Source: a virus | Strand: one strand, 5' to 3' | Length of the DNA: 64,000 nt | IMG/VR virus record: IMGVR_UViG_3300020410_000948 | Coordinates: 1 to 64,000 of that record | In this document: positions 1 to 64,000 of the stretch, one piece after another | Layout: every line of letters starts with the position of its first letter | How positions within the stretch are numbered: position 1 is the stretch's first letter | Notes under the pieces: generated by a model | What the model was told of the DNA's origin: nothing | Seen by the model: only the letters and a program-made list of their open reading frames with translations | Databases searched by the model: none | Translations under genes and position numbers: made by a program

Positions 1-2
1 AT

Positions 3-854
3 GGCTCTGTCCTATCCCATCAACTCCGACGAAAAGATTTGGCGATCCCTCAATTTATCTCGGTGGGTGGAGGAAGTATGGGAGCAGGTTTTTTAGGAGC
101 TAAGTACAATCCTTTTGTTGTAAATAGCGATGGTAGAATTAGAAATCTAGACATGAAAGTAGACCAGAGATTCTACCAAAGAGCTTACGCCTTAGACGCT
201 ATTGAAAATAACTTTATAAACCAGAGAAGAGGTTCATTAGCAAAAGAACATCAGGCGATCCTTAAAGAGACGTTCAGCGTTCTAACAAGTGCTCAGATGG
301 ACGCGCTCAAAGTGGCTAGCGAGCCTGAAAATATAAAAGAAAGATACGGAGACAATAACTTTGGCAAGGGGTGCTTGATGGCACGGCGTTTAGTCGAAGC
401 AGGAGTACCATTTATTGAAGTTAATCTAGGTGGCTGGGATAATCACCAGAACATTTTCCCTACATTAAGAGATACGAAACTGCCCATGTTAGATCAAGGC
501 ATGAGCGCGCTGTATGAAGATTTAGAGCAGCGTGGGTTATTACAAGACACAGCGATTATTTGGATGGGTGAGTTCAGTAGGACTCCTCGTATCAACGGTA
601 ATGCTGGTCGTGACCACTGGGCGCGAAGTTGGAGTGTTGTTGTTGGCGGAGCTGGAATGAATGGCGGCATAGCCATTGGCGAAACAAACTCAGATGGTAC
701 TCGTGTTGAAACCGAACCATATACATCTCAGGATGTCATGGCTTCTGTTTGCAAAGCTCTTGGTATTTCTCTGGGAACTACGTTTACTAGCAACAGTGGT
801 AGACCTATGAAAATCGCCAACTCTGGTAAGGTTATAACCGAACTGTTTGGTTAA
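3..854 (+). CDS. DUF1501 domain protein (5'-truncated by window edge)
   Basis: Frame is open from base 3 (GSVLSHQL...). Motifs ERYGDNNFGKGCLMARRLVEAGVPFIEV, GGWDNH, DLEQRGLLQDT, GEFSRTPRIN and GRDHW are typical of DUF1501. Confidence 0.9.
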   Translation, partial: GSVLSHQLRRKDLAIPQFISVGGGSMGAGFLGAKYNPFVVNSDGRIRNLDMKVDQRFYQRAYALDAIENNFINQRRGSLAKEHQAILKETFSVLTSAQMDALKVASEPENIKERYGDNNFGKGCLMARRLVEAGVPFIEVNLGGWDNHQNIFPTLRDTKLPMLDQGMSALYEDLEQRGLLQDTAIIWMGEFSRTPRINGNAGRDHWARSWSVVVGGAGMNGGIAIGETNSDGTRVETEPYTSQDVMASVCKALGISLGTTFTSNSGRPMKIANSGKVITELFG

Positions 855-858
855 TACA

Positions 859-1155
859 ATGAAATTTTACAAGAACGCAGTTTATGTGCTTTTTTCGCTA
901 TCCTTACTCAATTTAGCGGGCTCTTTCTATATGTTTAAGCATATAATGGATAAGGAGCCATCAATAGAGGTCAAAATTCCGCTGGAAAAAGACCTTAGAG
1001 AATTGCCCCTGCATGCGAGGCTTAGAGATTCGCAGATAATGCAAGCAATCCTTATGACTCATCACCAACTTGGGATACATAAGCCCGGCTCTCAGCCGAT
1101 GTGCCCAATGTGTCAAGACTCAGAAACTAAAACCATAACAGTAGAGAATAATTAA
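859..1155 (+). CDS. hypothetical membrane-anchored protein with HH...H...CxxC motif
   Basis: ATG at 859; N-terminal hydrophobic helix; C-terminal HHQLGIH...CPMC; stop overlaps the phoH start (TAATG). Confidence 0.7.
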   Translation: MKFYKNAVYVLFSLSLLNLAGSFYMFKHIMDKEPSIEVKIPLEKDLRELPLHARLRDSQIMQAILMTHHQLGIHKPGSQPMCPMCQDSETKTITVENN

Positions 1156-1853
1156 TGGCAAGACAATCTAAGAAGAAGCCCACAACTAGACAGCGCCGAA
1201 AAATACTACGACCAAAGACCAGAAATCAAGAGGACTACATGGGTCATATCCATAAGTCTGATGTCACATTTTGTTCGGGGCCGGCAGGATCAGGAAAAAC
1301 AAGTGTCTCTGTTGGTATGGCGTGTGAATATCTAATCGAGAAGAGAGTAGACAAGATCATTATCACTAGGCCTGTTGTAGAGTCCGGTAGAGGTCTGGGA
1401 CATCTTCCGGGAACTTTAGTTGAAAAGATAAACCCATACTTAATACCTATACTAGAAGAGATGAACCAGTATCTCACAAAGAATACTGTTGAGGCATATA
1501 GAAATAAAAACATTATCGAACTTTGTCCTTTGGAATATATGAGGGGTAGAAACTTTCATAATTGTTTCATGATTCTTGACGAAGCACAGAACGCCACGTT
1601 CGAGCAGATTAAAATGTTTATTACTAGAATTGGTAAAGATTCAAAAGCGGTTATAAACGGAGACTTAAGACAGTCCGATTTAGGCAAGCAACAAGGAGGT
1701 TTGCATACCTGTATGGAAAAATTAGTTGAGGTCTCCGGTGTAGGAGTTTGTGAGCTTGACTATAGCGATATTGTGCGAAGCGATATTGTGTCAAAAATTC
1801 TAATTAGATTAAACAAGAAAGAAGATGATGATGAGCCAGTCAAATATTTTTAG
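1155..1853 (+). CDS. phoH: PhoH family ATPase
   Basis: GPAGSGKT Walker A, ITRPVVE, LGHLPG, YMRGRNF, ILDEAQN, GDLRQSD. Confidence 0.95.
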   Translation: MARQSKKKPTTRQRRKILRPKTRNQEDYMGHIHKSDVTFCSGPAGSGKTSVSVGMACEYLIEKRVDKIIITRPVVESGRGLGHLPGTLVEKINPYLIPILEEMNQYLTKNTVEAYRNKNIIELCPLEYMRGRNFHNCFMILDEAQNATFEQIKMFITRIGKDSKAVINGDLRQSDLGKQQGGLHTCMEKLVEVSGVGVCELDYSDIVRSDIVSKILIRLNKKEDDDEPVKYF

Positions 1854-2148
1854 AGGAGTGTTTCTAGCTGCTATTTTACTTATAGGAGCCAGAGCTGAAT
1901 ATAATAGCCATCAATTAGATAAAAGACTCAACCTTCTAGAGGACGGTGTGCTATTTAACCAACAAATACAAACTGATACATCTATGAAGCTTGAAACATT
2001 TTTGCAGGCTCTTTCTAATGAGCTTCCAATAGAGGTCGAGGCTTACGCTACTGAGGCCGCAGAAAGAGTAGCTAGAGAAACAACGATAAGCACACTGCAA
2101 CAATTCTCAGAAAATTTGAAGAAAATAGATGTCAAACTCGATAAGTGA
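1825..2148 (+). CDS. hypothetical protein, N-terminal TM/signal plus helical region
   Basis: 107 aa ORF with hydrophobic GVFLAAILLIGA, in operon context. Confidence 0.65.
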   Translation: MMMSQSNIFRGVFLAAILLIGARAEYNSHQLDKRLNLLEDGVLFNQQIQTDTSMKLETFLQALSNELPIEVEAYATEAAERVARETTISTLQQFSENLKKIDVKLDK

Positions 2149-2157
2149 TTCTATAAT
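2129..2157 (+). promoter_or_regulatory. putative sigma70-like promoter
   Basis: ATGTCA-17 bp-TATAAT in one of the few intergenic gaps, followed by an ATAGGAG RBS and the fmdB-like gene. Confidence 0.5.
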
Positions 2158-2184
2158 ATCATAGATTATTTATAGGAGTTATAC

Positions 2185-2526
2185 ATGCCGACATATGATT
2201 ATGAGTGCAGTGAGTGTGGTTATCACAAAGAAGTTTTTCAGAAGTTCTCTGAGAAGCCTCTTGTAAGGTGCCCAAAATGCAAAAAGCACAAATTCAGAAG
2301 AGTAATCCTGAGCGCTCCTCATGTTTCCGTCAAGGGTGAACCGACTACAATTCAGCATTTAGCTGACCGCAACACTCAAAAACTTGGCAGGTATGAGCTT
2401 GAATCTAAAATGCAGGCTGACAACATGGACAAGGTTAAGAAAGACCGAGAAGTCAATCAACGAAGAAACAAAATAAACAAGATGACACCGACCCAAAAGA
2501 AAAAATATATAGAGAAAGGCGAATAA
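2185..2526 (+). CDS. FmdB-family zinc-ribbon protein
   Basis: MPTYDYECSECG...CPKC signature; AGGAG RBS. Confidence 0.85.
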   Translation: MPTYDYECSECGYHKEVFQKFSEKPLVRCPKCKKHKFRRVILSAPHVSVKGEPTTIQHLADRNTQKLGRYELESKMQADNMDKVKKDREVNQRRNKINKMTPTQKKKYIEKGE

Positions 2527-2750
2527 TGTCTAAGGTTATACGAGCAGAACAACCACATAAAGCTAGAATTAGATTCGCTATAGACATCTTCCCTATGGGT
2601 CAAGACGGCTCATTGCACCCAACTCCCGTCAGCGCTGAAGAATTGACAAAATATGGAATTACAGACTTTGCTGAAATTTTCGTAGACGGAATCGACAAAC
2701 ATAATTGTATTAAAAACCTTATTTCTAAATTGGAGAGCTTAAATGGCTAG
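2526..2750 (+). CDS. hypothetical protein
   Basis: 74 aa, TAATG-coupled to the upstream gene. Confidence 0.65.
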   Translation: MSKVIRAEQPHKARIRFAIDIFPMGQDGSLHPTPVSAEELTKYGITDFAEIFVDGIDKHNCIKNLISKLESLNG

Positions 2751-3078
2751 ATGGGAACATGAAGACGTTAGCAATCTAGATCTGCCAGATCCAGATAGGA
2801 TAACTCATACTTATTATGGATCGGATGCGTCTGAAACTGCAGAAGATTCGGCATTTGCTAAGCTTGCTAACAACAAGGGATTTAAAACATACTATATTAA
2901 ATACGGGAGAGGTGATTTGTTTGATCCGCTAGGAGCAGACAAAGGAAAGCATAATCGTCCATACTTTACATTTAGGAAAGTAGACGAAAAAGTTTTTGCT
3001 TATTATATGGAATATCTCTCTACGTTGGACAGGATTTTTTTGACAAGAGCTCGCAGAGCATTAATGGAGAATAGTTAA
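2743..3078 (+). CDS. hypothetical protein
   Basis: 111 aa, GGAG RBS, operon context. Confidence 0.7.
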   Translation: MARWEHEDVSNLDLPDPDRITHTYYGSDASETAEDSAFAKLANNKGFKTYYIKYGRGDLFDPLGADKGKHNRPYFTFRKVDEKVFAYYMEYLSTLDRIFLTRARRALMENS

Positions 3079-3417
3079 ATGACTAAGACAGGCCCACTTT
3101 CTAAAGAAGAAAAGACTTATATTGAGGACAACAAAGACAAGAGCGCAGACTCTATCGCTAAAGATTTAGATAGATCTGAGAACATTGTCAACAAACACCT
3201 TACGACAGTCAAGCCCGAGCAGGAAGGTACTGAAGAGGGAGAAGAATGGTCTCCTCCTAAAGCAGGCGAACAGTTTGCTCGTAACGAAAAGTATGGAGCT
3301 ACAGTGATGACTGAAAGTGCTTCTATGACTGGCGACGAAAATAAACAGAAAACTCCTAGAGCTGTACCAGACCGAATGAAAGATTATATCTGTGAGATCA
3401 AGAGGGATGAAAAATGA
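3079..3417 (+). CDS. hypothetical protein with N-terminal HTH-like motif
   Basis: LSKEEKTYIEDN...SIAKDLDRSENIVNKHL resembles a helix-turn-helix; GGAG RBS. Confidence 0.6.
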   Translation: MTKTGPLSKEEKTYIEDNKDKSADSIAKDLDRSENIVNKHLTTVKPEQEGTEEGEEWSPPKAGEQFARNEKYGATVMTESASMTGDENKQKTPRAVPDRMKDYICEIKRDEK

Positions 3418-3923
3418 TATGCACCGTCAGAGATGACTACATAAGAAAACTAATTATGGAAGATATTTCCATGACTTGGAAGTGTACTCTAGACGATGGT
3501 ACTGTTGTTTGGGGTGACTATGAAAGGCCCGGCCTTAACCTAAGTCCTTGGGTTAGATTAAGGGAGTACTGTGAGGAATCCGGTAGAAATATAGTTAAAA
3601 TTCAGTCTATAGTCATAGGCGCACCAGAAGAGGTCGTATATGAAGACGAAAACGGTCTTGACGGTGTGTTCATTGCTAGAGGTTATTCCAAGGATATAGA
3701 TATGGCTACAGGCGATGGGCCTTCTTATCAGCATATGACGTTTGGTTTGTTGAATGAAAATTTAAATCAAGTTGATATTAAGAAGTATAGCTGGCCTGAA
3801 TGTGAATTTGTTGATTTCGTTCAGACTAGAAATGTTACACAAGAAAACCTTTCTTTTATGATTTGGCGAAATGGCGAAACAAAGAAGTCAAACGAGCAAA
3901 TTCAAGTCACCCTCAACGGGTGA
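3414..3923 (+). CDS. hypothetical protein
   Basis: 169 aa, ATGA overlap with the upstream gene. Confidence 0.7.
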   Translation: MICTVRDDYIRKLIMEDISMTWKCTLDDGTVVWGDYERPGLNLSPWVRLREYCEESGRNIVKIQSIVIGAPEEVVYEDENGLDGVFIARGYSKDIDMATGDGPSYQHMTFGLLNENLNQVDIKKYSWPECEFVDFVQTRNVTQENLSFMIWRNGETKKSNEQIQVTLNG

Positions 3924-4323
3924 ATATTGTACAGTAGCTCAATACATTGCAGAAATACTCATACAGCGTAAAGCAGAGTCCGAAAACAAAGGGTCTCTTG
4001 CGTATAAGTTTTGGAACAAAACCCAAAAAGCGGCTTACACTAGACAGGTACAGTCTGTTAGTAAGCTGATATCTGAATTTGGTGAGCGTGCAGTTTTTGA
4101 TTATATAGTAAACAAAAACAAAAAGGTTTATTCTGCAATGCCAAAGTGGGTGAAAGAGGCAGTCGAAAAGCACGCATATTTTCTCAGCAAGAAAAAAGAG
4201 GTTATCAAACAACCTAAGCAGATCCGCAAGGAAAGCGTGAACTCCAAACCCAGAAAAACATATGGAAAGAAAACACTTTTTTCAAAATTAAGGAGCTCTA
4301 ATGGCAAGAGTAAAGAAGAATGA
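3871..4323 (+). CDS. hypothetical basic protein
   Basis: 150 aa Lys-rich ORF directly before recA. Confidence 0.7.
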   Translation: MAKQRSQTSKFKSPSTGEYCTVAQYIAEILIQRKAESENKGSLAYKFWNKTQKAAYTRQVQSVSKLISEFGERAVFDYIVNKNKKVYSAMPKWVKEAVEKHAYFLSKKKEVIKQPKQIRKESVNSKPRKTYGKKTLFSKLRSSNGKSKEE

Positions 4324-5365
4324 TCCTGCGTTTGTCAAGGATATTATTAAGAAATATGGAAATGTTATCTCTACTGGTAATGAAATTTTAGAGCGCCGAA
4401 AAGATTACAAAGTCGTAACTGTTAGCCCTGCGATTGATTTAGCTCTTAACGGAGGTATAAAAGAAGGCTCTTGGGTTATCTTGACGGGCGATCCTAAATG
4501 TGGCAAAACCACTACTGCGTTGCAAATTGCTGCAAACTGCCAAAAAGAAGGACGGCCAATTATTTATCTTGATGCCGAAGGTAGACTCAAAGAAATGAAT
4601 CTGCTTGGAGTCGATGGTCTTGATAAAGAAAAGATGCAAATCATTCACTCGGAAGATGAACCACTCAGTGCGGAAGCATTTTTAGATATTGCCGTCAAGC
4701 TAGTCAGTGCAAAAGAGAATGAAGGCTGTGTCTGCATTATTGATTCTACATCATCACTCATGCCAGCGAAAGAGCTTGATGGAGATATGACTCCCGGACG
4801 AGCGGGTCTACCAAAGATTCTTTCTGTATTCTGTAAAAAGATGGGACAGATTGTTCCAAACCAGCGAGCCACTTTGATTATTATCACACACTTCATTGCT
4901 AATACTTCAGGGTATGGCGCATCAAGAATGCCGGACTGTGGACGTAAAATCCAATATCAGGCCGATACACGAATGGAAGTTAAGTCAATCAGTCCTTGGG
5001 TTCAAGGAGATCGTCAAGTTGGTCAAGCTGTTAATTGGAAAGTTGTATGTTCCTCTATGGGATCTCCGGGAACAGAGTGCCAAAGCTGGGTCAGATATGG
5101 GCACGGGATCGACAAAGTTCAAGAGTTAATTATGTTAGGTCTAGATCTAGGTCTTATCGGAAAAGCAGGTGCTTGGCTGACTTGTGAGTTTATGTTAGGT
5201 CACACAGGCATCGTAAAGGAAATAAAGCCCGAAGTGAATATAGAAGACACAGAAGCTGTGCTTAAGTCTGTTAAATTTCAAGGGCAGGAAAAGCTATACA
5301 ATTTCTTTTTATCGAATGATAAAGTAGTTGATATTCTAGAAAAAGAGATAAGGTTAATGCTTTAA
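4301..5365 (+). CDS. recA: RecA/UvsX-like recombinase
   Basis: SPAIDLALNGGI, Walker A GDPKCGKTT, YLDAE, Walker B CIIDS, GIDK...LGLIGKAGAW; AGGAG RBS. Confidence 0.9.
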   Translation: MARVKKNDPAFVKDIIKKYGNVISTGNEILERRKDYKVVTVSPAIDLALNGGIKEGSWVILTGDPKCGKTTTALQIAANCQKEGRPIIYLDAEGRLKEMNLLGVDGLDKEKMQIIHSEDEPLSAEAFLDIAVKLVSAKENEGCVCIIDSTSSLMPAKELDGDMTPGRAGLPKILSVFCKKMGQIVPNQRATLIIITHFIANTSGYGASRMPDCGRKIQYQADTRMEVKSISPWVQGDRQVGQAVNWKVVCSSMGSPGTECQSWVRYGHGIDKVQELIMLGLDLGLIGKAGAWLTCEFMLGHTGIVKEIKPEVNIEDTEAVLKSVKFQGQEKLYNFFLSNDKVVDILEKEIRLML

Positions 5366-6330
5366 TGTATATAGAGCAACACTGCAAAATTAACGAAGAA
5401 AACAAAGTACATAGCCCAATAGATATTGTAGATGATACAATAACTAGATGTTTTTTCGGCTTGCGCGGTGGTCATGTTTCTGGGGATAGTGATGTATTTC
5501 GTACATGTCTCACTAGAGTACTAGGCTTAAGTTTGAAAGGACTTAAGAACGCATGTAAATTAAATAATATCTGCTTTAATGATCTGCCAAGAGAAAACCT
5601 AATCGTATTTTGCGATGATTTTTCCGCTCATTTTGACATGAGAGGTTATCACAGGGCTTCCAAAAGCCGAAGAGGTACTAGACTTGAAAATCATTACTGG
5701 TTTGGCACCGACTTTGATAGATGGGCTCCTATTGATTTGGATTCACTTTTTTCTCATTTTGACAATATATTCGTAACCAACCTGAAGTCACCAATAGTTT
5801 CTTCTTCTATCGGTAAGCAGCTATATCCTATTCCTATTGGGCCATTTCCTGACACGGACTCACATTCCAATTTGGTGCCATCAGAAAATAAACGCCATTT
5901 AGTGCTCTCAAGTTTTGATATTACACATCATAATAGAGAAGATCTAAACAATGCAATTCAACATCTTGATTATGTAACACGCTTCCCGCCAACCAGTCTC
6001 CCTAGCAGGACAGATTTTTATGCGATGTTATCAGAGCACCGATTTTCTATCTGCCCAGAAGGAAACGCTTGCGATACATTCAGGACTTGGGAGTCAATAC
6101 TGTGCAACTGTGTGCCGATAGTGCAGCCCAGCTTCTGCATGGATATATTTTCTAAAATTTGGCCAATGATAAAGATGGACTTATACAAATTTGACGAGAA
6201 GCTTCTTATCAAAATGTGCAAGTTCCTTATGAAGAATCCCAACTTTCAATACGCCGATACGGAACTCTTGAAACAAGAAAATATTTCAGCGCTCATCAAA
6301 AGGATAAAATATGAATGTGACAGGACTTGA
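5365..6330 (+). CDS. exostosin (GT47)-like glycosyltransferase
   Basis: C-terminal FSICPEGNACDTFRTWESILCNCVPIV motif, shared with 30089-30853. Confidence 0.7.
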   Translation: MYIEQHCKINEENKVHSPIDIVDDTITRCFFGLRGGHVSGDSDVFRTCLTRVLGLSLKGLKNACKLNNICFNDLPRENLIVFCDDFSAHFDMRGYHRASKSRRGTRLENHYWFGTDFDRWAPIDLDSLFSHFDNIFVTNLKSPIVSSSIGKQLYPIPIGPFPDTDSHSNLVPSENKRHLVLSSFDITHHNREDLNNAIQHLDYVTRFPPTSLPSRTDFYAMLSEHRFSICPEGNACDTFRTWESILCNCVPIVQPSFCMDIFSKIWPMIKMDLYKFDEKLLIKMCKFLMKNPNFQYADTELLKQENISALIKRIKYECDRT

Positions 6331-6724
6331 TGGAAAGGTTTGGGTTTGGAATCCAACGAGAAGCCAAGCATCAGTCGATGAAAAAAATAGATCTTCTTTT
6401 CATAAAAAAGCAAAAATATTGTTGAAAGAGATCTATCCGTATGATAGAATTTTGCAAGAAGTCACTCTTCCGGGCACAAAAACTGGGTCAAGGAAAACAC
6501 TTCTTTATGCAGACTTATATATACCAAACAGAGACTTAATGGTAGAGGTGCATGGACAACAGCACTATGAATTTAATTCGTTTTTTCACAAGGATAAGAT
6601 GGCTTTCTTTAAAGCAAAGGCTAGAGACAACGACAAAAAGGCTTGGTGTGAGTTAAACCATATAACTTTAATTGTATTGTCGCACAGCGAGTCCATAGAA
6701 GAGTGGAGGAGTAAATTTGACTAA
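6311..6724 (+). CDS. PD-(D/E)XK endonuclease, DUF559/Vsr-like
   Basis: ADLYIP...MVEVHGQQHY...RDNDKKAWCELNHITLI. Confidence 0.75.
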   Translation: MNVTGLDGKVWVWNPTRSQASVDEKNRSSFHKKAKILLKEIYPYDRILQEVTLPGTKTGSRKTLLYADLYIPNRDLMVEVHGQQHYEFNSFFHKDKMAFFKAKARDNDKKAWCELNHITLIVLSHSESIEEWRSKFD

Positions 6725-7184
6725 CGAACAAAAACTTACTGAATTTTTAAACAATGTAGATGATTGGATTAAAGATAGACATGCCGACTTGGTTGATGTA
6801 AATGAAGAAGTTAAGGAAATAATGAGCTTAACATCGGAGCAGGTACAGGACTTAGATCCTCAGACAGCACTTTCTCATAGCTTTGTTCTTTTTGCGCATG
6901 CAGAATATCTACAAACATTACATAATAAAGAGAGAACTGTTCTAGATTTTTCCGCTAACAGTATTTGGTTTATCATAGCCGACAAGATGGATAACTATGG
7001 TGGCCAATACGCAAAGTGGGAAGTTAGATATCACTCCGCAATTAAAGAGAACCCGCTAGCATCTGAATTGTATAGGCTTAAACTAGCTGCGGAGGCTAGA
7101 TTAAACCGCCTACAATCAAAGTCCGACAACACTAGAAGAATGGCTTCTGTTTTACAAGAGATAGGCAAAAGAAGAGGATACTAA
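6717..7184 (+). CDS. helical protein, possible UvsY-like recombination mediator
   Basis: 155 aa, all-helical/coiled-coil character, close to recA. The function is inferred from size and context only. Confidence 0.45.
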   Translation: MTNEQKLTEFLNNVDDWIKDRHADLVDVNEEVKEIMSLTSEQVQDLDPQTALSHSFVLFAHAEYLQTLHNKERTVLDFSANSIWFIIADKMDNYGGQYAKWEVRYHSAIKENPLASELYRLKLAAEARLNRLQSKSDNTRRMASVLQEIGKRRGY

Positions 7185-7624
7185 TGAGTATTATAGATAC
7201 CGCAAAAAAGCTATTACAAAAAGCTATTGAGTTAAACGATGATGAATTAATTAAAATGGCTAATGCTCTATTGGAAGATGAGGTTGACGCTATAGTCAAA
7301 AACGTTTCATTGCCAGAGCCTGAACCACAAGTTGAGGTTTCAGATACACGGGTTGATCCGTCCCAGTTTACTGTAGAAAAGAGGTCTTTTAAGAAGAAAT
7401 CTCAGGCTGTAAATGAAGTCTCTCGTGGAGACAATCTTTTTGTTGATGATGGAACTGAGCATACTGATATAGACACTCCTGATTTTGTACCAACACAAAG
7501 AAGAGGAGCTGCCCGAAGTGTTATGCAAACATGTGAGGAGTGTGGTAAGAAGTTCAAAGTACCTAAAGTTCACACTAGAGAGTTTTTTGTATGTGACACT
7601 TGTTTAAACAATAGGATTAGATAA
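7184..7624 (+). CDS. hypothetical protein with C-terminal zinc ribbon
   Basis: CEECG...CDTC; GAGGA RBS. Confidence 0.7.
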   Translation: MSIIDTAKKLLQKAIELNDDELIKMANALLEDEVDAIVKNVSLPEPEPQVEVSDTRVDPSQFTVEKRSFKKKSQAVNEVSRGDNLFVDDGTEHTDIDTPDFVPTQRRGAARSVMQTCEECGKKFKVPKVHTREFFVCDTCLNNRIR

Positions 7625-8046
7625 TGATAAAAGTTAAGTTGTTAAGCGAAGAGGCTAAAGTGCCAACCAAATCACACAAGTCTGATGCTGGTTGGGATCT
7701 GTATGCTTCCGGCACATCACAACCAGTTTATCCGCATAAAAGAAGACTAATATCCACAGATATATCTTTGGCTATTCCTGAAGGTTATTGCGGCCTTATT
7801 TGGCCAAGGTCTGGCTTGTCAGTCAAAAGCGGAATTGATGTTCTTGCTGGTGTAATTGATTCCGGCTACAGGGGCGAGATAAAAGTCTGTTTATTTAACA
7901 CATCAGATACGGTAGTACATATCCATCCGGGGGATAGAATCGCACAGTTAATTATACAAAAAGTTGAAGATATTGAATTTTTAGAAGCTGAAAGTCTAGA
8001 TGATACTGATCGTGCAGATGGTGGCTTCGGGAGTACAGGAAGATAA
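7624..8046 (+). CDS. dut: trimeric dUTPase
   Basis: AGWDL, PRSGL, GVIDSGYRGEI, GDRIAQL and RADGGFGSTG motifs. Confidence 0.96.
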   Translation: MIKVKLLSEEAKVPTKSHKSDAGWDLYASGTSQPVYPHKRRLISTDISLAIPEGYCGLIWPRSGLSVKSGIDVLAGVIDSGYRGEIKVCLFNTSDTVVHIHPGDRIAQLIIQKVEDIEFLEAESLDDTDRADGGFGSTGR

Positions 8047-8436
8047 ATGCCTTTATTTAACAAGAAAGAATACAGCATTCTAGAAAAAGACGGCTTATTC
8101 GTTGTCTATGAAAAAATAGAAAGTGAAGATGGAAGTTACAGCAACAAAAAGCTAGCATCCTACAACACTGAAAAGGACGCCGAGAACTCTATTAAGTCAA
8201 AGAAAGAACTTAAAAAAGAGGATAGGCAAGAACGTAGAGAGGAAAGGGTTGAAGAAAGACGATCATACCGTTTAGAACGGCTGTCTGCAATAAAAGATAA
8301 ATTTTATGCAGTCGCAGCTAAAAGAAAATGGTTGTTTTTTATCATTGCAGGTGCTATAGTAGCATACCTAGTAATCTCCAAGGGCGGACTTGGAGGAGGT
8401 GATATTTTAACAAAGATCAAAGGATTTTTTGGATAA
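8047..8436 (+). CDS. hypothetical membrane protein
   Basis: Charged coiled region followed by TM helix WLFFIIAGAIVAYLVI. Confidence 0.7.
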   Translation: MPLFNKKEYSILEKDGLFVVYEKIESEDGSYSNKKLASYNTEKDAENSIKSKKELKKEDRQERREERVEERRSYRLERLSAIKDKFYAVAAKRKWLFFIIAGAIVAYLVISKGGLGGGDILTKIKGFFG

Positions 8437-8534
8437 TGAAAAAAGCAATTACTGTAGAGTGGAAAGATTTTTTACTGGGCGTGTTTATGAGCGCAACTAT
8501 TTGTATGGGCTTCTACATCTTTAGAGGGATGTAA
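8436..8534 (+). CDS. small membrane protein (32 aa, not in ORF track)
   Basis: MKKAITVEWKDFLLGVFMSATICMGFYIFRGM; TAATG-coupled to the upstream stop. Confidence 0.6.
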   Translation: MKKAITVEWKDFLLGVFMSATICMGFYIFRGM

Positions 8535-8702
8535 ATGAACTTTGGGATGCTTGCAATCACTACAGCTTCGCTAATGTACTTAGTTGTATGTATTTCCTGT
8601 ATAAAACAAAAAGATTATCCACACGCACTGATGTGGTTTTCTTATGCTATGGCTAACATTGGATTATTATGGTACGAAATAAAGAAAACAAGCGGAAATT
8701 AG
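8535..8702 (+). CDS. small two-TM protein (55 aa, not in ORF track)
   Basis: MNFGMLAITTASLMYLVVCISCIKQKDYPHALMWFSYAMANIGLLWYEIKKTSGN; starts immediately after the previous TAA, with GAGGG upstream. Confidence 0.65.
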   Translation: MNFGMLAITTASLMYLVVCISCIKQKDYPHALMWFSYAMANIGLLWYEIKKTSGN

Positions 8703-10144
8703 AAGATTTGGCCGCTGAAAGAGCTGTGCTTGCAGGGCTTTGCCAGTATGGAATAGATGTTCTCCTTGACATTGATTACATTGACACAGATTATTTTGTC
8801 GATGAGAAAAATCAAGTTATATTTAATTGTGTCAAGAAGGCCCTAAAGGAAACCCAAAGGGCTGAGCTAGCATCAATTCTGTCGGCAGCAAACCAGCTTG
8901 ATCTGTACGCTAATATTAGTAATCAAGAAGAGATAGGATTTCTGCGATCTCTGTTTAATTTTCCGATACATCAAGAGAATGTTCGGGTTCATGCTGAAAA
9001 ATTAGCAAAGCTCAAAGTGGCGAGAGATGTAAAGCAGACACTTAATATCTGCTCCTCTAGGATTGACAAGATAACGGGAGATGAGGATATAAATGATATT
9101 ATATCTATCGTAGAAACGCCAGTTCTTGATGCCACCGCCAAGATATATCAAACATCTGACAATAAGCCGGAAATTATTGGTGGTGAGCTAGAAGAGTATA
9201 TTGAATTCCTGAAAGACAACCAGAGCGAGATGATGGGGATTAGCACTGGCTTTCCTACTTATGATGAGGCAATCGGAGGCGGGTTGAGAAGGAAGTGTGT
9301 TGATCTTGTGGCAGCGCGTCCCAAAGTGGGTAAGTCTATGTTTGGAGATGCTGTAGCTATGCACGTATCAAAAAACTTGGATATTCCCGTATTGATGCTG
9401 GATACTGAAATGTCTAAAGAAGACCACCTCAATCGGATGCTTGCCAACATCAGTGGGGTTGAAATAAACAATATTGCTAGCGGAAATTTTGCAAGCAACA
9501 ACCTAAATAGCGAGAAAATTGAGTGTGCAGCAGAAGAACTTTCCGAGATACCATACCACTACGTAAGTATCGCTGGACAGCCCTTTGAGAATATACTTAG
9601 TATTATGAGAAAGTGGATTTATCAAGAGGTGGGCTTTGATGAAAACGGCAGAACAAAAGACTGTTTGATTATTTATGACTACTTAAAACTAATGAGTTCG
9701 GACAGTATATCAAACTCCATGCAGGAGTTTCAAGTTCTTGGTTTTCAAATCACGCAGCTCCATAACTTCTGCGTTAAGTATGATGTTCCATGCCTAAGTT
9801 TTGTACAGCTAAACAGAGACGGCATAACAAAGGAATCGACTGATGTTGTATCAGGATCTGACAGGCTTATATGGTTATGTACTAGCTTTACTATTTTCAA
9901 AATGAAGTCTGACGAAGAGATGGCTGATGATGATGAAGATAATGGCAATAGGAAACTTGTCCCTATTGTTGCTAGACATGGCGCGGGACTCGATGACGGC
10001 GATTACATAAATATGAATATGTTCGGAAAGTTTGGCAAGCTTGTAGAGGGTCAAACAAGAAATCAACTAAAAACTAAATCTAGGATAAGAGACAATGGAT
10101 TCGACTCAACAGGTGAACAACCAGCAGATATTGAAGCTCTCTAA
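8669..10144 (+). CDS. dnaB: replicative DNA helicase DnaB
   Basis: AERAVLAG N-domain, GISTGF, AARPKVGKS Walker A, DTEM, IYDYLKL, VQLNR. Confidence 0.93.
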   Translation: MVRNKENKRKLEDLAAERAVLAGLCQYGIDVLLDIDYIDTDYFVDEKNQVIFNCVKKALKETQRAELASILSAANQLDLYANISNQEEIGFLRSLFNFPIHQENVRVHAEKLAKLKVARDVKQTLNICSSRIDKITGDEDINDIISIVETPVLDATAKIYQTSDNKPEIIGGELEEYIEFLKDNQSEMMGISTGFPTYDEAIGGGLRRKCVDLVAARPKVGKSMFGDAVAMHVSKNLDIPVLMLDTEMSKEDHLNRMLANISGVEINNIASGNFASNNLNSEKIECAAEELSEIPYHYVSIAGQPFENILSIMRKWIYQEVGFDENGRTKDCLIIYDYLKLMSSDSISNSMQEFQVLGFQITQLHNFCVKYDVPCLSFVQLNRDGITKESTDVVSGSDRLIWLCTSFTIFKMKSDEEMADDDEDNGNRKLVPIVARHGAGLDDGDYINMNMFGKFGKLVEGQTRNQLKTKSRIRDNGFDSTGEQPADIEAL

Positions 10145-11147
10145 CCAGTTATTTGGCAAGCTAGAATCTTTGCTAAAATACTTTGAGATAGAATATATCG
10201 AATACCCAAACAGATACGCTTTTGCTTGTCCTGTGCATGGTGGAGACAACCCAGAAGGATGTAGTATCTTCACCGATGGCAATACTGCTAAAGGCAACTG
10301 GAATTGTTGGACTAATAACTGTCAAGAAGATTTTGGTAGGAACCTATTTGGTTTTGTTAGAGGTGTTCTTTCTAATGACAGGGCTAAGACTGTCAGTATC
10401 GCAGAGACTGTTAAGTTTTGTTTAGAGTTTCTTGGTCTTAGTAGTGACGACTTGCAGTTTATTAAAGATGTCGAGACTAACAATGATATTAAGCTACTAG
10501 ATATTTTCGACAGAACCCCACAAAGAGTAGAATCTTCTATAGATAGAAATACGGTGACCGAAAGTATTGACATTCCAGCTAAATATTATATTAATCGAGG
10601 ATATACAGAAGAGACACTTAAAAAGTTTGATATAGGAACTTGTAATAAAAAAAGCCGACCAATGTCGGGAAGAGTTGTTGTCCCAATTTATGATGAGGGA
10701 TATAATTACATTGGCTGTATAGGAAGAGCACAATACGAAAACATGAAACCTAAATGGCTTCACAGTAAGGGGTTTAGGAAAAGCTCATACCTTTATGGTC
10801 TAAACTTAGCGAAGGATGAGATACTTTCTACATCAACCGCTGTTTTGGTCGAAGGCCAAGGTGACGTGTGGCGAATGCATGAAGCTGGAGTTACAAATAC
10901 TGTAGGTATCTTTGGGGCCAATCTTAGTGATGACCAATTAGTACTATTAGAAAAAAGCGGAGCGCTCAACTTGGTTATACTTACCGACTATGATGATGCT
11001 GGCTGTCGAGCAGCAGAACAAATAATTGCCAAATGTGGAAGAAGATTCAATTACTACCGGCCTGAAATCACAGAAAAAGATGTTGGAGATATGACGGTAG
11101 ATCAGATACAAACACAAATTATAGACCAATTACATGGAGTAATATAA
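10095..11147 (+). CDS. dnaG: DNA primase (CHC2 zinc finger + TOPRIM)
   Basis: CPVH...WNCWTNNC; GRVVVPI; LYGL; VEGQGDV; DYDDAG. Confidence 0.9.
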   Translation: MDSTQQVNNQQILKLSNQLFGKLESLLKYFEIEYIEYPNRYAFACPVHGGDNPEGCSIFTDGNTAKGNWNCWTNNCQEDFGRNLFGFVRGVLSNDRAKTVSIAETVKFCLEFLGLSSDDLQFIKDVETNNDIKLLDIFDRTPQRVESSIDRNTVTESIDIPAKYYINRGYTEETLKKFDIGTCNKKSRPMSGRVVVPIYDEGYNYIGCIGRAQYENMKPKWLHSKGFRKSSYLYGLNLAKDEILSTSTAVLVEGQGDVWRMHEAGVTNTVGIFGANLSDDQLVLLEKSGALNLVILTDYDDAGCRAAEQIIAKCGRRFNYYRPEITEKDVGDMTVDQIQTQIIDQLHGVI

Positions 11148-11968
11148 TGACAAAGATTATTGCATTTGCCGGCAAGAAACAATCCGGCAAAAACACCTGT
11201 TGTTCCTTTTTGCATGGGTATCAGTTGAGGTCATTTCATTTAGTCGATGAATTCGGTCTTGATGAAGAAGGCTCTCTGGTCGTTAATACTATGATGCTTG
11301 GCGCATCTGGAGAAGCCCAAAAGACAATGGGAGCACTAGATATAACCAGAACAGATAACGACTTTAGTATGTGGGCTGCGTCAAACATGTGGCCTTTTGT
11401 TAAGCATTATTCTTTTGCTTCGGCACTTAAAGAAATATGTGTTGGGTTATTTGGGCTCAGTCAAGAACAGTGTTATGGCTCTGACATAGACAAAAATAAG
11501 CTCACTTGGTTTAGATGGTCAGATATGCCCGGATATAAAGGAAAGAAAAAAGATAAGATGACAGCAAGAGAGTTTATGCAATATGTTGGCACAGACATCT
11601 TTAGGAGTATACATCCAAGCATATGGACAGATAGGACACTTTCTAGTATTGGCAGCGAATCTCCTGCCTTGGCGGTCATCTCGGATTGTCGCTTTCAAAA
11701 CGAAGTGGAGGCTGTACAGAGAGCTGGCGGAAAAGTAATTAAGCTTACTAGAGGTATAGATTCGGATGGTCATTCTAGCGAAACCTCTGTAGATAAACTC
11801 AAGGGGTGTGATGCAACCATTGACAATTCTAAATTAACTGTCGAAGAGACCAATGGAGAGATTGTAGAACTCATGCATTCTTGGGGTTGGTTAGGTAGCG
11901 TGATTGAAAAACCTAAAGAAAAAGATCCAGACAATTTAGTCGGCGGAATCCAGAAAATTAAGGAATAA
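11147..11968 (+). CDS. deoxynucleoside monophosphate kinase
   Basis: FAGKKQSGKNT, SFASALKE, AREFMQYVGTDIFR, ISDCRFQNE, HSSE. Confidence 0.85.
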   Translation: MTKIIAFAGKKQSGKNTCCSFLHGYQLRSFHLVDEFGLDEEGSLVVNTMMLGASGEAQKTMGALDITRTDNDFSMWAASNMWPFVKHYSFASALKEICVGLFGLSQEQCYGSDIDKNKLTWFRWSDMPGYKGKKKDKMTAREFMQYVGTDIFRSIHPSIWTDRTLSSIGSESPALAVISDCRFQNEVEAVQRAGGKVIKLTRGIDSDGHSSETSVDKLKGCDATIDNSKLTVEETNGEIVELMHSWGWLGSVIEKPKEKDPDNLVGGIQKIKE

Positions 11969-11969
11969 A

Positions 11970-12983
11970 ATGTTAGTAACATACATACGTAGCTCTAGCT
12001 ACAATAATTTTGATTATTGTCAAATGCAATACTTCATGACTTATGTTTTGGGTCATCAAACAGTATCTGGCAAGAAAGCTCAGCTTGGGACTGTTGTTCA
12101 TAAGGTAATGGAAGTCTTAGCTGGCTGCAAAAAATTACATCAAGACAAGGCCGAGCTATTGCTTGAGGATGACGCTATCGGAGAGGTCGAGTTCACTAAA
12201 CGTAAACTCGGAACAAAGAAATTTGTAAACGAAATCCTTAAGCGTAGCTACGACCATTACACATCCAACTGTACTCATCACTATACTAATGCTGATTATA
12301 AGTTTTGCGACAAAACAACTTGGGAAGCCCTTACTTATGATGATGGGAACTTTGATCCTCGCAATAGGAATATTGTAGCAGCTGAACCGCAGTTTGACAT
12401 CGCTATCGAGGAGGACTGGGCTAAGTATGAATACGATCTACCGGATGGAACCAAGGTTGAAGGGAGACTTGCAATCAAAGGAACTATTGACCTAGTTACA
12501 GAAGTTGACGATGGGGTCATTGAGGTCATTGACTGGAAAACAGGACGCAGACTCAACTGGGCTACAGGGGAAGAAAAAACCTATGAAAAGCTCTGCAAAG
12601 ATCCACAATTAATGCTTTATCATTATGCTATTTCTAAGCTTTTTCCTGAATATGAAGATGCAATTATGTCGATATACTTTATTAGAGATGGCGGTCCGTT
12701 TAGTGTCTGCTTTGAGGAAGGTGATAGACAAACATTTTTGGGCATGCTCAAAGATAGATTTGAGGAAATAAAGAAAACAACCAAACCTAGACTGCTATCT
12801 AGGAATCAATCTCACTGGAAGTGTCAGAAGCTTTGCGACTTTTGCAAGAAAGATTGGCCCGGAACTAATGATAGTATGTGCAGACATGTCAGCAATCATC
12901 TTGAACAGTTTGGGATGCTTGACACTATACAAGAGTGTACTAGGGAAGGATTTGATATTGGATATTATGAGGCTCCGGGATGA
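11970..12983 (+). CDS. PD-(D/E)XK exonuclease, AddB/Cas4-like with likely Fe-S cysteines
   Basis: GTVVHKVME, GTIDLV, VIDWKTG, QLMLY; one N-terminal Cys plus C-terminal CQKLCDFC...C. Confidence 0.85.
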   Translation: MLVTYIRSSSYNNFDYCQMQYFMTYVLGHQTVSGKKAQLGTVVHKVMEVLAGCKKLHQDKAELLLEDDAIGEVEFTKRKLGTKKFVNEILKRSYDHYTSNCTHHYTNADYKFCDKTTWEALTYDDGNFDPRNRNIVAAEPQFDIAIEEDWAKYEYDLPDGTKVEGRLAIKGTIDLVTEVDDGVIEVIDWKTGRRLNWATGEEKTYEKLCKDPQLMLYHYAISKLFPEYEDAIMSIYFIRDGGPFSVCFEEGDRQTFLGMLKDRFEEIKKTTKPRLLSRNQSHWKCQKLCDFCKKDWPGTNDSMCRHVSNHLEQFGMLDTIQECTREGFDIGYYEAPG

Positions 12984-13636
12984 TAAAAAGAACTTCAAAA
13001 CAAAACGTAAAAAATTTACTAGCTGACAATACCCATTGGAATATTGTGGACATTGGTGGAGGCTCAAGAGCTTGGCCTGAAGCTAATACAATACTAGACA
13101 TAAAAGACCATAGTGGTCTCTATGAAGGCAAAAGATTTGTACAATCGGATGCATGCAAGACTCCGTTCAACGATAAAGAGTTTGACTTTGTTATTGCTAG
13201 CCATATAACCGAGCATATACAGGACATTGAACTGTTTATCTCTGAGCTAACAAGAATAGGCAAGCGAGGATATATTGAAGTTCCAACGCCCCTGTTTGAC
13301 AATTTAACTTTTGGCAATTTAACCGAACATAAGTGGTGGTTATATTTTGATGATGATAAAAATGAACTGCTATATACCGAGAAAAAGGTTAAAATAACGC
13401 AGGTATGGTATCCTGAACAATTAGAGAGACTTGATCCTTATTTTTTCGATATGATGCAAATGAGCTTCATTTGGGAGGATAGTATAGAATACAACAAGTT
13501 AGACCAAGAAAATAAGACAGAGCCGATCATAAAGCTTTACACCACTAAAATAGCGGCCAGAAAAGCATCGGCCAGAAATGAGAATGCCATTTTTTTTCAA
13601 AACGACGGAAGCGGGAGCTTAAGGAAATTACAGTGA
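12980..13636 (+). CDS. class I SAM-dependent methyltransferase
   Basis: VDIGGG, PFNDKEFDFVIASHITEHI, GYIEVP. Confidence 0.85.
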   Translation: MIKRTSKQNVKNLLADNTHWNIVDIGGGSRAWPEANTILDIKDHSGLYEGKRFVQSDACKTPFNDKEFDFVIASHITEHIQDIELFISELTRIGKRGYIEVPTPLFDNLTFGNLTEHKWWLYFDDDKNELLYTEKKVKITQVWYPEQLERLDPYFFDMMQMSFIWEDSIEYNKLDQENKTEPIIKLYTTKIAARKASARNENAIFFQNDGSGSLRKLQ

Positions 13637-14115
13637 TTGAAGTAAAAATTACAGAAGAGATGAAGAAGCGAGCATGGACAAAATCTAGAGAGATGGGAGT
13701 TATCAAAAACTCCATCATGAAGGGCGATGGAAATATTGCTGGATTTCTGGGAGAAGAGGTTGCAAATGTTGTTATTGATGGTACAATAAACAACACATAT
13801 GACTATGACTTAGTTTCTAAGGATGGTCTAAAATATGATGTAAAAACAAAGAGATGTACCTCAGCGCCTAAACCATTTTATGATTGCTCGGTAGCAAACT
13901 TTAATACCAAACAAAAATGTGATCGTTATGTGTTTGTTAGGATCGAGAATAAAAACAGAAGATGGGGCAGAGCTTGGGTTTTAGGCTGGATGGGCCACGA
14001 TGAGTATTTTGACAAGGCTCGAAAGTTGACTAAAGGACAGATAGACCCCTCAAATGGGTTTGTTGTTAGAGCAGATTGCCACAATGTGGCTATCTCAGAA
14101 TTGAATGAATTTTAA
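13633..14115 (+). CDS. phage protein with PD-(D/E)XK-like fold
   Basis: GFLGEEV...YDYDL...YDVKTK pattern; GTG start overlaps the upstream TGA. Confidence 0.6.
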   Translation: MIEVKITEEMKKRAWTKSREMGVIKNSIMKGDGNIAGFLGEEVANVVIDGTINNTYDYDLVSKDGLKYDVKTKRCTSAPKPFYDCSVANFNTKQKCDRYVFVRIENKNRRWGRAWVLGWMGHDEYFDKARKLTKGQIDPSNGFVVRADCHNVAISELNEF

Positions 14116-14132
14116 TATTAGGACATATTGAC

Positions 14133-15704
14133 ATGAATTGGGTTCCATTAAATGTGAAGACGCATTTTAGTCTTCAGAGAGGATTCTCTAAACCTGACAA
14201 GCTAGCTAAAAAGTGCAAAGAATTTGGGTACACGGCTTGTGCCATTACAGACATTAATACTATTTCTGGAGCTGTTACATTCTATAAAGAATGCAAAAAG
14301 AATGGCATAAAACCTATAATTGGTTGCACGCTGGAGTTCGATAACGGCAAGAAGAAAACACTTCTGGCTAAAAACAAATATGGTTGGTATGCTTTAATTG
14401 ACCTAGTATCGAAGAAGAACATGTATGAAGATGATGTTGTATATAAGCTTGTGCAGTCTTCGCTTGACAAAAATCTAATATGTATTGACGGATTGAAGCA
14501 ATACTCCACATACTATGTTGAGTCCAACGAGGCAGAGGTACATAGAATACTATTATGCTCTGGCATGAAAACCACAATGTCTAAAGCAAAATCCAAACTG
14601 GATTCGTTCAAACACTTAAAGCCGTTCTTTTCCTCAGACGGCTTTTATTTGCCAAACATGGAAGAGGCTGTAGACAAATATACAGAGGAACAGATTGCAC
14701 TTAGTGTAGAAATAGCTGAGCAATGCGAAGAATATAATATCTTAGGCGCACCAATGCTGCCTGAGTTTGACTGTCCTCAAGACCAAACTGAAGATGAATA
14801 TCTAAAACAGTTATGCAGAGATGGTTGGCGAACACTACTTGCTGATACAGGCAAGGTTAATGATGAGAGCAAAAAGCAAGAATACTTGGATAGAATTAAA
14901 AATGAGATGGATGTTATATTTGACGCTAAGCTCTCTGGGTACTTCCTGATCGTGCAAGATATTGTTAACCATGTTCGTTCTCAAGGTTGGCTTCCGGGCC
15001 CCGGAAGAGGTTCTGCCGCTGGCTGTCTAATTTCATATCTGATTGGAATCACGGAAATCGACCCAATCGAGTACGATCTTATTTTCGAGAGATTTTACAA
15101 TGCAGGGCGTAATACAGAGGATCACGTGTCACTTCCTGATATTGACTTAGATGTTCCTGCCGAAAATAGAGATGAAGTAATATCTTATATTAAGTCAAAA
15201 TATGGCGAAGATAATGTATCGCAGATGATTACATTTAATAAGCTACAAGGTAGAGCTGCACTCAAAGAAGTCATGAGAATAAATAGCACTGTATCTTTTG
15301 GGGAAATGAATGACGTAACCAAAAACATTCCTAACGAAGCAGATGTGTCTGACTTGATTGAGCAAAGCGGAGAGAAGTCCTTGATAAAGTGGACTTTAAA
15401 ATACCAGCCAGAAGTCTTAGACAGGTGGTGCAAATTGAATAGCGAGGATGATTTGGTTGGGCCGTTATCGTCAGTGTTTGAGCAGGCTATGGATATAGAG
15501 GGAACAATTAAGTCACAAGGCAAACATGCTGCTGGAGTAATAATATCGTCGAATAAACTAACGGAAGTTTGTCCGATGGTTCAAGATAAAAATAATAACC
15601 TTGTCGCTGGTTTTGAAATGGGAGACCTTGAAGAACAGGGACATGTAAAGTTTGATATATTAGGCATTGACCTACTTAGTAAAATAATGGAGATAAAAGA
15701 ATGA
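14133..15704 (+). CDS. dnaE: DNA polymerase III alpha, N-terminal part (PHP + palm/thumb)
   Basis: GPGRGSAAGCLISYLIGITEIDP, FERF, catalytic PDIDLD and KFDILG, GKHAAGV. Confidence 0.93.
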   Translation: MNWVPLNVKTHFSLQRGFSKPDKLAKKCKEFGYTACAITDINTISGAVTFYKECKKNGIKPIIGCTLEFDNGKKKTLLAKNKYGWYALIDLVSKKNMYEDDVVYKLVQSSLDKNLICIDGLKQYSTYYVESNEAEVHRILLCSGMKTTMSKAKSKLDSFKHLKPFFSSDGFYLPNMEEAVDKYTEEQIALSVEIAEQCEEYNILGAPMLPEFDCPQDQTEDEYLKQLCRDGWRTLLADTGKVNDESKKQEYLDRIKNEMDVIFDAKLSGYFLIVQDIVNHVRSQGWLPGPGRGSAAGCLISYLIGITEIDPIEYDLIFERFYNAGRNTEDHVSLPDIDLDVPAENRDEVISYIKSKYGEDNVSQMITFNKLQGRAALKEVMRINSTVSFGEMNDVTKNIPNEADVSDLIEQSGEKSLIKWTLKYQPEVLDRWCKLNSEDDLVGPLSSVFEQAMDIEGTIKSQGKHAAGVIISSNKLTEVCPMVQDKNNNLVAGFEMGDLEEQGHVKFDILGIDLLSKIMEIKE

Positions 15705-15922
15705 TGGATATTACAAGTGATTACAAGTCTGTTCTATTTGAAGGATGTGCTATTGAGTATAAGGATATTAGCCTTTGCAATCTAGGCTCTTATGTGCCTT
15801 CAAGACTCGGTATGTCTAGAACGTATCAAGTCCATTCAAAAAGACACAAGTTTAGTAAGTTGTATAAAAACATTGATGATGCTGTCGCTATGTTTTTGGA
15901 ATTGAAGAGGAGAGATAAATGA
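15701..15922 (+). CDS. hypothetical protein between the dnaE halves
   Basis: 73 aa, ATGA-coupled on both sides, GGAG RBS. Confidence 0.7.
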   Translation: MMDITSDYKSVLFEGCAIEYKDISLCNLGSYVPSRLGMSRTYQVHSKRHKFSKLYKNIDDAVAMFLELKRRDK

Positions 15923-16608
15923 ACTATAGAGATATAATTGTTTTTGACTTTGAGACTGGATCTAGAAATCCACATAAAACACAACCGACACAAATCGCGG
16001 CGATAGCACTACATGGGCGTAAACTAACATTGCAGCCCGGAGGTGTGTTTAACAGCGAAATCCGTCCTATCTTAGATGACAAAAAGGCTATCGAGGCTGG
16101 TTTTGATCCGATTGAAGATGAGGCACTTGAGATTACAGGCAAGACACGTAAAGCGCTAGCCAAGGCACCCCTACCTAAAACGGTATGGCAGAAGTTTGAA
16201 GATTTCTGCAACAAGTTCAACTTCAGAGGGACTTCTTACACTGCTCCTATTGCTGCGGGCTACAACATTATCGGCTTTGACCTGCCAATCGTTCAGCGCA
16301 TGTGCGATATGTATGGGACTACTGACTCAAGGGGTCGTCAAACGGTGTTCAATCCGATCTTTAAACTAGATCTGATGGATATGGTATTCTCTTGGACTGA
16401 GAACAACAAGGACTTCAAGAGCCTCAGTATGGACTTTCTGAGAGACTATATGGGTTTCCCTGAAGAAAGCAAGGAGAACGCTCACGACGCGCTGCAGGAC
16501 GTTAAGGACACAGCCAATATACTTATTAAGTTTCTAAAGTTTCAACGAAACATTTCGGAAAAAACCAAATTTGAGAAAGCATTTGCAAATGGCGAATTCT
16601 ACGTTTAA
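15919..16608 (+). CDS. DEDDh 3'-5' exonuclease (DnaQ/epsilon-like)
   Basis: ExoI FDFETG, ExoII GYNIIGFD, ExoIII HDALQD. Confidence 0.9.
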   Translation: MNYRDIIVFDFETGSRNPHKTQPTQIAAIALHGRKLTLQPGGVFNSEIRPILDDKKAIEAGFDPIEDEALEITGKTRKALAKAPLPKTVWQKFEDFCNKFNFRGTSYTAPIAAGYNIIGFDLPIVQRMCDMYGTTDSRGRQTVFNPIFKLDLMDMVFSWTENNKDFKSLSMDFLRDYMGFPEESKENAHDALQDVKDTANILIKFLKFQRNISEKTKFEKAFANGEFYV

Positions 16609-18151
16609 TATTGATGACTATAGTGACTCTAATGTTTGGGATTTAATCTGTGAAGGCCAGACAAAAGGTGTCTTTCAGTTAGAGTCGCAGCTTGGTAGAT
16701 CGTGGGCTAAGAGGGTGCGTCCTCGGAACATTGAAGAATTAGCGGCGTTAATATCTTTGATTAGGCCCGGATGTCTAAAAGCCTATACTGAAGGTAAGTC
16801 AATGACGCAGCATTATGTTGACCGTAAAGCTGGTATTGATGAAGTCAAGTATTTACACCCAAGCCTTGAACCAATCCTAAAGGAAACTTATGGGGTTTTG
16901 GTATATCAAGAGCAGTCTATGAAGATTGCGCAACAGCTTGCGGGATTTGACCTAAAAGAAGCGGACAACCTTCGTAAGGCTATCGGCAAGAAAAAAGCCG
17001 ACCTAATGAACCAGATCAAAGGGTCTTTTCTTGAGGGCGCCGTTTCAGTTGGAGGTCTAGAGAAAGAGACCGCTGAAGAAATATTTAGCTGGATCGAGAA
17101 GTCAAATAGATATGCGTTCAATAAATCTCATGCAGTATCATATGCGGTTAATGCTTACAGGAGCGCATATTGCAAACAGTACAAAAGGTTAAAGTTTTTT
17201 GAGGTATATCTGAATCATTCTGAAAGAAAGCCGGATAGCCAGCTAGAAATTAAAGAACTTGTCTCTGATTCAAAGATGTATGATATAGAAAATCTTCCAC
17301 CTAGATTAGGTCACTTTTACGAAGACTTCACCGCCAAAGACAATGTAATATACTTTGGAATTACCAGTGTTAAAGGTGTGGGTAGTGCAGAGGCAAGCAA
17401 GATGCTATCGCTTATACCTGAGCTTGAAGAGAGATTAGACAAATCATTTTCAGATTTTACGTGGGCTGATACATTATTTAATTTTGGACTAAAGATAAAT
17501 AAGACTTGCATGGAATCCTTGATAAATGTGGGCGCTTTCAACGGTTCTAAAAACAGAAAACATAGAAATGCAATGCTTTATGAATACAAAAGCTACAGAG
17601 ATCTTTCTTCCAGAGAAAGAGAGTGGTTATCTGAAAACTACTTGACTGAGGGTTCTTTGGTTCAGAATATTGACAATATGATAAACAACCTAAAAATAAA
17701 CTCAAACAGGCTGATAAAAGTATTTGATGTTCGCAATGTTATTGAATCACCTCCGTTTGATCTTTCTGACCATCCGGATTGGATAGCAGATACTGAGAAG
17801 AAATACATGGGAACATCCTTGACGTTTTCAAAAACTGACTCTATCCAAAGCTCGATAGTTGATTCTACATGCAAAGAAGTTCTATCTGGCAAAATAGGGA
17901 AGGTTACGCTTGCCCTGCATATAAACTCTCTCAGGGAATACACTACCAAGAATGGAAAAAATCCCGGTCAAATCATGGCTTTCTTATCTGTAGAAGACAG
18001 CACAGCTACTCTAGACTCTGCTATAGTATTCCCAGACGCATACGAAGAGTTCAAGACTATACTATATGAAGGCAATACTGTAATAGCGTTTGGACAAGTT
18101 TCTAAGAAAAAAGATACCAGTTTAATCATTAACAAAGTGTCTCAAGCATAA
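16589..18151 (+). CDS. dnaE: DNA polymerase III alpha, C-terminal part (fingers, HhH, OB)
   Basis: TKGVFQLES, LIRPG, ETYGVLVYQEQ, ADNLRKAIGKKK, YAFNKSHAVSYA, VKGVG, MAFLSVED. ATG at 16589 is preferred over TTG at 16571. Confidence 0.92.
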   Translation: MANSTFNIDDYSDSNVWDLICEGQTKGVFQLESQLGRSWAKRVRPRNIEELAALISLIRPGCLKAYTEGKSMTQHYVDRKAGIDEVKYLHPSLEPILKETYGVLVYQEQSMKIAQQLAGFDLKEADNLRKAIGKKKADLMNQIKGSFLEGAVSVGGLEKETAEEIFSWIEKSNRYAFNKSHAVSYAVNAYRSAYCKQYKRLKFFEVYLNHSERKPDSQLEIKELVSDSKMYDIENLPPRLGHFYEDFTAKDNVIYFGITSVKGVGSAEASKMLSLIPELEERLDKSFSDFTWADTLFNFGLKINKTCMESLINVGAFNGSKNRKHRNAMLYEYKSYRDLSSREREWLSENYLTEGSLVQNIDNMINNLKINSNRLIKVFDVRNVIESPPFDLSDHPDWIADTEKKYMGTSLTFSKTDSIQSSIVDSTCKEVLSGKIGKVTLALHINSLREYTTKNGKNPGQIMAFLSVEDSTATLDSAIVFPDAYEEFKTILYEGNTVIAFGQVSKKKDTSLIINKVSQA

Positions 18152-18165
18152 AACTTTGCTATAAT
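18137..18165 (+). promoter_or_regulatory. putative promoter with extended -10
   Basis: TGCTATAAT (18157-18165) in the gap before ssb, with an ATAGGAG RBS downstream. Confidence 0.55.
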
Positions 18166-18194
18166 CTTTTATACATATTTGAATAGGAGACACA

Positions 18195-18533
18195 ATGAAT
18201 AACTGCAACTTTGTAGGTAGACTAGCATCTGATGTAGAATTAAAAGATGTAGGATCTACTAAACTGGCAATATTTTCAATAGCTGTGGAAGAGCATAGAA
18301 AAGACAAAGAAGGAAACAAGAAGAAAAGAGTTGACTTTTTTGAGTTCGAGGCTTGGGATACGGGAGCTATAACAATACAGAAAATGTGCAAAAAGGGTGA
18401 TATGATAGCGGTTCAATGCTGTGCCAGACAACAAAAATGGACAGACTCTGAGGGTAAGTCAAAACAAAAAGTAAATTTTAGAATGCAAAGCTTTAAGGTG
18501 TTTCATGGAAAAGAACCCAGTGATGAAAAATGA
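18195..18533 (+). CDS. ssb: single-stranded DNA-binding protein (OB fold)
   Basis: MNNCNFVGRLASDVELK, FSIAV, DFFEFEAW, KKGDMIAV. Confidence 0.9.
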   Translation: MNNCNFVGRLASDVELKDVGSTKLAIFSIAVEEHRKDKEGNKKKRVDFFEFEAWDTGAITIQKMCKKGDMIAVQCCARQQKWTDSEGKSKQKVNFRMQSFKVFHGKEPSDEK

Positions 18534-18984
18534 TGACCTGAGTCTAGAGGCTAATTTAGAGATAATTATTTATCTAGTTACTCAATTTAGCGACTCTACA
18601 GATTCATATGAATTTGAGGACTTACTACAGGTGGCATATTTAGGCGCATTAAAAGCTATAAGGAGTTACGATGAAGAGATAGGGCCTCTAAAGCCCTACG
18701 TATTTTCTTGCGTAAGAAATCACCTACTCAGATTTCTGAAGAGCGAGAGGAGATGGTCTGAGTCGGTAGAATTAATTTCAAATATTTCTCCTAAATACAA
18801 TGACGACCATACTTTCATGGAATTCAAAAACGTGATAGATAATACAAAAAAGCTATTACCTTTAGAAAAAAACCTGCTCCATATGAAAGTTCTAGGCCTT
18901 TCGAGAAAAGAGATTTGTGACAATCTTAATCTTACAAGGAATGAATATTATAACTTTATGTACTCAGGACTAGGTAAAATCTAA
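18505..18984 (+). CDS. sigma70-family RNA polymerase sigma factor (compact)
   Basis: Region 2 FEDLLQVAYLGALKAIRSYD...PYVFSCVRNHL; region 4 LLPLEK...GLSRKEICDNLNL. The start may be at 18523. Confidence 0.8.
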   Translation: MEKNPVMKNDDLSLEANLEIIIYLVTQFSDSTDSYEFEDLLQVAYLGALKAIRSYDEEIGPLKPYVFSCVRNHLLRFLKSERRWSESVELISNISPKYNDDHTFMEFKNVIDNTKKLLPLEKNLLHMKVLGLSRKEICDNLNLTRNEYYNFMYSGLGKI

Positions 18985-18987
18985 AGC

Positions 18988-20655
18988 ATGAGAAGAAAAA
19001 AAATACTAATATGTACAGAAGCTCACTGGCTTCCTACTGGCTACTCTGTGTATACCAAAGAGGTTTTAAGTAGACTTAGCAGAAACCCTAATTTTGAAAT
19101 AGTTGAGTTAGCCTGCTATGTCACACAACAAGAGGCTGATGGCCAAAACGTACCTTGGAAAATTATAGCTAATCAACCACTAAAAAATGGCCCGGAGTGG
19201 GAACTATATAAATCAAGTCCTTCTAGTGAATTCGGGGAATTCAGGCTTAACGAAACTTTGATTGATTTTATGCCAGATTTTGTTATGGATATAAGAGACT
19301 GGTGGATGTTGGAGTTCGTTGGTCGCACCCTTTTCCGAGATTTCTTTCAATGGGCAATAATGCCGGCTGTTGACGCTCGTCCTCAAAACAAACAATGGAT
19401 AGACACGTACTCATCCGCAGATGCAGTATTTGCATATTCTGAGTTTGGTAGGGATGTATTGCTAGGGCAGTCGGATGGAATGAATTTTATAGATGTAGCA
19501 TCACCTTGCGCAAGTCCTGTTTTTCATCCACCGGAGAGCAAAAGTGAACACAAGAAGCTCGGAGGTATAGATCCAGATTCTTTCGTTATAGGCACGGTAA
19601 TGAGAAACCAAAGGAGAAAGCTCTACCCAGACTTATTTGAAGTATTCGCAAACTTCTTAGATGCAACCAAAGCAAACAACGCCTACTTATATTGCCACAC
19701 CGCTTATCCAGATTTAGGCTGGGAAATACCGCAACTTCTTCATGAATACGGTATCGGAGACAGGGTATTATTTACATACAGATGTAAAAAATGTGGCACA
19801 ATTACCCCAAAGCTATTCAGCGACGTAATATCTCACTGCTCTCACTGCGGAAGCTACGAATCTCAGATGATTGGAATAAATAACAAAGCAACTGAAGAGG
19901 ATCTAGCGGAGGTCTATAGGTTATTCGATGTATATATTCAGTATGCTAATAGCGAAGGTTTTGGGATGCCTCAACTAGAGGCAACCAGTACTGGATTACC
20001 CTTGATAACGGTTGATTATTCAGCGATGGAGTCGGTGGGAAATAAGATTGGTGCATTCAAAGTTCCTGTCATGAAACTACACACCGAGTGTGAAACTGGA
20101 TGCTTACGAGCTATACCAGACAATGATGCAGCAATGTTGTATCTCATGAAACTTTATTCGCTTGGGAATGAGGCTGTGGTTGATTCCGGCGAAAGAATGA
20201 GACAGGCAACGTTAGAAAACTATAGTTGGGATACGACGGCACAGAAGTGGGGTGACTATTTTGATAGAACTCCCGTGCTTGATCTGAAGAAAACATGGCT
20301 TTCGCCATCAAGAGTGTTCATGCCCGCTAAAGAAATACCAGCGAATCTAAAGTCGGTCAAAGACCAAGTTGACTTTTTATTTACTGATGTTCTTGGTCGT
20401 CCAGAGTGGATAGGTAATTATTTTTGGAAGAGAACCGTCAGAGATCTGACTTATAAAAGCACAATGGCCAGCACTGCTGTTGACTTTCATTTTAGTGAAT
20501 CTCATACTGGCTCTCATGATGTAAGGGCTTGGAGTCGCTTTACTTTACAGGATGCCCACGAAAGCTTTCTAAAGGCGGCAGAAGTAAACAATCAGTGGGA
20601 ACGCTATCGTCTAAAAAAAGTTGAAGCTATAATGTCTGGAGGAGTCAGCAGATAA
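18988..20655 (+). CDS. GT4 (GT-B) glycosyltransferase with zinc-ribbon insert
   Basis: TGYS, VMRNQRRK, EGFGMPQLEA; internal CKKC...CSHC. Confidence 0.85.
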   Translation: MRRKKILICTEAHWLPTGYSVYTKEVLSRLSRNPNFEIVELACYVTQQEADGQNVPWKIIANQPLKNGPEWELYKSSPSSEFGEFRLNETLIDFMPDFVMDIRDWWMLEFVGRTLFRDFFQWAIMPAVDARPQNKQWIDTYSSADAVFAYSEFGRDVLLGQSDGMNFIDVASPCASPVFHPPESKSEHKKLGGIDPDSFVIGTVMRNQRRKLYPDLFEVFANFLDATKANNAYLYCHTAYPDLGWEIPQLLHEYGIGDRVLFTYRCKKCGTITPKLFSDVISHCSHCGSYESQMIGINNKATEEDLAEVYRLFDVYIQYANSEGFGMPQLEATSTGLPLITVDYSAMESVGNKIGAFKVPVMKLHTECETGCLRAIPDNDAAMLYLMKLYSLGNEAVVDSGERMRQATLENYSWDTTAQKWGDYFDRTPVLDLKKTWLSPSRVFMPAKEIPANLKSVKDQVDFLFTDVLGRPEWIGNYFWKRTVRDLTYKSTMASTAVDFHFSESHTGSHDVRAWSRFTLQDAHESFLKAAEVNNQWERYRLKKVEAIMSGGVSR

Positions 20656-21764
20656 TGAAGGTATTATATATAGGAAATTATAACGACCAGACAGGCTGGG
20701 GAGATGCGGCATTGAATAATATTCTTGCTCTGGACTCCGCAGGTGTAGATGTTGTTCCTCGATCCATAACATTTAATAATTCACACTCTGCTACTGATCC
20801 AAGAATTAAACAGCTCGAACTTAATAGCACAAAAGGTTGCGATATATGCATACAGCACACATTGCCTTCTCTTTACTCTTATCATCAAGGCCTTAAAAAT
20901 ATAGGTGTATTTTATACTGAAACTTTGACTTTTACTGAAAGCATGTGGCACAAGCATATAAACCTACTGGATGAGGCATGGGTTGCCAATAATCAAATGG
21001 TAGAAGCATGTCAGAAAAGCTTGATTGATATCCCAGTAAATATTGCTCCCCTCTCCTTAGATATGGCTGAATATGGATATGTCGAAGACTGCGCATCTAT
21101 GGACAATATCGACTCAACTTTTAACTTCTGTTTTGTTGGTGAAATGATACATCGCAAAAACATCGAGGGATTACTCAGGGCTTTTCATACAGAGTTTCAT
21201 CCCTCTGAGCCGGTCAACCTCTTTATAAAAGTAACAAAATCTGGATATAATTCTCAGGATGCCTTGACTTATTTCGAGGGAATGTCAGAGCATGTTAGAA
21301 GAAGTCTAAAAATTAGAAACGAGTACAAAGATGAAGTCGTTGTGTCTGGACATCTAGACAAGAGGCATTTAAAATCATTAATGTCAAAGTGTGACTGTTT
21401 TGTCATGCCTAGTTTTGGGGAGGCTTGGTGCATACCGGCGTTAGAAGCCATGGCCTTATCTATGCCTGTCATATATACTAAAGGTACTGGCATGGACGAC
21501 TTTTGTTATGGCTGGGCGATTGATTCTAAACCAGCTCCATGTTATGGCGCTACAGACTCTCTTGGTGGACTATATACATCAAATACTAAATGGGTTGAGC
21601 CGGACATTGAATCGCTAGCTTCATGCATGAGAGTTGCATTTGAAACCCATAAAAACTCTCCACAGAAATATGCTGAAATGCAGCAGAATGCAAAGAGTTG
21701 TGCTGTAAAATACGACCGTCTATCCATAGGTAGAAAACTAAAGGAGTTGCTACAAAATGGCTAA
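20655..21764 (+). CDS. GT4 glycosyltransferase
   Basis: RKNIEGLLRAF, DCFVMPSFGEAWCIPALEAMA. Confidence 0.88.
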   Translation: MKVLYIGNYNDQTGWGDAALNNILALDSAGVDVVPRSITFNNSHSATDPRIKQLELNSTKGCDICIQHTLPSLYSYHQGLKNIGVFYTETLTFTESMWHKHINLLDEAWVANNQMVEACQKSLIDIPVNIAPLSLDMAEYGYVEDCASMDNIDSTFNFCFVGEMIHRKNIEGLLRAFHTEFHPSEPVNLFIKVTKSGYNSQDALTYFEGMSEHVRRSLKIRNEYKDEVVVSGHLDKRHLKSLMSKCDCFVMPSFGEAWCIPALEAMALSMPVIYTKGTGMDDFCYGWAIDSKPAPCYGATDSLGGLYTSNTKWVEPDIESLASCMRVAFETHKNSPQKYAEMQQNAKSCAVKYDRLSIGRKLKELLQNG

Positions 21765-22788
21765 CGCTACCCAACAAGCTATAAGATCTATAATTAGAAG
21801 ATCTCAGCTTACACCTCAGAAAAAGCTGAACATCCTAACCTTTTGCACACACGAAAGATATGAGCAAAATCTGTGCAAGACAGGCCATAATTTCTATTCT
21901 ATTATTCAAGGAAAGACTTGGAACAAAGATTTTGGCATCATACCTAATAATTATCACGAAATAGATGTATTGCCTTGGCATATTCCGTTTGATTTGATCT
22001 TATGTCATACTAGCTGTGACAGGCTTACTACAGCAAAAAAGATTCAAGCCATGTACAATATACCTATAATTAGGCATACTCATGTACTACCGGACGTAAG
22101 ATATAACACAGAGAATCAAATATATTCATTCAATGGTATTGACGTAGAACACAATAGCTTTATATCTAATTACAATAGATCTGCTTGGTCTTGCGTGGGG
22201 GAAAACACTTCTTTTATAGAGCATGGAATTGATTGTAACTTCTGGGCTGACAGCTCCAATGATAAGGAAGAGCGAGATAATGTCTGTATCTCCGTAGTTA
22301 ATCAATGGCCAAATAGAGATTGGTGTTGTGGTTGGGAATTGTGGAAGCAAACAGTAGGATTTTCAGAAGGAACCATGCAATCTTCCTTGCCTGTAAGAGT
22401 TCTTGGCGATAGTCCCGGACTATCCGAACCTGCTCCAAGCATAGAGGCGCTGAGAGACTCATACAGAGCCTCATCTATCTTTTTGAATACTTCACTTCAT
22501 TCGCCTGTCCCTACCGTTCTGATGGAGGCTATGGCGTCTGGTTGCGCGATAGTGAGCACTAATAATTGCATGATCCCTGAAATCATAACGCACGGTGAGA
22601 ACGGTTTGCTTGCGGATACCGCAGATGAGCTACGCGCATCTTGCGAGTATCTGCTTAACAATCCAGACGAAGCGAGAAAGCTGGGACAAAATGCACAAGA
22701 CACAATACAAGAAAAGTACAATCTAGAAAGATTCGTATATAATTGGAATGAACTATTTTTTGGAACAATAGATAATTATAGGAAATAG
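21757..22788 (+). CDS. GT4 glycosyltransferase
   Basis: FLNTSLHSPVPTVLMEAMASGCAIV, EIITHGENGLL. Confidence 0.88.
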   Translation: MANATQQAIRSIIRRSQLTPQKKLNILTFCTHERYEQNLCKTGHNFYSIIQGKTWNKDFGIIPNNYHEIDVLPWHIPFDLILCHTSCDRLTTAKKIQAMYNIPIIRHTHVLPDVRYNTENQIYSFNGIDVEHNSFISNYNRSAWSCVGENTSFIEHGIDCNFWADSSNDKEERDNVCISVVNQWPNRDWCCGWELWKQTVGFSEGTMQSSLPVRVLGDSPGLSEPAPSIEALRDSYRASSIFLNTSLHSPVPTVLMEAMASGCAIVSTNNCMIPEIITHGENGLLADTADELRASCEYLLNNPDEARKLGQNAQDTIQEKYNLERFVYNWNELFFGTIDNYRK

Positions 22789-22790
22789 CA

Positions 22791-23213
22791 ATGAGAATTA
22801 TACTCTCTAATACAGAGCCGACTTTAAAAAATTACACTTGGGTTAAAGACATTTCTTCTTTGGATGAAATCGTAGACGATGCAGAAGCTACTGAGATCCT
22901 AGTTGATAACTTTTTATCCTCTTTTAACTTTTCATTCGCTGGAGAAGCGCTAAAAAAAATACTATCTAAGTTGAGAACTAGAGGGACTATCACAATTTAT
23001 GTCAAGGATATTTCTTTGATCTGTCACAATGTATCGTCCCTTGCTTTAGATATATCAGATATAAATTCGCTGTTCTTTGAAGATAGCCAAGCTATAGCTT
23101 CTGTTCTGAATTTATCAAATGTAAGTGATATTTTAACGCAGTGCGGACTAACAGTAAAAGAAAAGCACTTAAATGTGGAAACATGTCAGGGTATTATTGT
23201 AGCTGAGAGGTAA
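22791..23213 (+). CDS. degenerate methyltransferase-like protein
   Basis: EILVDNFLSSF...LSKLRTRGTITIYVKD parallels LIYASHVLEYF...RVLKKGGVLRIAVPD of 33342-33893; no GxG motif. Confidence 0.55.
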   Translation: MRIILSNTEPTLKNYTWVKDISSLDEIVDDAEATEILVDNFLSSFNFSFAGEALKKILSKLRTRGTITIYVKDISLICHNVSSLALDISDINSLFFEDSQAIASVLNLSNVSDILTQCGLTVKEKHLNVETCQGIIVAER

Positions 23214-23216
23214 AAC

Positions 23217-24065
23217 ATGGAAGATTCAGAACAACAGAACAACAACCAAATTGAGATGCGTTGCAAAGGGTGTGTATTCATGACAAATATACAGCAGGGA
23301 TCATCAACCAAACAGGTTGGGTGCCGGCTGGGTAGATCGGATGTATTATGCCCAGACTCCACAGGAGATACAGATGAAGATGGAAACTTCAGCTTTGTTT
23401 TCGATAGATTTTGTAACTGCTATAGGCCAGAAGCTTGGGCTGATCTAATAGGCGAGAATGCTATACAAGAAGAAGAAGTTCTCAAAGAAGTCGTGCCTCG
23501 TATTGGATTGTTTTTGATATTTGATAAATCATTCAAGAAGGAGGGCATACCTAAATTTTTGGAAACCATCCGAGACGTTAAGTCACAGACGCTATCAAAG
23601 TTTAGATACGTTGTCGTTATAAATTCCGATGTCGCCTATAATGAAGAAATACAGAGTGTCTTAGCTGATAGCTTTGATTTTAAGGAAACTGAGTATCACC
23701 TAATTCAGGTGTTATCGGAGGACGTTGAATTACATCATCTAGATGACGCCATTTCTTTTGCTAAAAATGGTTGGGTTTTAGTCACAACTATAGGTCAAGA
23801 GATACCTCATGACTTTATTGAAAAAATGAACAACAGAATAAATAGAGACCTTCTTCGCACGGCAATTATCAAGCCGTATGATGGCTTAAATGGACTTGTG
23901 TTTCAAAGCAGCTTGTATAAGTATCTTGACGGCAATAGAAAAGTCATCAATTCAAAAACAGGAGAAGAAATGCCTTTTAGTTTTGTTGATCGTGTTGAAG
24001 GAATGGAACAAAGTGATCCAAATATCATATGTAGCTGGGAGGATTTCATAAATGGAACTTCCTAA
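23217..24065 (+). CDS. hypothetical protein, Cys-cluster N-terminus plus possible GT-A-like domain
   Basis: CKGC...C...C...FCNC N-terminus; located in the glycan locus. Confidence 0.55.
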   Translation: MEDSEQQNNNQIEMRCKGCVFMTNIQQGSSTKQVGCRLGRSDVLCPDSTGDTDEDGNFSFVFDRFCNCYRPEAWADLIGENAIQEEEVLKEVVPRIGLFLIFDKSFKKEGIPKFLETIRDVKSQTLSKFRYVVVINSDVAYNEEIQSVLADSFDFKETEYHLIQVLSEDVELHHLDDAISFAKNGWVLVTTIGQEIPHDFIEKMNNRINRDLLRTAIIKPYDGLNGLVFQSSLYKYLDGNRKVINSKTGEEMPFSFVDRVEGMEQSDPNIICSWEDFINGTS

Positions 24066-24867
24066 TGTTGCTGTTGTAATTTCAAACTACAACTATGGAG
24101 ATTATGTATTAGATGCTATAGATAGTGCGCTCAAGCAGGACTATGAAGGCGAAGTGCGTGTATATGTGATAGATGACGGTTCTTCCGACGGGTCTTATGA
24201 AAAGTTATTAACTTACGCAGGTGAAGACGTATCGTCCGTAACAGATAGACATCAGGTAACAAGACCATACTATAGTGGAGAGATGGAATTGTTTCAATGC
24301 AGCGACTTAAATCTGTGGTGCTATCGTATCGAAAATTCCGGAGCTAGTACAGCCCGAAACGTAGCGATATGGGAGGCTTGGCAGTGGGCCGATGTGTTTG
24401 CTATTCTCGATGCAGATGATACATATCGCAGTGACAAAGTGCGAAAGCAAGTTAAAAAGCTTACGCAACATGAAGAGGTTGGAGTTACCTACTCAGATTA
24501 TATAATTCACAAGACCTACAACGATAACGATTATTCTAAGTATGAATACAAGTATCCTTATTGTAGAAAAGAACTTGACAACCAATGTATAGTTCATAGT
24601 GCAGGACTTATCAAAAAAGAGTATCTAGAAATGATAGTTTTGCCAAATAAAGAGTTCTATGATAGTAGGCTACATGGGCCGGGAAGCAAAGCTTTTATAG
24701 GATGTACTGAAGACTATGATTTGTGGTTGAGGCTTTCCAAACATTGTATTATAACACATATCCCAGAACCTCTTTCTTTTGTTCGTGAAACCGGACAGAA
24801 CCAGTCTATGAAAATGACCTCAGATATATTTCAAGAAAATGCTAAAATTTTGAGGGAAAATGTCTAG
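24052..24867 (+). CDS. GT2 glycosyltransferase
   Basis: VVISNYNYG, VIDDGSSDGS, GASTARN, LDADD, EDYDLWLR. Confidence 0.92.
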   Translation: MELPNVAVVISNYNYGDYVLDAIDSALKQDYEGEVRVYVIDDGSSDGSYEKLLTYAGEDVSSVTDRHQVTRPYYSGEMELFQCSDLNLWCYRIENSGASTARNVAIWEAWQWADVFAILDADDTYRSDKVRKQVKKLTQHEEVGVTYSDYIIHKTYNDNDYSKYEYKYPYCRKELDNQCIVHSAGLIKKEYLEMIVLPNKEFYDSRLHGPGSKAFIGCTEDYDLWLRLSKHCIITHIPEPLSFVRETGQNQSMKMTSDIFQENAKILRENV

Positions 24868-25570
24868 ATTTATTCATAAAATAAAGGGTGTTCCGAAGTC
24901 ATCTCCGGTAGCTATACTCTCGGCAGGTGTGGGCTCTAGAATCAAGTCACATGAACCTAGAGCTCTACTAAAGGTGGGAGAAACCTCGCTTTTGGAACAC
25001 CAAATATCGCTAATCAATCAAACATTTTCTAATCCTGAAATTATTGTAGGTGTAGGCTATGAACCTTGGAAGATAATGAAGAGGATAGGGCAATCAGTAA
25101 AGTTTGTTGAGAACCAGCTATATCAAACATCTGGGAGTTTTGAGACACTTAGACTTATAGTGAATAATACTAAAGATGATAATATTATTTTTTTTCACGG
25201 AGACCTTTATTTTAGGCAAGAGTTTTTTCGCAACTTAGATTATTCTAGGTCGTTTATCGTCTGTGACAATCAAGGAAACATGTCAGACAAAGAGGTTGGT
25301 GTCACCGAAAGCAGAGAAAGGGCTACTATTTTTTCTTACGGACTTGATAACAAATGGTGCCAGATTGCATTTCTCAAAGGTAAAGAAATGTCCATGTTAC
25401 GCCAAATATGTCAAAAACCAAACCAAGAAATGAAATCTTTATTGACATTTGAGATTCTTAATGCTATAATTAACAAAGGTGGCGTCTTCAACATACACTA
25501 CGCCCCACAAAACTCGATATTAGAAATTGACTCCATGAAGGATTTGAATAATGAAAATTTTAATTTCTAG
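24860..25570 (+). CDS. LicC-like nucleotidyltransferase (NTP_transf_3)
   Basis: ILSAGVGSRI...PRALL, GDL, C-terminal EIDSMKDL. Confidence 0.8.
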   Translation: MSRFIHKIKGVPKSSPVAILSAGVGSRIKSHEPRALLKVGETSLLEHQISLINQTFSNPEIIVGVGYEPWKIMKRIGQSVKFVENQLYQTSGSFETLRLIVNNTKDDNIIFFHGDLYFRQEFFRNLDYSRSFIVCDNQGNMSDKEVGVTESRERATIFSYGLDNKWCQIAFLKGKEMSMLRQICQKPNQEMKSLLTFEILNAIINKGGVFNIHYAPQNSILEIDSMKDLNNENFNF

Positions 25571-26594
25571 CGACGGCATGCACGCACACTACTTTCAAAG
25601 AGCGGCATGGCTAAAAGGATTTACTGAGGGCGGCATACAAACTCTTTTATGGGATTGCAAGAATACTCCAGCGTTTGATGTATTTGATACATTTGAGCCG
25701 GACGTTTTTTTAGGGCAGTCTTATAACTTAGATAGCGCTTTACTTAAATGTATATATGAAAGACCTCATCTTAAGGTGGGTCTCAGGGCAGGAGACTGGG
25801 GAGACTTTGAACATGACCCTAGATTCAATGTTCTGCATATATCAGAGAATGAAAAAAGAATACTGGAAAAATTAAAGAAAGAGACAGGTAAGCCAGATTT
25901 TGTACATATACACTATGCGCAAGACGCTGTAGACCAGACACACTCTTCATATAAGAATATCGGAATAGATGCTAGGTCTATTATAATGTGCGCAGATGTA
26001 CATGAGTATTCTGGAGCTTCATATGACGACTCTCTAGCCTGCGATATAGGGTTTGTTGGTGGATACTGGCCACATAAAGGTATTATAATTGATAAGTATC
26101 TTACTCCGATGTGTCACCCAGTAGGCAAATATAATATCAAGATTTTTGGCAACCAGCCTTGGCATGTGAATCAGTATTGCGGCTTTATAAAAGATAACAA
26201 AGTAAAAGATCTTTTTAAGTCAGCTAAGGTATGTCCTAACTTAAGTGAACCTCATGCACACGAGTATGGTTTTGACATTAATGAAAGATGTTTCAAAATA
26301 TTATGTGCTGGCGGCTTCTGCGTTGCTGATAATGTAACAGCAATAAGAAAAATCTTCGATGGTAACGGGGTCGTATTCGCAGAGTCACCAGAGGATTTTG
26401 TCAATAAGATAGAGTATTATATAGACAATACAGAAGAGAGAAGTTCTCTTGCTTCTTTGGGTCAAGATTTTGTGCTCTCAAATCACACAAATTTTCATAG
26501 GACTTCCGAGATATTGAACCTCTTTGGTTTGCAAGTAGACGCCACTAGGATCTTAAATAAATGGGATAGCATTAGGAATACAGCCAATGTATAA
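25551..26594 (+). CDS. CgeB-like GT-B glycosyltransferase
   Basis: DIGFVGG, KVCPNL, INERCFKILCAGGFCVAD. Confidence 0.75.
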   Translation: MKILISSDGMHAHYFQRAAWLKGFTEGGIQTLLWDCKNTPAFDVFDTFEPDVFLGQSYNLDSALLKCIYERPHLKVGLRAGDWGDFEHDPRFNVLHISENEKRILEKLKKETGKPDFVHIHYAQDAVDQTHSSYKNIGIDARSIIMCADVHEYSGASYDDSLACDIGFVGGYWPHKGIIIDKYLTPMCHPVGKYNIKIFGNQPWHVNQYCGFIKDNKVKDLFKSAKVCPNLSEPHAHEYGFDINERCFKILCAGGFCVADNVTAIRKIFDGNGVVFAESPEDFVNKIEYYIDNTEERSSLASLGQDFVLSNHTNFHRTSEILNLFGLQVDATRILNKWDSIRNTANV

Positions 26595-27546
26595 AGACAA
26601 AAAGATTTTAATAACTGGAGGTACTGGATTTCTAGGCAAGGCTGTCGTGGAAAGACTGCAGTCACAGGGCTACACAAATCTAGTCCCTAGAGGAAGATCT
26701 ATTGATCTCACATGTTGTGAAGAAACACTTGATTTTTTCAAAAGCGAAAAACCAGAAGTGGTAATCCATCTCGCAGCAACTGTCGGAGGTATTGGCGCCA
26801 ACAAAGATAATCCCGGTCTATTTATGTACAACAATTTGGTAATGGGAGCCAATACAATTGAAGCGTCTAGACTTAACAAAGTCGAGAAGTTTGTTATGGT
26901 TGGAACTGTTTGCGCTTACCCTAAGTTTACTCCCGTGCCCTTTAAAGAGGAAGACCTTTGGAATGGATACCCAGAAGAGACAAACGCGCCATATGGAATT
27001 GCAAAAAAATCACTTATGCAGCTTGTGCAATCGTATCATGAGCAGTACGATTTTAACGGGGTTAACCTCATTCCTGTTAACATGTATGGGCCTCACGATA
27101 ATTTTGACCCTGCTATAAGCCATGTAATTCCAGCACTGATATTAAAGTTTTATAAAGCCATTAAGTTTGATTTGGAATCAGTAGAAGTCTGGGGTACTGG
27201 TGAGGCGAGCAGGGAGTTCCTGCATGTACATGATTGTGCGCACGCTATTTCTTTGGCTCTTGAAAAGGATATATCTCCAGAACCGATCAATATTGGAACT
27301 GGCGGCGAAATACAGATTAAATATTTAGCGCACACAATCGCAGAAGTCATGGGCTACCAAGGAGCTATATATTTTAATTCCAATTATCCAGACGGTCAAC
27401 CGAGAAGACAATTAGACATTACTCGCGCCAGACAAAGACTAGGCTACGAACCACAGATAGATCTGCTAGAAGGTCTTGAGTCTACAGTAGACTGGTTCAT
27501 GAAAAACAAGGAGGATTTTGATGTTTACCTTAACCGTATTCAGTAA
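26587..27546 (+). CDS. fcl: GDP-L-fucose synthase
   Basis: GGTGFLG, HLAATVGGIGAN, TVCAYPK, YGIAK, NMYGPHDNF, HVIPAL, WGTGEASREFL, PDGQPRR. Confidence 0.93.
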   Translation: MYKDKKILITGGTGFLGKAVVERLQSQGYTNLVPRGRSIDLTCCEETLDFFKSEKPEVVIHLAATVGGIGANKDNPGLFMYNNLVMGANTIEASRLNKVEKFVMVGTVCAYPKFTPVPFKEEDLWNGYPEETNAPYGIAKKSLMQLVQSYHEQYDFNGVNLIPVNMYGPHDNFDPAISHVIPALILKFYKAIKFDLESVEVWGTGEASREFLHVHDCAHAISLALEKDISPEPINIGTGGEIQIKYLAHTIAEVMGYQGAIYFNSNYPDGQPRRQLDITRARQRLGYEPQIDLLEGLESTVDWFMKNKEDFDVYLNRIQ

Positions 27547-28435
27547 GGATAGAGCGCTACAGCTTGACCTTACACTAAATAGCGTCAAAGAAAATCTGCC
27601 CTTCTTCGACAATATAGTTGTTTTGTATAATATTTCATCACCCTTATTTCATAAAGGTTATGAGATACTGATGAAGCAACATCCTGATGTAAAGTTCATC
27701 CGTCAAAAGGGTAGCATATTTAGGAATGTGTCGTCTATAATTGATGACTGTGGCACCGAATACTTTTGTATGTGTACAGACGATATGATAGCCTACACCT
27801 CTTATAGAAGTAGCGTAAATATACATAAGGCATTTCAAACACCTCTACCCCATGAAGCTGGACACACTATAAATATAGCTGTTTTTTCTTTGAGGAATGG
27901 GCGAAACATAACAAAAAGAAATTCAGCAGCAGTGAGAAGCACAATGCCTGATCACATGCCTCTTTTCCTAAGTGATGGTGATACTGACTGCATTTACTGG
28001 AGTTGGACAAGTATTCCATATGGAGGTTATTGGGGATATCCGTTATCTACTGACGGGCATATATATAAGACTAAAACAATAGGTAATGTATTTGAGGAAC
28101 TTGTAGTCTTAGACAAATACTACTCAATGAAGGGAATTCCAAGAGCAAAGAGTGCTTGGCCCCAAACGCCAAACGTAATAGAAAGTAAGATGCAAAGATC
28201 CATTTATGATCTTGAAACAGTCTGTGCATGTCCTCCTCGCAGCTGCTTTGTAAATAGTCCTAATAATAGAGTTCAAGATGTGGCTACGAACTCTCATGGA
28301 GACAGGTACTCTTATAGTCAGCAGGATTTGAATGACAAATTTTTAGATGGAGCTAGGATAGATTTAAGTAAACTTCATTTTGGTTTTATTGAGTGTCCAC
28401 ATACAGAGATAGACATATTAGAGGGTTTAGTATGA
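27518..28435 (+). CDS. putative GT-A fold glycosyltransferase
   Basis: FSKDRALQLD N-terminus, TDD motif, WGYPLSTDGHIY. Confidence 0.6.
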   Translation: MMFTLTVFSKDRALQLDLTLNSVKENLPFFDNIVVLYNISSPLFHKGYEILMKQHPDVKFIRQKGSIFRNVSSIIDDCGTEYFCMCTDDMIAYTSYRSSVNIHKAFQTPLPHEAGHTINIAVFSLRNGRNITKRNSAAVRSTMPDHMPLFLSDGDTDCIYWSWTSIPYGGYWGYPLSTDGHIYKTKTIGNVFEELVVLDKYYSMKGIPRAKSAWPQTPNVIESKMQRSIYDLETVCACPPRSCFVNSPNNRVQDVATNSHGDRYSYSQQDLNDKFLDGARIDLSKLHFGFIECPHTEIDILEGLV

Positions 28436-29238
28436 GTTTTTTTGAAATGTGCCAAGTGGAAAGCTCTCCATTTGATATAGAATTTGCAAGGCAAGATCCT
28501 GACTGGAACATGGTGAGGGATGCTTATGATAATAATCTTTCAAGAGACGACCAAGACTGCGAGATCCCTAAGATAATCCATTTTATATGGGTGGGCAGCA
28601 AGCTTCCAGAAAAGTATGCTGAAATCATCGAGGGTTGGAAACATTACAACCCAGACTTTGAAATTTGGCTCTGGGACGATGAGAAGGTTGAGACTTTTTT
28701 GCCACAGATGTATAATAAAGATTTATACTTGCGCGCACCAAGCTTCGGTAACAAATCTGACATCTTAAGATATGAAATACTTAAGCGATACGGAGGTGTG
28801 TATGTAGATACTGATTTTGTATGTTTAGCTAGTTTTGCTCATGCTCATCGTAAGTATTGTTTCTATGCTGGTATATTATACGAAAAGCCAGTTCAGCTAG
28901 GCAATGGGATCATAGCTTCTATCCCTAACCATCCCATTATAGATATATGCATACGTCAAATGAGATTAGATAATCCTTGGGGAATACAGTGTCCGCAAAC
29001 CCTCGTGCTTTATCAGACTGGTCCTTGGGCTTTAACTAAGAGTGTTTTGCACTATATAAAACATATGGGCGACGAAGGCATAATGATATATCCAACGACA
29101 AGCTTTCACGCTTTCCCCGCTGTCCTTAGACATGAGGCCACCGATGAGTTAATTAAATCTTACTACAGACCTTGGAGTTTAGCCTGTCACTTATGGCACT
29201 CAAGTTGGCAGCCATCATCAGAACATTACAATGGATAA
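28432..29238 (+). CDS. GT32 (DXD) glycosyltransferase
   Basis: IPKIIHFIW, SDILRYEILKRYGGVYVDTD, TGP. ATG at 28432 overlaps the upstream TGA. Confidence 0.9.
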   Translation: MSFFEMCQVESSPFDIEFARQDPDWNMVRDAYDNNLSRDDQDCEIPKIIHFIWVGSKLPEKYAEIIEGWKHYNPDFEIWLWDDEKVETFLPQMYNKDLYLRAPSFGNKSDILRYEILKRYGGVYVDTDFVCLASFAHAHRKYCFYAGILYEKPVQLGNGIIASIPNHPIIDICIRQMRLDNPWGIQCPQTLVLYQTGPWALTKSVLHYIKHMGDEGIMIYPTTSFHAFPAVLRHEATDELIKSYYRPWSLACHLWHSSWQPSSEHYNG

Positions 29239-29244
29239 AATAAT

Positions 29245-30084
29245 ATGTCAGAAATAATAAACTTGGCTAAAGACAAGCCTGATACTTATGTATATCAGCA
29301 AGCTGCTGAAATACTGTGCGATACTCTAGAGGAAGATTACTCTTTTGTAATACAGTTATGGGATCATGAGAAACCTAAAGAAACAAAGTATCCCAAAGTT
29401 TTGATATCAACCTCTGATGAAAAACATAATGTTCCTGTTGAGGCTCAGGACGAGTCTTATGTGCATATATTTAAACAATACGCACCTATGTACGATATGA
29501 AAAATGCCACTTCAGTCAGAAGAGAATGGGATTACAGAGTTAGTCCTCTTCCTCTCTGCTCTTTAGAGGGTTTCTCTCCGCAGCCAATAAATATACACGA
29601 ACGGACTTATGACTGGTCTTGGATGGGGCAGTTTGATCCGTATGCAAGAGTAGCTTTTAGAAATTCTGTGAATGACCTAAAAACCAATCCTATCACTGGA
29701 CAGGCAAGAGAACATACATGTAAAATTCTTTGGTATGAGGGCTGGAATAACGGAGGTCCGATAGAAGAATACGCTAATGTTATGAGCAATACCAAAATAG
29801 CTCTAGTGCCTAATGGGTCGGCTAGCCTTGAGAGTTTTAGGTTCTTTGAGGCTGCAATGGCGGGTTGCGTAATAGTTAGTCAGCAAATGCCGGTTGTCCC
29901 GATGTACAATGTGGCTCCAACAATTACTGTAGATAATAATTGGACTAACCTTCCAGATGTTATAGATATGATTTTAGATAACAGGGAGGAGATGGAGTAT
30001 TACTCACACGCAAGTAAAGTATGGTACGAATACTTCTGCTCTCCAGAAGGTCTAGCCGGCTACATGAAGAAAAGGCTGGTTTGA
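29245..30084 (+). CDS. exostosin (GT47)-like glycosyltransferase
   Basis: KIALVPNGSASLESFRFFEAAMAGCVIV. Confidence 0.7.
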   Translation: MSEIINLAKDKPDTYVYQQAAEILCDTLEEDYSFVIQLWDHEKPKETKYPKVLISTSDEKHNVPVEAQDESYVHIFKQYAPMYDMKNATSVRREWDYRVSPLPLCSLEGFSPQPINIHERTYDWSWMGQFDPYARVAFRNSVNDLKTNPITGQAREHTCKILWYEGWNNGGPIEEYANVMSNTKIALVPNGSASLESFRFFEAAMAGCVIVSQQMPVVPMYNVAPTITVDNNWTNLPDVIDMILDNREEMEYYSHASKVWYEYFCSPEGLAGYMKKRLV

Positions 30085-30088
30085 CTAT

Positions 30089-30853
30089 ATGGATTTTGTT
30101 GACGGAGAAAGATTCCAGTCAATCTGTGACTTTGAACTTGGTCAAGAAATGCCTAAAAAATCGCAGTTGGTAATGTATGCGCCCTCGGAAAATTATCTAG
30201 AGGCGCTAGTGTTCATTAAACAAAACACTGATACACAATTCAAGCTTGTAACACATAATGGCGATATCGAAATTTATTTAGATGACAGGGTTCTGCCTGA
30301 TAACCTTATACACTGGTATGCACAAAACCTGTGTACCAAATCGAATAAGATGTCTTCGCTTCCTATAGCGATGGAGAATACCCACTGGCATCCAACAAAG
30401 CGCCCAGCAATGCTCTCTATAGAAAAGCAATCCGAAAGGTTTCTTAAGCCGTTCACTCAATTTAATCCCCGCACACATCCATCTAGGTTGGATCTAGTAA
30501 GATTGATACAGCAAGGAGAAATTGATGTTGATTTTGCTCCTTCAATTAATGGGACGGGGTTTGATCAATATGTATACAATCTATCTAAATACGCATTTTG
30601 TATTTGCCCGAGGGGTAACGGCATTGATACTCATAGGATATGGGAAGCCTTACATATGGGCTGTGTGCCAATAGTAAAGAGGCATGTTACGCACGAATGT
30701 TTGTTAGATTTGCCGGTCTTGTTCGTAGATGACTGGAGAGAAATAACTCATGAAAAGCTTGTGCAATTTATTGAACAAATACCCAACAATATATATAACA
30801 TGCAGAAACTTTCTTTTTCCTACTGGGAGAATCTGATAAAAAATGACATCTAA
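30089..30853 (+). CDS. exostosin (GT47)-like glycosyltransferase
   Basis: FCICPRGNGIDTHRIWEALHMGCVPIV, LPVLFVDDW. Confidence 0.75.
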   Translation: MDFVDGERFQSICDFELGQEMPKKSQLVMYAPSENYLEALVFIKQNTDTQFKLVTHNGDIEIYLDDRVLPDNLIHWYAQNLCTKSNKMSSLPIAMENTHWHPTKRPAMLSIEKQSERFLKPFTQFNPRTHPSRLDLVRLIQQGEIDVDFAPSINGTGFDQYVYNLSKYAFCICPRGNGIDTHRIWEALHMGCVPIVKRHVTHECLLDLPVLFVDDWREITHEKLVQFIEQIPNNIYNMQKLSFSYWENLIKNDI

Positions 30854-31733
30854 GTTGAGAATTAAATTTGATAACTTTTGGGGTGGGTTTCCCCTGTATG
30901 ACAATATAATAACAGTAGCTCTAAGTCTAAAACACGATGTAGAGATTGTTCAGCATGACCCAGATATTTTAGTGCATCAAGGCCAAACTTCCCACAAGCA
31001 TGATGGCGCAATTACAATAGCTTGGTTTATAGAGTCTATGAATAGAATAGGGGAACCTGACTATAGTAAATGTGACTATTCTTTTAACAGTTGTAATCTT
31101 GATGATGAGAGAAACTATAGGATTCCCTTTTGGTCTACACAAATAAACTGGAATGGGGCTCCTGCGCATGACCTTAATCGAGGACCAACATACTATATAT
31201 CAATAGACGAGTTATCTAATAGGCAGATAGCTAATAGAGACAGGTTGTGTTGCTCAGTAGCGTCTGGAACGCTTGGTAGGAGAGCAGAGTTTTATCCTTA
31301 CATATCCTCAAGAATGGATGTAGCACATGGAGGAGACTTCCTAAGAAATACAACAGAGATGATTGAAAAGCCGGGAAACAGTGACTACTTAGAGAAGATA
31401 GAGTTTATTTCTAAATTTAAATCGAACCTATGTTTTGAGAACGATGACAGACAAGGATACGTATGTGAGAAGATACTACATGCTTTTTATGCTGGTTGTC
31501 TGCCCATATACTGGGGACCAGCAAATGTAGGTGAAGACTTCAATAAGAAAGCGTTTATTGATGTTAGTGATTTTGAGTCTAGCGAAGAGGCTGTTAATTA
31601 TATACACGATGTGCTTTTAAACGATACAAAATTATTAGAATATCTAGAGCAACCAGTATTTGAAAATGGACAGGTGCCATATCACTCAACACCGGAGTCA
31701 CTATTAGAGTTCTTAGAGAAAAAGGGTATATAA
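30843..31733 (+). CDS. GT10 alpha-1,3/1,4-fucosyltransferase-like
   Basis: FKSNLCFEND...GYVCEKILHAFYAGCLPIYWG...DFN...FI signature. Confidence 0.88.
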   Translation: MTSKLRIKFDNFWGGFPLYDNIITVALSLKHDVEIVQHDPDILVHQGQTSHKHDGAITIAWFIESMNRIGEPDYSKCDYSFNSCNLDDERNYRIPFWSTQINWNGAPAHDLNRGPTYYISIDELSNRQIANRDRLCCSVASGTLGRRAEFYPYISSRMDVAHGGDFLRNTTEMIEKPGNSDYLEKIEFISKFKSNLCFENDDRQGYVCEKILHAFYAGCLPIYWGPANVGEDFNKKAFIDVSDFESSEEAVNYIHDVLLNDTKLLEYLEQPVFENGQVPYHSTPESLLEFLEKKGI

Positions 31734-32308
31734 TGGCTGGAGAATTTTCTTACAACCGCAAAAAGTATTTTTTTCTTCATATCCCGAAGACTGGCGGTAA
31801 GATGTGGGAGCATGTATTTAGCGGTATTGGGCTGACTTCTGGACATGGTTTCGTAGAATCTAAACCAGAAGGATATTCATTTACTGTAATAAGAAACCCA
31901 TTTGATAGATTGGTCAGCTGTTTCTATTACCTCAAGGCTGGCGGGTGCTGGTCGGGTGACGCAAATGATGCGTTAAAGTATGATATTACAAACAATACTT
32001 TTGAAGACTGGCTCAAGCTAGCTAGCAAAAACCCTCAGCACTATCTAGAACAGCAACACGTTATGCCTATGATGCGTAGGATTGGCAGAAAAGAACACTT
32101 CGATCATATTGGATTGTTTGAAAATTTAGAACGGGAAACTAGAGATCTATATTCTATTATATATGGCCATAAAATTGATGAAGTGCCTGTGATTAACAAA
32201 AGCACCCATCGTCACTTTGAAGATTGTTACACCGAAGAAACAAAAGCTATAGTTTCAGAGCTATACAAGGATGATATAAAACTATATGAGGAGCTATTAA
32301 ATGCATAA
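31733..32308 (+). CDS. sulfotransferase (Sulfotransfer_2-like)
   Basis: 5'-PSB FLHIPKTGG, 3'-PB RNPFDRLVS, IGLFENL, C-terminal YKDD. Confidence 0.85.
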   Translation: MAGEFSYNRKKYFFLHIPKTGGKMWEHVFSGIGLTSGHGFVESKPEGYSFTVIRNPFDRLVSCFYYLKAGGCWSGDANDALKYDITNNTFEDWLKLASKNPQHYLEQQHVMPMMRRIGRKEHFDHIGLFENLERETRDLYSIIYGHKIDEVPVINKSTHRHFEDCYTEETKAIVSELYKDDIKLYEELLNA

Positions 32309-32708
32309 GATATATAAAGACGAGAAGCTTTACCACTGCTACTTCAACGCCGACGAATACCAAGAGGGTAGGTTTGATGCTACCGACGCTGGAGAATATT
32401 TGCAGTGCGCTATTATAAATATGGATGACGGCAAGAAGTTTGATCCGCATGTCCATATCCCCTGTGAAAGAACAACTGACACAACTCAAGAGGCATGGGT
32501 TGTGCTTAAGGGCAAGATAAAAATAACATATTATGACGAAGATAAAAATCAAATGGATGAACCGGCTATAGTCTCTGCCGGAGGGTGTACTATAAGTTTT
32601 TGGGGTGGCCATAAATATGAATGCCTAGAAGACGGAACTGTAGTCTATGAATTTAAGACTGGTCCATACTTTGGTAAAGATGCGGATAAGGTGGTATTTG
32701 ATGCGTAA
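32301..32708 (+). CDS. cupin-fold protein (WbuC-like)
   Basis: PHVH...QEAWVVLKG...GGH...EFKTGPY. Confidence 0.75.
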   Translation: MHKIYKDEKLYHCYFNADEYQEGRFDATDAGEYLQCAIINMDDGKKFDPHVHIPCERTTDTTQEAWVVLKGKIKITYYDEDKNQMDEPAIVSAGGCTISFWGGHKYECLEDGTVVYEFKTGPYFGKDADKVVFDA

Positions 32709-33345
32709 TATTGTACAATATAGTCTGCCTCGAACAGGCTCTACACTTATCTGTAGGGTGTTAGATAGTCTGTTCCCTGAAGAGCTGGAAAACCTTGCAC
32801 AACATCCTCCGCTCCATTATAACTCCCGTGACGCTTTGATTGTGAGCTCCTGTAGGTATCCGCTGGATGTTCTGGTATCGTATGCTAGAGTACACCACTG
32901 TGAACAAGGTTATGAGCTCGGTGGGATTGATGAGGATTTACTTGCACATCATGCAAAAAGGATAAAAACACTATATCAATGGTATTTTAAAGACTTAGAC
33001 CATCATAGGGGTCACATTCTACAAATCAAATATGAAAAATTTTGGAACAACTATGATTATATTTTCGATAACCTTGAGACCTTTTTTTCAATAGAGATTG
33101 ATGATAATAAAAGACATGATATAACACAAGAATGTGGAATAGAAAACTCCAGAAAGATACAGGCAGAATTGGTTGGTGAAGAAGGAACAGAGGACTTTGG
33201 TTGTGTTGATCAAAAGACATCTCTGCACGGCAACCATATATTTGCGCCAGAGCCATTTGGCTACAAAAAAGTTTTAACACGCACGCAAACAGCTTCTATG
33301 AAAATGTTTTTAAAGGACGCTATTAAAGAATGGGAAAAAATATGA
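32701..33345 (+). CDS. sulfotransferase domain protein
   Basis: SLPRTGSTL, RYPLDVLVS, IKYE. ATG at 32701 is preferred. Confidence 0.78.
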   Translation: MRNIVQYSLPRTGSTLICRVLDSLFPEELENLAQHPPLHYNSRDALIVSSCRYPLDVLVSYARVHHCEQGYELGGIDEDLLAHHAKRIKTLYQWYFKDLDHHRGHILQIKYEKFWNNYDYIFDNLETFFSIEIDDNKRHDITQECGIENSRKIQAELVGEEGTEDFGCVDQKTSLHGNHIFAPEPFGYKKVLTRTQTASMKMFLKDAIKEWEKI

Positions 33346-33893
33346 GGCTTCACTTAGGATGTGGATGGAGAAATTTTGGAGGTGACTGGATTCATGTTGA
33401 TGGTGGTGATTATGAACACTTAGACCACAATGATATTACTAAGCTTCCATACGAAGATGAAACAGTTGATTTAATATATGCCTCTCATGTGTTGGAGTAC
33501 TTCGATAGAGAAGAAGCTGTTGACATTCTTACTGAATGGACGAGAGTATTGAAAAAGGGTGGAGTATTAAGAATAGCTGTGCCAGATTTTGAGTCTATGG
33601 CTATTATGTATGTAATGGGCAAGAATACTCTTGATAATACAAAATTAAGTAACTTTCTCGGCCCGCTTTACGGTAAGATGCAGATGGGTGATGATATTAT
33701 TTATCACAAAACAGTCTATGACTTTGAAGAGCTATCAACGCTTTTATCATCTGCAGGAATACAAAACATTGCTAGATATGATTGGAGAGATACGGAGCAT
33801 CATAACTTCGATGACCACTCTCAAGCCTATATCCCGCATATGGATAAAGACAATGGAACACTAATTAGTTTGAATATAGAGGGAACAAAATGA
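33342..33893 (+). CDS. SAM-dependent methyltransferase
   Basis: LHLGCG, IYASHVLEYF, RVLKKGGVLRIAVPD. ATG at 33342 (ATGA overlap). Confidence 0.88.
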   Translation: MRLHLGCGWRNFGGDWIHVDGGDYEHLDHNDITKLPYEDETVDLIYASHVLEYFDREEAVDILTEWTRVLKKGGVLRIAVPDFESMAIMYVMGKNTLDNTKLSNFLGPLYGKMQMGDDIIYHKTVYDFEELSTLLSSAGIQNIARYDWRDTEHHNFDDHSQAYIPHMDKDNGTLISLNIEGTK

Positions 33894-34474
33894 GATTAGA
33901 GAAATGGGAAGGCGTACATATAGATACGGTTTATAATGATGTAGTTACTAAGATAGCGCCTAAAGGCAAGGTTCTAGGCGTTGGAGATAGTGCATTTCCT
34001 CATGCTGTTCTAAACATGCAATATTTTCATGACAATCCAGTAGAAGAAGGCGTTGCGGTTAATACTAACGAAAAGGATTTAGGACATCTAAATGGGTTTG
34101 ATGTTATACTATGTAACGGCAATGATATCTGCTATGAAGACAATTACTTTGACTTTGTATACACTGTGATGATGCTTGAGCATGATCCTAAGTTCTGGCT
34201 GTCAGTACAAGAGATGCACAGAGTTTTGAAGCCCGGATGCCCTTTAATGATAGCTATTCCCGGATTTGTAGGAGAGCCAGAGTACGCTGTTGTAGACAAT
34301 AGAGACCATTGGGGACATGGCACTAGTTGTTATGAGAACCATACCGACTGTGACTGCTATAGATTTAGTCCCGATTTCTTTAAGTTTTTCGCGCTCAAAG
34401 ACTTCGATGATGCTGTCGTGTATCACAGTATGTTTCCTCCAAGACTTATAGGAGTTGGATATAAACCTAAATGA
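33890..34474 (+). CDS. SAM-dependent methyltransferase
   Basis: DNYFDFV...LEHDPKFW...EMHRVLKPG...DCYRFS. Confidence 0.8.
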   Translation: MRLEKWEGVHIDTVYNDVVTKIAPKGKVLGVGDSAFPHAVLNMQYFHDNPVEEGVAVNTNEKDLGHLNGFDVILCNGNDICYEDNYFDFVYTVMMLEHDPKFWLSVQEMHRVLKPGCPLMIAIPGFVGEPEYAVVDNRDHWGHGTSCYENHTDCDCYRFSPDFFKFFALKDFDDAVVYHSMFPPRLIGVGYKPK

Positions 34475-35076
34475 GCACAATACCTGATGTAAAACTACTT
34501 GAACAGAAAGTGGCTAAATTTTTTGGCGCTCCTTATGGAGTAGCTGTAGATTGCTGCACTCATGGCGTTGAGTTATGTTTGAGATACGTAAAAGCCAAGC
34601 AAGTAGAATCTCCCCATAGAACTTATCCTTCTATTCCATTCTTGGCTCGTAAACTAAATATCCCTTTGGTTTGGAGAGAAGAAGACTGGCAAGATTATTA
34701 CCAAGCAGGCGTGGGCGAATCAGGAGAAGTGGTTTATGACGCTGCGGTTCTATGGAAAGAGAATAGCTATATACCAGACAGCTTCATGTCACTGAGTTTT
34801 CAGTTTCAAAAACATCTAAGTCTCGGTCGTGGAGGTATGATACTTACCGACAATGAAGAAGCAGCAAAACAACTAAGAAGAATGGTTCACGACGGAAGAA
34901 AACCTTTTATTCCTTGGCGCGAGCAGAACATAGACTGTGAAGGATACCATTACTATATGACGCCAGAAACAGCTGCTTTAGGTCTACAAAAACTTCCTGA
35001 AGCAATTAATAGAGAACCTAGACAGTGGGTCATTGAAGACTGGCCCGACTTAAGAAACATGGAGATTTTTAAATGA
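34471..35076 (+). CDS. short DegT/DnrJ/EryC1/StrS-family PLP aminotransferase
   Basis: VAVDCCTHG, YDAA, SLSFQFQKHL (PLP Lys), GGMILT; only 201 aa. Confidence 0.82.
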   Translation: MSTIPDVKLLEQKVAKFFGAPYGVAVDCCTHGVELCLRYVKAKQVESPHRTYPSIPFLARKLNIPLVWREEDWQDYYQAGVGESGEVVYDAAVLWKENSYIPDSFMSLSFQFQKHLSLGRGGMILTDNEEAAKQLRRMVHDGRKPFIPWREQNIDCEGYHYYMTPETAALGLQKLPEAINREPRQWVIEDWPDLRNMEIFK

Positions 35077-36047
35077 GAAAAGTTGCATTAATAACAGGTA
35101 TTTCTGGACAAGATGGAAGTTACCTTGCGGAACACCTGTTAAATCAAGACTATAAAGTTTATGGAATTATCCGTAGGCAATCCGTAGCAGAAAACCAAGA
35201 GTCTAGGATAGATCATATTATAGATCATGTAGAAACCCGCTATGGAGATCTGATGGACTGGTGTTCGTTGGAAAGAGTTGTTAGGGAATGTAATCCCACT
35301 CATATTTTTAATTTAGGAGCGATGAGCCACGTTAGAGTTAGTTCCGACGTACCATCCTTTACTATTAAAACCAACGCAGAAGGTGTTCTAAACTTATTAG
35401 AAGTCTACAAAAATTATTGTCCCGAAGCTAAATTTTATCAAGCAAGCTCGTCTGAGATGTTTGGGAACAGCGTCGATGATGATGGATTCCAAAGAGAGAC
35501 GACGCCAATGACTCCTGTCAGCCCTTATGGTTGCTCAAAGCTTATGGGGTATTCCTTAGTTAGGCATTATCGACACGCTTATGGTCTGCATGCTAGTAAT
35601 GGTATATTATTTAATCACGAGTCTCCACGAAGAGGCTCTAACTTTGTTACAAATAAAGTTGTAAAGACAGCGGTAGAGATTTCTTTAGGTATGAGAGATA
35701 AACTCTTCTTAGGCAATATGGATTCTTACAGGGATTGGGGACATTCCAAAGACTACACAAGAGCTATGATTGATATTATTAATCATGACACTGCTGATGA
35801 TTTTGTAGTGGCTACAGGAGAAACACACTCAGTACGAGAACTATGTGAGGTAGTGTTTAACTGCTTAGACATGGACTATAATGATTACGTTGAACAAGAC
35901 CCTAGATTTATGCGTCCAGAAGAATTGAAATACCTGAAAGGCGACCCAACAAAGACAAGAGAGACTTTCGGATGGAAGCCAGAATACACCTTCCAATCCA
36001 TGATGGAAGAAATGGTTAGACATTGGCAAGACTTCTATAGCAAATAA
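35073..36047 (+). CDS. gmd: GDP-mannose 4,6-dehydratase
   Basis: ITGISGQDGSYLAE, SHVRVS, YQASSSEMFG, SPYGCSK, GILFNHESPRRG, RDWGH. Confidence 0.96.
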   Translation: MRKVALITGISGQDGSYLAEHLLNQDYKVYGIIRRQSVAENQESRIDHIIDHVETRYGDLMDWCSLERVVRECNPTHIFNLGAMSHVRVSSDVPSFTIKTNAEGVLNLLEVYKNYCPEAKFYQASSSEMFGNSVDDDGFQRETTPMTPVSPYGCSKLMGYSLVRHYRHAYGLHASNGILFNHESPRRGSNFVTNKVVKTAVEISLGMRDKLFLGNMDSYRDWGHSKDYTRAMIDIINHDTADDFVVATGETHSVRELCEVVFNCLDMDYNDYVEQDPRFMRPEELKYLKGDPTKTRETFGWKPEYTFQSMMEEMVRHWQDFYSK

Positions 36048-36048
36048 A

Positions 36049-36744
36049 ATGTATAAGACCTATGTAATGCACTATAGCCCTCTCTGTGAAAGGAGAGGGT
36101 TTATTCTCAATCAACTATCTTCTGCTGGAATTAGCCAATTCGAGTTAGTCACAGAATTCGATAGAGAAGATCTGACACATGAAGATCTTTCTAGATACAA
36201 TGATGACCCAGACTTTCACCGTCAGGTTTGTGAAATATCAAGACAGCCACATGGGTTTGCGGGACTGACGCCATACACATATCAAAAAATGACACTGGCG
36301 TCAATATCTTTAAATCTAAAACACCTAGAATCTTTCAATAGGTTCATCAATCAAGAAGTAGAATTTGCATTATTTTTAGAAGATGACTGTAGTTTTTATG
36401 GGCATCCTTTCGATATAAATGATATAATTAATAGGGCACCGCATGATTGGGACGTAATATTACTAGGTGGAGCATTTGATCATGGGATCATAACTCCTTT
36501 AGCAGTATATGGCGACATGGATAAGGGCTATATATTAGCCTCACATCCTGCCACTAACACTACATCATCAATAATTTATAATAAACAGAGTGCTAAAAAA
36601 ATAGTTCCATATTTGGAAACCTTTTGTGTTCCTATTGATTGGCAGCTAAACTATGCTTTTCACGAAGCTAAATTAAAAGTGTACCATGTATATCCTTATA
36701 TATGTGGTCAGGGTACATTTAGGAGTACAGCAAAAGATGAATAA
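36049..36744 (+). CDS. GT25-like glycosyltransferase
   Basis: ERR, SLNLKH, LFLEDD, DWDVILLG, PIDW. Confidence 0.75.
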   Translation: MYKTYVMHYSPLCERRGFILNQLSSAGISQFELVTEFDREDLTHEDLSRYNDDPDFHRQVCEISRQPHGFAGLTPYTYQKMTLASISLNLKHLESFNRFINQEVEFALFLEDDCSFYGHPFDINDIINRAPHDWDVILLGGAFDHGIITPLAVYGDMDKGYILASHPATNTTSSIIYNKQSAKKIVPYLETFCVPIDWQLNYAFHEAKLKVYHVYPYICGQGTFRSTAKDE

Positions 36745-37210
36745 ACAATCAAAGAACCTAGCGGTTTTAACAGAGGACTTGGGCTTGTCTCAGAGGTCTT
36801 TTTATCTCATAGATAACCTTAATAAGTTCTGTAGAGATAGGAGTGCTGCGGTGACTTGTTATACAACCTCAGTAATCCCTCCGGTTATGAAGGCTCTTTT
36901 TCCTTTTATGAATCAGTATTACTTCTCGTCTTTTAATGGTACTGCTATAGCTACCAGTATAGACACAGCTAAAGCACTGATTAAGACAAAGAACAATACT
37001 AAGAGATTCCTTTACTTATGGGACTTAGAATGGATTAGAAAGCCTGTAGACTTTGATGATACCTGTTCTGTGTTGAGGAATCCAGATATTAATATAATTA
37101 CTAGAAGTGAGTCTCATAAAAAAATGGTTGAAAACTATGCGAATACTACAGTGTGTGGTATAGTTGACGACTGGGATATGGCACAATTGGAGGAGTTGAT
37201 ATGGAATTAG
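36737..37210 (+). CDS. stand-alone GT-B N-terminal-like domain (WsaF-like)
   Basis: AIATSIDTA...FLYLWDLEW resembles the IATxWxTA...YFVQDYE pattern; AGGAG at 36721. Confidence 0.5.
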   Translation: MNKQSKNLAVLTEDLGLSQRSFYLIDNLNKFCRDRSAAVTCYTTSVIPPVMKALFPFMNQYYFSSFNGTAIATSIDTAKALIKTKNNTKRFLYLWDLEWIRKPVDFDDTCSVLRNPDINIITRSESHKKMVENYANTTVCGIVDDWDMAQLEELIWN

Positions 37211-37971
37211 AAAAGATTATCAATATGTATGTTGAGGATGGCATGAGCACCAAAGCTATTGCCGAAGAGTTTGGTACTTACCCTAATAAGATCCGACGAG
37301 CACTTGTTTCTTCCGGAGTTGAATTGCGTAGTAAAAGCGCAGCACAAAAGAAAGCCTTAGAAAATGGACGAGCCAAACATCCCACTAAAGGCAAGAAAAG
37401 AAGCGAGGAAGAGAAAGATAAGATCAGTGCTTCCCTAGAAAAGTCTTGGTCAAATGTAACCAAGAAAGAGCGCAGTAGAAGATCTCAAATGGCCAAAGAT
37501 CAATGGGAGAATATGCCTGAAGCAGATAAGCTGGCACTAAGAAAGAAAGCCGCAGAAGCGTTATTGATGACAGTGAAGCATGGCTCCAACCCAGAAAAGC
37601 TACTGTATGAAAAATTAACTGAGGCTGGCTATGAGGTTGAGCTTCATAAAAAAGATATGATTGAGGGTAAGAAGTACGAGATGGATCTGTATTTGCCTGA
37701 ATTATCTACGGTTATAGAGGTCGATGGGCCTCAACATTTTAAGCCACTTTTTGGAGAAAAGGGGTTGCGAGAATATGTTAAACATGATATAATTAAGAAC
37801 GGAATACTCCTTAAAAGGGGTTATTGTGTAATTAGAGTGAAGTATTTGTGCAGCAACTATAGTCGTGCTGTCGGAAGAAGATTGTGGGAGCTTGTTGAGC
37901 CTGTTGTAAATAGGGTTAACAAAAAGTTTCCCACTAAGGAAAACAGGTTAATTGAATTGGAGATAACATAA
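37201..37971 (+). CDS. HTH + NUMOD3-like + DUF559-type endonuclease (homing-endonuclease-like)
   Basis: GMSTKAIAEEFG HTH; GKKRSEEEKDKIS; SNPEK...MDLYLP...VIEVDGPQH...GYCVIRV. Confidence 0.75.
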   Translation: MELEKIINMYVEDGMSTKAIAEEFGTYPNKIRRALVSSGVELRSKSAAQKKALENGRAKHPTKGKKRSEEEKDKISASLEKSWSNVTKKERSRRSQMAKDQWENMPEADKLALRKKAAEALLMTVKHGSNPEKLLYEKLTEAGYEVELHKKDMIEGKKYEMDLYLPELSTVIEVDGPQHFKPLFGEKGLREYVKHDIIKNGILLKRGYCVIRVKYLCSNYSRAVGRRLWELVEPVVNRVNKKFPTKENRLIELEIT

Positions 37972-38744
37972 TGCCAGAAGTTGAATTAGACATTTTTGAT
38001 GTTGACAGTATTGATGAAGAAAACCTACTTGAAGAAGATTCACAAGAGTCTCAAGTGCCCCCATATGGTACAAAAGAATGGAACGAATATGTTATGGGAC
38101 ATTTTCGTAAAGATGAACTGATTGATGGAAATCCTATCTGTGCTGGTCTTAGACGTGTAGCTAACTTATTGTTAGGTGACATTCTAGAGTCTGGTCCAGA
38201 TCAAGTTTTTCCAGCGACTGAGGGGAATGGTCCCGGCAGAGCTACTGTTGTTTACCAAGTTGTTATCAACTGGTTTAATAGTGGCCAAGCTAGGATATTT
38301 AAAGAAGTTGCGGATGTGTGGCATGGGAATACAGATGATTTATTCTGTGCTCATCCTGTGGCTACAGCAAGCACTAGGGCAGAAGGACGAGCTTTGCGTA
38401 AGGCTTTAGGTTTACGATGTCTAGCCGCTGAAGAATTGGCAAGAAAAGATATTGTATCTATTGTACAGCAGAGTGTAAAAAAGGATAACCCCACCGATGG
38501 AGCGTGGGACGAGGCAGCTATGATTAGCTCCTCACAGATCAATTTTATTGATAATAAGTGTAGACAGTTAGATATTAATGTTTTGGCATTTGTCAACTCT
38601 GGAGAGGGTGTTTACGAGTCCATTGAGGATGTAGAAAAAAGTAAAGCCTCTGCAATGCTTGGTGTGCTAAACAAATATCAAACTAAACAAAACGAGGTGC
38701 CAGAAGGCATCGTGGGTTATAACAAGAATTGGAGAAATGCATAA
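37971..38744 (+). CDS. putative single-strand annealing protein (Rad52/Sak-like)
   Basis: ATASTRAEGRALRKALGL motif; C-terminal ISSSQINFI...KASAML helical domain. Confidence 0.55.
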   Translation: MPEVELDIFDVDSIDEENLLEEDSQESQVPPYGTKEWNEYVMGHFRKDELIDGNPICAGLRRVANLLLGDILESGPDQVFPATEGNGPGRATVVYQVVINWFNSGQARIFKEVADVWHGNTDDLFCAHPVATASTRAEGRALRKALGLRCLAAEELARKDIVSIVQQSVKKDNPTDGAWDEAAMISSSQINFIDNKCRQLDINVLAFVNSGEGVYESIEDVEKSKASAMLGVLNKYQTKQNEVPEGIVGYNKNWRNA

Positions 38745-39073
38745 TGAAAGTTAACTACAATGCAGGTAAACTAAACGTCGCTTTTGAAGGCGAAACCGTC
38801 CGTGAACTATGGAAGCAGATCGCTGTCTTCCAAGAAGTGTTTGGTGAAACCAAATGCGGAAAGTGTGGCTCAGAAAACCTTAGATTCGTCGTGAGAGAAA
38901 ACGACGGAAATGAATACTATGAGCTTCGCTGTATGGACTGTGGAGCTAAGTTGTCGTTTGGCGCCAACAAGAAGGGTGGCGGACTGTTCCCTAAACGTAA
39001 GGATGCCGATGGAAATTGGCTACCTGACGGCGGGTGGCAGAAATGGAACCCAAAAACAAAGTCCCTTGAATAA
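38744..39073 (+). CDS. zinc-ribbon protein
   Basis: CGKCG...CMDCG; ATG at 38744 (TAATG), GGAG RBS. Confidence 0.7.
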   Translation: MKVNYNAGKLNVAFEGETVRELWKQIAVFQEVFGETKCGKCGSENLRFVVRENDGNEYYELRCMDCGAKLSFGANKKGGGLFPKRKDADGNWLPDGGWQKWNPKTKSLE

Positions 39074-39092
39074 GGGTGCTCCGGTTAAGGCG

Positions 39093-39126
39093 ACCTCGCT
39101 CAGGGAAACTTGGGCGAGGTTTCTTT
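39093..39126 (+). terminator. intrinsic terminator of the + strand block
   Basis: 12-bp stem ACCTCGCTCAGG / GAAA loop / CTTGGGCGAGGT (two G-U pairs) followed by TTCTTT. Confidence 0.8.
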
Positions 39127-39133
39127 ATGGCAT

Positions 39134-39165
39134 AAATAAAGCCCCGCACGAAGCAGGGCTTTTTT
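39134..39165 (-). terminator. intrinsic terminator of the - strand block (possibly bidirectional)
   Basis: Minus strand AAAGCCCTGC-TTCGT-GCGGGGCTTT-ATTT; the + strand side also ends in a T run. Confidence 0.8.
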
Positions 39166-39188
39166 AATGGACTTAAAGGCTCAAGTCT

Positions 39189-40118
39189 TTATAGGTACTC
39201 TAGAGATACATACAGTCCATATGATGTTTTCGATCCAATACTTAGCGGTGAAGCCGAGATACCAACATACCAAGTATGTCGCTTAGCTAACCCAGTACCA
39301 CCATAAGTGTTAGTCGTAGTCTTTGCTCCAAGATTAGGACAGTCGTCAGGACGATTGCTATTATCATAGTATTGTAACCATTTAGGTTGCACAGCAGAGA
39401 CAGTACTATTAATCGAGTTAAGGAAAAATCCTCCACTTCCGGGAGAGTTAAACAAAGGCACAACAACGCCAGTACCACCAACAGTTTCGGTGTCACCAGT
39501 TACAGTGCCAAGTCTAGAGTCTCCATTACCCTGCCCAGCAGTAGCTTCTGTCTGAGTAAAGTTTGAGAATTTAACTCCAGAAGAGTTTGTGTAGAAATCT
39601 TGACCTGCTCTAACTGGACCAGAATCTGGCCAAGGAGATCCCCACCAAAACATGTCACCAGAACCGTAAAAGTTACTGTTCATAGCTACGTTATCTTGAC
39701 CATTAGCTGATATCCAAGCGCTTGTTGTTTTGCCATCAAAGTTTACGAGCTCACAAACCTTAGTGACAACACCAGAAGCTGGATTATTAATATTAACTCT
39801 ATCGTATATTTTTAGTTGGCAATTCTGTACATTAACATCAGACGTGTGGTCGAAGTTAATATGGAAGGTTCTATTACCAGAATTTATCTTGCTTAAAGGA
39901 ATACCAGATCCTACAGCTTGTGAGTTACCAGTAGCTGGAACTTCGTATTTAATGTTGTTTGCTGCTGGGCCTTGAGAGGTTCCCGCAGAATTAGTTACAA
40001 ATGTTCTGTCTTGGAAAGACCCAATTTGAACTGAGGAGCCAAACGTTGACCCATAGAAGCCCAGTCCTGAGCCGACAATATTCTCTTGATTGTCTATACC
40101 AAATGTTATTTCTGCCAT
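39189..40118 (-). CDS. hypothetical virion-type protein (Gly/Ser/Thr/Asn-rich)
   Basis: 309 aa, AGGAG RBS, beta-rich composition, C-terminal SLEYL. Confidence 0.7.
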   Translation of the reverse strand: MAEITFGIDNQENIVGSGLGFYGSTFGSSVQIGSFQDRTFVTNSAGTSQGPAANNIKYEVPATGNSQAVGSGIPLSKINSGNRTFHINFDHTSDVNVQNCQLKIYDRVNINNPASGVVTKVCELVNFDGKTTSAWISANGQDNVAMNSNFYGSGDMFWWGSPWPDSGPVRAGQDFYTNSSGVKFSNFTQTEATAGQGNGDSRLGTVTGDTETVGGTGVVVPLFNSPGSGGFFLNSINSTVSAVQPKWLQYYDNSNRPDDCPNLGAKTTTNTYGGTGLAKRHTWYVGISASPLSIGSKTSYGLYVSLEYL

Positions 40119-40150
40119 TATATTCTCCTTATGATATCTAGAAGCACCTA

Positions 40151-40164
40151 TGTATTATAATACA
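40151..40164. promoter_or_regulatory. perfect 14-bp palindrome containing TATAAT (candidate promoter/operator)
   Basis: TGTATTATAATACA in the intergenic gap, 33 bp upstream of the 40118 start. Confidence 0.5.
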
Positions 40165-40194
40165 CAATATGCCTGCCTTAACTCCATTTTTTTT

Positions 40195-40611
40195 CTATTT
40201 TCGACCGCAATTACACCCTCCTTCGGTGCGACTGTATGGGCCCCATTTAGCAAGAGGACATGCCTCAGACGCCCAACCTGCCTTCATTTCAACGAAACAC
40301 CCACATTCAGAGCACCTAGATCCCTCAAGCTTGTCACAAGAACTGCATATTTCCAACCTACTGTTCTTAACATGTTGAGGGGCGCTTTGCGCACCATTAG
40401 CTACGTGTTTGGTCACAGATGTAGCAAAGTTCTTAGCCTGCCTAATCAAAGATGGCATCTTTTTCTTTTTGTTTGTCTGGCTTGGCTGTTTTGGCTTCTT
40501 CGTGGTTTTTCGCCCAGATGCGCCGGGCGATATAACAAAACCACAGTTCTCACACCTGCAAGACTGTCCAACCTGACATGAGTTCCTATAATTGCATCGT
40601 TTGCATCTCAT
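40195..40611 (-). CDS. Cys-rich small protein, DUF6171-like C-terminus
   Basis: RLEICSSC...CSECGCFVEMKA...CPLAKW; 14 Cys in 138 aa. Confidence 0.75.
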   Translation of the reverse strand: MRCKRCNYRNSCQVGQSCRCENCGFVISPGASGRKTTKKPKQPSQTNKKKKMPSLIRQAKNFATSVTKHVANGAQSAPQHVKNSRLEICSSCDKLEGSRCSECGCFVEMKAGWASEACPLAKWGPYSRTEGGCNCGRK

Positions 40612-40928
40612 TCCTGATATTCTCCAAATATGTCTGGCCTAAATAAGTCTGTGTCCGAAAAGTCGGGAATCACTATAAACTCATTGTTTTCATCTAATAT
40701 ATAACCTGTAAGAAGCATGCCACGGGCTTGTGAGAGACTTATAGTATATCTGCCTCCTCCATCTACCACCTTAAAATTTATTAGATCCCTACCGTAAGAT
40801 TGCACTGTACACGCTCTAAGCTGGTTTACCTGCCCACTAGCAAGATTAGTGTCCATTATTTTGACCTGTCTTCCTATTGGGAGGTTAGAATAAATAAAAC
40901 CTTGATAAAAGTTTATTTCTTTTGCCAT
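40608..40928 (-). CDS. hypothetical protein
   Basis: 106 aa, AGGAG RBS, ATGA overlap with the next gene. Confidence 0.7.
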   Translation of the reverse strand: MAKEINFYQGFIYSNLPIGRQVKIMDTNLASGQVNQLRACTVQSYGRDLINFKVVDGGGRYTISLSQARGMLLTGYILDENNEFIVIPDFSDTDLFRPDIFGEYQE

Positions 40929-40936
40929 TGTATCTC

Positions 40937-43900
40937 CTAATGAAGTCTTATGTCTAAGGGTATAGAATCAATAATTTTTATAGTCTTGTCTATCTCCACT
41001 TTGCTTAGTGTTCCTATATCAACAGGGACTATATTACACTTAACATTTAAGGCACAGCAAGTGTCAATTGTTGTTCCGCTTCGTATAGTGTTTCCGAAAC
41101 ACTCCCCCATACACTCATTACCAAACTCATCAAAAACGGCATTTCCTGATGTGGTTTGACGTTGTAATCCTCTATACCAAACATATCCATCTTTATGAGG
41201 AGATGATTCTTCCCCACACACATAGTAGGTAACAAAACATGTATCTAGTTGATTGTCAGGAGGCTCGTCTGTATCCATGCAGACATCACAACAGGTTCCG
41301 GGCATATCGGGCCCACCAAATTGTTGTAGCCATGGTACCGCTATATCGAACTGCTCTGACCCAGCGCACTTCATCTTACATGCAGCAACCTCGTCAGTAT
41401 CGTTGCCATCCGCATCCTTTTTATAAACACACTCGGCCTCATAGTTAGGCGCACATCTACTACAATGATATAAATTCAAATCAAAGTCATCAATAGTGCT
41501 GAGTGTTGCTAGTGGGTAGGTTTCTGTACAATAGTTACCACCTATAGGTATGTATTGGTCAGGGTCGCTAACAGTGTCTTTTAAATTGCCGGCTTCGTCA
41601 AAAGCATCCTCATCAAGCTTATGACTAAAATACATTTTTGTTCCACAAGCATACACATACTTATCTTCTGGCTCTGGAAATTCCTCCCAACACCTTTTGC
41701 CATTAGCGCCTATTTTACCCAAGTCTTCTCTATTGTCACCGAACCCTACAATTGGGGGCTTCATAGGAGCAGGGAATATCTGTTGTATATTTTCTCGATG
41801 TATCACATAGATATAATTGTCTTTGGCGCATATCTCTTTTACCTCTTCTCCTTCCTCATCCTCTTTTGTGCAGACCATCTCCTCTGGAACGCTATCTTTG
41901 ACTTTGCCATCTTCGTCATAAATACATCTTTTAATAATATTACTATCTGGGTTTAGTTCTCCGAATGCTCCTGTTGGAAACATAAAGACATCATCTACAA
42001 TTATGTCGCAATCAAAGATTCTCTGCCCTGTGTCAAAATAGGGCGGAGCGGGCGTGTAGAAAGATGAGGTAGCGCCAAGAATATCATCACGGCTATTGTA
42101 CTGCCCTACGAAGAACTCTAATGATCCCTCATTACATGTCTCTACCTTGTCCATTGGGAAGCAAGAACCCTCAACTCTCAACTGATACGGCTCGCACGTA
42201 GCGTCATTAAAGATAGCCGCGTCACAATTCTCCCAGTCTCTGGTAAGATATGGCCAACTTCCACAATGACCAAGCGCGCTTATATCATGTATATCATAAC
42301 AGCCCTGTTCCTCCTCAACATTAGTCCAAGGATTTTTGCGCATTACTTTCCCGCAACGGGATCGCCCCGACAGATAGGCAAAATCTGTATTGGCTCCGAA
42401 TCCAGCACCAATCGTGTTTCCATAATGATCATAATATGTTGTATCATCACCGACTAGAAAAGGGTCATTGGCATATAAATATGTGCCAGCTTTATGAGCT
42501 TTATATATGTACTCTACAGCGCCGAGGCCTCCAATTAAGGTAGCTCCGTGAGCTCCGACTCCTCCGGCTGCCAATCCGAAATACCAGTCTTTGACTAGCC
42601 CCTCAATGGTTGTGCTGTCAAAACCGCCTTTGCCTACATCTTCAGGTATTTGATTAAGTGACTGAGTAAAAGCTTTTTGGTAAATTTCTTTTAATACTAC
42701 ATTCAATTCGCCTGTTTGTGTTTGCATAGCATCTACATCGACTGTATAGAAAGTTATGCCTATAAGTTGGTCTATGCCTTTGCCTGAAACAAATCCTGAG
42801 TTAGATGTGTTGCTGTCAGATAAACTTCCATACCAATCACAAACTGTATGTGTACCGCATCTACCTCCAAAAAACTCTTGGGAGCCAGAGGTTTCGGAAT
42901 CACTGGTATCGAAGCTAACCGAAATGTCATTATTTATAAGGTAGTCTAGTTTAGTTAATTCAAAAGTATCACCATCACCACCTTTTATTCTATGGCCGAC
43001 TGTATCAAAATCCGTTGGGTTAGTTCTCGCATCACCACTGTCATTTTGCGCATGTAAGTGAACTCTATCGTCCTGTTCTTGTGAAGAGCTGCCACCTGAA
43101 GGCGTTCCCCTTTCCGTGTCTGTCATGGCTATATTACCATAAATGACAGGCTTACAAACTCCAACAATCTTATCTATAAGCTCTCTGTTTTGTTCGGAAC
43201 AGTTCTCATCAATTGCATCTACGGGAAAATCATGCACATACGCCTCACCCCAATTACCATATTCTCCTGTTGGTTCATCCGTCTCTGGGTCTATAATTTC
43301 ATTCCTAGAAAATGGCAGTAAAACACCTGTCCCGCAAGCTATGCTACCTGTTCCGGTTCCACATGAGCCACCAAACCCATCAGCACTTTCGCCAAAGCTG
43401 TCTGTTACGTCACCGTCATGGCCTGCTATATTGGATCGCTGACCACATCCCGGTATAAACTCTTTCTCTTTGTAATCTTCCAAAAAGGCTTCAATCGCAG
43501 CCCCTGCACTCTCAAACTGATACTGCTTTTGCTGCTCACAAAAATCGCTCGCTCTTTTAACAAAAGGAGAGTCAAAAGAAGTATATGACTTACATACTGT
43601 GTGGCTAGTCATATTGCGTCCTGAAACCAGCGTTGAACATGGGACTAGATTGTAATAATGTTCTTCTGGCAGCTTAGGAAATTCTAGCACCCCACAAGCT
43701 ATGCCATTAGCGTTTTCATTAGGTTCTTCGTCTTCGTCTTCTTCGTTTACAGCAAGCTCCTCTTTGCAAAACTTACAGCAATCCTTAATCTCACCCAATG
43801 AGCCTTCGTCTTCATCTTCGTCGCAATTTTCAGGGTATTTAGGCGGCCCTAAAGAAGTTGTTGATTCTAAAGGATCTATAGTTGTCCAATATTCTTTACC

Positions 43901-45172
43901 TCCATCTCCGGGCTGATTAACCATAGCCTCACCCCAGCCCGCTTCGTGGATAACCGTGTGGTAGATTTCCCCTATTTTAGTAAATCTAGTTTGCCTTTGA
44001 ACACCAAGTTGTTTTTTATATTGGGTGTTATGAAAGTATCTACCTTGACTATTCTGGTCACTACCAGCGCGTCTAGTTGGATGAGATCCTATAACATGCG
44101 GATGTTTTGAATTGCCAGATATTTGAAATTCTTGTGAGCCATCTATAGATTCACACTTACTGCGAACAAACAAGAAAAACCCTTCACCCTTATATCTATT
44201 ATAGCTCTTCTCGTCTTCACTATCTTCATCCTCTTCATCGTCAGGATCGTCCTCGGTAGTATCTCCATTATCGTCTGGATTGTCTGGATCTCCGCCAATG
44301 TCTTCGTCGCCACCATCGCCTTCACCTCCAAGCTCAGCACCGCCATCGCCCAGATCTTCCTCACCATCACCTTCTTCTGTTTCTCCGGGACTATCGTCGT
44401 CAGACGAATCTTTAATCTCTTCAAGATGATCAAAGCCAAATCCGGGACTTTCCTCTACAACCAGCTCTCCACAAACGGGGAAAAAACTAAATATCTCAAC
44501 TGGAGCGTAAACACTTATTGTCTCTATAGTGGTTGCAGTATTTATCATATTCTGATAGATAGTGCCCATGATAGTATCGACATCGACGAGCTTCATCTCG
44601 TTACCTTCGTCAGAAGCTACACAGTCTTGACAGCCGCCCAAAGTAATATCTTGCTCGTTAGACACTCTCTTATTATATGTCCTAAGCCATGTACAATAGC
44701 ACTCTATCTCGTCTTCTGTTGGGGGATTGGTAAATTCTCCAAATAAATGTTGGTAAATAATAGAAAGATTATACTTCGCAAATTCCCTACCTCTCGACCA
44801 AAAGCCAAGCCCAACATCGGTTGAGTACTCACAATCTTGGATGCTTTCAGCTGCAGATAGCGAGTCGCTCAGCCTTCCGCTATCTTCAAATTCTATACGT
44901 ATATCACCAAAAAAAGTGCGCACTTGGTTTTTAACTGTAACAACATCCCCTGTTGTATATCCTCCGCCAATAGTAAACTGAGGCGAAGGTGTTGACTGCA
45001 TTGGCGTTTTTTCACCTATCAAACCAGTATCGAAAGCCCAAAAGTTAAACTTGTCAAAAATGTTTTTTATCTCATCGAAACACTCTGTTGTGCATTGGGG
45101 ACACGGACCAGTAAAGTCTTCTGGTCTAATTCCTGTTTGTCCATATCTAAAATATTTGTCGCCTGTTTTCAT
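40937..45172 (-). CDS. large acidic Cys-rich protein (putative tail/receptor-binding)
   Basis: ATG at 45172, 1 nt after the upstream stop, with GAGGA RBS; 1411 aa; ~54 Cys by hand count; long D/E/G tract. Confidence 0.75.
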   Translation of the reverse strand: MKTGDKYFRYGQTGIRPEDFTGPCPQCTTECFDEIKNIFDKFNFWAFDTGLIGEKTPMQSTPSPQFTIGGGYTTGDVVTVKNQVRTFFGDIRIEFEDSGRLSDSLSAAESIQDCEYSTDVGLGFWSRGREFAKYNLSIIYQHLFGEFTNPPTEDEIECYCTWLRTYNKRVSNEQDITLGGCQDCVASDEGNEMKLVDVDTIMGTIYQNMINTATTIETISVYAPVEIFSFFPVCGELVVEESPGFGFDHLEEIKDSSDDDSPGETEEGDGEEDLGDGGAELGGEGDGGDEDIGGDPDNPDDNGDTTEDDPDDEEDEDSEDEKSYNRYKGEGFFLFVRSKCESIDGSQEFQISGNSKHPHVIGSHPTRRAGSDQNSQGRYFHNTQYKKQLGVQRQTRFTKIGEIYHTVIHEAGWGEAMVNQPGDGGKEYWTTIDPLESTTSLGPPKYPENCDEDEDEGSLGEIKDCCKFCKEELAVNEEDEDEEPNENANGIACGVLEFPKLPEEHYYNLVPCSTLVSGRNMTSHTVCKSYTSFDSPFVKRASDFCEQQKQYQFESAGAAIEAFLEDYKEKEFIPGCGQRSNIAGHDGDVTDSFGESADGFGGSCGTGTGSIACGTGVLLPFSRNEIIDPETDEPTGEYGNWGEAYVHDFPVDAIDENCSEQNRELIDKIVGVCKPVIYGNIAMTDTERGTPSGGSSSQEQDDRVHLHAQNDSGDARTNPTDFDTVGHRIKGGDGDTFELTKLDYLINNDISVSFDTSDSETSGSQEFFGGRCGTHTVCDWYGSLSDSNTSNSGFVSGKGIDQLIGITFYTVDVDAMQTQTGELNVVLKEIYQKAFTQSLNQIPEDVGKGGFDSTTIEGLVKDWYFGLAAGGVGAHGATLIGGLGAVEYIYKAHKAGTYLYANDPFLVGDDTTYYDHYGNTIGAGFGANTDFAYLSGRSRCGKVMRKNPWTNVEEEQGCYDIHDISALGHCGSWPYLTRDWENCDAAIFNDATCEPYQLRVEGSCFPMDKVETCNEGSLEFFVGQYNSRDDILGATSSFYTPAPPYFDTGQRIFDCDIIVDDVFMFPTGAFGELNPDSNIIKRCIYDEDGKVKDSVPEEMVCTKEDEEGEEVKEICAKDNYIYVIHRENIQQIFPAPMKPPIVGFGDNREDLGKIGANGKRCWEEFPEPEDKYVYACGTKMYFSHKLDEDAFDEAGNLKDTVSDPDQYIPIGGNYCTETYPLATLSTIDDFDLNLYHCSRCAPNYEAECVYKKDADGNDTDEVAACKMKCAGSEQFDIAVPWLQQFGGPDMPGTCCDVCMDTDEPPDNQLDTCFVTYYVCGEESSPHKDGYVWYRGLQRQTTSGNAVFDEFGNECMGECFGNTIRSGTTIDTCCALNVKCNIVPVDIGTLSKVEIDKTIKIIDSIPLDIRLH

Positions 45173-45173
45173 T

Positions 45174-48100
45174 TTATTCCTCTTCCTCCACTCCCCAATC
45201 CAAAGCGGGTGATAGCTGCTCAAGCTCAAACTCTAGTGTTAAATAAGTTCCAAATAGATACCCAAAGTTTGGTTTTTGCGAACCCTTAAACTTTACATTG
45301 GAAGTAAATTCGGGTTCACCTTCTCCATCAAATGTCATATTATGAGCTAAATCAATTTCTCTAAGAACATTCATTATGCTAACGGCACCAGTCTGGTATA
45401 CTATATTATCAGCGTAAAACTTCTCAAATGCATCCTCCCCCGGACTATTTACGTCAGGAACAATGCAAGGAGGAATTATAGGATTTCCCAATACATCTGT
45501 TGCCTCCCTTTGTTCCTTTGTGGCAAACTTGTAGTCACAGCACGCACTTGTTGCAGACTTTTTGACGTGTTTAAAAGATATGCGAGGAGTGACAACTGCA
45601 GTGTTGTCAGACAGCAGGCATAACTTTCCAAAGCCATCATTGCTTTCTTTATCAAAAAGACCATGCAGAGGAAAAGGCTCTAACACAAATGAGTGCGGAA
45701 TTTCTTTATAGTCAAGCCCGTCTGTTTTGGCAAACTCATCAAAACACTCTCTACCCCCAGCAAGAATAGTATTTCCGTCCTGCCTAGCTAGTACCTTTGC
45801 GTACTCTAAATCTTCAGGTTCAGGTGGGTCTTCTGGGCAGCGCGTTTCTTCTGGTATCTTATTCCAAGATAGGGAAGAGGTTAGTTTTATTCGAGTTGGA
45901 TTTAAGTGTTCTTTTCCATCATGTGTTATGACAATAGAACCTCTTTGCAGGTCTTCTTTAACATAAGCTATGTCCTCTAAGTGTACATGTTGCCTCCTGC
46001 TCCGATTATAGTATAAGTCTTTTTCTGGATTAATAAGGCTAATAGATCTCACTCTATAATAAAATGGATTTCTAAACATTCCATGCAAATAAGTTGTTTG
46101 TAGCTGGTATGTGCTATCGCCCATAGGATATGAAAATACATCGCTTGCAGATTCAACCTCAGACACATCAATCGGCTCATTTTCACCTCGAATATTTAGC
46201 TTCTGCGGAAGTCCCGAAGGCCCAAACTCGGCAACGCTCTGTATCTCTTTTGTTTCACATCCGCCAATAGGATACCAAACTAGGCCGTGCTCCATCATGT
46301 CCTCTATCTTGTCAGTGGGAACCTTCCTCATGCTGCGACTCTTTACTACTATTATATCTCTAAGTCTATCATCATCAGTGGGCTCATTCATACTAGGGTT
46401 TGAAAAATTGTTTGGAGAAGGCAACCCTGTCTTCAGATCATGACCATTAACAAGCAATGAAAGTAAAGATTGGGGCAAATAAAATGCTTCCTCGCCGTTA
46501 CGCCACAAGGGTAATAATTCATCTTTATTCTTCTCCCTTATTGTTCTTTGTTTAGTCATCTGATTTGGTGGTTCATTTTTGTCAAAAAGAAATCGCTGAC
46601 GAGGGAAGGTAATATTAGTAGCAGTATCTCCAGCACCGCCGATGGGGGTGTCTATTGTTCCTGACTGTGGTTCTTCTGGCTTATTTAAATCGTCCCGATC
46701 AGGGCTCGTAGCATTATCATTCCACAGCCCAAGAGGAGCATAGGAAGTGACCATCCTTTGTGGTATATCTTTTTCAAGGTTTATCTTAACATCTGTGTAA
46801 GTAAATGGTGCGCCTCCAAGCCAAGGCTGTTTAATTATATTATAATTATTAACAAGATCTTTCACATATTGCTCGTATTTTTCTCTTTTTTCTGTCCAGT
46901 CTTCAAGAGCCTCGGCAAAGTCATCATCTCCTCTTCTATCAATCACGGAACCTTCAGGTCCCTGCATGAAGTCTTTTCTTTCGGGTTTGTCTCCCGGATC
47001 TGGTTCTGGCCTTAAAACTCTATCTGGCTTTTGAAGAACTTTTCTATTGGGAATTATTCCGTCTCTTAATCTGCCGGAGCTATCGCTTTTTTCCCCATCA
47101 TTGTAAGTTAGCGTCGAATGTCTTGGATAACGATACCCATAATGTTCAAAATCTTTCGAGGGAATCTGAGCCATTGTAGTGACATAAGGGTTAAATACGC
47201 GGAAGTCCTCACTTATAATTTCAATGCATTTAAAAGCGTGTTCATCGAGATGTCTGGCTATAACTGAATCTCTTCTAGGTATATTAGTTATAGAAATGCC
47301 TCGACGCCTTTGGCCAGATAGGACTTGGATATAATCTTCCGGGGCTGAATTGCTAGGCATCGACTGGCTCATTTGAGGTCTATTAGATGTTGTTTTGGGT
47401 CCACTCTGTCTTGGATAATCACTATAAGTAGGTCCCCAAGATGTACCATCACTGTGTTTCATAAACGGATGAGTTAGACACCAATTAAAAACATCATAAC
47501 CTAAGTTAGACATTGCACTTCCAGCAACAACGCCAAATTCCTCCATAGCATTTTTGGCCGGCTCATTAATCTGCCAGCTGCTGTCAGAATCTTTTCCACC
47601 AACAAATCTCCAGCAGAAGAGCTCGATTTTATTATCTCTCATCTCTCCCTGATAGCCGAAACTTTCACGTTCCTGTGGCTGTGGATTATATAAAAGCACA
47701 TCGTCTATTTCCATCTCCTCTACTTCGCCACCATCAATCCGCTCTAGTTTGAGCTCGTATTGTATTCTGCAAGGGATCATCCTTTTGGAACTACTAAGGA
47801 TTCTCCCAACAGGCTCAAGTTGCGTTATGGTTCTTGTAGCACTTCTAAAGGTAACTCTTTTAATAACCTGTATCCGGGTTTTTACGTCATCTTCATCTTC
47901 GGGATTTATCGCATCAAGGTATGCGTCTTCCCATAACTTTAAAAGAGGTGCAGGAATTTCATTCTTTCTTGAACCAGTTCTACTTAGACATGTTCTTTCG
48001 CCTTGTAGATCTTTAAAACCAAACTGCTCGCCATGAAACCTAAATTCGATTACCTGTGGCTTTGGATTATAAGCATGGCTTACAATTATCCCTCTTTCTT

Positions 48101-48644
48101 CGCCATTATCATCTTCAAGAGTAAGTTTTACTTTCCATCTTATAGGCATATGTTTGCCAGTACGGGCCGGACGGTTACTGGTGTCAATAGTATAATAGGA
48201 AAAATATTCTTCTTCAAATATCTTCCAAGGAGGGTTTAGACCTTGGGGAGCAAAAGTAATCTCTGGATGGAGCCAAGGACCGCCTCGGGATTGGTATTCT
48301 GCAAAGTCTTTTTTGCACTCAGAATACTTAACTTTGCTTCTATGGTTAAACCGAAAACCTCCATGATCAAACTGTTTCTCTATGAGGCTCTCTATATACT
48401 TTCCATAGTTCGGAAGTTTTCTAGGTAGCTCTTCTTGATTGTTGTCATCGTCAGCAGCTTGAGCGGCTTCTGCATCTTTTTCAGGATCTACATTTTCACA
48501 CAGATACCCAGCAGATTCGATCTCTATTCTGTTTTCACCTTGAACCCGTCTACCTACACGGTGCTCATAACAGACATCATATGTATCAATGATACATCCT
48601 TTTTCTGATTCTTCGCAACAGGAACTACATCCGGGCCTTCCCAT
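45174..48644 (-). CDS. large hypothetical virion protein with N-terminal CxxCC motif
   Basis: 1156 aa, MGRPGCSSCC start, AGGAG RBS, located in the tail block. Confidence 0.75.
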   Translation of the reverse strand: MGRPGCSSCCEESEKGCIIDTYDVCYEHRVGRRVQGENRIEIESAGYLCENVDPEKDAEAAQAADDDNNQEELPRKLPNYGKYIESLIEKQFDHGGFRFNHRSKVKYSECKKDFAEYQSRGGPWLHPEITFAPQGLNPPWKIFEEEYFSYYTIDTSNRPARTGKHMPIRWKVKLTLEDDNGEERGIIVSHAYNPKPQVIEFRFHGEQFGFKDLQGERTCLSRTGSRKNEIPAPLLKLWEDAYLDAINPEDEDDVKTRIQVIKRVTFRSATRTITQLEPVGRILSSSKRMIPCRIQYELKLERIDGGEVEEMEIDDVLLYNPQPQERESFGYQGEMRDNKIELFCWRFVGGKDSDSSWQINEPAKNAMEEFGVVAGSAMSNLGYDVFNWCLTHPFMKHSDGTSWGPTYSDYPRQSGPKTTSNRPQMSQSMPSNSAPEDYIQVLSGQRRRGISITNIPRRDSVIARHLDEHAFKCIEIISEDFRVFNPYVTTMAQIPSKDFEHYGYRYPRHSTLTYNDGEKSDSSGRLRDGIIPNRKVLQKPDRVLRPEPDPGDKPERKDFMQGPEGSVIDRRGDDDFAEALEDWTEKREKYEQYVKDLVNNYNIIKQPWLGGAPFTYTDVKINLEKDIPQRMVTSYAPLGLWNDNATSPDRDDLNKPEEPQSGTIDTPIGGAGDTATNITFPRQRFLFDKNEPPNQMTKQRTIREKNKDELLPLWRNGEEAFYLPQSLLSLLVNGHDLKTGLPSPNNFSNPSMNEPTDDDRLRDIIVVKSRSMRKVPTDKIEDMMEHGLVWYPIGGCETKEIQSVAEFGPSGLPQKLNIRGENEPIDVSEVESASDVFSYPMGDSTYQLQTTYLHGMFRNPFYYRVRSISLINPEKDLYYNRSRRQHVHLEDIAYVKEDLQRGSIVITHDGKEHLNPTRIKLTSSLSWNKIPEETRCPEDPPEPEDLEYAKVLARQDGNTILAGGRECFDEFAKTDGLDYKEIPHSFVLEPFPLHGLFDKESNDGFGKLCLLSDNTAVVTPRISFKHVKKSATSACCDYKFATKEQREATDVLGNPIIPPCIVPDVNSPGEDAFEKFYADNIVYQTGAVSIMNVLREIDLAHNMTFDGEGEPEFTSNVKFKGSQKPNFGYLFGTYLTLEFELEQLSPALDWGVEEEE

Positions 48645-48656
48645 ATTATTCTCCTA

Positions 48657-51600
48657 TTAAGCATTATCGCAACTTATATAAACGATTCGCCACTCATAAT
48701 TTATCCTAACAGCCATAACATAAATATCATAATCCGCATTTCCGGGGTCTACTGACAGTGAAGGATCTCTATTCGTTAGTGTTATTTCATCAGGAGCTTC
48801 GTGCTTCCATTCTGTATCATATGCAGTTGGCCTACCTTTGTTATCAAATTCAGTGGCTTTGCGGTTTCTTCTGTATACTTGCATTGTGGCTGTCGTAGGT
48901 TCTCCACCCTCAGCGGGCTCTACAGCGGTAGTAAGCTTGCCCTCTAGGAATTGAAGACCTCCTGCCCAAACCTGTCTTTCATCATCCCACATAACATGAA
49001 GTGGGCCGGTCTTCCAAAGAGATCTATTCTTTGCGGCATTCTCAACAAGGGTATTGGGAAATGGGTCAGTATTTTCAGATGGCGCATGATTACCACATAT
49101 ATCGTATCCCCATCCGGACAGAAGCATAGGAGTTCTCATACCATATGTTCTTACTTCTGCATTAGCTGGAGTTGGAATCTTTCCATCATTATTTTGTATG
49201 TGTATATTATTTTTGTCGCCCGCAAACCATTCATAGTCATTCATGACAACAGCACCATAATCAATCACACCGCCTTGTCTTTGTGGATAGAAATATGGAT
49301 CTAGTTCGTGAGATGTAGGAAGAGCGTTACCCTCAAGAAAGCCACCCTTGGAGTCCTCTTCCCCGTCTATGTTTGTGGTCTTTTTGGTTTTTAAGACATA
49401 TGGTAATAACTCATATCCTAATTTTGTGTCGCCTCTTTTCCCTTCATTAGGCGTATTCTTTATGCCGACAGGCGTAAATATTTGCTCAGGAGTACAGCCA
49501 AACATTCTGTCGTATGTCTGATAATATTCGGGAATACTATTGGGATCAGGAGAGTTGGCTCTAAGTTCGGGAAGATAGTTTCCCTCTTCATCATAGTAAT
49601 CTCTGTTCACAAAATCTGGATGTGCAGCACCACCAAAGATCATACTCATATCCCAAGAGGTTCTTCTCTGATGAAACGGATTAGCATTTGCTCCGGCAGC
49701 GTTTAATTTTCCTTCTTCAGGGAAAGCAAATCCAGTGAAGAAGTTACTGCCATTCCTATTTCTTACAACCTCCTGATTGTTCATATCATTAGTTCTGGTT
49801 GAACCTGCCGCACCATGTCCAGAAACACCTAAAGATCCAGCTCCGCCCTCTCTAAATCGCTTGATTCTGGCCTTATTAATATCAGCGATTCTTTCTATAT
49901 TATATTTGGCAATTTTCCCAAAATTTCTTGTCCAAGTAGAAAACGTATAATTAGTCGTCATGCCTCCTGTACCGACAGAAACATCCATCTTGGTTATGTA
50001 TGGACCATTTACATCGAACCTCTCTGCCATATTGTACTGAGGAAAAGCAGCAAGAGATAAGCTACCGCTTTCGGATGCATACATATCTGCAGTAGCGGCA
50101 TTCACGAGACTAAATGCGGCCTTGTCCAAAGTTTCAACATCTCCAAAGACTTCTGGTCTAAGATTTTCGTCTTGTTCTACCTCAGCCTTTCCATATTTTG
50201 TCTTGCCATAAGCGTACCAAGGCCCCCAAGTATACATATTACTTTCTTGAGGTATGCAGACAAAACTAGGGTATACTAATCTTGGAGCCTGTCTAATCCT
50301 TGACAAGCCACTATCGTTTTCATTGTTCTGCCATAGCGCGGCGTTGCTGAGGTTGGTGCCGCCTGCTATTACTTGATCTTGAACCTGATTAGCCAAGTTT
50401 CCAATATAATTCCAAACGTATGTATTTCCGTCCGCCTCATAGACCCGAGGGCATGTGACATGAACATATGCCTCTAAAAATCTTTCGTCACAAGGGTCAT
50501 AATTATTATAAGTCTTACCGCGTACTTGCACCTTTAGTCTTGCTGGTGTCGGCAAATAGTGAATTTGCTTATCTATCTGCACATCCGTGGTTCCAATGGT
50601 CACATCGCCGGGATCAACCCGAAAACAACCCTGCTGGTTTATTAAGGGAAACGTTGAGCCTAACTCTGAAAAGTCTGTTTTTATAAGTGGGTTTTCTTGA
50701 GGTTTCCAGCCAGCGCACGCTTTAAGCTTTCCTTCATCAGTATAGGCAGCGTTAAAGTTCCCCTTCGCTCTAAAAGTATGGTCCCAACCACTTTCAGAAA
50801 TTTCCCAAGCTGATTCAAAGTTGTGCTTGTCGTCATCTTTAAATCTTATATTGTTGTCCCTACCGCCGGGCTCTACAGGAAGTCTTACAAAAAAGGTTTT
50901 ACCGTAATAGTTTTGAGCATAGTGAAGAATTGTATCCCATCTGGATTCATATCCTACTCGTTTGGTAACATCACTTCTGTTCGTAAGGTCGTCAGGATGA
51001 AAGTAACTATCAGTCATCGAAGTGACCATACCACTATAACCAGATAGTGCGGAATTCATGCTACTGAAACCCTTCTTTATTTTATTAAATAGGTCTAGCC
51101 CGGCAAGAGAAAATCTGCTGTGAACACCTATGTTTCGTACTGCATCTAGCCCATAGTTTGTCCTGAGTGAGTTATAAAGAACCCAAGTATCTTCGCCCGC
51201 TAAAGCACACCTTAATTCAAGAATAGTAACATCTTCAAACACAAGACCGGCGTTAGCATCGTAAGCCGTTAATACGTCGCTATCGGAAAAACCTGTTCCA
51301 ACATTCCAATTTCCATTAGGTTTTTTACCAAAAGAAGGAATATAATTCAATGCGCAAGCTTCAAATATCCGGCTAGCCTTTCCGCCTAGAAGAAGCTTCT
51401 GAGTTACCACATTGGAAAGTTCGGCGCCGTGACTAGAACTCATATAAAAATTCTGATCATTAGGCTTGCCTTTATGTTCATTTATAATTTTTTCAATTAC
51501 ACCAGATTCTGTTGGTTTTGATTTATCCAGTATCTTGAAGGATATAGCTGGTCCAATAATAGGTTTGTCTGGATCGTTATCTTCGTAAAGCTGTGGTATC

Positions 51601-52982
51601 ACTCCGTTGACAATATCACCCTTGTTTGCAAAGGCGATGTTCCCAGTCCCGGTGGCTGCAAGGTTAGGTGTAACTAAATCAGTGGGAGCCGGAACAAGAT
51701 CTAAAATACAAACATAATCGGCAACTATCATCTCGCATGCTTCTTGCACAATAGCATTAACGTTTTGGATTGGCCCCTTCATTCTTAGAAAATCACTATC
51801 TGTAATAACCTCAGCTATCTTCTCCTTTAACATTGTGAAATCTATAGTCATTAAAGATTCGCCATAGTGAACAGGGCCTCCAATAACTTCAGAGTCATCA
51901 TACTTAGGGACTACATATGCGTCAGAACTAGGTATTTCAGGAAGGCCCACAGTATTGACGTTTGTCATCTTGGTTGGTGAAGATGTACTACTATTTAAAG
52001 TATATGGTGTATACCTGTATCCAGACTTAGATATGTTTTCTATTAAAGTAAGCAACCCTAACCCCCGAAGAGATGTGTTGGCATCCATCAGTCGCATACC
52101 ATATTTATTTATGTCTGGCTGACTGAAGAAACCTCTTCCTGTGGTTATGTTGTCATCATCAAAAATAAATCTGTAATTAGACAAAATACCATACGGATTA
52201 TATACATTTCTTATCTGACTAGTAAACAAAGGGGAACCATAAAAATCTTTACATTCATAGGCACAAAGTGTTCCATCTGGCATTTTAACTTGATTACAAG
52301 CAGCGTTACCCCATTGGGTTACAGTAAAACCCGCAGGGTCAAGCATATTATTTTGCTGAAAAGACGAACCATTGAAGTCCGCCATAATAACCTGAACACC
52401 CTCAAGAGCCTTAGATGGCGACTCAAAAACAATATCATATGTTCTGCCGCCAGTGCTTTCGCTATAGGTATGTCTCTGGAAAATACCAGCAAACTGAAAA
52501 CCTTCTACTTTTTTTCCAGTATCGTCTTTGAGCCTGTTGCCCGGAAACATAAATTGACAGGCTGTTCCAACTGCAGGAAAGCCCTCAACTCTTTCCATAA
52601 TGAACTCACCCGCCGCAGTTTTTTGCGGCACGCCATCAGCATCTTTTTTGTAGACGTAATGATGTATCAATACAGGGTCAGACTCCATGACTTTAGTGTT
52701 TGTAGCACTTGTAGCTTCGTCTGTCGCATCTGTAGTGGTCTGGGCAGTATCGTCAGTGCCGTCTGCGTTTTTAGGAAAATATAGAGGTTCGCCGTCTGCA
52801 TTCCTTGACTGAACCATATTGTTCGGGTCTTCAGCTATTTTCATTTGTAGGGTGCTTGATTCAGCCCCATAGCCAACAGAAGAAGTAAAGTCTAAAACAT
52901 ACGCTCCAAACATACGTATAGGCTCAGTGATTGCTTGCCCTGCTTCAGGTTGCCACTTTGATACTTGATTTGCTTCCGCCAT
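48657..52982 (-). CDS. large putative tail-tip/baseplate protein
   Basis: 1441 aa downstream of the tape-measure gene; ends WRIVYISCDNA. Function inferred from position. Confidence 0.65.
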   Translation of the reverse strand: MAEANQVSKWQPEAGQAITEPIRMFGAYVLDFTSSVGYGAESSTLQMKIAEDPNNMVQSRNADGEPLYFPKNADGTDDTAQTTTDATDEATSATNTKVMESDPVLIHHYVYKKDADGVPQKTAAGEFIMERVEGFPAVGTACQFMFPGNRLKDDTGKKVEGFQFAGIFQRHTYSESTGGRTYDIVFESPSKALEGVQVIMADFNGSSFQQNNMLDPAGFTVTQWGNAACNQVKMPDGTLCAYECKDFYGSPLFTSQIRNVYNPYGILSNYRFIFDDDNITTGRGFFSQPDINKYGMRLMDANTSLRGLGLLTLIENISKSGYRYTPYTLNSSTSSPTKMTNVNTVGLPEIPSSDAYVVPKYDDSEVIGGPVHYGESLMTIDFTMLKEKIAEVITDSDFLRMKGPIQNVNAIVQEACEMIVADYVCILDLVPAPTDLVTPNLAATGTGNIAFANKGDIVNGVIPQLYEDNDPDKPIIGPAISFKILDKSKPTESGVIEKIINEHKGKPNDQNFYMSSSHGAELSNVVTQKLLLGGKASRIFEACALNYIPSFGKKPNGNWNVGTGFSDSDVLTAYDANAGLVFEDVTILELRCALAGEDTWVLYNSLRTNYGLDAVRNIGVHSRFSLAGLDLFNKIKKGFSSMNSALSGYSGMVTSMTDSYFHPDDLTNRSDVTKRVGYESRWDTILHYAQNYYGKTFFVRLPVEPGGRDNNIRFKDDDKHNFESAWEISESGWDHTFRAKGNFNAAYTDEGKLKACAGWKPQENPLIKTDFSELGSTFPLINQQGCFRVDPGDVTIGTTDVQIDKQIHYLPTPARLKVQVRGKTYNNYDPCDERFLEAYVHVTCPRVYEADGNTYVWNYIGNLANQVQDQVIAGGTNLSNAALWQNNENDSGLSRIRQAPRLVYPSFVCIPQESNMYTWGPWYAYGKTKYGKAEVEQDENLRPEVFGDVETLDKAAFSLVNAATADMYASESGSLSLAAFPQYNMAERFDVNGPYITKMDVSVGTGGMTTNYTFSTWTRNFGKIAKYNIERIADINKARIKRFREGGAGSLGVSGHGAAGSTRTNDMNNQEVVRNRNGSNFFTGFAFPEEGKLNAAGANANPFHQRRTSWDMSMIFGGAAHPDFVNRDYYDEEGNYLPELRANSPDPNSIPEYYQTYDRMFGCTPEQIFTPVGIKNTPNEGKRGDTKLGYELLPYVLKTKKTTNIDGEEDSKGGFLEGNALPTSHELDPYFYPQRQGGVIDYGAVVMNDYEWFAGDKNNIHIQNNDGKIPTPANAEVRTYGMRTPMLLSGWGYDICGNHAPSENTDPFPNTLVENAAKNRSLWKTGPLHVMWDDERQVWAGGLQFLEGKLTTAVEPAEGGEPTTATMQVYRRNRKATEFDNKGRPTAYDTEWKHEAPDEITLTNRDPSLSVDPGNADYDIYVMAVRINYEWRIVYISCDNA

Positions 52983-52983
52983 A

Positions 52984-54684
52984 TTAGTATGCCCACTCCA
53001 CGCTAATTGTTAATGCTCCTGTCGATTCATTCCACCCTTCGCTATAACTCTGCTGCCAGAAGTTTGTGCCTTCAGTTCCTGCAGGTTTATATGAGTTGAC
53101 AGCACTCTCTGCCGATTCAACTTTTGATTTTCCTAAACTAATGTGAGTCCCACTATTTTTAATATAGTTAGTAATTGCCTCTCTTACGTTCACAGTCGCT
53201 CCTTCGTGATCAATTTCTTTCTTAAATGTCCAGTTCAATGAGACACTTCTTCTCTGTTCCCCAGAAGTTCCCATGTCTTGAATAACCGGACCATTGTCTT
53301 TCCCTATAACAGCAAGCAAAGCTATGACTCTGTTTGTGTGCCCTTTATTGTTGTCTGTGACCTCTATGCTCTCCTCAATAGTATCATCATTTTCCTGCGG
53401 CTTATCATTATAGGTCATTGAGACAGTAATTACACCACTAATTCTGTTCTTGCTAATACTGATTGCCTGCTCCACTGTGGCTAATGTATCAGCTCCCTCT
53501 GCGTCAGGATCAATAGATTTTCTTTCTTGATAAAAAGTATTAGAAAGAGAATACGAGTCATTTAAAACACCTGCCAGCGCCGTCTCTGCATTAGTAATCT
53601 TGTTCTGCTCTCTAACGTCAACAGAATTGCTTAGTCCTGTAATGGTACAGTTAAAATTAACAGTAGATACACCCTCTTCATCTGTGTCAAATGACATATC
53701 AAAATCTACAGTATGATTCTGTTTTGACAAAATCCAAGTTTCTGTTATAGCGTAAGTTCCACCTGTGGTGTCAGGACTAAACTCTTTCTTGTAATCATAC
53801 GCAGTATATGTAGACAGATCTATCATAGAAATATTATCTGCGGACTCATCTACCTCGGTCGTGCTAGTATCGTCTGCCACATCTACAAGCATACCCATCC
53901 TATCCACCTTAAAAGATGTGGCTGTATTGCCTGCCTCATCAGTGGTAATAGTTTTGGCTATTGGGTTTGTTACCAGTCTTGAGTTAACCCACTTCTGAGC
54001 CTCTGCCCACCCAGAAACACCCCATGTTCCAGAAGTATACTTGTCATATCCCGTAGCACTAATCGTATGAGTTAGAGTGTAGGTTTTAAATAAAGTGCCA
54101 GAAAGCCCCGATGTAGCGTCGGCAGATTCATCTTCTGCTTCTGTGGTTGGATCGTCTTCAACACTGGCTGTTGAGTTAACGAAAATTTGCCCTTCATTTT
54201 CAGCAAGACTCCAGTTTTCTTCAGCAGAACTTAAGTAGTATATGGAGCCCTGTTTTCCACTATCGGCAGCATGCGCTTCAAAATTGAATGTGTACTCTGC
54301 GGTTTGAGTCCCGCCAGTTTCGTCGTCTCCTTCGGGAAAATCTACGGAAACTAATCTTGCGTCACTAAAGGTGAAGTTTTTGCCAGTTGAACCTGATCCA
54401 TAGGGATCTATATCTAATGTCCCGGTAGGTCGCTTGTTTTCAAGCAATGCTAAGAGCGCATTTTGCCTTGCCATTAAGTTGCCCTGACGGGCGCCGAGCG
54501 TGGTTATATTTCCGCTTGCAAGCATTGAGCCAGTAACAGTGATATTGTATATAACATCAAGCAAGATGCCCTGTTCGCTTTGCACTCTCTCTGCAGAGAT
54601 ACTGTACTTAGGGTTTGGCCCAGTGGCATCAGTGCCCCCTATGACTACTGAGTCTCCACCATCTGGATTAAATGTTACCGCCAT
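52984..54684 (-). CDS. putative tail structural protein
   Basis: 566 aa, Thr/Ser/acidic and beta-rich, AGGAG RBS, located in the tail block. Confidence 0.65.
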   Translation of the reverse strand: MAVTFNPDGGDSVVIGGTDATGPNPKYSISAERVQSEQGILLDVIYNITVTGSMLASGNITTLGARQGNLMARQNALLALLENKRPTGTLDIDPYGSGSTGKNFTFSDARLVSVDFPEGDDETGGTQTAEYTFNFEAHAADSGKQGSIYYLSSAEENWSLAENEGQIFVNSTASVEDDPTTEAEDESADATSGLSGTLFKTYTLTHTISATGYDKYTSGTWGVSGWAEAQKWVNSRLVTNPIAKTITTDEAGNTATSFKVDRMGMLVDVADDTSTTEVDESADNISMIDLSTYTAYDYKKEFSPDTTGGTYAITETWILSKQNHTVDFDMSFDTDEEGVSTVNFNCTITGLSNSVDVREQNKITNAETALAGVLNDSYSLSNTFYQERKSIDPDAEGADTLATVEQAISISKNRISGVITVSMTYNDKPQENDDTIEESIEVTDNNKGHTNRVIALLAVIGKDNGPVIQDMGTSGEQRRSVSLNWTFKKEIDHEGATVNVREAITNYIKNSGTHISLGKSKVESAESAVNSYKPAGTEGTNFWQQSYSEGWNESTGALTISVEWAY

Positions 54685-54699
54685 CTATATTGCTCCTTC

Positions 54700-57600
54700 C
54701 TACAGTTGATAACCTTTTGTATATAACGAAGCGTCTTTGTTTATAGCTCCAAAAACTCCTGAAATAGCGACATTCATATCGCCATTAACTATGTTCGCCC
54801 CACTAGTATACACATTTACGTTAGAACTGACAGTAATATTAGTCAGCGACATATTCATAGTCTTTTCAATTTCTTGACCTCCACTCAAGCCCTTTCTATA
54901 TAATACTAAATCTACCCCTGAATTAGCAGGACCAGCAGCATTCATTACTATATCTAGACCTTTTCTTGTGATTATACCGCCAACAAGAGAATCTCTTGGT
55001 ATTGAAGTTTGCGTGTTCTGCAACATTAAGTCATTAGCTTTAGCGTCTGTACCGCTAGGCTCATCAACTCTAAGTAGAATGTCCATGTCGCCAGACCCTA
55101 CCAGAAATTCAGGCCCTTTCATTACAGCGGTGGTTATTCCACTAGCAGGACCAAAGTCTCCAGCTCCAAGATAAAGTGACCTAAGTCCAGTTATGTTTCC
55201 TGTTCCGGGGCCTATCGCATTTGCAATCTGTAGATTCTGTTGGCCAGAGGCATCAAATATGTCTACTTGCGGCAAGAACAAATCGAACCCAAGCTGTTCT
55301 GAGTTGCCCACAGCGCCAAGCAAAGAAAGGTCCGCTTGTTTAGTAGCTGCCGCGTGAGGCTCAGCCATCAAATTCATAGCTCCAGTTAGTCCGGATGGGC
55401 CAGACATATATGTGGTTAGAATTCCGCTAGAGGGTCTTCTTTCAGCAGTTATGAATAATGGGAAGTCTAGCTCTGTGCTCGCCCTCATGTGTAATGGTAT
55501 TATTCCAGTAGAGCCTCCGGGAGATGCCATATACAATGTTGTAGCACCCGTTACACCATATGCTGCGAACGTAACGCTCATATCGTTATTGGCTGTACCA
55601 AATGTCTGCATAGACAAGTCTACTATGCCTGTTGATTGTAGAGGGCCTTGAAGCATAAGTGTTCCACTGAGATCGGAAAGATTCATCAATGAAATTTTCT
55701 GGATCGTTACCTTCTTACCTAAAGCATACGTAGCTGAGAAGTCTCTTCCTACCAGAAGAACAGCAGAGCCGAGAAGGTCAAACTTTTTACACATAGTTAT
55801 TGTCTCTGTAGAGCTGGACACCTTTTCTCCGGCTATGTATTGTTCTATTTCCGAACTTATATTACTAGAAGAGTAGCTAGTGCTGCTAGAGTTTCTTGGG
55901 TCTTGAACTTCAGATGCTGTATTTGTAAACAGGCTACTTGAAGACGAACTCACGAATGAACCAAACCTATTACTGGTAGATGTGTAAGATTTGTCCAGTC
56001 TTGGAGTGCCATCAGAGTCAACAACAAACTGATAAGCTTTTTTAGATACAGGTTCTCCCACAGACAGGAACTCACTAACAGAATCATAGTCTATATCATA
56101 TCCAAACAGTTTGGGCTCATATCCGCAAGATCCTTCGCCGGCAATATTGGTAGAAGTGAATCCTCCCGCATACACCGAATCAGTATTTGACCAGCCTCCA
56201 TCGTTTTTGAATATATAAACTGCACCGTTTGGCGAAGAAGCGTTTGTGGCTGACAAAGTATTATTCGCAACGTAGTTGTCCATAAGTGGAGCCGAGACAA
56301 ACGCGAGGTCTCCGGAAACGATTATTCTACTGCCAAATCCAACCTTTGTGCCTTCTGGCAAGTTGTATCTGTTATCGTAGTATCCTGTGCCGTCTGAAGT
56401 GTCACTAAAAGAAAAGGCAGTGGTGTAGCCAGAATATGAGTCAGAAGCCAGCATTACTTTAACTGAGGCATATCTATTACTCTGCTTATCAAAGTACAAG
56501 TCTTCCCCATTCCAAGCGACTGATGTGCCCATAATGATATTTAATTTTTCATCTAAACGAGTGTCAGCCGTCCAGCTTTTAGATGACACGGCTTTAGTTA
56601 GCTTCCATCCATCAACAGAAGATGTAATAATTTCCTTAGTTACAATCGGATTTAAAGCGCATATATCTGTTATATCTGAGCTTACAGTAGATGTAGTTAT
56701 TGTAGAAGGCTCTAATATACAAACAATATCTTTATAAGAAGAAGATACTTCAACCCGTATTGAAACAGCAATTTTATGAGCGGGCGAAATCTTGACATCT
56801 TTATAAAATATCTTTATAAAATTCTCGTCACTATTTATTACGCCAGCAGCCTTGAGTTCCTCTAGAAAATTGTCGTATGTATATTTCAGTTTGACGGAAG
56901 AGGAGTTTACTACCTCGAATATTTGCAAAGCATACTGCGTAGATAGCACACTAGTGTTTGATCCTATTGCTAAATAAGTGCCGTTAGAGTCAATAGATGT
57001 TCTACTTGTCTCATTCTCATAGAAGCTGTCAGCGTAAAAACCACTGTATTGAGCTATGGTAGAACCAATGCTAGAAATTCTTCTATATCCATAATCCATG
57101 CTGCTTTCAAGAAGTTTATTTCTGGATATCGAGTTAGAGTTTGTTGGCGATATTACAGCCTCTGCACTTGTACTGGTGTCAAATGGAGCAGTTGAAAGAG
57201 ATGGCAACGACTGATGTGAAAAGTTGTTACTTAAGGAATTTGCGGAAGGCGCTATGCTTCCAGAAGCGTACAGTGTAGTGTCGGCAACTGCTGGCTCAGG
57301 AGCTTGCATAAATAGATCAAGGTCTTCACTCATATTCCTATCGTTAAGGAATAGAGTCGTGTTGGAGGAAGCGAGAGCGTGCCCGTGCTGGTCTAAATCA
57401 ATTCCACTACCGAAAAACTCCGTGTTCAAAACAAGAGGCATGTCTGCATTTACAGGATCTGGTGAACCCATGTATAAGGGAGGCGCACCAGTCGCAGAGT
57501 TTCGGTTTATATGTAGCGTCATATTATTATTTAATATGTTAGCTCCGAAAGTGCGTAAATTACCTTCAGCACAAGGTATACTGTTTACCGCGCCATGAAC

Positions 57601-57969
57601 ACCAGAAAAAGCAATGTTCATATTAGCGTTATCAGGTGCAGGCTGTCCAATAGCTAAGTTTAGCGCGCCTGTAGCAGAGACATTTCCTATATTCAAGTCG
57701 ATGCCTTGAGTGACGCCAGAGCCTCCAGCAAACTGAAGATCAAGAGCAGAGTTAACTCTACTACCAAGCGGTGTAGGTGTGAAAAGGCCCATACCATCGC
57801 ATCTAAAACCAAGAACTTCAGGTACGCTCAATGTTCTAAACGTCGAAGACCTAGTAGCTCCTATCTTCAATGGCATGTCGCCAACAGAGGAGGCTATCCC
57901 CTTTACATATGCTATAGTATCTCCGCTAGCTGGCACAGAGCCAGTTAGGAATAAAGTTCCTTTACTCAT
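54700..57969 (-). CDS. putative tail protein with short beta repeats flanking an FG-GAP-like propeller
   Basis: Repeating xxL(F/Y)xxG units at both ends; GFGSRIIVSGDLAFVSAP...GAVYIF and LFGYDIDYD...LSVGEP in the middle. Confidence 0.7.
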   Translation of the reverse strand: MSKGTLFLTGSVPASGDTIAYVKGIASSVGDMPLKIGATRSSTFRTLSVPEVLGFRCDGMGLFTPTPLGSRVNSALDLQFAGGSGVTQGIDLNIGNVSATGALNLAIGQPAPDNANMNIAFSGVHGAVNSIPCAEGNLRTFGANILNNNMTLHINRNSATGAPPLYMGSPDPVNADMPLVLNTEFFGSGIDLDQHGHALASSNTTLFLNDRNMSEDLDLFMQAPEPAVADTTLYASGSIAPSANSLSNNFSHQSLPSLSTAPFDTSTSAEAVISPTNSNSISRNKLLESSMDYGYRRISSIGSTIAQYSGFYADSFYENETSRTSIDSNGTYLAIGSNTSVLSTQYALQIFEVVNSSSVKLKYTYDNFLEELKAAGVINSDENFIKIFYKDVKISPAHKIAVSIRVEVSSSYKDIVCILEPSTITTSTVSSDITDICALNPIVTKEIITSSVDGWKLTKAVSSKSWTADTRLDEKLNIIMGTSVAWNGEDLYFDKQSNRYASVKVMLASDSYSGYTTAFSFSDTSDGTGYYDNRYNLPEGTKVGFGSRIIVSGDLAFVSAPLMDNYVANNTLSATNASSPNGAVYIFKNDGGWSNTDSVYAGGFTSTNIAGEGSCGYEPKLFGYDIDYDSVSEFLSVGEPVSKKAYQFVVDSDGTPRLDKSYTSTSNRFGSFVSSSSSSLFTNTASEVQDPRNSSSTSYSSSNISSEIEQYIAGEKVSSSTETITMCKKFDLLGSAVLLVGRDFSATYALGKKVTIQKISLMNLSDLSGTLMLQGPLQSTGIVDLSMQTFGTANNDMSVTFAAYGVTGATTLYMASPGGSTGIIPLHMRASTELDFPLFITAERRPSSGILTTYMSGPSGLTGAMNLMAEPHAAATKQADLSLLGAVGNSEQLGFDLFLPQVDIFDASGQQNLQIANAIGPGTGNITGLRSLYLGAGDFGPASGITTAVMKGPEFLVGSGDMDILLRVDEPSGTDAKANDLMLQNTQTSIPRDSLVGGIITRKGLDIVMNAAGPANSGVDLVLYRKGLSGGQEIEKTMNMSLTNITVSSNVNVYTSGANIVNGDMNVAISGVFGAINKDASLYTKGYQL

Positions 57970-60900
57970 TATTCATCCTCCGAACTAACTGTTGGATAAG
58001 ATCGTATAAACAATGGTAATATCTCTGGTTTCTGTACATCAAAATTTCCATACCTATCTAAGCCACCACTACCTGTGAGACCATGATTTACAAGGCCGTT
58101 GTAGTCACCATCTGAGTTATAGTACAAAACCTGAATAGAATCACTGCTAGTTCCACGACTAATAGTGTTTTCTTTATCAAAATACGCAGCCGATTTTGAA
58201 GAGCCTATTCTTATAATTCCCGGAGCTTCTCCTGACGGCGTATCTTCAGAGCTGGTGCAGTCAAGTCTTCTGTTCAAAGTGTCCTCATATGCTGAACAAT
58301 GAAATCTTCTTATGACTCCAAGATCATAATCACGGTAAGATAGCTTAGCAGAAATAACCCTAACATCGCTTACAAATGAATGCTGGTTTGCAACCGCATC
58401 ATAAGGCTTGCTGTAAGGAACAAAATCTAACTCTTGCTGTCTCATGTCGGATGTCCATTTTTGTCGGTATTGGTCTGGATCTATGGAAATATTTTGATTG
58501 ACAAGACCAACAATAAGGCTGTCTTCTATTGATGCTTCCGAATTAAAGCTAGGTTTGTTCTCATCGTCAAAGTTCAATGTGTAAGTGTTTATCTCTCCTG
58601 CCAGAGTAGCTCTACCGTTTCCATCATTATATCTAAATGTTCTGTCGTCAGAACTGTTTTTTAACACACTTCCCGATCTTATAAATCTAAATAGTTCCGC
58701 TGTCGTGAAGGAGTATGTGCCTCTCCATTCAAGTATAGCTTCGCCTAAAGCAAGAGACTTCTGCTGGAATGTACCCTCTCTTGCTACGTCATAACTATCC
58801 TGCATACCATCAGTATAAAGGGGAGCTCTTGTCGCAGTTTTTGCTCCGTACTTCAAATTTATTCCGGACAGATGACCCTTCTGTGTTATGGTTTTTCTTG
58901 GGTCTTCATTGTAAAGTGTCATCACAGGGAATACTGCATCTGCGCCTATATCGACACCAGCCTGCAAGCAAATATTATTACCTATATCGACAGTGAATTC
59001 AGCGCCGACTAACTTTCTTATGATCTGTTCTTCATCCGAAACATTATCAATATTATATACTAAACATAAACCTTTATGATCTTCACAAACATCAAATATA
59101 TTATCAGCAGATGAGACTCCTGCGCCATCCCTGTAAGAGAACATATTGTTTAAATTGTAAGGTTTTTTTGAATCGAACTTTTCTGTGAAGCTAAAATACG
59201 GTGATGAAAAGTAAGTTTTGCCTACATTCTGGAAGTCTATTCTTTTACTCCTGCCTGAGTCAGAAAATACAGCATGCCCAATAGGTGTCTTCAAAACTAT
59301 TTTTCCATCTAAGACATCAAACATATCATCCATAAGATATGCGATAGAAAGACTATGGTCGCAATTCTCAGAAAACGTTAGCGTGCCTTCTCTAAAATAC
59401 TTTATGTAACTTAAGTCTGAAGCAGTCCCTCGATCTGAGCGACTGTCTGGGCTATTAATGGCGGGCGTAATCTTCTGAAATAGATTGACGCTTTTTAATG
59501 AGTCGCTAATCTCATAAAGATATAGTCTCTGAGCCAAAACATCTACAGATACATCAAACTCACTATTGTAGGACGTTCCATTTGTTGCTAAAATATGTCC
59601 GTCTGATCTAAAGTTGTGACCAAAAGGAGTTCTTAATAATATGTTATCGTCTTCAATGTCTGAACTATTGACAGTTGCAAAGTTATTTCCTGCGTTAACA
59701 CTATACATGTTACCTAAGCCGGGATACAGTCTAAAGAAAGTTACAGATGTATCGGCAAAACCTTGAGCTTCTTGAAACGATGGAGAGTTATAAGAAGTGC
59801 CCGAAGATGAGGGATAGTAAACACTTTGAGAATTGCCATCGTGTACTTTTGAAAATTCCCAGAATTGCATAGGATCAGAGTAAAGATTGCTATTCACATT
59901 GTATATGTTGTAATCATCATTCTCTAGCTTTTGTGCCGCTGTAAAATTTTGATATTCTTCTGAGCCAGATTCTATTTGAATATCTAAATTAAATGTGTCA
60001 AACTCGCTTCCACTTAAAGTAGAGGAGCTTTTATATAAGGTTGTGTTGTCACCCTCAAAAAATACTTTTATCCCATCGCCATCTGTTCCGGCAATAATCT
60101 TACCATCTACATACTGCATAGAGAAAGGCTTGCCATACCATCCTACCATGTTTCTGTATCTTGTGGAGAGGTCATTAGAGGCATTGAAATAGTTTTGCTC
60201 AACAACCTTTTCTCGCAATCTAGTTGTGTGATCCAAAAACTTAGAATTGTATTCTTGGTTTGGATTATATACATATATAGATCCACATCTAAATTTATTA
60301 CCAAGATTGTCTGAGTTGGTTCCATCAGTACAAAAGTCCATTATGAACTGATTTGTCTTAGTGTTTCTTTCATAGAAATCAAGCGAATCTCTATCGTCAT
60401 ATCCAGCATCTGTCGCTGAGTCTATCTTATTTTTTAGTTCCTCTAGCTGACTATCTGCAGACTGACTGACTGATGCTATGTGGGGAAATGTCCTATTAGC
60501 AATTGCGACTATAGGCTTTAATTCTGAGCCAGTAAGGTTTGGTAAATGGTTTTCTTTAAGTGCTATGCTATAGCCAAAGCCATCCGCAAATTTATAGCCG
60601 TCTGTAAGCCACCTAAATGAAATAGCATCTTTTTTCTGAAAGTATGGGAGCGTGTTGTCTTTTACATATTTTACTATATTCTCTCTATAGAATTCAGAGT
60701 CCCATCTCCTCTTAAAGGAAGCTCTTTTGCTACCATCAGTCTTCAAGAAAAACTCATCATTTTCAAAGGCTTCCTCAAGACTTTTATTCGAGTTTTCAAC
60801 CGTAGAAAAAACTCCAGATGTATTATCAGCAATAGCATTTGCCACAGCTGCTCTATACCAATACAAATTTCTATAGTCTGTGAAGACATCCATTGTAACA

Positions 60901-62654
60901 CCAGAGTCTTGAAATGGTGCAGTATTGACGTAAGGATTGGTAGTTGATGCGTCTATTTGATCTGGCGTTGATATGTCACTCAAAAAATCATTTGTTGTGC
61001 TAAGCTTGTATAAAAACACTTTGCCAAAGGGCTTGCTATCGGGCTCTACAAATTTGAATCCGCCTTCGTTTTCATAGGATCTAAACAAAGTGCTTGAATC
61101 GCCCACATCAGCTCTCTCATCTACTATGACAGGACTAGCCTTTCTTTTATTGCCATAGTAATCAATACCCTCTAGACAGGAATAAGGCGCACCAACTTCG
61201 CTGATGGCCAGCCAGTAAAAATCTTGATCGGACTGTCGGACTATATCTACAGACTGTCCAAATCTATATTTATCAGCAACAACAGAAGTGCCGTCATAAT
61301 CTACTACAGTTTCAGATGTAGGAGCAGAAAAGGTGTGATCGGTTGGAATAAGCATATCATCTTTAAAAACCGACTGACCGTTCAATCCATTCGGAGAAAA
61401 GAGAGTCGTGTAGTAGCGCCAAGAACCAGTAAGGTCTTGGGTTGAGCCATAATGAGTCCATGTTACACCGGACACACTTCTAAGAGAAGACGTGTCTGTA
61501 GGTTCATACATCCTTTCATCATCAAACACAAAGTATTGAGTATCACTAATTCTTTTTACATACTTGATACCGTTGGCTGGATGATTGGTAGCGACAGTGT
61601 TATTAGTATTTACTGCGCCAGATATTTTAATTATATCTCCATCTTGAAGTAGCTTTGTATCATATGTGCCATCACCGCTTGGCCCAGATAAAGTTATTTT
61701 ATTTCCATCGACCGCAGTAACAGAACCCTTACGTCTTTCATATATATCTACTCTGCCACATCTATTATGTACTCCTGTTTTACTAAAAAACGAACTACTA
61801 GATACGTCAAACAATACTTTAATAAAACTAATATTTTGTGAAGAATCGCTAGGATTTACAAAAGAAAATATAGTTTCTCCTTGATTAGCAAAAGAAGTGA
61901 GGTTGGCGGAAGTGGGTGAAAAGTTAACAGCCAGACCTTTGTAATTACTACCTTCAATTTTTGCTATAGATGTCGTCGTAGGAAAGAATATAATATCCAT
62001 GCTAGGATTATATCCTAATGAATCTGTAATATAACTATCTTTTTTGACTGCCACTTTACTAACATCAGTGTCAACCGAATAAGATGTTTTTGATAAAACT
62101 GAAGTTGTGGAGGAATCGCCATCTACTAGAGTAAAATCTATACGAGAATCTTTACCCGCATTAGAATTCACAAAATTAGAAATATCATCATTAGAAGCTC
62201 CGACATTCATAAATACTAATCCTGTCTGGAGTTCGTATTCAGTTGTGGTAGACTCATATCCAACAGTGTATGTTTTCTTAATTATAAAAAACTTTTCTGT
62301 ATTATCCAGAGATCTATTCGCCAGAAAAACTTTTTGGCTATGGTCTTTATAGGAGACTATAGCAATGTCGTCGAGTATCTTTATGTCACTGGGAAATTTG
62401 CTGCATGTATCGTCAGAAAAATCTCCGAATATAGAGGGGGCATTGTCACGATAAGGACTGCTCGTAAAGGCGGAGAGAGGCGTTCTGCCTCTGTTTATAG
62501 AGGTTATTCTATCATTAAAGTTAGTAAAGCATTCTATTCCGCCGGGACCTTGTAAAAATAAGTCCATCTCAGAATTTCTCTGCGAAACACCATTAGTCCC
62601 TGTCTCATCATTTTGTATGAATAGGGATGTGTTTTGGTTAGGTTTACAACTCAT
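57969..62654 (-). CDS. putative tail protein with FG-GAP-like repeats
   Basis: ATG at 62654 (TAATG with the TMP stop); RFGQSVDI...GAP...GKVFLY and GFGYSIAL...GSIYVY; LQDGDIIKISG...NG..YVKRIS insert. Confidence 0.7.
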   Translation of the reverse strand: MSCKPNQNTSLFIQNDETGTNGVSQRNSEMDLFLQGPGGIECFTNFNDRITSINRGRTPLSAFTSSPYRDNAPSIFGDFSDDTCSKFPSDIKILDDIAIVSYKDHSQKVFLANRSLDNTEKFFIIKKTYTVGYESTTTEYELQTGLVFMNVGASNDDISNFVNSNAGKDSRIDFTLVDGDSSTTSVLSKTSYSVDTDVSKVAVKKDSYITDSLGYNPSMDIIFFPTTTSIAKIEGSNYKGLAVNFSPTSANLTSFANQGETIFSFVNPSDSSQNISFIKVLFDVSSSSFFSKTGVHNRCGRVDIYERRKGSVTAVDGNKITLSGPSGDGTYDTKLLQDGDIIKISGAVNTNNTVATNHPANGIKYVKRISDTQYFVFDDERMYEPTDTSSLRSVSGVTWTHYGSTQDLTGSWRYYTTLFSPNGLNGQSVFKDDMLIPTDHTFSAPTSETVVDYDGTSVVADKYRFGQSVDIVRQSDQDFYWLAISEVGAPYSCLEGIDYYGNKRKASPVIVDERADVGDSSTLFRSYENEGGFKFVEPDSKPFGKVFLYKLSTTNDFLSDISTPDQIDASTTNPYVNTAPFQDSGVTMDVFTDYRNLYWYRAAVANAIADNTSGVFSTVENSNKSLEEAFENDEFFLKTDGSKRASFKRRWDSEFYRENIVKYVKDNTLPYFQKKDAISFRWLTDGYKFADGFGYSIALKENHLPNLTGSELKPIVAIANRTFPHIASVSQSADSQLEELKNKIDSATDAGYDDRDSLDFYERNTKTNQFIMDFCTDGTNSDNLGNKFRCGSIYVYNPNQEYNSKFLDHTTRLREKVVEQNYFNASNDLSTRYRNMVGWYGKPFSMQYVDGKIIAGTDGDGIKVFFEGDNTTLYKSSSTLSGSEFDTFNLDIQIESGSEEYQNFTAAQKLENDDYNIYNVNSNLYSDPMQFWEFSKVHDGNSQSVYYPSSSGTSYNSPSFQEAQGFADTSVTFFRLYPGLGNMYSVNAGNNFATVNSSDIEDDNILLRTPFGHNFRSDGHILATNGTSYNSEFDVSVDVLAQRLYLYEISDSLKSVNLFQKITPAINSPDSRSDRGTASDLSYIKYFREGTLTFSENCDHSLSIAYLMDDMFDVLDGKIVLKTPIGHAVFSDSGRSKRIDFQNVGKTYFSSPYFSFTEKFDSKKPYNLNNMFSYRDGAGVSSADNIFDVCEDHKGLCLVYNIDNVSDEEQIIRKLVGAEFTVDIGNNICLQAGVDIGADAVFPVMTLYNEDPRKTITQKGHLSGINLKYGAKTATRAPLYTDGMQDSYDVAREGTFQQKSLALGEAILEWRGTYSFTTAELFRFIRSGSVLKNSSDDRTFRYNDGNGRATLAGEINTYTLNFDDENKPSFNSEASIEDSLIVGLVNQNISIDPDQYRQKWTSDMRQQELDFVPYSKPYDAVANQHSFVSDVRVISAKLSYRDYDLGVIRRFHCSAYEDTLNRRLDCTSSEDTPSGEAPGIIRIGSSKSAAYFDKENTISRGTSSDSIQVLYYNSDGDYNGLVNHGLTGSGGLDRYGNFDVQKPEILPLFIRSYPTVSSEDE

Positions 62655-64000
62655 TATGCTACTCTGCCATCCTGTTCTCGCTGCCACATTGTGATTGCAT
62701 TGTCTATCTTGGTTGCCGTGCTTGAAGCGACCGAATCTCCGATAATATTAACCAGCTTGTTAATTGCCTCCTGAGTAAATCCGGGTATCGCTAAACTTCC
62801 GCTAACATTTACATTGTGTGTTATCTGCATGTTTCCAAACTGTGTTGCTATATCCTGTAGCGCATTAGCTACAGTATTAAAGGCTGACATAGCTTGAGAA
62901 ACATTATCTAAAGCCTCCATCAGTGCGTTTCTACCGCCGAAGATACCTCCGCCGTTTTGCCTATACTGAACTCCAGCAACAGAGCCGCCTCTAGCAAATC
63001 CGGGAACCTTGCCCCTGTTAACCTGTTTCATGAATCCAGTGCCGTGCTTTTTGACAGCAGCAGTACTCATAACAAACTCTCCGGGAGTCAACATAGCTGG
63101 CACAGAATCTACAGAACCACCCGAGGCAAAGCCTCGAAAGTTTGCCATGGCAAAGTCACTAGTACCTCGAAATCTTTGCCCAAACCCTGTCGCAAAAGCA
63201 TCCCTGAGTGCAACCATGTCTGCATAAAATTGAGGATTATAAAGGGCGTTTAGTAGCCCCTCTGTCCCGCTTTGGGCGTTATTAAACGCGATCACAGTAG
63301 ACCCAATTTTACCTTTGGTGTTATCGTCCTTTCGAGCCTTGATAGCCGTATGATAAACTCTTCGCTTGTATAGTCCACTATTTTCGCCTGCCTTTCTAAC
63401 AGCCTCGTGGGTGAATGGTGTGCCCGCAAACGGGTCTTGATTACCACGCTTTCCGAATATAGCCCTGTAAAAATCTGATGGTACGACAAATGTGCGTTTT
63501 TGCCCAAGCGCCGGGTTCATGTAAATATTCCCGTCTCCGCCCATCGCCATTAGTTGGCCCTCTTTAGCTACGACTCTTCCAAAATTTATTCCTTCACTAT
63601 TCGTATTCGATCTTACTGCGCCATAACGTGAAGCATAATCCTGTAAGCCCTTAATAGCCCAGATTGTATCGGGGAAAAGCTTCGCTATTGCTCCCTGCGC
63701 CCCCTGTAACGCCATCGCATAGAGTTTACGAAAGTTCTTGACGTTGGGGTCTTTTGCTGCTGCATTTTTTTGCTTTTTGTTTAAAAGATCTCCTTTCGCC
63801 ACGAATGAGCCTTTAAGTAATTTAGTTAAACCTTGTTCTATGAATCCTCCGCCGGCTGCATATACAGTAGAAGCGTTACCGTTATTTAAAGCACTTAGAG
63901 CTCCTACACCAATTTTGTCTACAGCACTTTTCCTAATAACAAATTCACCCGGCGTTAACATTGCTGGCACTGTGTCTGTGCCTCTTGGCTTGAATACATT
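62654..64000 (-). CDS. tail tape-measure protein, C-terminal part (5' end outside window)
   Basis: Frame is open to base 64000 (NVFKPRGTDTVPAMLTPGEFV); two GG...DxVPAMLTPGEFV motifs and FAxGG motifs typical of TMP C-termini. Confidence 0.78.
   Translation of the reverse strand, partial: NVFKPRGTDTVPAMLTPGEFVIRKSAVDKIGVGALSALNNGNASTVYAAGGGFIEQGLTKLLKGSFVAKGDLLNKKQKNAAAKDPNVKNFRKLYAMALQGAQGAIAKLFPDTIWAIKGLQDYASRYGAVRSNTNSEGINFGRVVAKEGQLMAMGGDGNIYMNPALGQKRTFVVPSDFYRAIFGKRGNQDPFAGTPFTHEAVRKAGENSGLYKRRVYHTAIKARKDDNTKGKIGSTVIAFNNAQSGTEGLLNALYNPQFYADMVALRDAFATGFGQRFRGTSDFAMANFRGFASGGSVDSVPAMLTPGEFVMSTAAVKKHGTGFMKQVNRGKVPGFARGGSVAGVQYRQNGGGIFGGRNALMEALDNVSQAMSAFNTVANALQDIATQFGNMQITHNVNVSGSLAIPGFTQEAINKLVNIIGDSVASSTATKIDNAITMWQREQDGRVA
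63054..63979 (-). repeat. two diverged copies (63054-63112, 63921-63979) of the DxVPAMLTPGEFVxxxxAV-coding module
   Basis: Visible at protein level and as imperfect DNA repeats that differ mostly at synonymous sites. Confidence 0.8.

What the first reader, a model, noticed from the sequence alone, without database searches (positions are those of the whole stretch)
1..64000. CCWGG appears completely absent from the window, while CCSGG and CTAG are common
Seen: in a manual scan of several hundred CCAG/CCTG occurrences I found none followed by G. Pro-Gly is repeatedly encoded CCG-GGN or CCC-GGN (e.g. near 1405, 4792, 14994, 16766, 22414, 34232) despite the AT-rich codon usage. A rough base-composition estimate would predict tens of sites. 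CTAG, often rare in bacteria, is abundant. Inference: either avoidance of an EcoRII/Dcm-type CCWGG restriction system in the host, or erosion by 5mC deamination (CCWGG to CTWGG) at Dcm-methylated sites. The signature also covers the glycan locus and inserted genes, implying they are long-resident. It offers a handle for host prediction.
Basis: partly seen in the sequence, partly recalled or inferred. Interest (0 to 1): 0.7.

Follow-up and report, generated by a model that had tools for sequence, protein, structure and literature searches.

The report
Marine phage clade purged of CCWGG
This uncultured marine phage and all its relatives have removed every copy of the five-letter DNA word CCWGG, mostly by silent codon changes; this is the well-known way phages dodge bacterial restriction enzymes, here carried to completion and kept up by ongoing selection.

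Summary
CCWGG occurs 0 times in the window (about 71 expected) and 0 times in the whole 93.8-kb viral contig (98 expected by Markov model, 93±8 by synonymous-codon shuffle).

It is also absent from three other large genomes of the clade (0 against 157, 120 and 125 expected) and from 47 further related loci (0 against 491). These relatives go down to about 52% DnaE identity.

Avoidance is total in all three reading frames. The CCSGG excess is confined to Pro-Gly codons. Products of 5mC deamination show no overall excess. No DNA methyltransferase was found in the phages searched.

Several 6-bp palindromes are also at zero (ATCGAT, TTCGAA, GGATCC, CTCGAG, GTCGAC, CCTAGG), and this secondary set differs between sub-lineages.

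Best reading: selected avoidance of Type II restriction sites, still under selection. Deamination erosion is rejected.

The host-derived DUF1501 gene points to marine Pirellulaceae. There, EcoRII-type and MvaI-type modules exist but are rare (5 and 4 of 301 genomes), so the host link is plausible but unproven.

CTAG is simply at expectation.

This is a known kind of feature, and the scan has already reported similar purges on other DNA, including a CCWGG-free cyanophage.

An unexplained extra: GGWCC is avoided only in the replication/early part of the genome, with a boundary conserved across the clade.

The parts
1..64000 (.). Whole window free of CCWGG (0 observed, about 71 expected). It is part of a 93,806-bp viral contig that is also free of CCWGG (0 against 98).
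3..854 (+). DUF1501 gene fragment (its 5' end is cut by the contig end), derived from a host. It has 0 CCWGG, whereas 78 cellular homologues carry a mean of 2.6 per homologous segment. GC is 0.44, against 0.49-0.51 in the closest hosts.
   Evidence: The gene lies inside the 145-kb relative G001 (100052-100900), so it is a genuine phage gene.
1407..1411 (+). Example of Pro-Gly written CCG-GGN, in frame in the PhoH gene (1155-1853).
   Evidence: the frame was checked from the ORF coordinates.
4793..4797 (+). Example of Pro-Gly written CCC-GGN, in frame in the RecA-like gene (4301-5365).
14994..14998 (+). Example of Pro-Gly written CCG-GGN, in frame in the DnaE N-terminal half (14133-15704).
16766..16770 (+). 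Example of Pro-Gly written CCC-GGN, in frame in the DnaE C-terminal half (16571-18151).
18988..38744 (+). Glycan-synthesis gene block: 0 CCWGG against 21.3 expected, so the purge covers it.
   Evidence: the gene block is as listed and in earlier notes.
39189..64000 (-). Block of very large minus-strand genes with no PHROG family: 0 CCWGG against 31.1 expected.
1..29000 (.). Domain A (replication and early genes). It is also about 10-fold depleted in GGWCC: 2 in its genes against 19 expected by codon shuffle, and a single site (12693) in the first 29 kb.
   Evidence: The same holds at syntenic positions in G001, G002 and G003.
29001..64000 (.). Start of domain B (distal glycan operon and structural genes), where GGWCC is near expectation (41 against 58 over 29-93.8 kb) while CCWGG stays at zero.

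Best explanation
The absence of CCWGG is selected restriction-site avoidance. This phage carries no protective DNA methyltransferase that I could find. It escapes host Type II restriction enzymes by not containing their target words.

CCWGG is the one target avoided by the entire clade. A set of 6-bp palindromes is avoided as well, and that set changes between sub-lineages, as expected if host restriction repertoires turn over.

Sites are removed mostly by synonymous codon choice:
- CCW-GGN becomes CCS-GGN.
- NCC-TGG becomes NCT-TGG.
- NCC is never followed by AGG.
- NNC-CAG-G becomes NNC-CAA-G, or the preceding codon changes.

Some removal is by amino-acid change: the Pro-Gly dipeptide is about one third rarer than in controls.

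New sites that arise by mutation are eliminated, presumably because a single cut of the incoming genome aborts the infection.

Shown here: the absence, its statistical weight, its frame-aware nature, its conservation across the clade, ongoing selection, and the lack of known DNA methyltransferase genes.

Inferred: that the selecting agent is a CCWGG-cutting enzyme in the hosts, and that the hosts are marine Pirellulaceae.

Because elimination is total rather than a thinning-out, an enzyme that cuts single sites (MvaI/BstNI-like) fits better than EcoRII. From my own knowledge, EcoRII needs two nearby sites.
For: (1) Counts: 0 against 98 expected in the contig (Markov model, P = 3e-43); 0 against 93 ± 8 by codon shuffle.

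(2) All three codon phases are at zero against 37.6, 19.4 and 35.4 expected. The CCSGG excess is confined to the Pro-Gly phase (54 against 16.4); the other two phases are below expectation.

(3) Codon detail: Pro-Gly uses CCA/CCT in 0 of 54 cases; NCC-TGG 0 of 96; NCC-AGG 0 of 45; NNC-CAG-G 0 of 38; NNC-CTG-G 0 of 109.

(4) Other palindromes are at zero: ATCGAT 0/16, TTCGAA 0/15, GGATCC 0/11.5, CTCGAG 0/7, CCTAGG 0/6, CCCGGG 0/6. CGCG is 40 against 98.

(5) Across the clade: G001 0/157, G002 0/120, G003 0/125, and 47 other loci (569 kb) 0/491. Distant phages that also carry DnaE have 352 against 396 expected.

(6) Ongoing selection: if the substitutions separating G000 and G001 are placed at random positions, 36.6 ± 5.8 new sites appear (minimum 24). 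None is observed.

(7) Turnover of the secondary sites: G003 avoids CTGCAG (0/15) and GCCGGC (0/14) but tolerates ATCGAT (13/18). G001 avoids TCCGGA (0/13) while G000 has 12.

(8) No C5, N4/N6 or D12 DNA methyltransferase, no EcoRII-like nuclease and no tyrosine integrase in G000-G004, including a 94%-complete genome.

(9) The acquired DUF1501 gene is purged: hosts carry 2.6 sites per gene, phage copies 0.

(10) The candidate host family has complete operons of a C5 methyltransferase, Vsr and a full-length EcoRII homologue (E = 4e-85 to PDB 1NA6). It also has MvaI-like nucleases, one of them next to an N4/N6 methyltransferase in a marine MAG that is among the closest DUF1501 donors.

(11) Some Pirellulaceae loci are depleted in CCWGG but not in CCSGG, for example 4/27.6 against 32/22.5.

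(12) Precedent: complete elimination of orthodox Type II sites occurs in about a tenth of phage genomes and is stronger in non-temperate phages (PMC6286503).
Against: - The selecting enzyme has not been identified. EcoRII-type and MvaI/BcnI-type nucleases were found in only 5 and 4 of 301 sampled genomes of the candidate host family.
- The two most CCWGG-depleted host genomes have neither family.
- The specificity of the MvaI-like enzymes is inferred only from their being closer to MvaI than to BcnI.
- The host assignment rests on one transferred gene.
- The contig is only about 61% complete, so a methyltransferase could lie in the missing part. The 94%-complete relative has none, though.
- A small generic SAM methyltransferase (12980-13636) has an unknown substrate.
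- Why CCWGG, unlike every other site, is invariant across such deep divergence is not explained by rare host systems.
Confidence: 0.85

Rival explanations
1. Mutational erosion. Phage DNA is methylated at the inner cytosine of CCWGG by a Dcm-type enzyme, and 5-methylcytosine deamination has converted the sites to CTWGG or CCWAG.
For: In the NCC|WGG phase the replacement is mostly NCT-WGG (94 observed against 59 expected). That is the deamination product. It is also the commonest synonymous alternative, and NCA-TGG would create the mildly avoided CATG. C5 methyltransferase plus Vsr operons exist in some Pirellulaceae.
Against: - No C5 methyltransferase in the phage genomes searched.
- CTWGG + CCWAG overall: 310 observed against 305-327 expected.
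- The largest sink is CCW to CCS in Pro-Gly codons (+38), a transversion at the unmethylated centre.
- No excess of CCWAG in any phase, and no rise in Leu-Gly, Pro-Ser or Pro-Arg dipeptides.
- Mutation pressure alone cannot drive about 1000 expected sites to exactly zero against amino-acid constraint.
- It cannot explain the loss of ATCGAT, TTCGAA, GGATCC and the other 6-mers.
Confidence: 0.03
2. Indirect avoidance through methyl-directed (Type IV) restriction. Some strains methylate CCWGG with an orphan or R-M methyltransferase, and progeny carrying that mark are cut by McrBC- or Mrr-like enzymes in the next strain. Having no site then avoids both classical and methyl-dependent restriction.
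For: C5 methyltransferase-Vsr modules occur in the candidate host family. Total elimination would protect against both kinds of enzyme. This reading shares all the sequence-level evidence of the main explanation.
Against: I did not search for Type IV enzymes. The published survey finds real under-representation only for orthodox Type II sites (PMC6286503). The parallel loss of 6-bp palindromes points to ordinary Type II pressure.
Confidence: 0.06
3. Self-immunity. The phage itself encodes a CCWGG-specific nuclease that shreds host DNA (hosts carry about 2-5 sites per kb), and its own genome must therefore lack the word.
For: CCWGG is the only site that is invariant across the whole clade while the others come and go. 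Host loci carry normal numbers of sites (2997 against 3410 expected). Many phage genes have no family assignment.
Against: No EcoRII-C match in five phage genomes. In the genes scanned, the only nuclease domains found were a proofreading exonuclease, a RecB-like PD-(D/E)XK nuclease, ERCC4 and an HNH/GIY-YIG homing-type protein. The simultaneous absence of six or more other palindromes would need as many nucleases.
Confidence: 0.05
4. Artefact or mimicry. Either systematic base-calling or assembly error at a methylated motif, or the phage simply copying its host's oligonucleotide usage.
For: From my own knowledge, Dcm sites are a known source of nanopore consensus errors. The CCSGG excess could superficially look like W-to-S miscalls.
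Against: - The CCSGG excess is restricted to the one codon phase where it is synonymous.
- The other phases are resolved by different synonymous routes.
- Reading frames are intact.
- The same result holds in contigs from dozens of metagenomes, and the sequence is held by runs from at least 6 studies.
- Candidate host loci have a CCWGG ratio of about 0.88, so there is nothing to mimic.
Confidence: 0.01

Closest known systems
Restriction-site (short palindrome) avoidance in non-temperate dsDNA phages, as surveyed by Rusinov et al. 2018 (PMC6286503)
   Same: Complete elimination (compositional bias below 0.1) of an orthodox Type II recognition site. Several palindromes are avoided at once. No sign of a temperate lifestyle and no phage methyltransferase. 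The proteins are kept through synonymous recoding.
   Different: The host and its enzymes are not known here, whereas the survey used phages with known hosts and known enzymes. The avoidance here is documented across a whole uncultured marine clade (about 1 Mb, 0 against about 990 expected), with a direct test for ongoing selection.
Coliphages T7/T3 and EcoRII (own knowledge: these phages have few, widely spaced CCWGG sites that resist EcoRII because the enzyme needs two sites)
   Same: The same target word and the same general logic of escaping a CCWGG enzyme by site scarcity.
   Different: T7 and T3 keep a few sites. Here the count is exactly zero in every genome, which suggests pressure from an enzyme that cuts single sites. 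No Ocr-like function was looked for.
Other purges found by this scan, e.g. a CCWGG-free T4-like cyanophage (e1-5734518) and a CCGG-free cyanophage (e1-5357620)
   Same: The same phenomenon and the same Pro-Gly CCS-GGN signature, in marine phages.
   Different: A different phage lineage (it uses DnaE, and its putative host is a planctomycete). Those notes are unchecked AI reports and I did not re-test them.
Phage T5 first-step-transfer DNA lacking EcoRI sites (own knowledge; related context in PMC10644984)
   Same: It resembles only the side observation: avoidance of a site (GGWCC) confined to one contiguous part of the genome.
   Different: The depleted domain here is about two thirds of the genome, not 8%. 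The order of DNA entry and any protective early protein are unknown.

Membership tests
Restriction-site avoidance (orthodox Type II targets) in phage genomes | The target is a short palindromic word of the kind recognised by Type II enzymes, with an observed/expected ratio far below 1 under a Markov null | tested here: met
   CCWGG 0 against 98 expected (P = 3e-43). It ranks first of 416 palindromic motifs.
Restriction-site avoidance (orthodox Type II targets) in phage genomes | The depletion holds against a null that preserves proteins and codon usage, so it acts at the DNA level | tested here: met
   Codon shuffle gives 93 ± 8, minimum 69, against 0 observed. All three phases are at zero.
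Restriction-site avoidance (orthodox Type II targets) in phage genomes | Maintained by selection rather than by history | tested here: met
   0 against about 990 expected across the clade. The substitution-placement test expects 36.6 ± 5.8 new sites; 0 are seen.
Restriction-site avoidance (orthodox Type II targets) in phage genomes | The phage does not protect the site by its own methyltransferase | tested here: met
   No PF00145, PF01555 or PF02086 in G000-G004, including a 94%-complete genome. Other methyltransferase families were not searched.
Restriction-site avoidance (orthodox Type II targets) in phage genomes | The host encodes a restriction enzyme of that specificity | tested here: inconclusive
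   In the candidate host family, EcoRII-type modules occur in 5 of 301 genomes and MvaI/BcnI-type in 4 of 301, one of them in a close DUF1501 donor with an adjacent methyltransferase. The host identity and the enzyme specificity are both inferred.
Restriction-site avoidance (orthodox Type II targets) in phage genomes | Adding a site makes the phage sensitive to restriction | not testable with these tools
   The phage and its host are uncultured.
Dcm/5mC deamination erosion of CCWGG | A Dcm-type C5 methyltransferase acts on the phage DNA | tested here: not met
   No PF00145 in five phage genomes. Methylation by a host enzyme cannot be excluded.
Dcm/5mC deamination erosion of CCWGG | Excess of the deamination products CTWGG and CCWAG that matches the missing sites | tested here: not met
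   310 observed against 305-327 expected overall. There is an excess only in the phase where C-to-T is synonymous. The main sink is CCSGG.

The most novel reading that the evidence does not exclude
CCWGG is the only word avoided without exception across the whole clade while all other avoided sites turn over. This could mean that it is not a host enzyme but a conserved, still unrecognised phage-encoded CCWGG-specific nuclease that destroys host DNA for nucleotide recycling, with the site-free genome serving as self-immunity.

A related open possibility concerns the GGWCC avoidance that is confined to one genome domain. It might reflect staged DNA entry, or an early protective function.
Probability: 0.05. 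Interest if true: 0.7.

Novelty: new member of a known kind. Interest (0 to 1): 0.35.

Why it matters
This is a clean, extreme and well-controlled example of restriction-site avoidance in an abundant, uncultured marine phage clade. The sequence is held near-identically by metagenomes from at least six studies, and the clade probably infects planktonic Pirellulaceae, a group with very few described phages.

The list of absent words is in effect a record of the restriction specificities these phages meet in the sea:
- CCWGG in every lineage.
- ATCGAT, TTCGAA, GGATCC, CTCGAG and GTCGAC in most lineages.
- CTGCAG, GCCGGC or TCCGGA in some.

That record could be matched to methylomes of marine MAGs to link phages with hosts.

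It does not reveal a new mechanism. The domain-limited GGWCC avoidance is the one element that current knowledge does not readily explain.

Tried and rejected
- blastn of 7.7 kb of the large-gene block against 50,697 GenBank phage records found no match.
- PHROG scans of the six giant minus-strand proteins found no family.
- The test for an excess of outer-position neighbours (DCWGG + CCWGH, 1068 against about 875) is largely an arithmetic consequence of the site being absent. I do not use it as evidence.
- The apparent regional difference in CATG disappeared under the codon-shuffle null.
- tRNA scan: none in this contig. The relative G001 has 2 tRNAs and a tmRNA, which I did not use for host assignment.
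- L077, a 152-kb, 41% GC contig binned in a 'SAR202' MAG, and L078, a 2.7-kb contig binned as 'Proteobacteria' that matches the phage DUF1501 at 100% over 232 residues, look like phage DNA of this clade that was mis-binned. I did not take them as host evidence.
- The enrichment of MvaI-type enzymes in CCWGG-depleted hosts (1 of 5 against 4 of 301) is too weak to count.
- I did not lay reads, because only contigs are kept for the runs that hold the phage, and contigs drop rare variants.
Full report
**What the window is.** The window is the first 64 kb of a 93,806-bp linear IMG/VR viral contig, which CheckV estimates to be about 61% complete.

It encodes these functions:
- PhoH, a RecA-like protein, a DnaB-type helicase, a primase and a dNMP kinase
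- a RecB-like nuclease
- a DnaE split in two, with a proofreading exonuclease gene between the halves
- sigma-factor-like proteins
- a long block of glycan-synthesis genes
- very large minus-strand genes with no PHROG family
- beyond the window, a terminase, a ClpP-type protease, a second Gmd and an HNH/GIY-YIG protein

GC content is about 40%, and there is a strand switch near 39 kb. The sequence is held near-identically by marine metagenome runs from at least six studies.

**The observation.** CCWGG occurs 0 times in the window, among 209 CCAG and 174 CCTG. The expected count is 61-75, depending on the order of the Markov model. It is the most under-represented of all 4- to 6-mers (z = -8.4).

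In the whole contig it is 0 against 97.9 expected (P = 3e-43), which ranks first of 416 palindromic motifs tested. I also ran 300 shuffles of synonymous codons within each gene, which keep every protein and each gene's codon usage. These give 93.1 ± 8.0 with a minimum of 69.

CTAG is common, but only at expectation: 206 against 225-248 in the window and 326 against 350 in the contig.

**How the sites are avoided.** All three codon phases are at zero, against 37.6, 19.4 and 35.4 expected. One search gives the detail:
- All 54 Pro-Gly pairs use CCC or CCG, although CCA and CCT are 72% of Pro codons overall and 80% of Pro codons before other G-starting codons.
- None of the 96 Ser/Pro/Thr/Ala codons before Trp is NCC.
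- AGG never follows NCC (0 of 45).
- Gln between NNC and GNN is always CAA (38 of 38).
- Leu in the same context is never CTG (0 of 109).

The CCSGG excess is confined to the Pro-Gly phase (54 against 16.4). The other two phases are below expectation (6 against 9.2; 3 against 9.1). This frame-awareness rules out a sequencing or base-calling artefact.

The purge also reaches the protein level. The Pro-Gly dipeptide stands at 0.67 of its shuffle expectation in this phage and 0.62 in G001. The ratio is 1.12 in distant DnaE phages that do not avoid the site and 0.88 in candidate host loci.

**Deamination or selection.** Overall, CTWGG + CCWAG are 310 against 305-327 expected.

By phase, an excess exists only for NCT-WGG (94 against 59). 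There, C-to-T is synonymous, and the alternative NCA-TGG would create CATG, itself mildly avoided. CCWAG shows no excess in any phase.

The largest sink is CCW to CCS, a change at the central base that deamination cannot produce. Leu-Gly, Pro-Ser and Pro-Arg dipeptides are not raised.

No C5, N4/N6 or D12-class DNA methyltransferase is detectable in six-frame searches of this contig or of four relatives, one of them 94% complete.

Several palindromes that have nothing to do with Dcm are also absent:
- ATCGAT 0 against 16
- TTCGAA 0 against 15
- GGATCC 0 against 11.5
- CTCGAG 0 against 7
- CCTAGG 0 against 6
- CCCGGG 0 against 6
- CGCG 40 against 98

I therefore reject deamination erosion as the cause.

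**The clade.** A search with the DnaE N-terminal half found 66 related viral loci. Every locus from 98% down to 52% identity has zero CCWGG, while more distant DnaE phages have normal counts (352 against 396).

| Sequence | CCWGG observed / expected |
|---|---|
| G000 (this contig, 94 kb) | 0 / 98 |
| G001 (145 kb, 94% complete) | 0 / 157 |
| G002 (110 kb) | 0 / 120 |
| G003 (106 kb) | 0 / 125 |
| 47 further loci (569 kb) | 0 / 491 |

As a direct test of ongoing selection, I kept the number and base-to-base spectrum of the substitutions that separate G000 and G001 over about 50 kb of alignment, and placed them at random positions. This creates 36.6 ± 5.8 CCWGG sites (minimum 24 in 200 trials). 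The real sequence has none.

The secondary avoided words change between sub-lineages:
- G003 lacks CTGCAG (0 against 15) and GCCGGC (0 against 14) but tolerates ATCGAT (13 against 18) and GGTACC (12 against 17).
- G001 lacks TCCGGA (0 against 13), while G000 has 12.

This is what changing host restriction repertoires would produce. CCWGG is the one constant.

No tyrosine integrase was found. That fits the published finding that complete site elimination is typical of non-temperate phages and of orthodox Type II sites (PMC6286503).

**Host side.** The DUF1501 fragment at 3-854 is 64-81% identical to genes of Pirellulaceae and other Planctomycetota MAGs. The closest are marine MAGs of 45-48% GC. 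The gene lies inside G001, so it belongs to the phage.

Its cellular homologues carry 2.6 CCWGG per homologous segment on average (zero in only 5 of 78). The three phage copies carry none. At the host site positions the phage differs at all five positions of the word, not only at the methylatable ones.

Pooled host loci have a CCWGG ratio of 0.88, so the phage is not mimicking its host. A few host loci are depleted in CCWGG but not in CCSGG, for example 4/27.6 against 32/22.5.

In a 301-genome sample of the host family:
- EcoRII-C nucleases occur in 5 genomes. The three I examined are operons of a C5 methyltransferase, Vsr and a nuclease. The one I compared is a full-length EcoRII homologue (E = 4e-85 to PDB 1NA6).
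- MvaI/BcnI-family nucleases occur in 4 genomes. One is G008, a marine MAG among the closest DUF1501 donors, where the nuclease overlaps an N4/N6 methyltransferase gene and is closer to MvaI (5e-15) than to BcnI (5e-6).
- One of the five CCWGG-depleted genomes has a similar enzyme. None of the five has an EcoRII-type enzyme.

So enzymes of the right kind exist in the right family, but they are rare in MAGs. Their specificity is inferred, and the host assignment rests on a single gene.

Restriction avoidance is supported and deamination is not.

The purge does cover the glycan block (0 against 21.3) and every other region. The acquired DUF1501 gene has been cleaned of sites, which is consistent with long residence or with strong selection.

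As a handle for host prediction, the signature is suggestive but not yet discriminating.

**An unexplained extra.** GGWCC behaves differently from CCWGG. Using the codon-shuffle null:

| Genome | Domain A | GGWCC obs / exp | Domain B | GGWCC obs / exp |
|---|---|---|---|---|
| G000 | 1-29 kb (replication and early genes) | 2 / 19 | 29-93.8 kb (distal glycan operon, structural and packaging genes) | 41 / 58 |
| G001 | rest of genome | 10 / 50 | 20-70 kb | 43 / 54 |

The genomes are collinear and the boundary falls at syntenic positions (G000 about 29 kb corresponds to G001 about 72 kb). G002 and G003 show the same split.

The genomes differ by 20-30% at the nucleotide level, so a purely historical signal should have decayed. 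That is my rough inference and I did not compute it. Two ideas remain untested:
- replication modules exchange between phage lineages with different restriction exposure
- DNA entry is staged, or an early function protects the rest of the genome; from my own knowledge, T5 first-step-transfer DNA lacks EcoRI sites

**Novelty.** Restriction-site avoidance has been known for decades and has been surveyed systematically (PMC6286503). This scan has already reported comparable purges on other DNA, including a CCWGG-free cyanophage.

What this case adds:
- completeness of the purge, and its documentation across a whole clade
- a direct test for ongoing selection
- a plausible planctomycete host context
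- the domain-limited GGWCC pattern

I class it as a new member of a known kind.

Noticed in passing
window 1-29000 versus 29001-64000 (and on to 93.8 kb); G001 = L069-L076; G002 = L173-L178; G003 = L167-L172: GGWCC is about 10-fold depleted only in the replication/early domain (G000 2 against 19 expected; G001 10 against 50). It is near expectation in the domain holding the distal glycan operon and the structural genes (41 against 58; 43 against 54). The boundary is at syntenic positions in four genomes. ACTAGT behaves similarly. Neither module exchange nor staged DNA entry has been tested.
   Followed up: partly
window 3-854 and G001 (L074, about 52-900): The phage DUF1501 gene is 98.6% identical in protein between G000 and G001, although DnaE is only 78% identical and the flanking DNA about 72-81%. 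This suggests recent exchange of the gene between phage lineages, or unusually strong constraint on it.
   Followed up: no
L077 (VFHP01000007.1, 152,655 bp, binned as a SAR202 MAG) and L078 (2.7-kb contig binned as Proteobacteria UBA6522): Both look like phage DNA of this clade that was mis-binned into bacterial MAGs. L077 has 41% GC, a DUF1501 gene at 81% identity and 1 CCWGG against 17 expected. L078 matches the phage DUF1501 at 100% over 232 residues. The single CCWGG in L077 is at 14448.
   Followed up: partly
window 12980-13636 (+): A small class-I SAM methyltransferase (Methyltransf_11, E = 2e-9) sits between the RecB-like nuclease and DnaE in the replication module. Its substrate is unknown, and it is not one of the usual DNA methyltransferase families.
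   Followed up: no
window 14133-18151 (+): DnaE is split into two ORFs (14133-15704 with the PHP and polymerase core; 16571-18151 with the finger, HhH and OB domains). An RNase_T-type proofreading exonuclease gene (15919-16608) lies between them.
   Followed up: partly
L075:5449-5789 (G001, about 125.4 kb): The 145-kb relative encodes a tmRNA (tag peptide VEENFALAA) and two tRNAs (Arg-TCT, Glu-TTC). This contig has no tRNA in its 94 kb.
   Followed up: no
L055 (IMGVR_UViG_3300031111_000023): A much more distant DnaE phage (29% identity) also has 0 CCWGG (27 expected) but 21 TTCGAA. So a CCWGG-free genome is not limited to this clade.
   Followed up: no
window 40937-62687 (-): Six consecutive genes of 566-1572 aa have no PHROG family at E ≤ 0.001. 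The DNA finds nothing among 50,697 GenBank phage records.
   Followed up: partly

Follow-up and report, generated by a model that had tools for sequence, protein, structure and literature searches.

A DnaE-type DNA polymerase encoded in two adjacent genes, with an exonuclease gene in the gap, in an uncultured marine phage

The only detectable DNA polymerase of an uncultured marine phage consists of two proteins of the bacterial Pol III alpha type, encoded by two adjacent genes with a DEDDh exonuclease gene in the gap between them. Every bacterial chromosome is replicated by a C-family polymerase; studies of these enzymes have dealt with single chains, and to our knowledge the sole natural split form in the textbooks is the one rejoined by an intein; in cyanobacterial dnaE-n/dnaE-c, the pieces carry the intein halves that ligate them. 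In the phage described here, we consider it probable that the two-gene DnaE works as a non-covalent complex, with the exonuclease from the gap as its proofreader. The DNA analysed (the window) comprises 64,000 nucleotides, positions 1 to 64,000 of the IMG/VR record IMGVR_UViG_3300020410_000948. No PolA or PolB gene was found in the whole 93.8-kb record, which is only ~61% complete, so that a second polymerase could lie in the missing part.

All genes of the cassette lie on the plus strand, and the coordinates of the four ORFs described in the original prediction were confirmed. The N-terminal half of the polymerase, alpha-N (14133-15704, 523 aa, frame 3), which carries a reduced PHP domain, the palm and the thumb, is followed by a conserved 73-aa small ORF (15701-15922), the DnaQ-like DEDDh 3'-5' exonuclease gene (15919-16608, 229 aa), and the C-terminal half, alpha-C (16589-18151, 520 aa, frame 2), which carries the fingers, HhH and OB modules. 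As had been predicted, the halves are in different frames, and the 884 bp, counted exactly from the N-half stop to ATG 16589, are occupied by the small ORF and the exonuclease gene. The start of the small ORF overlaps the alpha-N stop (ATGA at 15701), that of the exonuclease gene overlaps the small-ORF stop (ATGA at 15919), and the exonuclease and C-half genes share 20 nt at 16589; these overlaps suggest coupled translation across the cassette, in line with the single coupled cassette proposed originally. The start of alpha-C is likely ATG 16589 (MANSTFNIDD), with the upstream TTG 16571 as the alternative (526 aa), and the ATG is favoured because in the relative L041, where the former start has been taken over by an inserted gene, the C-half begins anew at MIFNIDD. 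The cassette ends with a single-strand DNA-binding protein (SSB) gene (18195-18533, plus strand; Pfam SSB, 6.1e-17). Upstream on the same strand (8669-11147) are the genes of a DnaB-like helicase (8669-10144; phrog_19 DnaB-like helicase, 1.3e-50) and a DnaG-like primase (10095-11147; Toprim and DNAG_N domains). No homologue of theta and no clamp or clamp-binding motif were identified; as the record is only ~61% complete, a clamp might be encoded in the part not recovered.

Together, the two halves make up a full DnaE, broken in the linker past the third catalytic Asp with no sequence lost. Alpha-N matches Pfam PHP (PF02811, 1.1e-25) and the whole DNA_pol3_alpha profile (PF07733, 2.3e-72, positions 1-260 of 260), while alpha-C matches DNA_pol3_finger (PF17657, 7.6e-48) from profile position 26, followed by HHH_6 (PF14579, 9e-8) and a weak OB match (0.002, under the Pfam cut-off). 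On E. coli alpha the N-half reaches residue 563 and the C-half covers residues 592-896 (651-952 in the Taq alignment), which places the break in the palm/fingers linker, at the protein surface, and an unsplit relative, P0003, runs continuously through the joined N-tail and C-head, nearly residue for residue. The predicted split just past the KFDILG motif, with almost no sequence lost, is thus borne out by both the E. coli alignments and P0003. Likewise, all three catalytic Asp are indeed in the N-half, where D336, D338 and D508 correspond to E. coli D401, D403 and D555 and are invariant among 26 sequences. The features of the DnaE family, a three-Asp Pol-beta-like palm, an N-terminal PHP and the fingers, HhH and OB modules, are therefore all present (the OB below cut-off), except that they are not on one polypeptide, being distributed over two ORFs in different frames and 884 bp apart; each half also stays under the cut-off of the NCBIfam whole-protein models. 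The PHP domain of alpha-N is ~90 aa shorter than in the P0005 clade, and its H-x-H and D-H metal-ligand motifs are replaced (PLNVKTH, TDIN), as would suit an enzyme that depends on an exonuclease encoded separately; the reduced PHP looks structural rather than catalytic.

The window is part of a metagenome assembly, and the arrangement might in principle be an assembly artefact, which we regard as having practically no chance of being correct. Logan contigs from four runs, representing at most four samples and studies and two of them possibly the window's own source, run across 13758-16470 and 16476-18600 with no joint or indel and thereby span every junction, and the order recurs in ~150 IMG/VR contigs that were assembled separately. 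The assembly is real, and the check on it proposed originally came out in its favour. Split reading frames are, furthermore, the usual sign of a pseudogene, and the polymerase gene could be broken and decaying in a phage that replicates with the host Pol III; this is extremely improbable, given that the dN/dS is ~0.03 in both halves (0.032 for alpha-N and 0.029 for alpha-C against L039) with synonymous sites near saturation, that the catalytic residues are invariant, and that over 140 protein clusters (38-98% identity) keep the same break. Purifying selection is strong on all four genes (dN/dS 0.007-0.06) and argues that all four are in use.

Another explanation would have the halves rejoined into one chain, by a split intein, by an intron holding the two gap ORFs, by translational bypass or by a +1 frameshift fusing the exonuclease to alpha-C. 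Deleting 15702-16588 (887 nt) does fuse the halves in frame, as would happen by chance in one case in three, and the exonuclease and C-half frames overlap by 20-38 nt. However, a Pfam search of both halves at E<=0.01 gave no Hint or Intein_splicing match, and there is no room for one, with only 13 aa after the KFD motif and 22 aa before GVFQLES; the predicted lack of intein termini therefore held. The same search readily finds a split-intein relative, L150, in which Hint is detected at 2e-7. Neither was any intron RNA family (group I or II ribozyme core) found up to E=1 in 13500-18700, nor does the cassette leave space for an intron. The gap content of the relatives, which codes for protein over its whole length, is also too variable for any single splicing element, ranging from 14 nt plus the exonuclease gene in L155 to several kb of unrelated genes, and in L041 and L156-L171 the exonuclease and C-half genes do not adjoin, having additional sequence or genes between them. 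We therefore consider rejoining very unlikely. The adjacent ORFs together match the intact homologue with no splicing element detected, and so are, as judged from the sequence, genes in pieces of an intein-free kind; since nothing was found to splice the halves, the enzyme is most likely a non-covalent complex of them.

The exonuclease gene belongs to Pfam RNase_T (PF00929, 3.6e-13), of which it is the sole member in the record, and to phrog_192, annotated "DNA polymerase exonuclease subunit" (2e-23). The Exo I, II and III motifs are present, and D10, E12, D121, H189 and D194 are invariant among 19 exonucleases at 37-99% identity, as expected from the DEDDh assignment made originally; a C-terminal tail, KFEKAFANG..YV, is also conserved. 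The product fails as an epsilon equivalog, scoring 25.1 bits with the NCBIfam epsilon model NF004963 against a cut-off of 245, and no solved relative was detectable by sequence in the PDB, so that the putative proofreader role rests on the DEDDh motifs, phrog_192 and the gene position, from which we presume it to be the proofreading subunit. It could instead be an independent nuclease for recombination or for the processing of primers or host DNA, merely sharing the operon of halves that do form a polymerase. Its distant relationship to DnaQ, with the low epsilon score and no PDB match, would agree with this, as would the tolerance of the gap for unrelated cargo and the position of the small-ORF and exonuclease pair in L150, upstream of the polymerase gene and not inside it. 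Against it, the gene has a dnaE piece as its immediate neighbour in all clades examined and co-diverges with the halves, no other gene of the cassette is as constrained (dN/dS 0.007-0.014; 0.007 against L039), PHROGs groups it with polymerase exonuclease subunits, and the PHP of alpha-N is without nuclease motifs of its own. On balance, an independent nuclease is unlikely.

The 73-aa small ORF has no Pfam, PHROG or NCBIfam match and is without a nuclease signature. In 15 loci, a homologue sharing 38-97% identity immediately precedes the exonuclease gene; in one of these, L150, the two genes lie together ahead of an unsplit junction. The dN/dS of the small ORF is 0.04-0.06 (0.043 against L039). 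The AlphaFold2 model (pLDDT 85) has an alpha-beta4-alpha fold whose best structural match, YkuJ, reaches only Z 6.2. The small ORF is not universal, being missing in the L049/L155 clade, where its absence means that it cannot be an obligatory subunit, and the P0005 clade has another, different small ORF in its place.

In the mechanism that we propose, coupled translation of the overlapping genes would yield the products in similar amounts, and alpha-N and alpha-C would reassemble non-covalently over the large palm/fingers interface known from single-chain Pol III alpha. Proofreading would then fall to the DEDDh exonuclease, in the role that epsilon has in the E. coli core, and its conserved C-terminal tail would probably dock on the reduced PHP. 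The 73-aa protein may assist the exonuclease as an accessory, since the two genes stay adjacent even when relocated, this being the weakest step of the proposal. A more demanding version, which we find decidedly doubtful, would make the exonuclease, with or without the small protein, the physical bridge of alpha-N and alpha-C in an obligate three-part machine, the proofreader sitting at the palm/fingers break and the split not being neutral. If so, the arrangement would be the gene-level counterpart of the embedded exonuclease of PolC, polymerase assembly would depend on the presence of the proofreader, and the repeated switching among split, rejoined and intein-fractured forms within one clade would record selection on assembly.

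The original prediction had asked whether the split point and gene order are conserved, and ~150 related IMG/VR loci agree on both: the order N-half, (small ORF), exonuclease, C-half, SSB is kept in ~48 loci at 78-98% identity, in L047 and L049, in ~70 of the P0005 clade and in ~20 found with P0003, and the SSB gene follows the C-half in nearly all of those that reach that far. The end point is the same as well, with 141 of the 150 nearest 50%-identity cluster representatives stopping fewer than 45 aa past the KFDILG motif. Half-length proteins form at least 5485 clusters (90% identity) at E<=1e-30, many of them called complete genes by Tara; by this count, the split layout is shared by thousands of aquatic phage relatives in a very large clade. 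Split and fused forms interconvert: the few unsplit relatives are nested among split ones, and L150, unsplit at the break studied here, is fractured downstream, at the cyanobacterial-type site, by a split intein with a homing endonuclease. The split probably arose once, at the base of this clade, after which the gap would have become a tolerated slot for cargo and mobile genes, and a few lineages would later have rejoined the halves.

The unrelated genes held in the gap by relatives encode a UDP-glucose dehydrogenase, MUG113/T5orf172 (as in L005), an epimerase, an FdtA-like protein, an RmlD-like enzyme and a PD-(D/E)XK nuclease, and their presence indicates that the halves are independent genes and the gap a true intergenic slot; no free-standing homing endonuclease lies in the gap within the window. 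In the window, a PD-(D/E)XK endonuclease-like gene (13633-14115, plus strand, 160 aa) is the upstream neighbour of alpha-N. Its AlphaFold2 model (pLDDT 88) has the restriction endonucleases NhoI, Eco15I-N, PvuII and DpnI as top Foldseek matches (E 4e-6), and D59 and D69-V-K71 are invariant. The same gene lies between the N-half and the exonuclease gene, within the dnaE gap, in L047 and L157, and directly past the N-half, at the locus end, in L172.

We found no description of this two-gene DnaE layout in the searchable literature, the closest precedents being the split gp43 of T4-like phages, the fractured DnaE genes and the minimal split Pol III of jumbo phages. With the E. coli Pol III core (2HNH, 5FKU, 5M1S) and Taq alpha (2HPI, 3E0D), the enzyme shares the domain order PHP, palm, thumb, fingers, HhH and OB, and with the E. 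coli core also the three catalytic Asp, a separate DEDDh exonuclease gene and a PHP without metal ligands. In contrast to both, a cut between palm and fingers divides the chain into two products, with the exonuclease gene inside the break, and the exonuclease is too diverged for the epsilon model. In the PolC of Firmicutes, a DEDDh exonuclease domain is inserted in the PHP of the same C-family chain, so that there, too, the exonuclease is embedded in the polymerase coding region, whereas here it is a separate gene placed past the palm, and the NCBIfam PolC models give the N-half 54-62 bits against cut-offs of 873 to ~1043.

The fractured DnaE genes of marine metagenomes are adjacent pieces with a homing endonuclease gene between them, ligated by intein halves (Dassa et al. 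2009, PMC2677866). Like the cyanobacterial genes, they encode a C-family replicase in two genes, and like the genes described here their pieces are adjacent with a gene between, but here neither intein halves nor a homing endonuclease is found between the pieces, and the break lies ~165-240 aa upstream of the cyanobacterial one, whose N-piece model PRK09532 (NCBIfam) covers C-half residues 15-179. In group 2.2 jumbo phages, a Pol III alpha core is likewise predicted as two separate proteins, which are minimal, lack PHP or other domains, and are encoded by distantly located genes alongside a PolB replicase (Iyer et al. 2021, PMC7824862), whereas here the domain set is full, the two genes are neighbours, and the ~61% complete record yielded no other polymerase. 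The best model for how the enzyme works is, by analogy, gp43A/43B of Aeromonas phages 25 and 44RR and NrdA of Aeh1, essential replication enzymes encoded in two adjacent genes without a splicing element, sometimes with mobile genes in the gap, whose pieces reassemble: gp43A/43B of phage 25 co-purify and polymerise, and split NrdA is active (PMC2988022, PMC3045599). Those are a PolB and an RNR whose splits are limited to a few phages, in contrast to the very large clade seen here, and the constant gene of the gap is here a putative functional-partner exonuclease, not a homing endonuclease.

In summary, a very large group of aquatic phages keeps Pol III alpha in two pieces, with no rejoining element detected and the cut next to the active site, and cargo genes have landed in the gap repeatedly in these phages. 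Annotation pipelines may score them as having a truncated polymerase. If the pieces reassemble, the genes now labelled "DNA polymerase-3 subunit alpha", as if whole, would need correcting, the palm/fingers linker would be a natural permissive split site, useful for engineering and for studies of fingers movement, and these phages would allow one enzyme to be compared in matched split, fused and intein-fractured versions.

In this record, which is linear, 93.8 kb long and 61% complete by the CheckV estimate, four ORFs were called, in agreement with the original prediction, namely the N-half of a DnaE-type Pol III alpha (alpha-N, 14133-15704, 523 aa), a small ORF (15701-15922, 73 aa), an exonuclease gene (15919-16608, 229 aa) and the C-half (alpha-C, 16589-18151 from an ATG start, 520 aa), with 884 bp running from the alpha-N stop to the ATG at 16589, also as predicted. 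The first two junctions of this cassette are ATGA overlaps, with a purine-rich stretch upstream of each, and at the third the exonuclease and alpha-C genes overlap by 20 nt. An alternative TTG at 16571 also opens the alpha-C frame; the ATG at 16589 is the probable start, because in the related IMG/VR locus L041 the old start (…QMANSTFN) was taken over by an inserted gene, with MIFNIDD as the new beginning of the C-half. By Pfam, alpha-N carries PHP and a complete DNA_pol3_alpha domain, and alpha-C matches the fingers profile from position 26 onwards, HHH_6 and, weakly, OB. When aligned to solved structures, alpha-N reaches residue 563 of E. coli alpha and alpha-C starts at residue 592, and therefore the break falls in the linker after the strand carrying the third catalytic Asp; in 26 N-halves, no variation was seen at the catalytic residues D336, D338 and D508. 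The claim that practically nothing was lost at the split is borne out by the unsplit relative P0003 (a protein cluster representative), which reads …VDILSKVMKIAQDKNLNINDFSDMNVWE… where the window has …IDLLSKIMEIKE and then MANSTFNIDDYSDSNVWD…, so that the joined halves match it almost residue by residue.

An assembly artefact, gene decay or splicing is very unlikely to explain the split. The regions 13758-16470 and 16476-18600 are both spanned, free of joints and indels, by Logan contigs of four runs (two of these runs may be the source of the window itself), and run X11 additionally bridges 16464-16744, so that the assembly stands. The split had been proposed to be intein-free, and indeed no Hint or intein signal is present in either half, while the flanks of the break are too short to house an intein; none of the intron families looked for was found in 13500-18700. 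All four cassette genes are under strong constraint, with dN/dS values against the relative L039 of 0.032 (N), 0.043 (small), 0.007 (exonuclease) and 0.029 (C), the synonymous sites being saturated in comparisons at larger distances than this one. No PolA, PolB or DnaN gene was found in the incomplete record. A fusion of the exonuclease to alpha-C by frameshift was also considered, given their overlapping frames, and was dropped because other genes or spacers part the exonuclease from the C-half in L041 and in L156-L171; the fused exonuclease forms found among longer proteins amount to a single 430-aa protein, which is weak evidence. Over 9500-19500 the promoter scan gave matches at chance level, and the scan for promoters and terminators gave nothing relevant inside the cassette.

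Both the split point and the gene order, whose conservation in related phages was in question, proved to be conserved. A search of IMG/VR with alpha-N retrieved 66 related loci, and the order N-(small)-exonuclease-C-SSB was present in all of those at 52-98% identity that were long enough to show it; the more distant loci, at 25-37% identity, carry a contiguous dnaE. Among 1.84 billion cluster representatives searched in full with HMMER, 22,363 matched, and 141 of the best 150 representatives, which are 38-59% identical and each stand for one 50%-identity cluster, end fewer than 45 aa after the K-F-D-I-L-G motif. The 762-aa N-half of P0101 does not end plainly, having instead a C-terminal fusion to a circularly permuted YpsA/SLOG domain (PF12694, 1.6e-35). 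Searching with P0005, which shares about 50% identity with the N-half of the window, yielded some 70 loci, their contigs ranging from 5 to 231 kb, with the order N, a different 58-62-aa ORF, exonuclease, C and SSB, and the loci found with P0003 have the same cassette with the small ORF present or absent. At least 5485 half-length clusters were recovered at E<=1e-30 in a word-indexed search, many of them Tara Oceans genes called complete, with start and stop codons both present. Against the phage collection, blastn gave no match and tblastn nothing above 35% identity, and an undivided gene was seen in the annotated tblastn matches inspected (Chryseobacterium MA9V-3, Vibrio VA-RY-3). Splits known from other phages, in Cellulophaga phiST, Bacillus WH1 and several PHROG fragment families, lie at different positions in the gene. 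A second recurrent break was observed inside the N-half, close to residues 330-345 and immediately ahead of the PDIDLD catalytic motif, where L172 has its N-half in two pieces in different frames (L172:4289-6222) and where PHROG fragment families, phrog_13169, phrog_7513 and phrog_12219 among them, start or end.

The gene content of these loci shows the gap between the halves to be a real intergenic slot that acts as a cargo slot in close relatives. In L005 it holds a UDP-glucose/GDP-mannose dehydrogenase and a MUG113/T5orf172 protein (L005:7569-9054), in L007 an epimerase, an FdtA-like isomerase and an RmlD-like reductase (L007:6841-9042), and in L041 a 231-aa protein of no assigned family lies between the exonuclease and C (L041:8457-9152). 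A low-depth contig (depth 4) from the marine run X4 joins other sequence to the start of alpha-C at 16603, suggesting that a strain with another gene ahead of alpha-C co-occurs. The variable content of the gap therefore rules out any single splicing element, and it indicates that the halves would be expressed as independent cistrons. We also note that the cargo of close relatives echoes a large glycan island elsewhere in the phage.

One more neighbour is a 160-aa protein encoded at 13633-14115, which had no family match and was modelled with a PD-(D/E)XK restriction-endonuclease-like fold (pLDDT 88), closest to NhoI, Eco15I-N and PvuII. Its gene is highly conserved (dN/dS 0.04) and switches among relatives between the position upstream of alpha-N, as in the window, and the dnaE gap, where it sits in L047 and L157, and in L172 it lies after the N-half, where the locus ends. 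The protein may be a free-standing nuclease that is mobile or depends on DNA modification.

The exonuclease matches phrog_192, "DNA polymerase exonuclease subunit" (2e-23), scores far under the NCBIfam epsilon cut-off and has no match to the PDB by sequence. Across 19 sequences at 37-99% identity its DEDDh residues do not vary, and its C-terminal tail is conserved as K-F-E-K-A-F-A-N-G-x-x-Y-V. The PHP domain of alpha-N is without the H-x-H and D-H motifs and without about 90 residues kept by the P0005 clade, which suggests, as in E. coli alpha, a structural PHP working with an external proofreader. The 73-aa ORF, conserved across 15 loci at 38-97% identity, adjoins the exonuclease gene in all of them, L150 included, and it is absent from the L049/L155 clade. 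Its product was confidently modelled (pLDDT 85) as alpha-beta4-alpha, for which no Foldseek match was obtained at E<=0.001 and YkuJ (Z 6.2) came out as the closest structure, with no informative neighbour; the idea of an AP2-like DNA-binding remnant of a homing endonuclease is unsupported by the fold, the Foldseek result and the YkuJ-only match. In the P0005 clade, the slot between alpha-N and the exonuclease is occupied by the other conserved ORF of 58-62 aa, with the motif …VSCCK..NA… (L093:6878-7054, L078:6878-7066, L132:6865-7044 and others), which has no detectable similarity to the 73-aa ORF.

One polymerase is encoded by two cistrons without a rejoining element. By analogy with gp43A/43B and split NrdA, for which assembly into a working enzyme has been demonstrated (PMC2988022, PMC3045599), alpha-N and alpha-C would reassemble non-covalently across the palm/fingers interface, and the overlapping stop and start codons of neighbouring cassette genes would couple their translation. 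The exonuclease of the gap would work as an epsilon-like proofreader, with the small protein as its possible accessory. In the full-text literature searched, which leaves most subscription journals uncovered, no intein-free DnaE with a break at this site and an exonuclease gene within it was found described; the nearest published cases are split gp43 (PMC2988022), the split-intein DnaE (PMC2677866) and, in jumbo phages, a minimal Pol III alpha that is likewise split (PMC7824862).

As for its origin, a tree was built with MAFFT and FastTree over 323 columns, with 8 unsplit phage DnaEs as outgroup, leaving out 18 of the 150 representatives (17 with a matched span outside 250-450 residues and the fragment P0055), those with longer spans being mostly intein-bearing. 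N-half inserts were seen in P0006, P0058, P0065 and P0082, in some as inteins within the PHP domain, and in L079, L137 and L164 the C-half is broken up close to residues 70 and 180 by inserts about 0.7-1.3 kb long. The split forms make up one clade, with a FastTree support of only 0.68, and Fitch parsimony places one split at its base and four reversions to unsplit (P0041; P0002 and P0003; P0019; P0073, P0089 and P0117), so that one split followed by four re-fusions is our provisional reading; P0117 as a query found no IMG/VR relative. Direct evidence that split and unsplit forms interconvert is given by L150/L151 (L150:4573-11026), with the order nuclease, small, exonuclease and a DnaE continuous at the palm/fingers junction, which ends in a Hint N-piece after the fingers and is followed by a NUMOD3 and DUF559 (Vsr-like) ORF and a 373-aa C-piece, an arrangement in keeping with the "fractured gene" layout described by Dassa et al. 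(PMC2677866). Other members carry inteins inside PHP or fingers (P0006, with an Intein_splicing match in PHP, and P0089). In summary, intein-free splits, intein-mediated fracturing and contiguous genes are all found in one polymerase family, which is also a hotspot for invasive elements.
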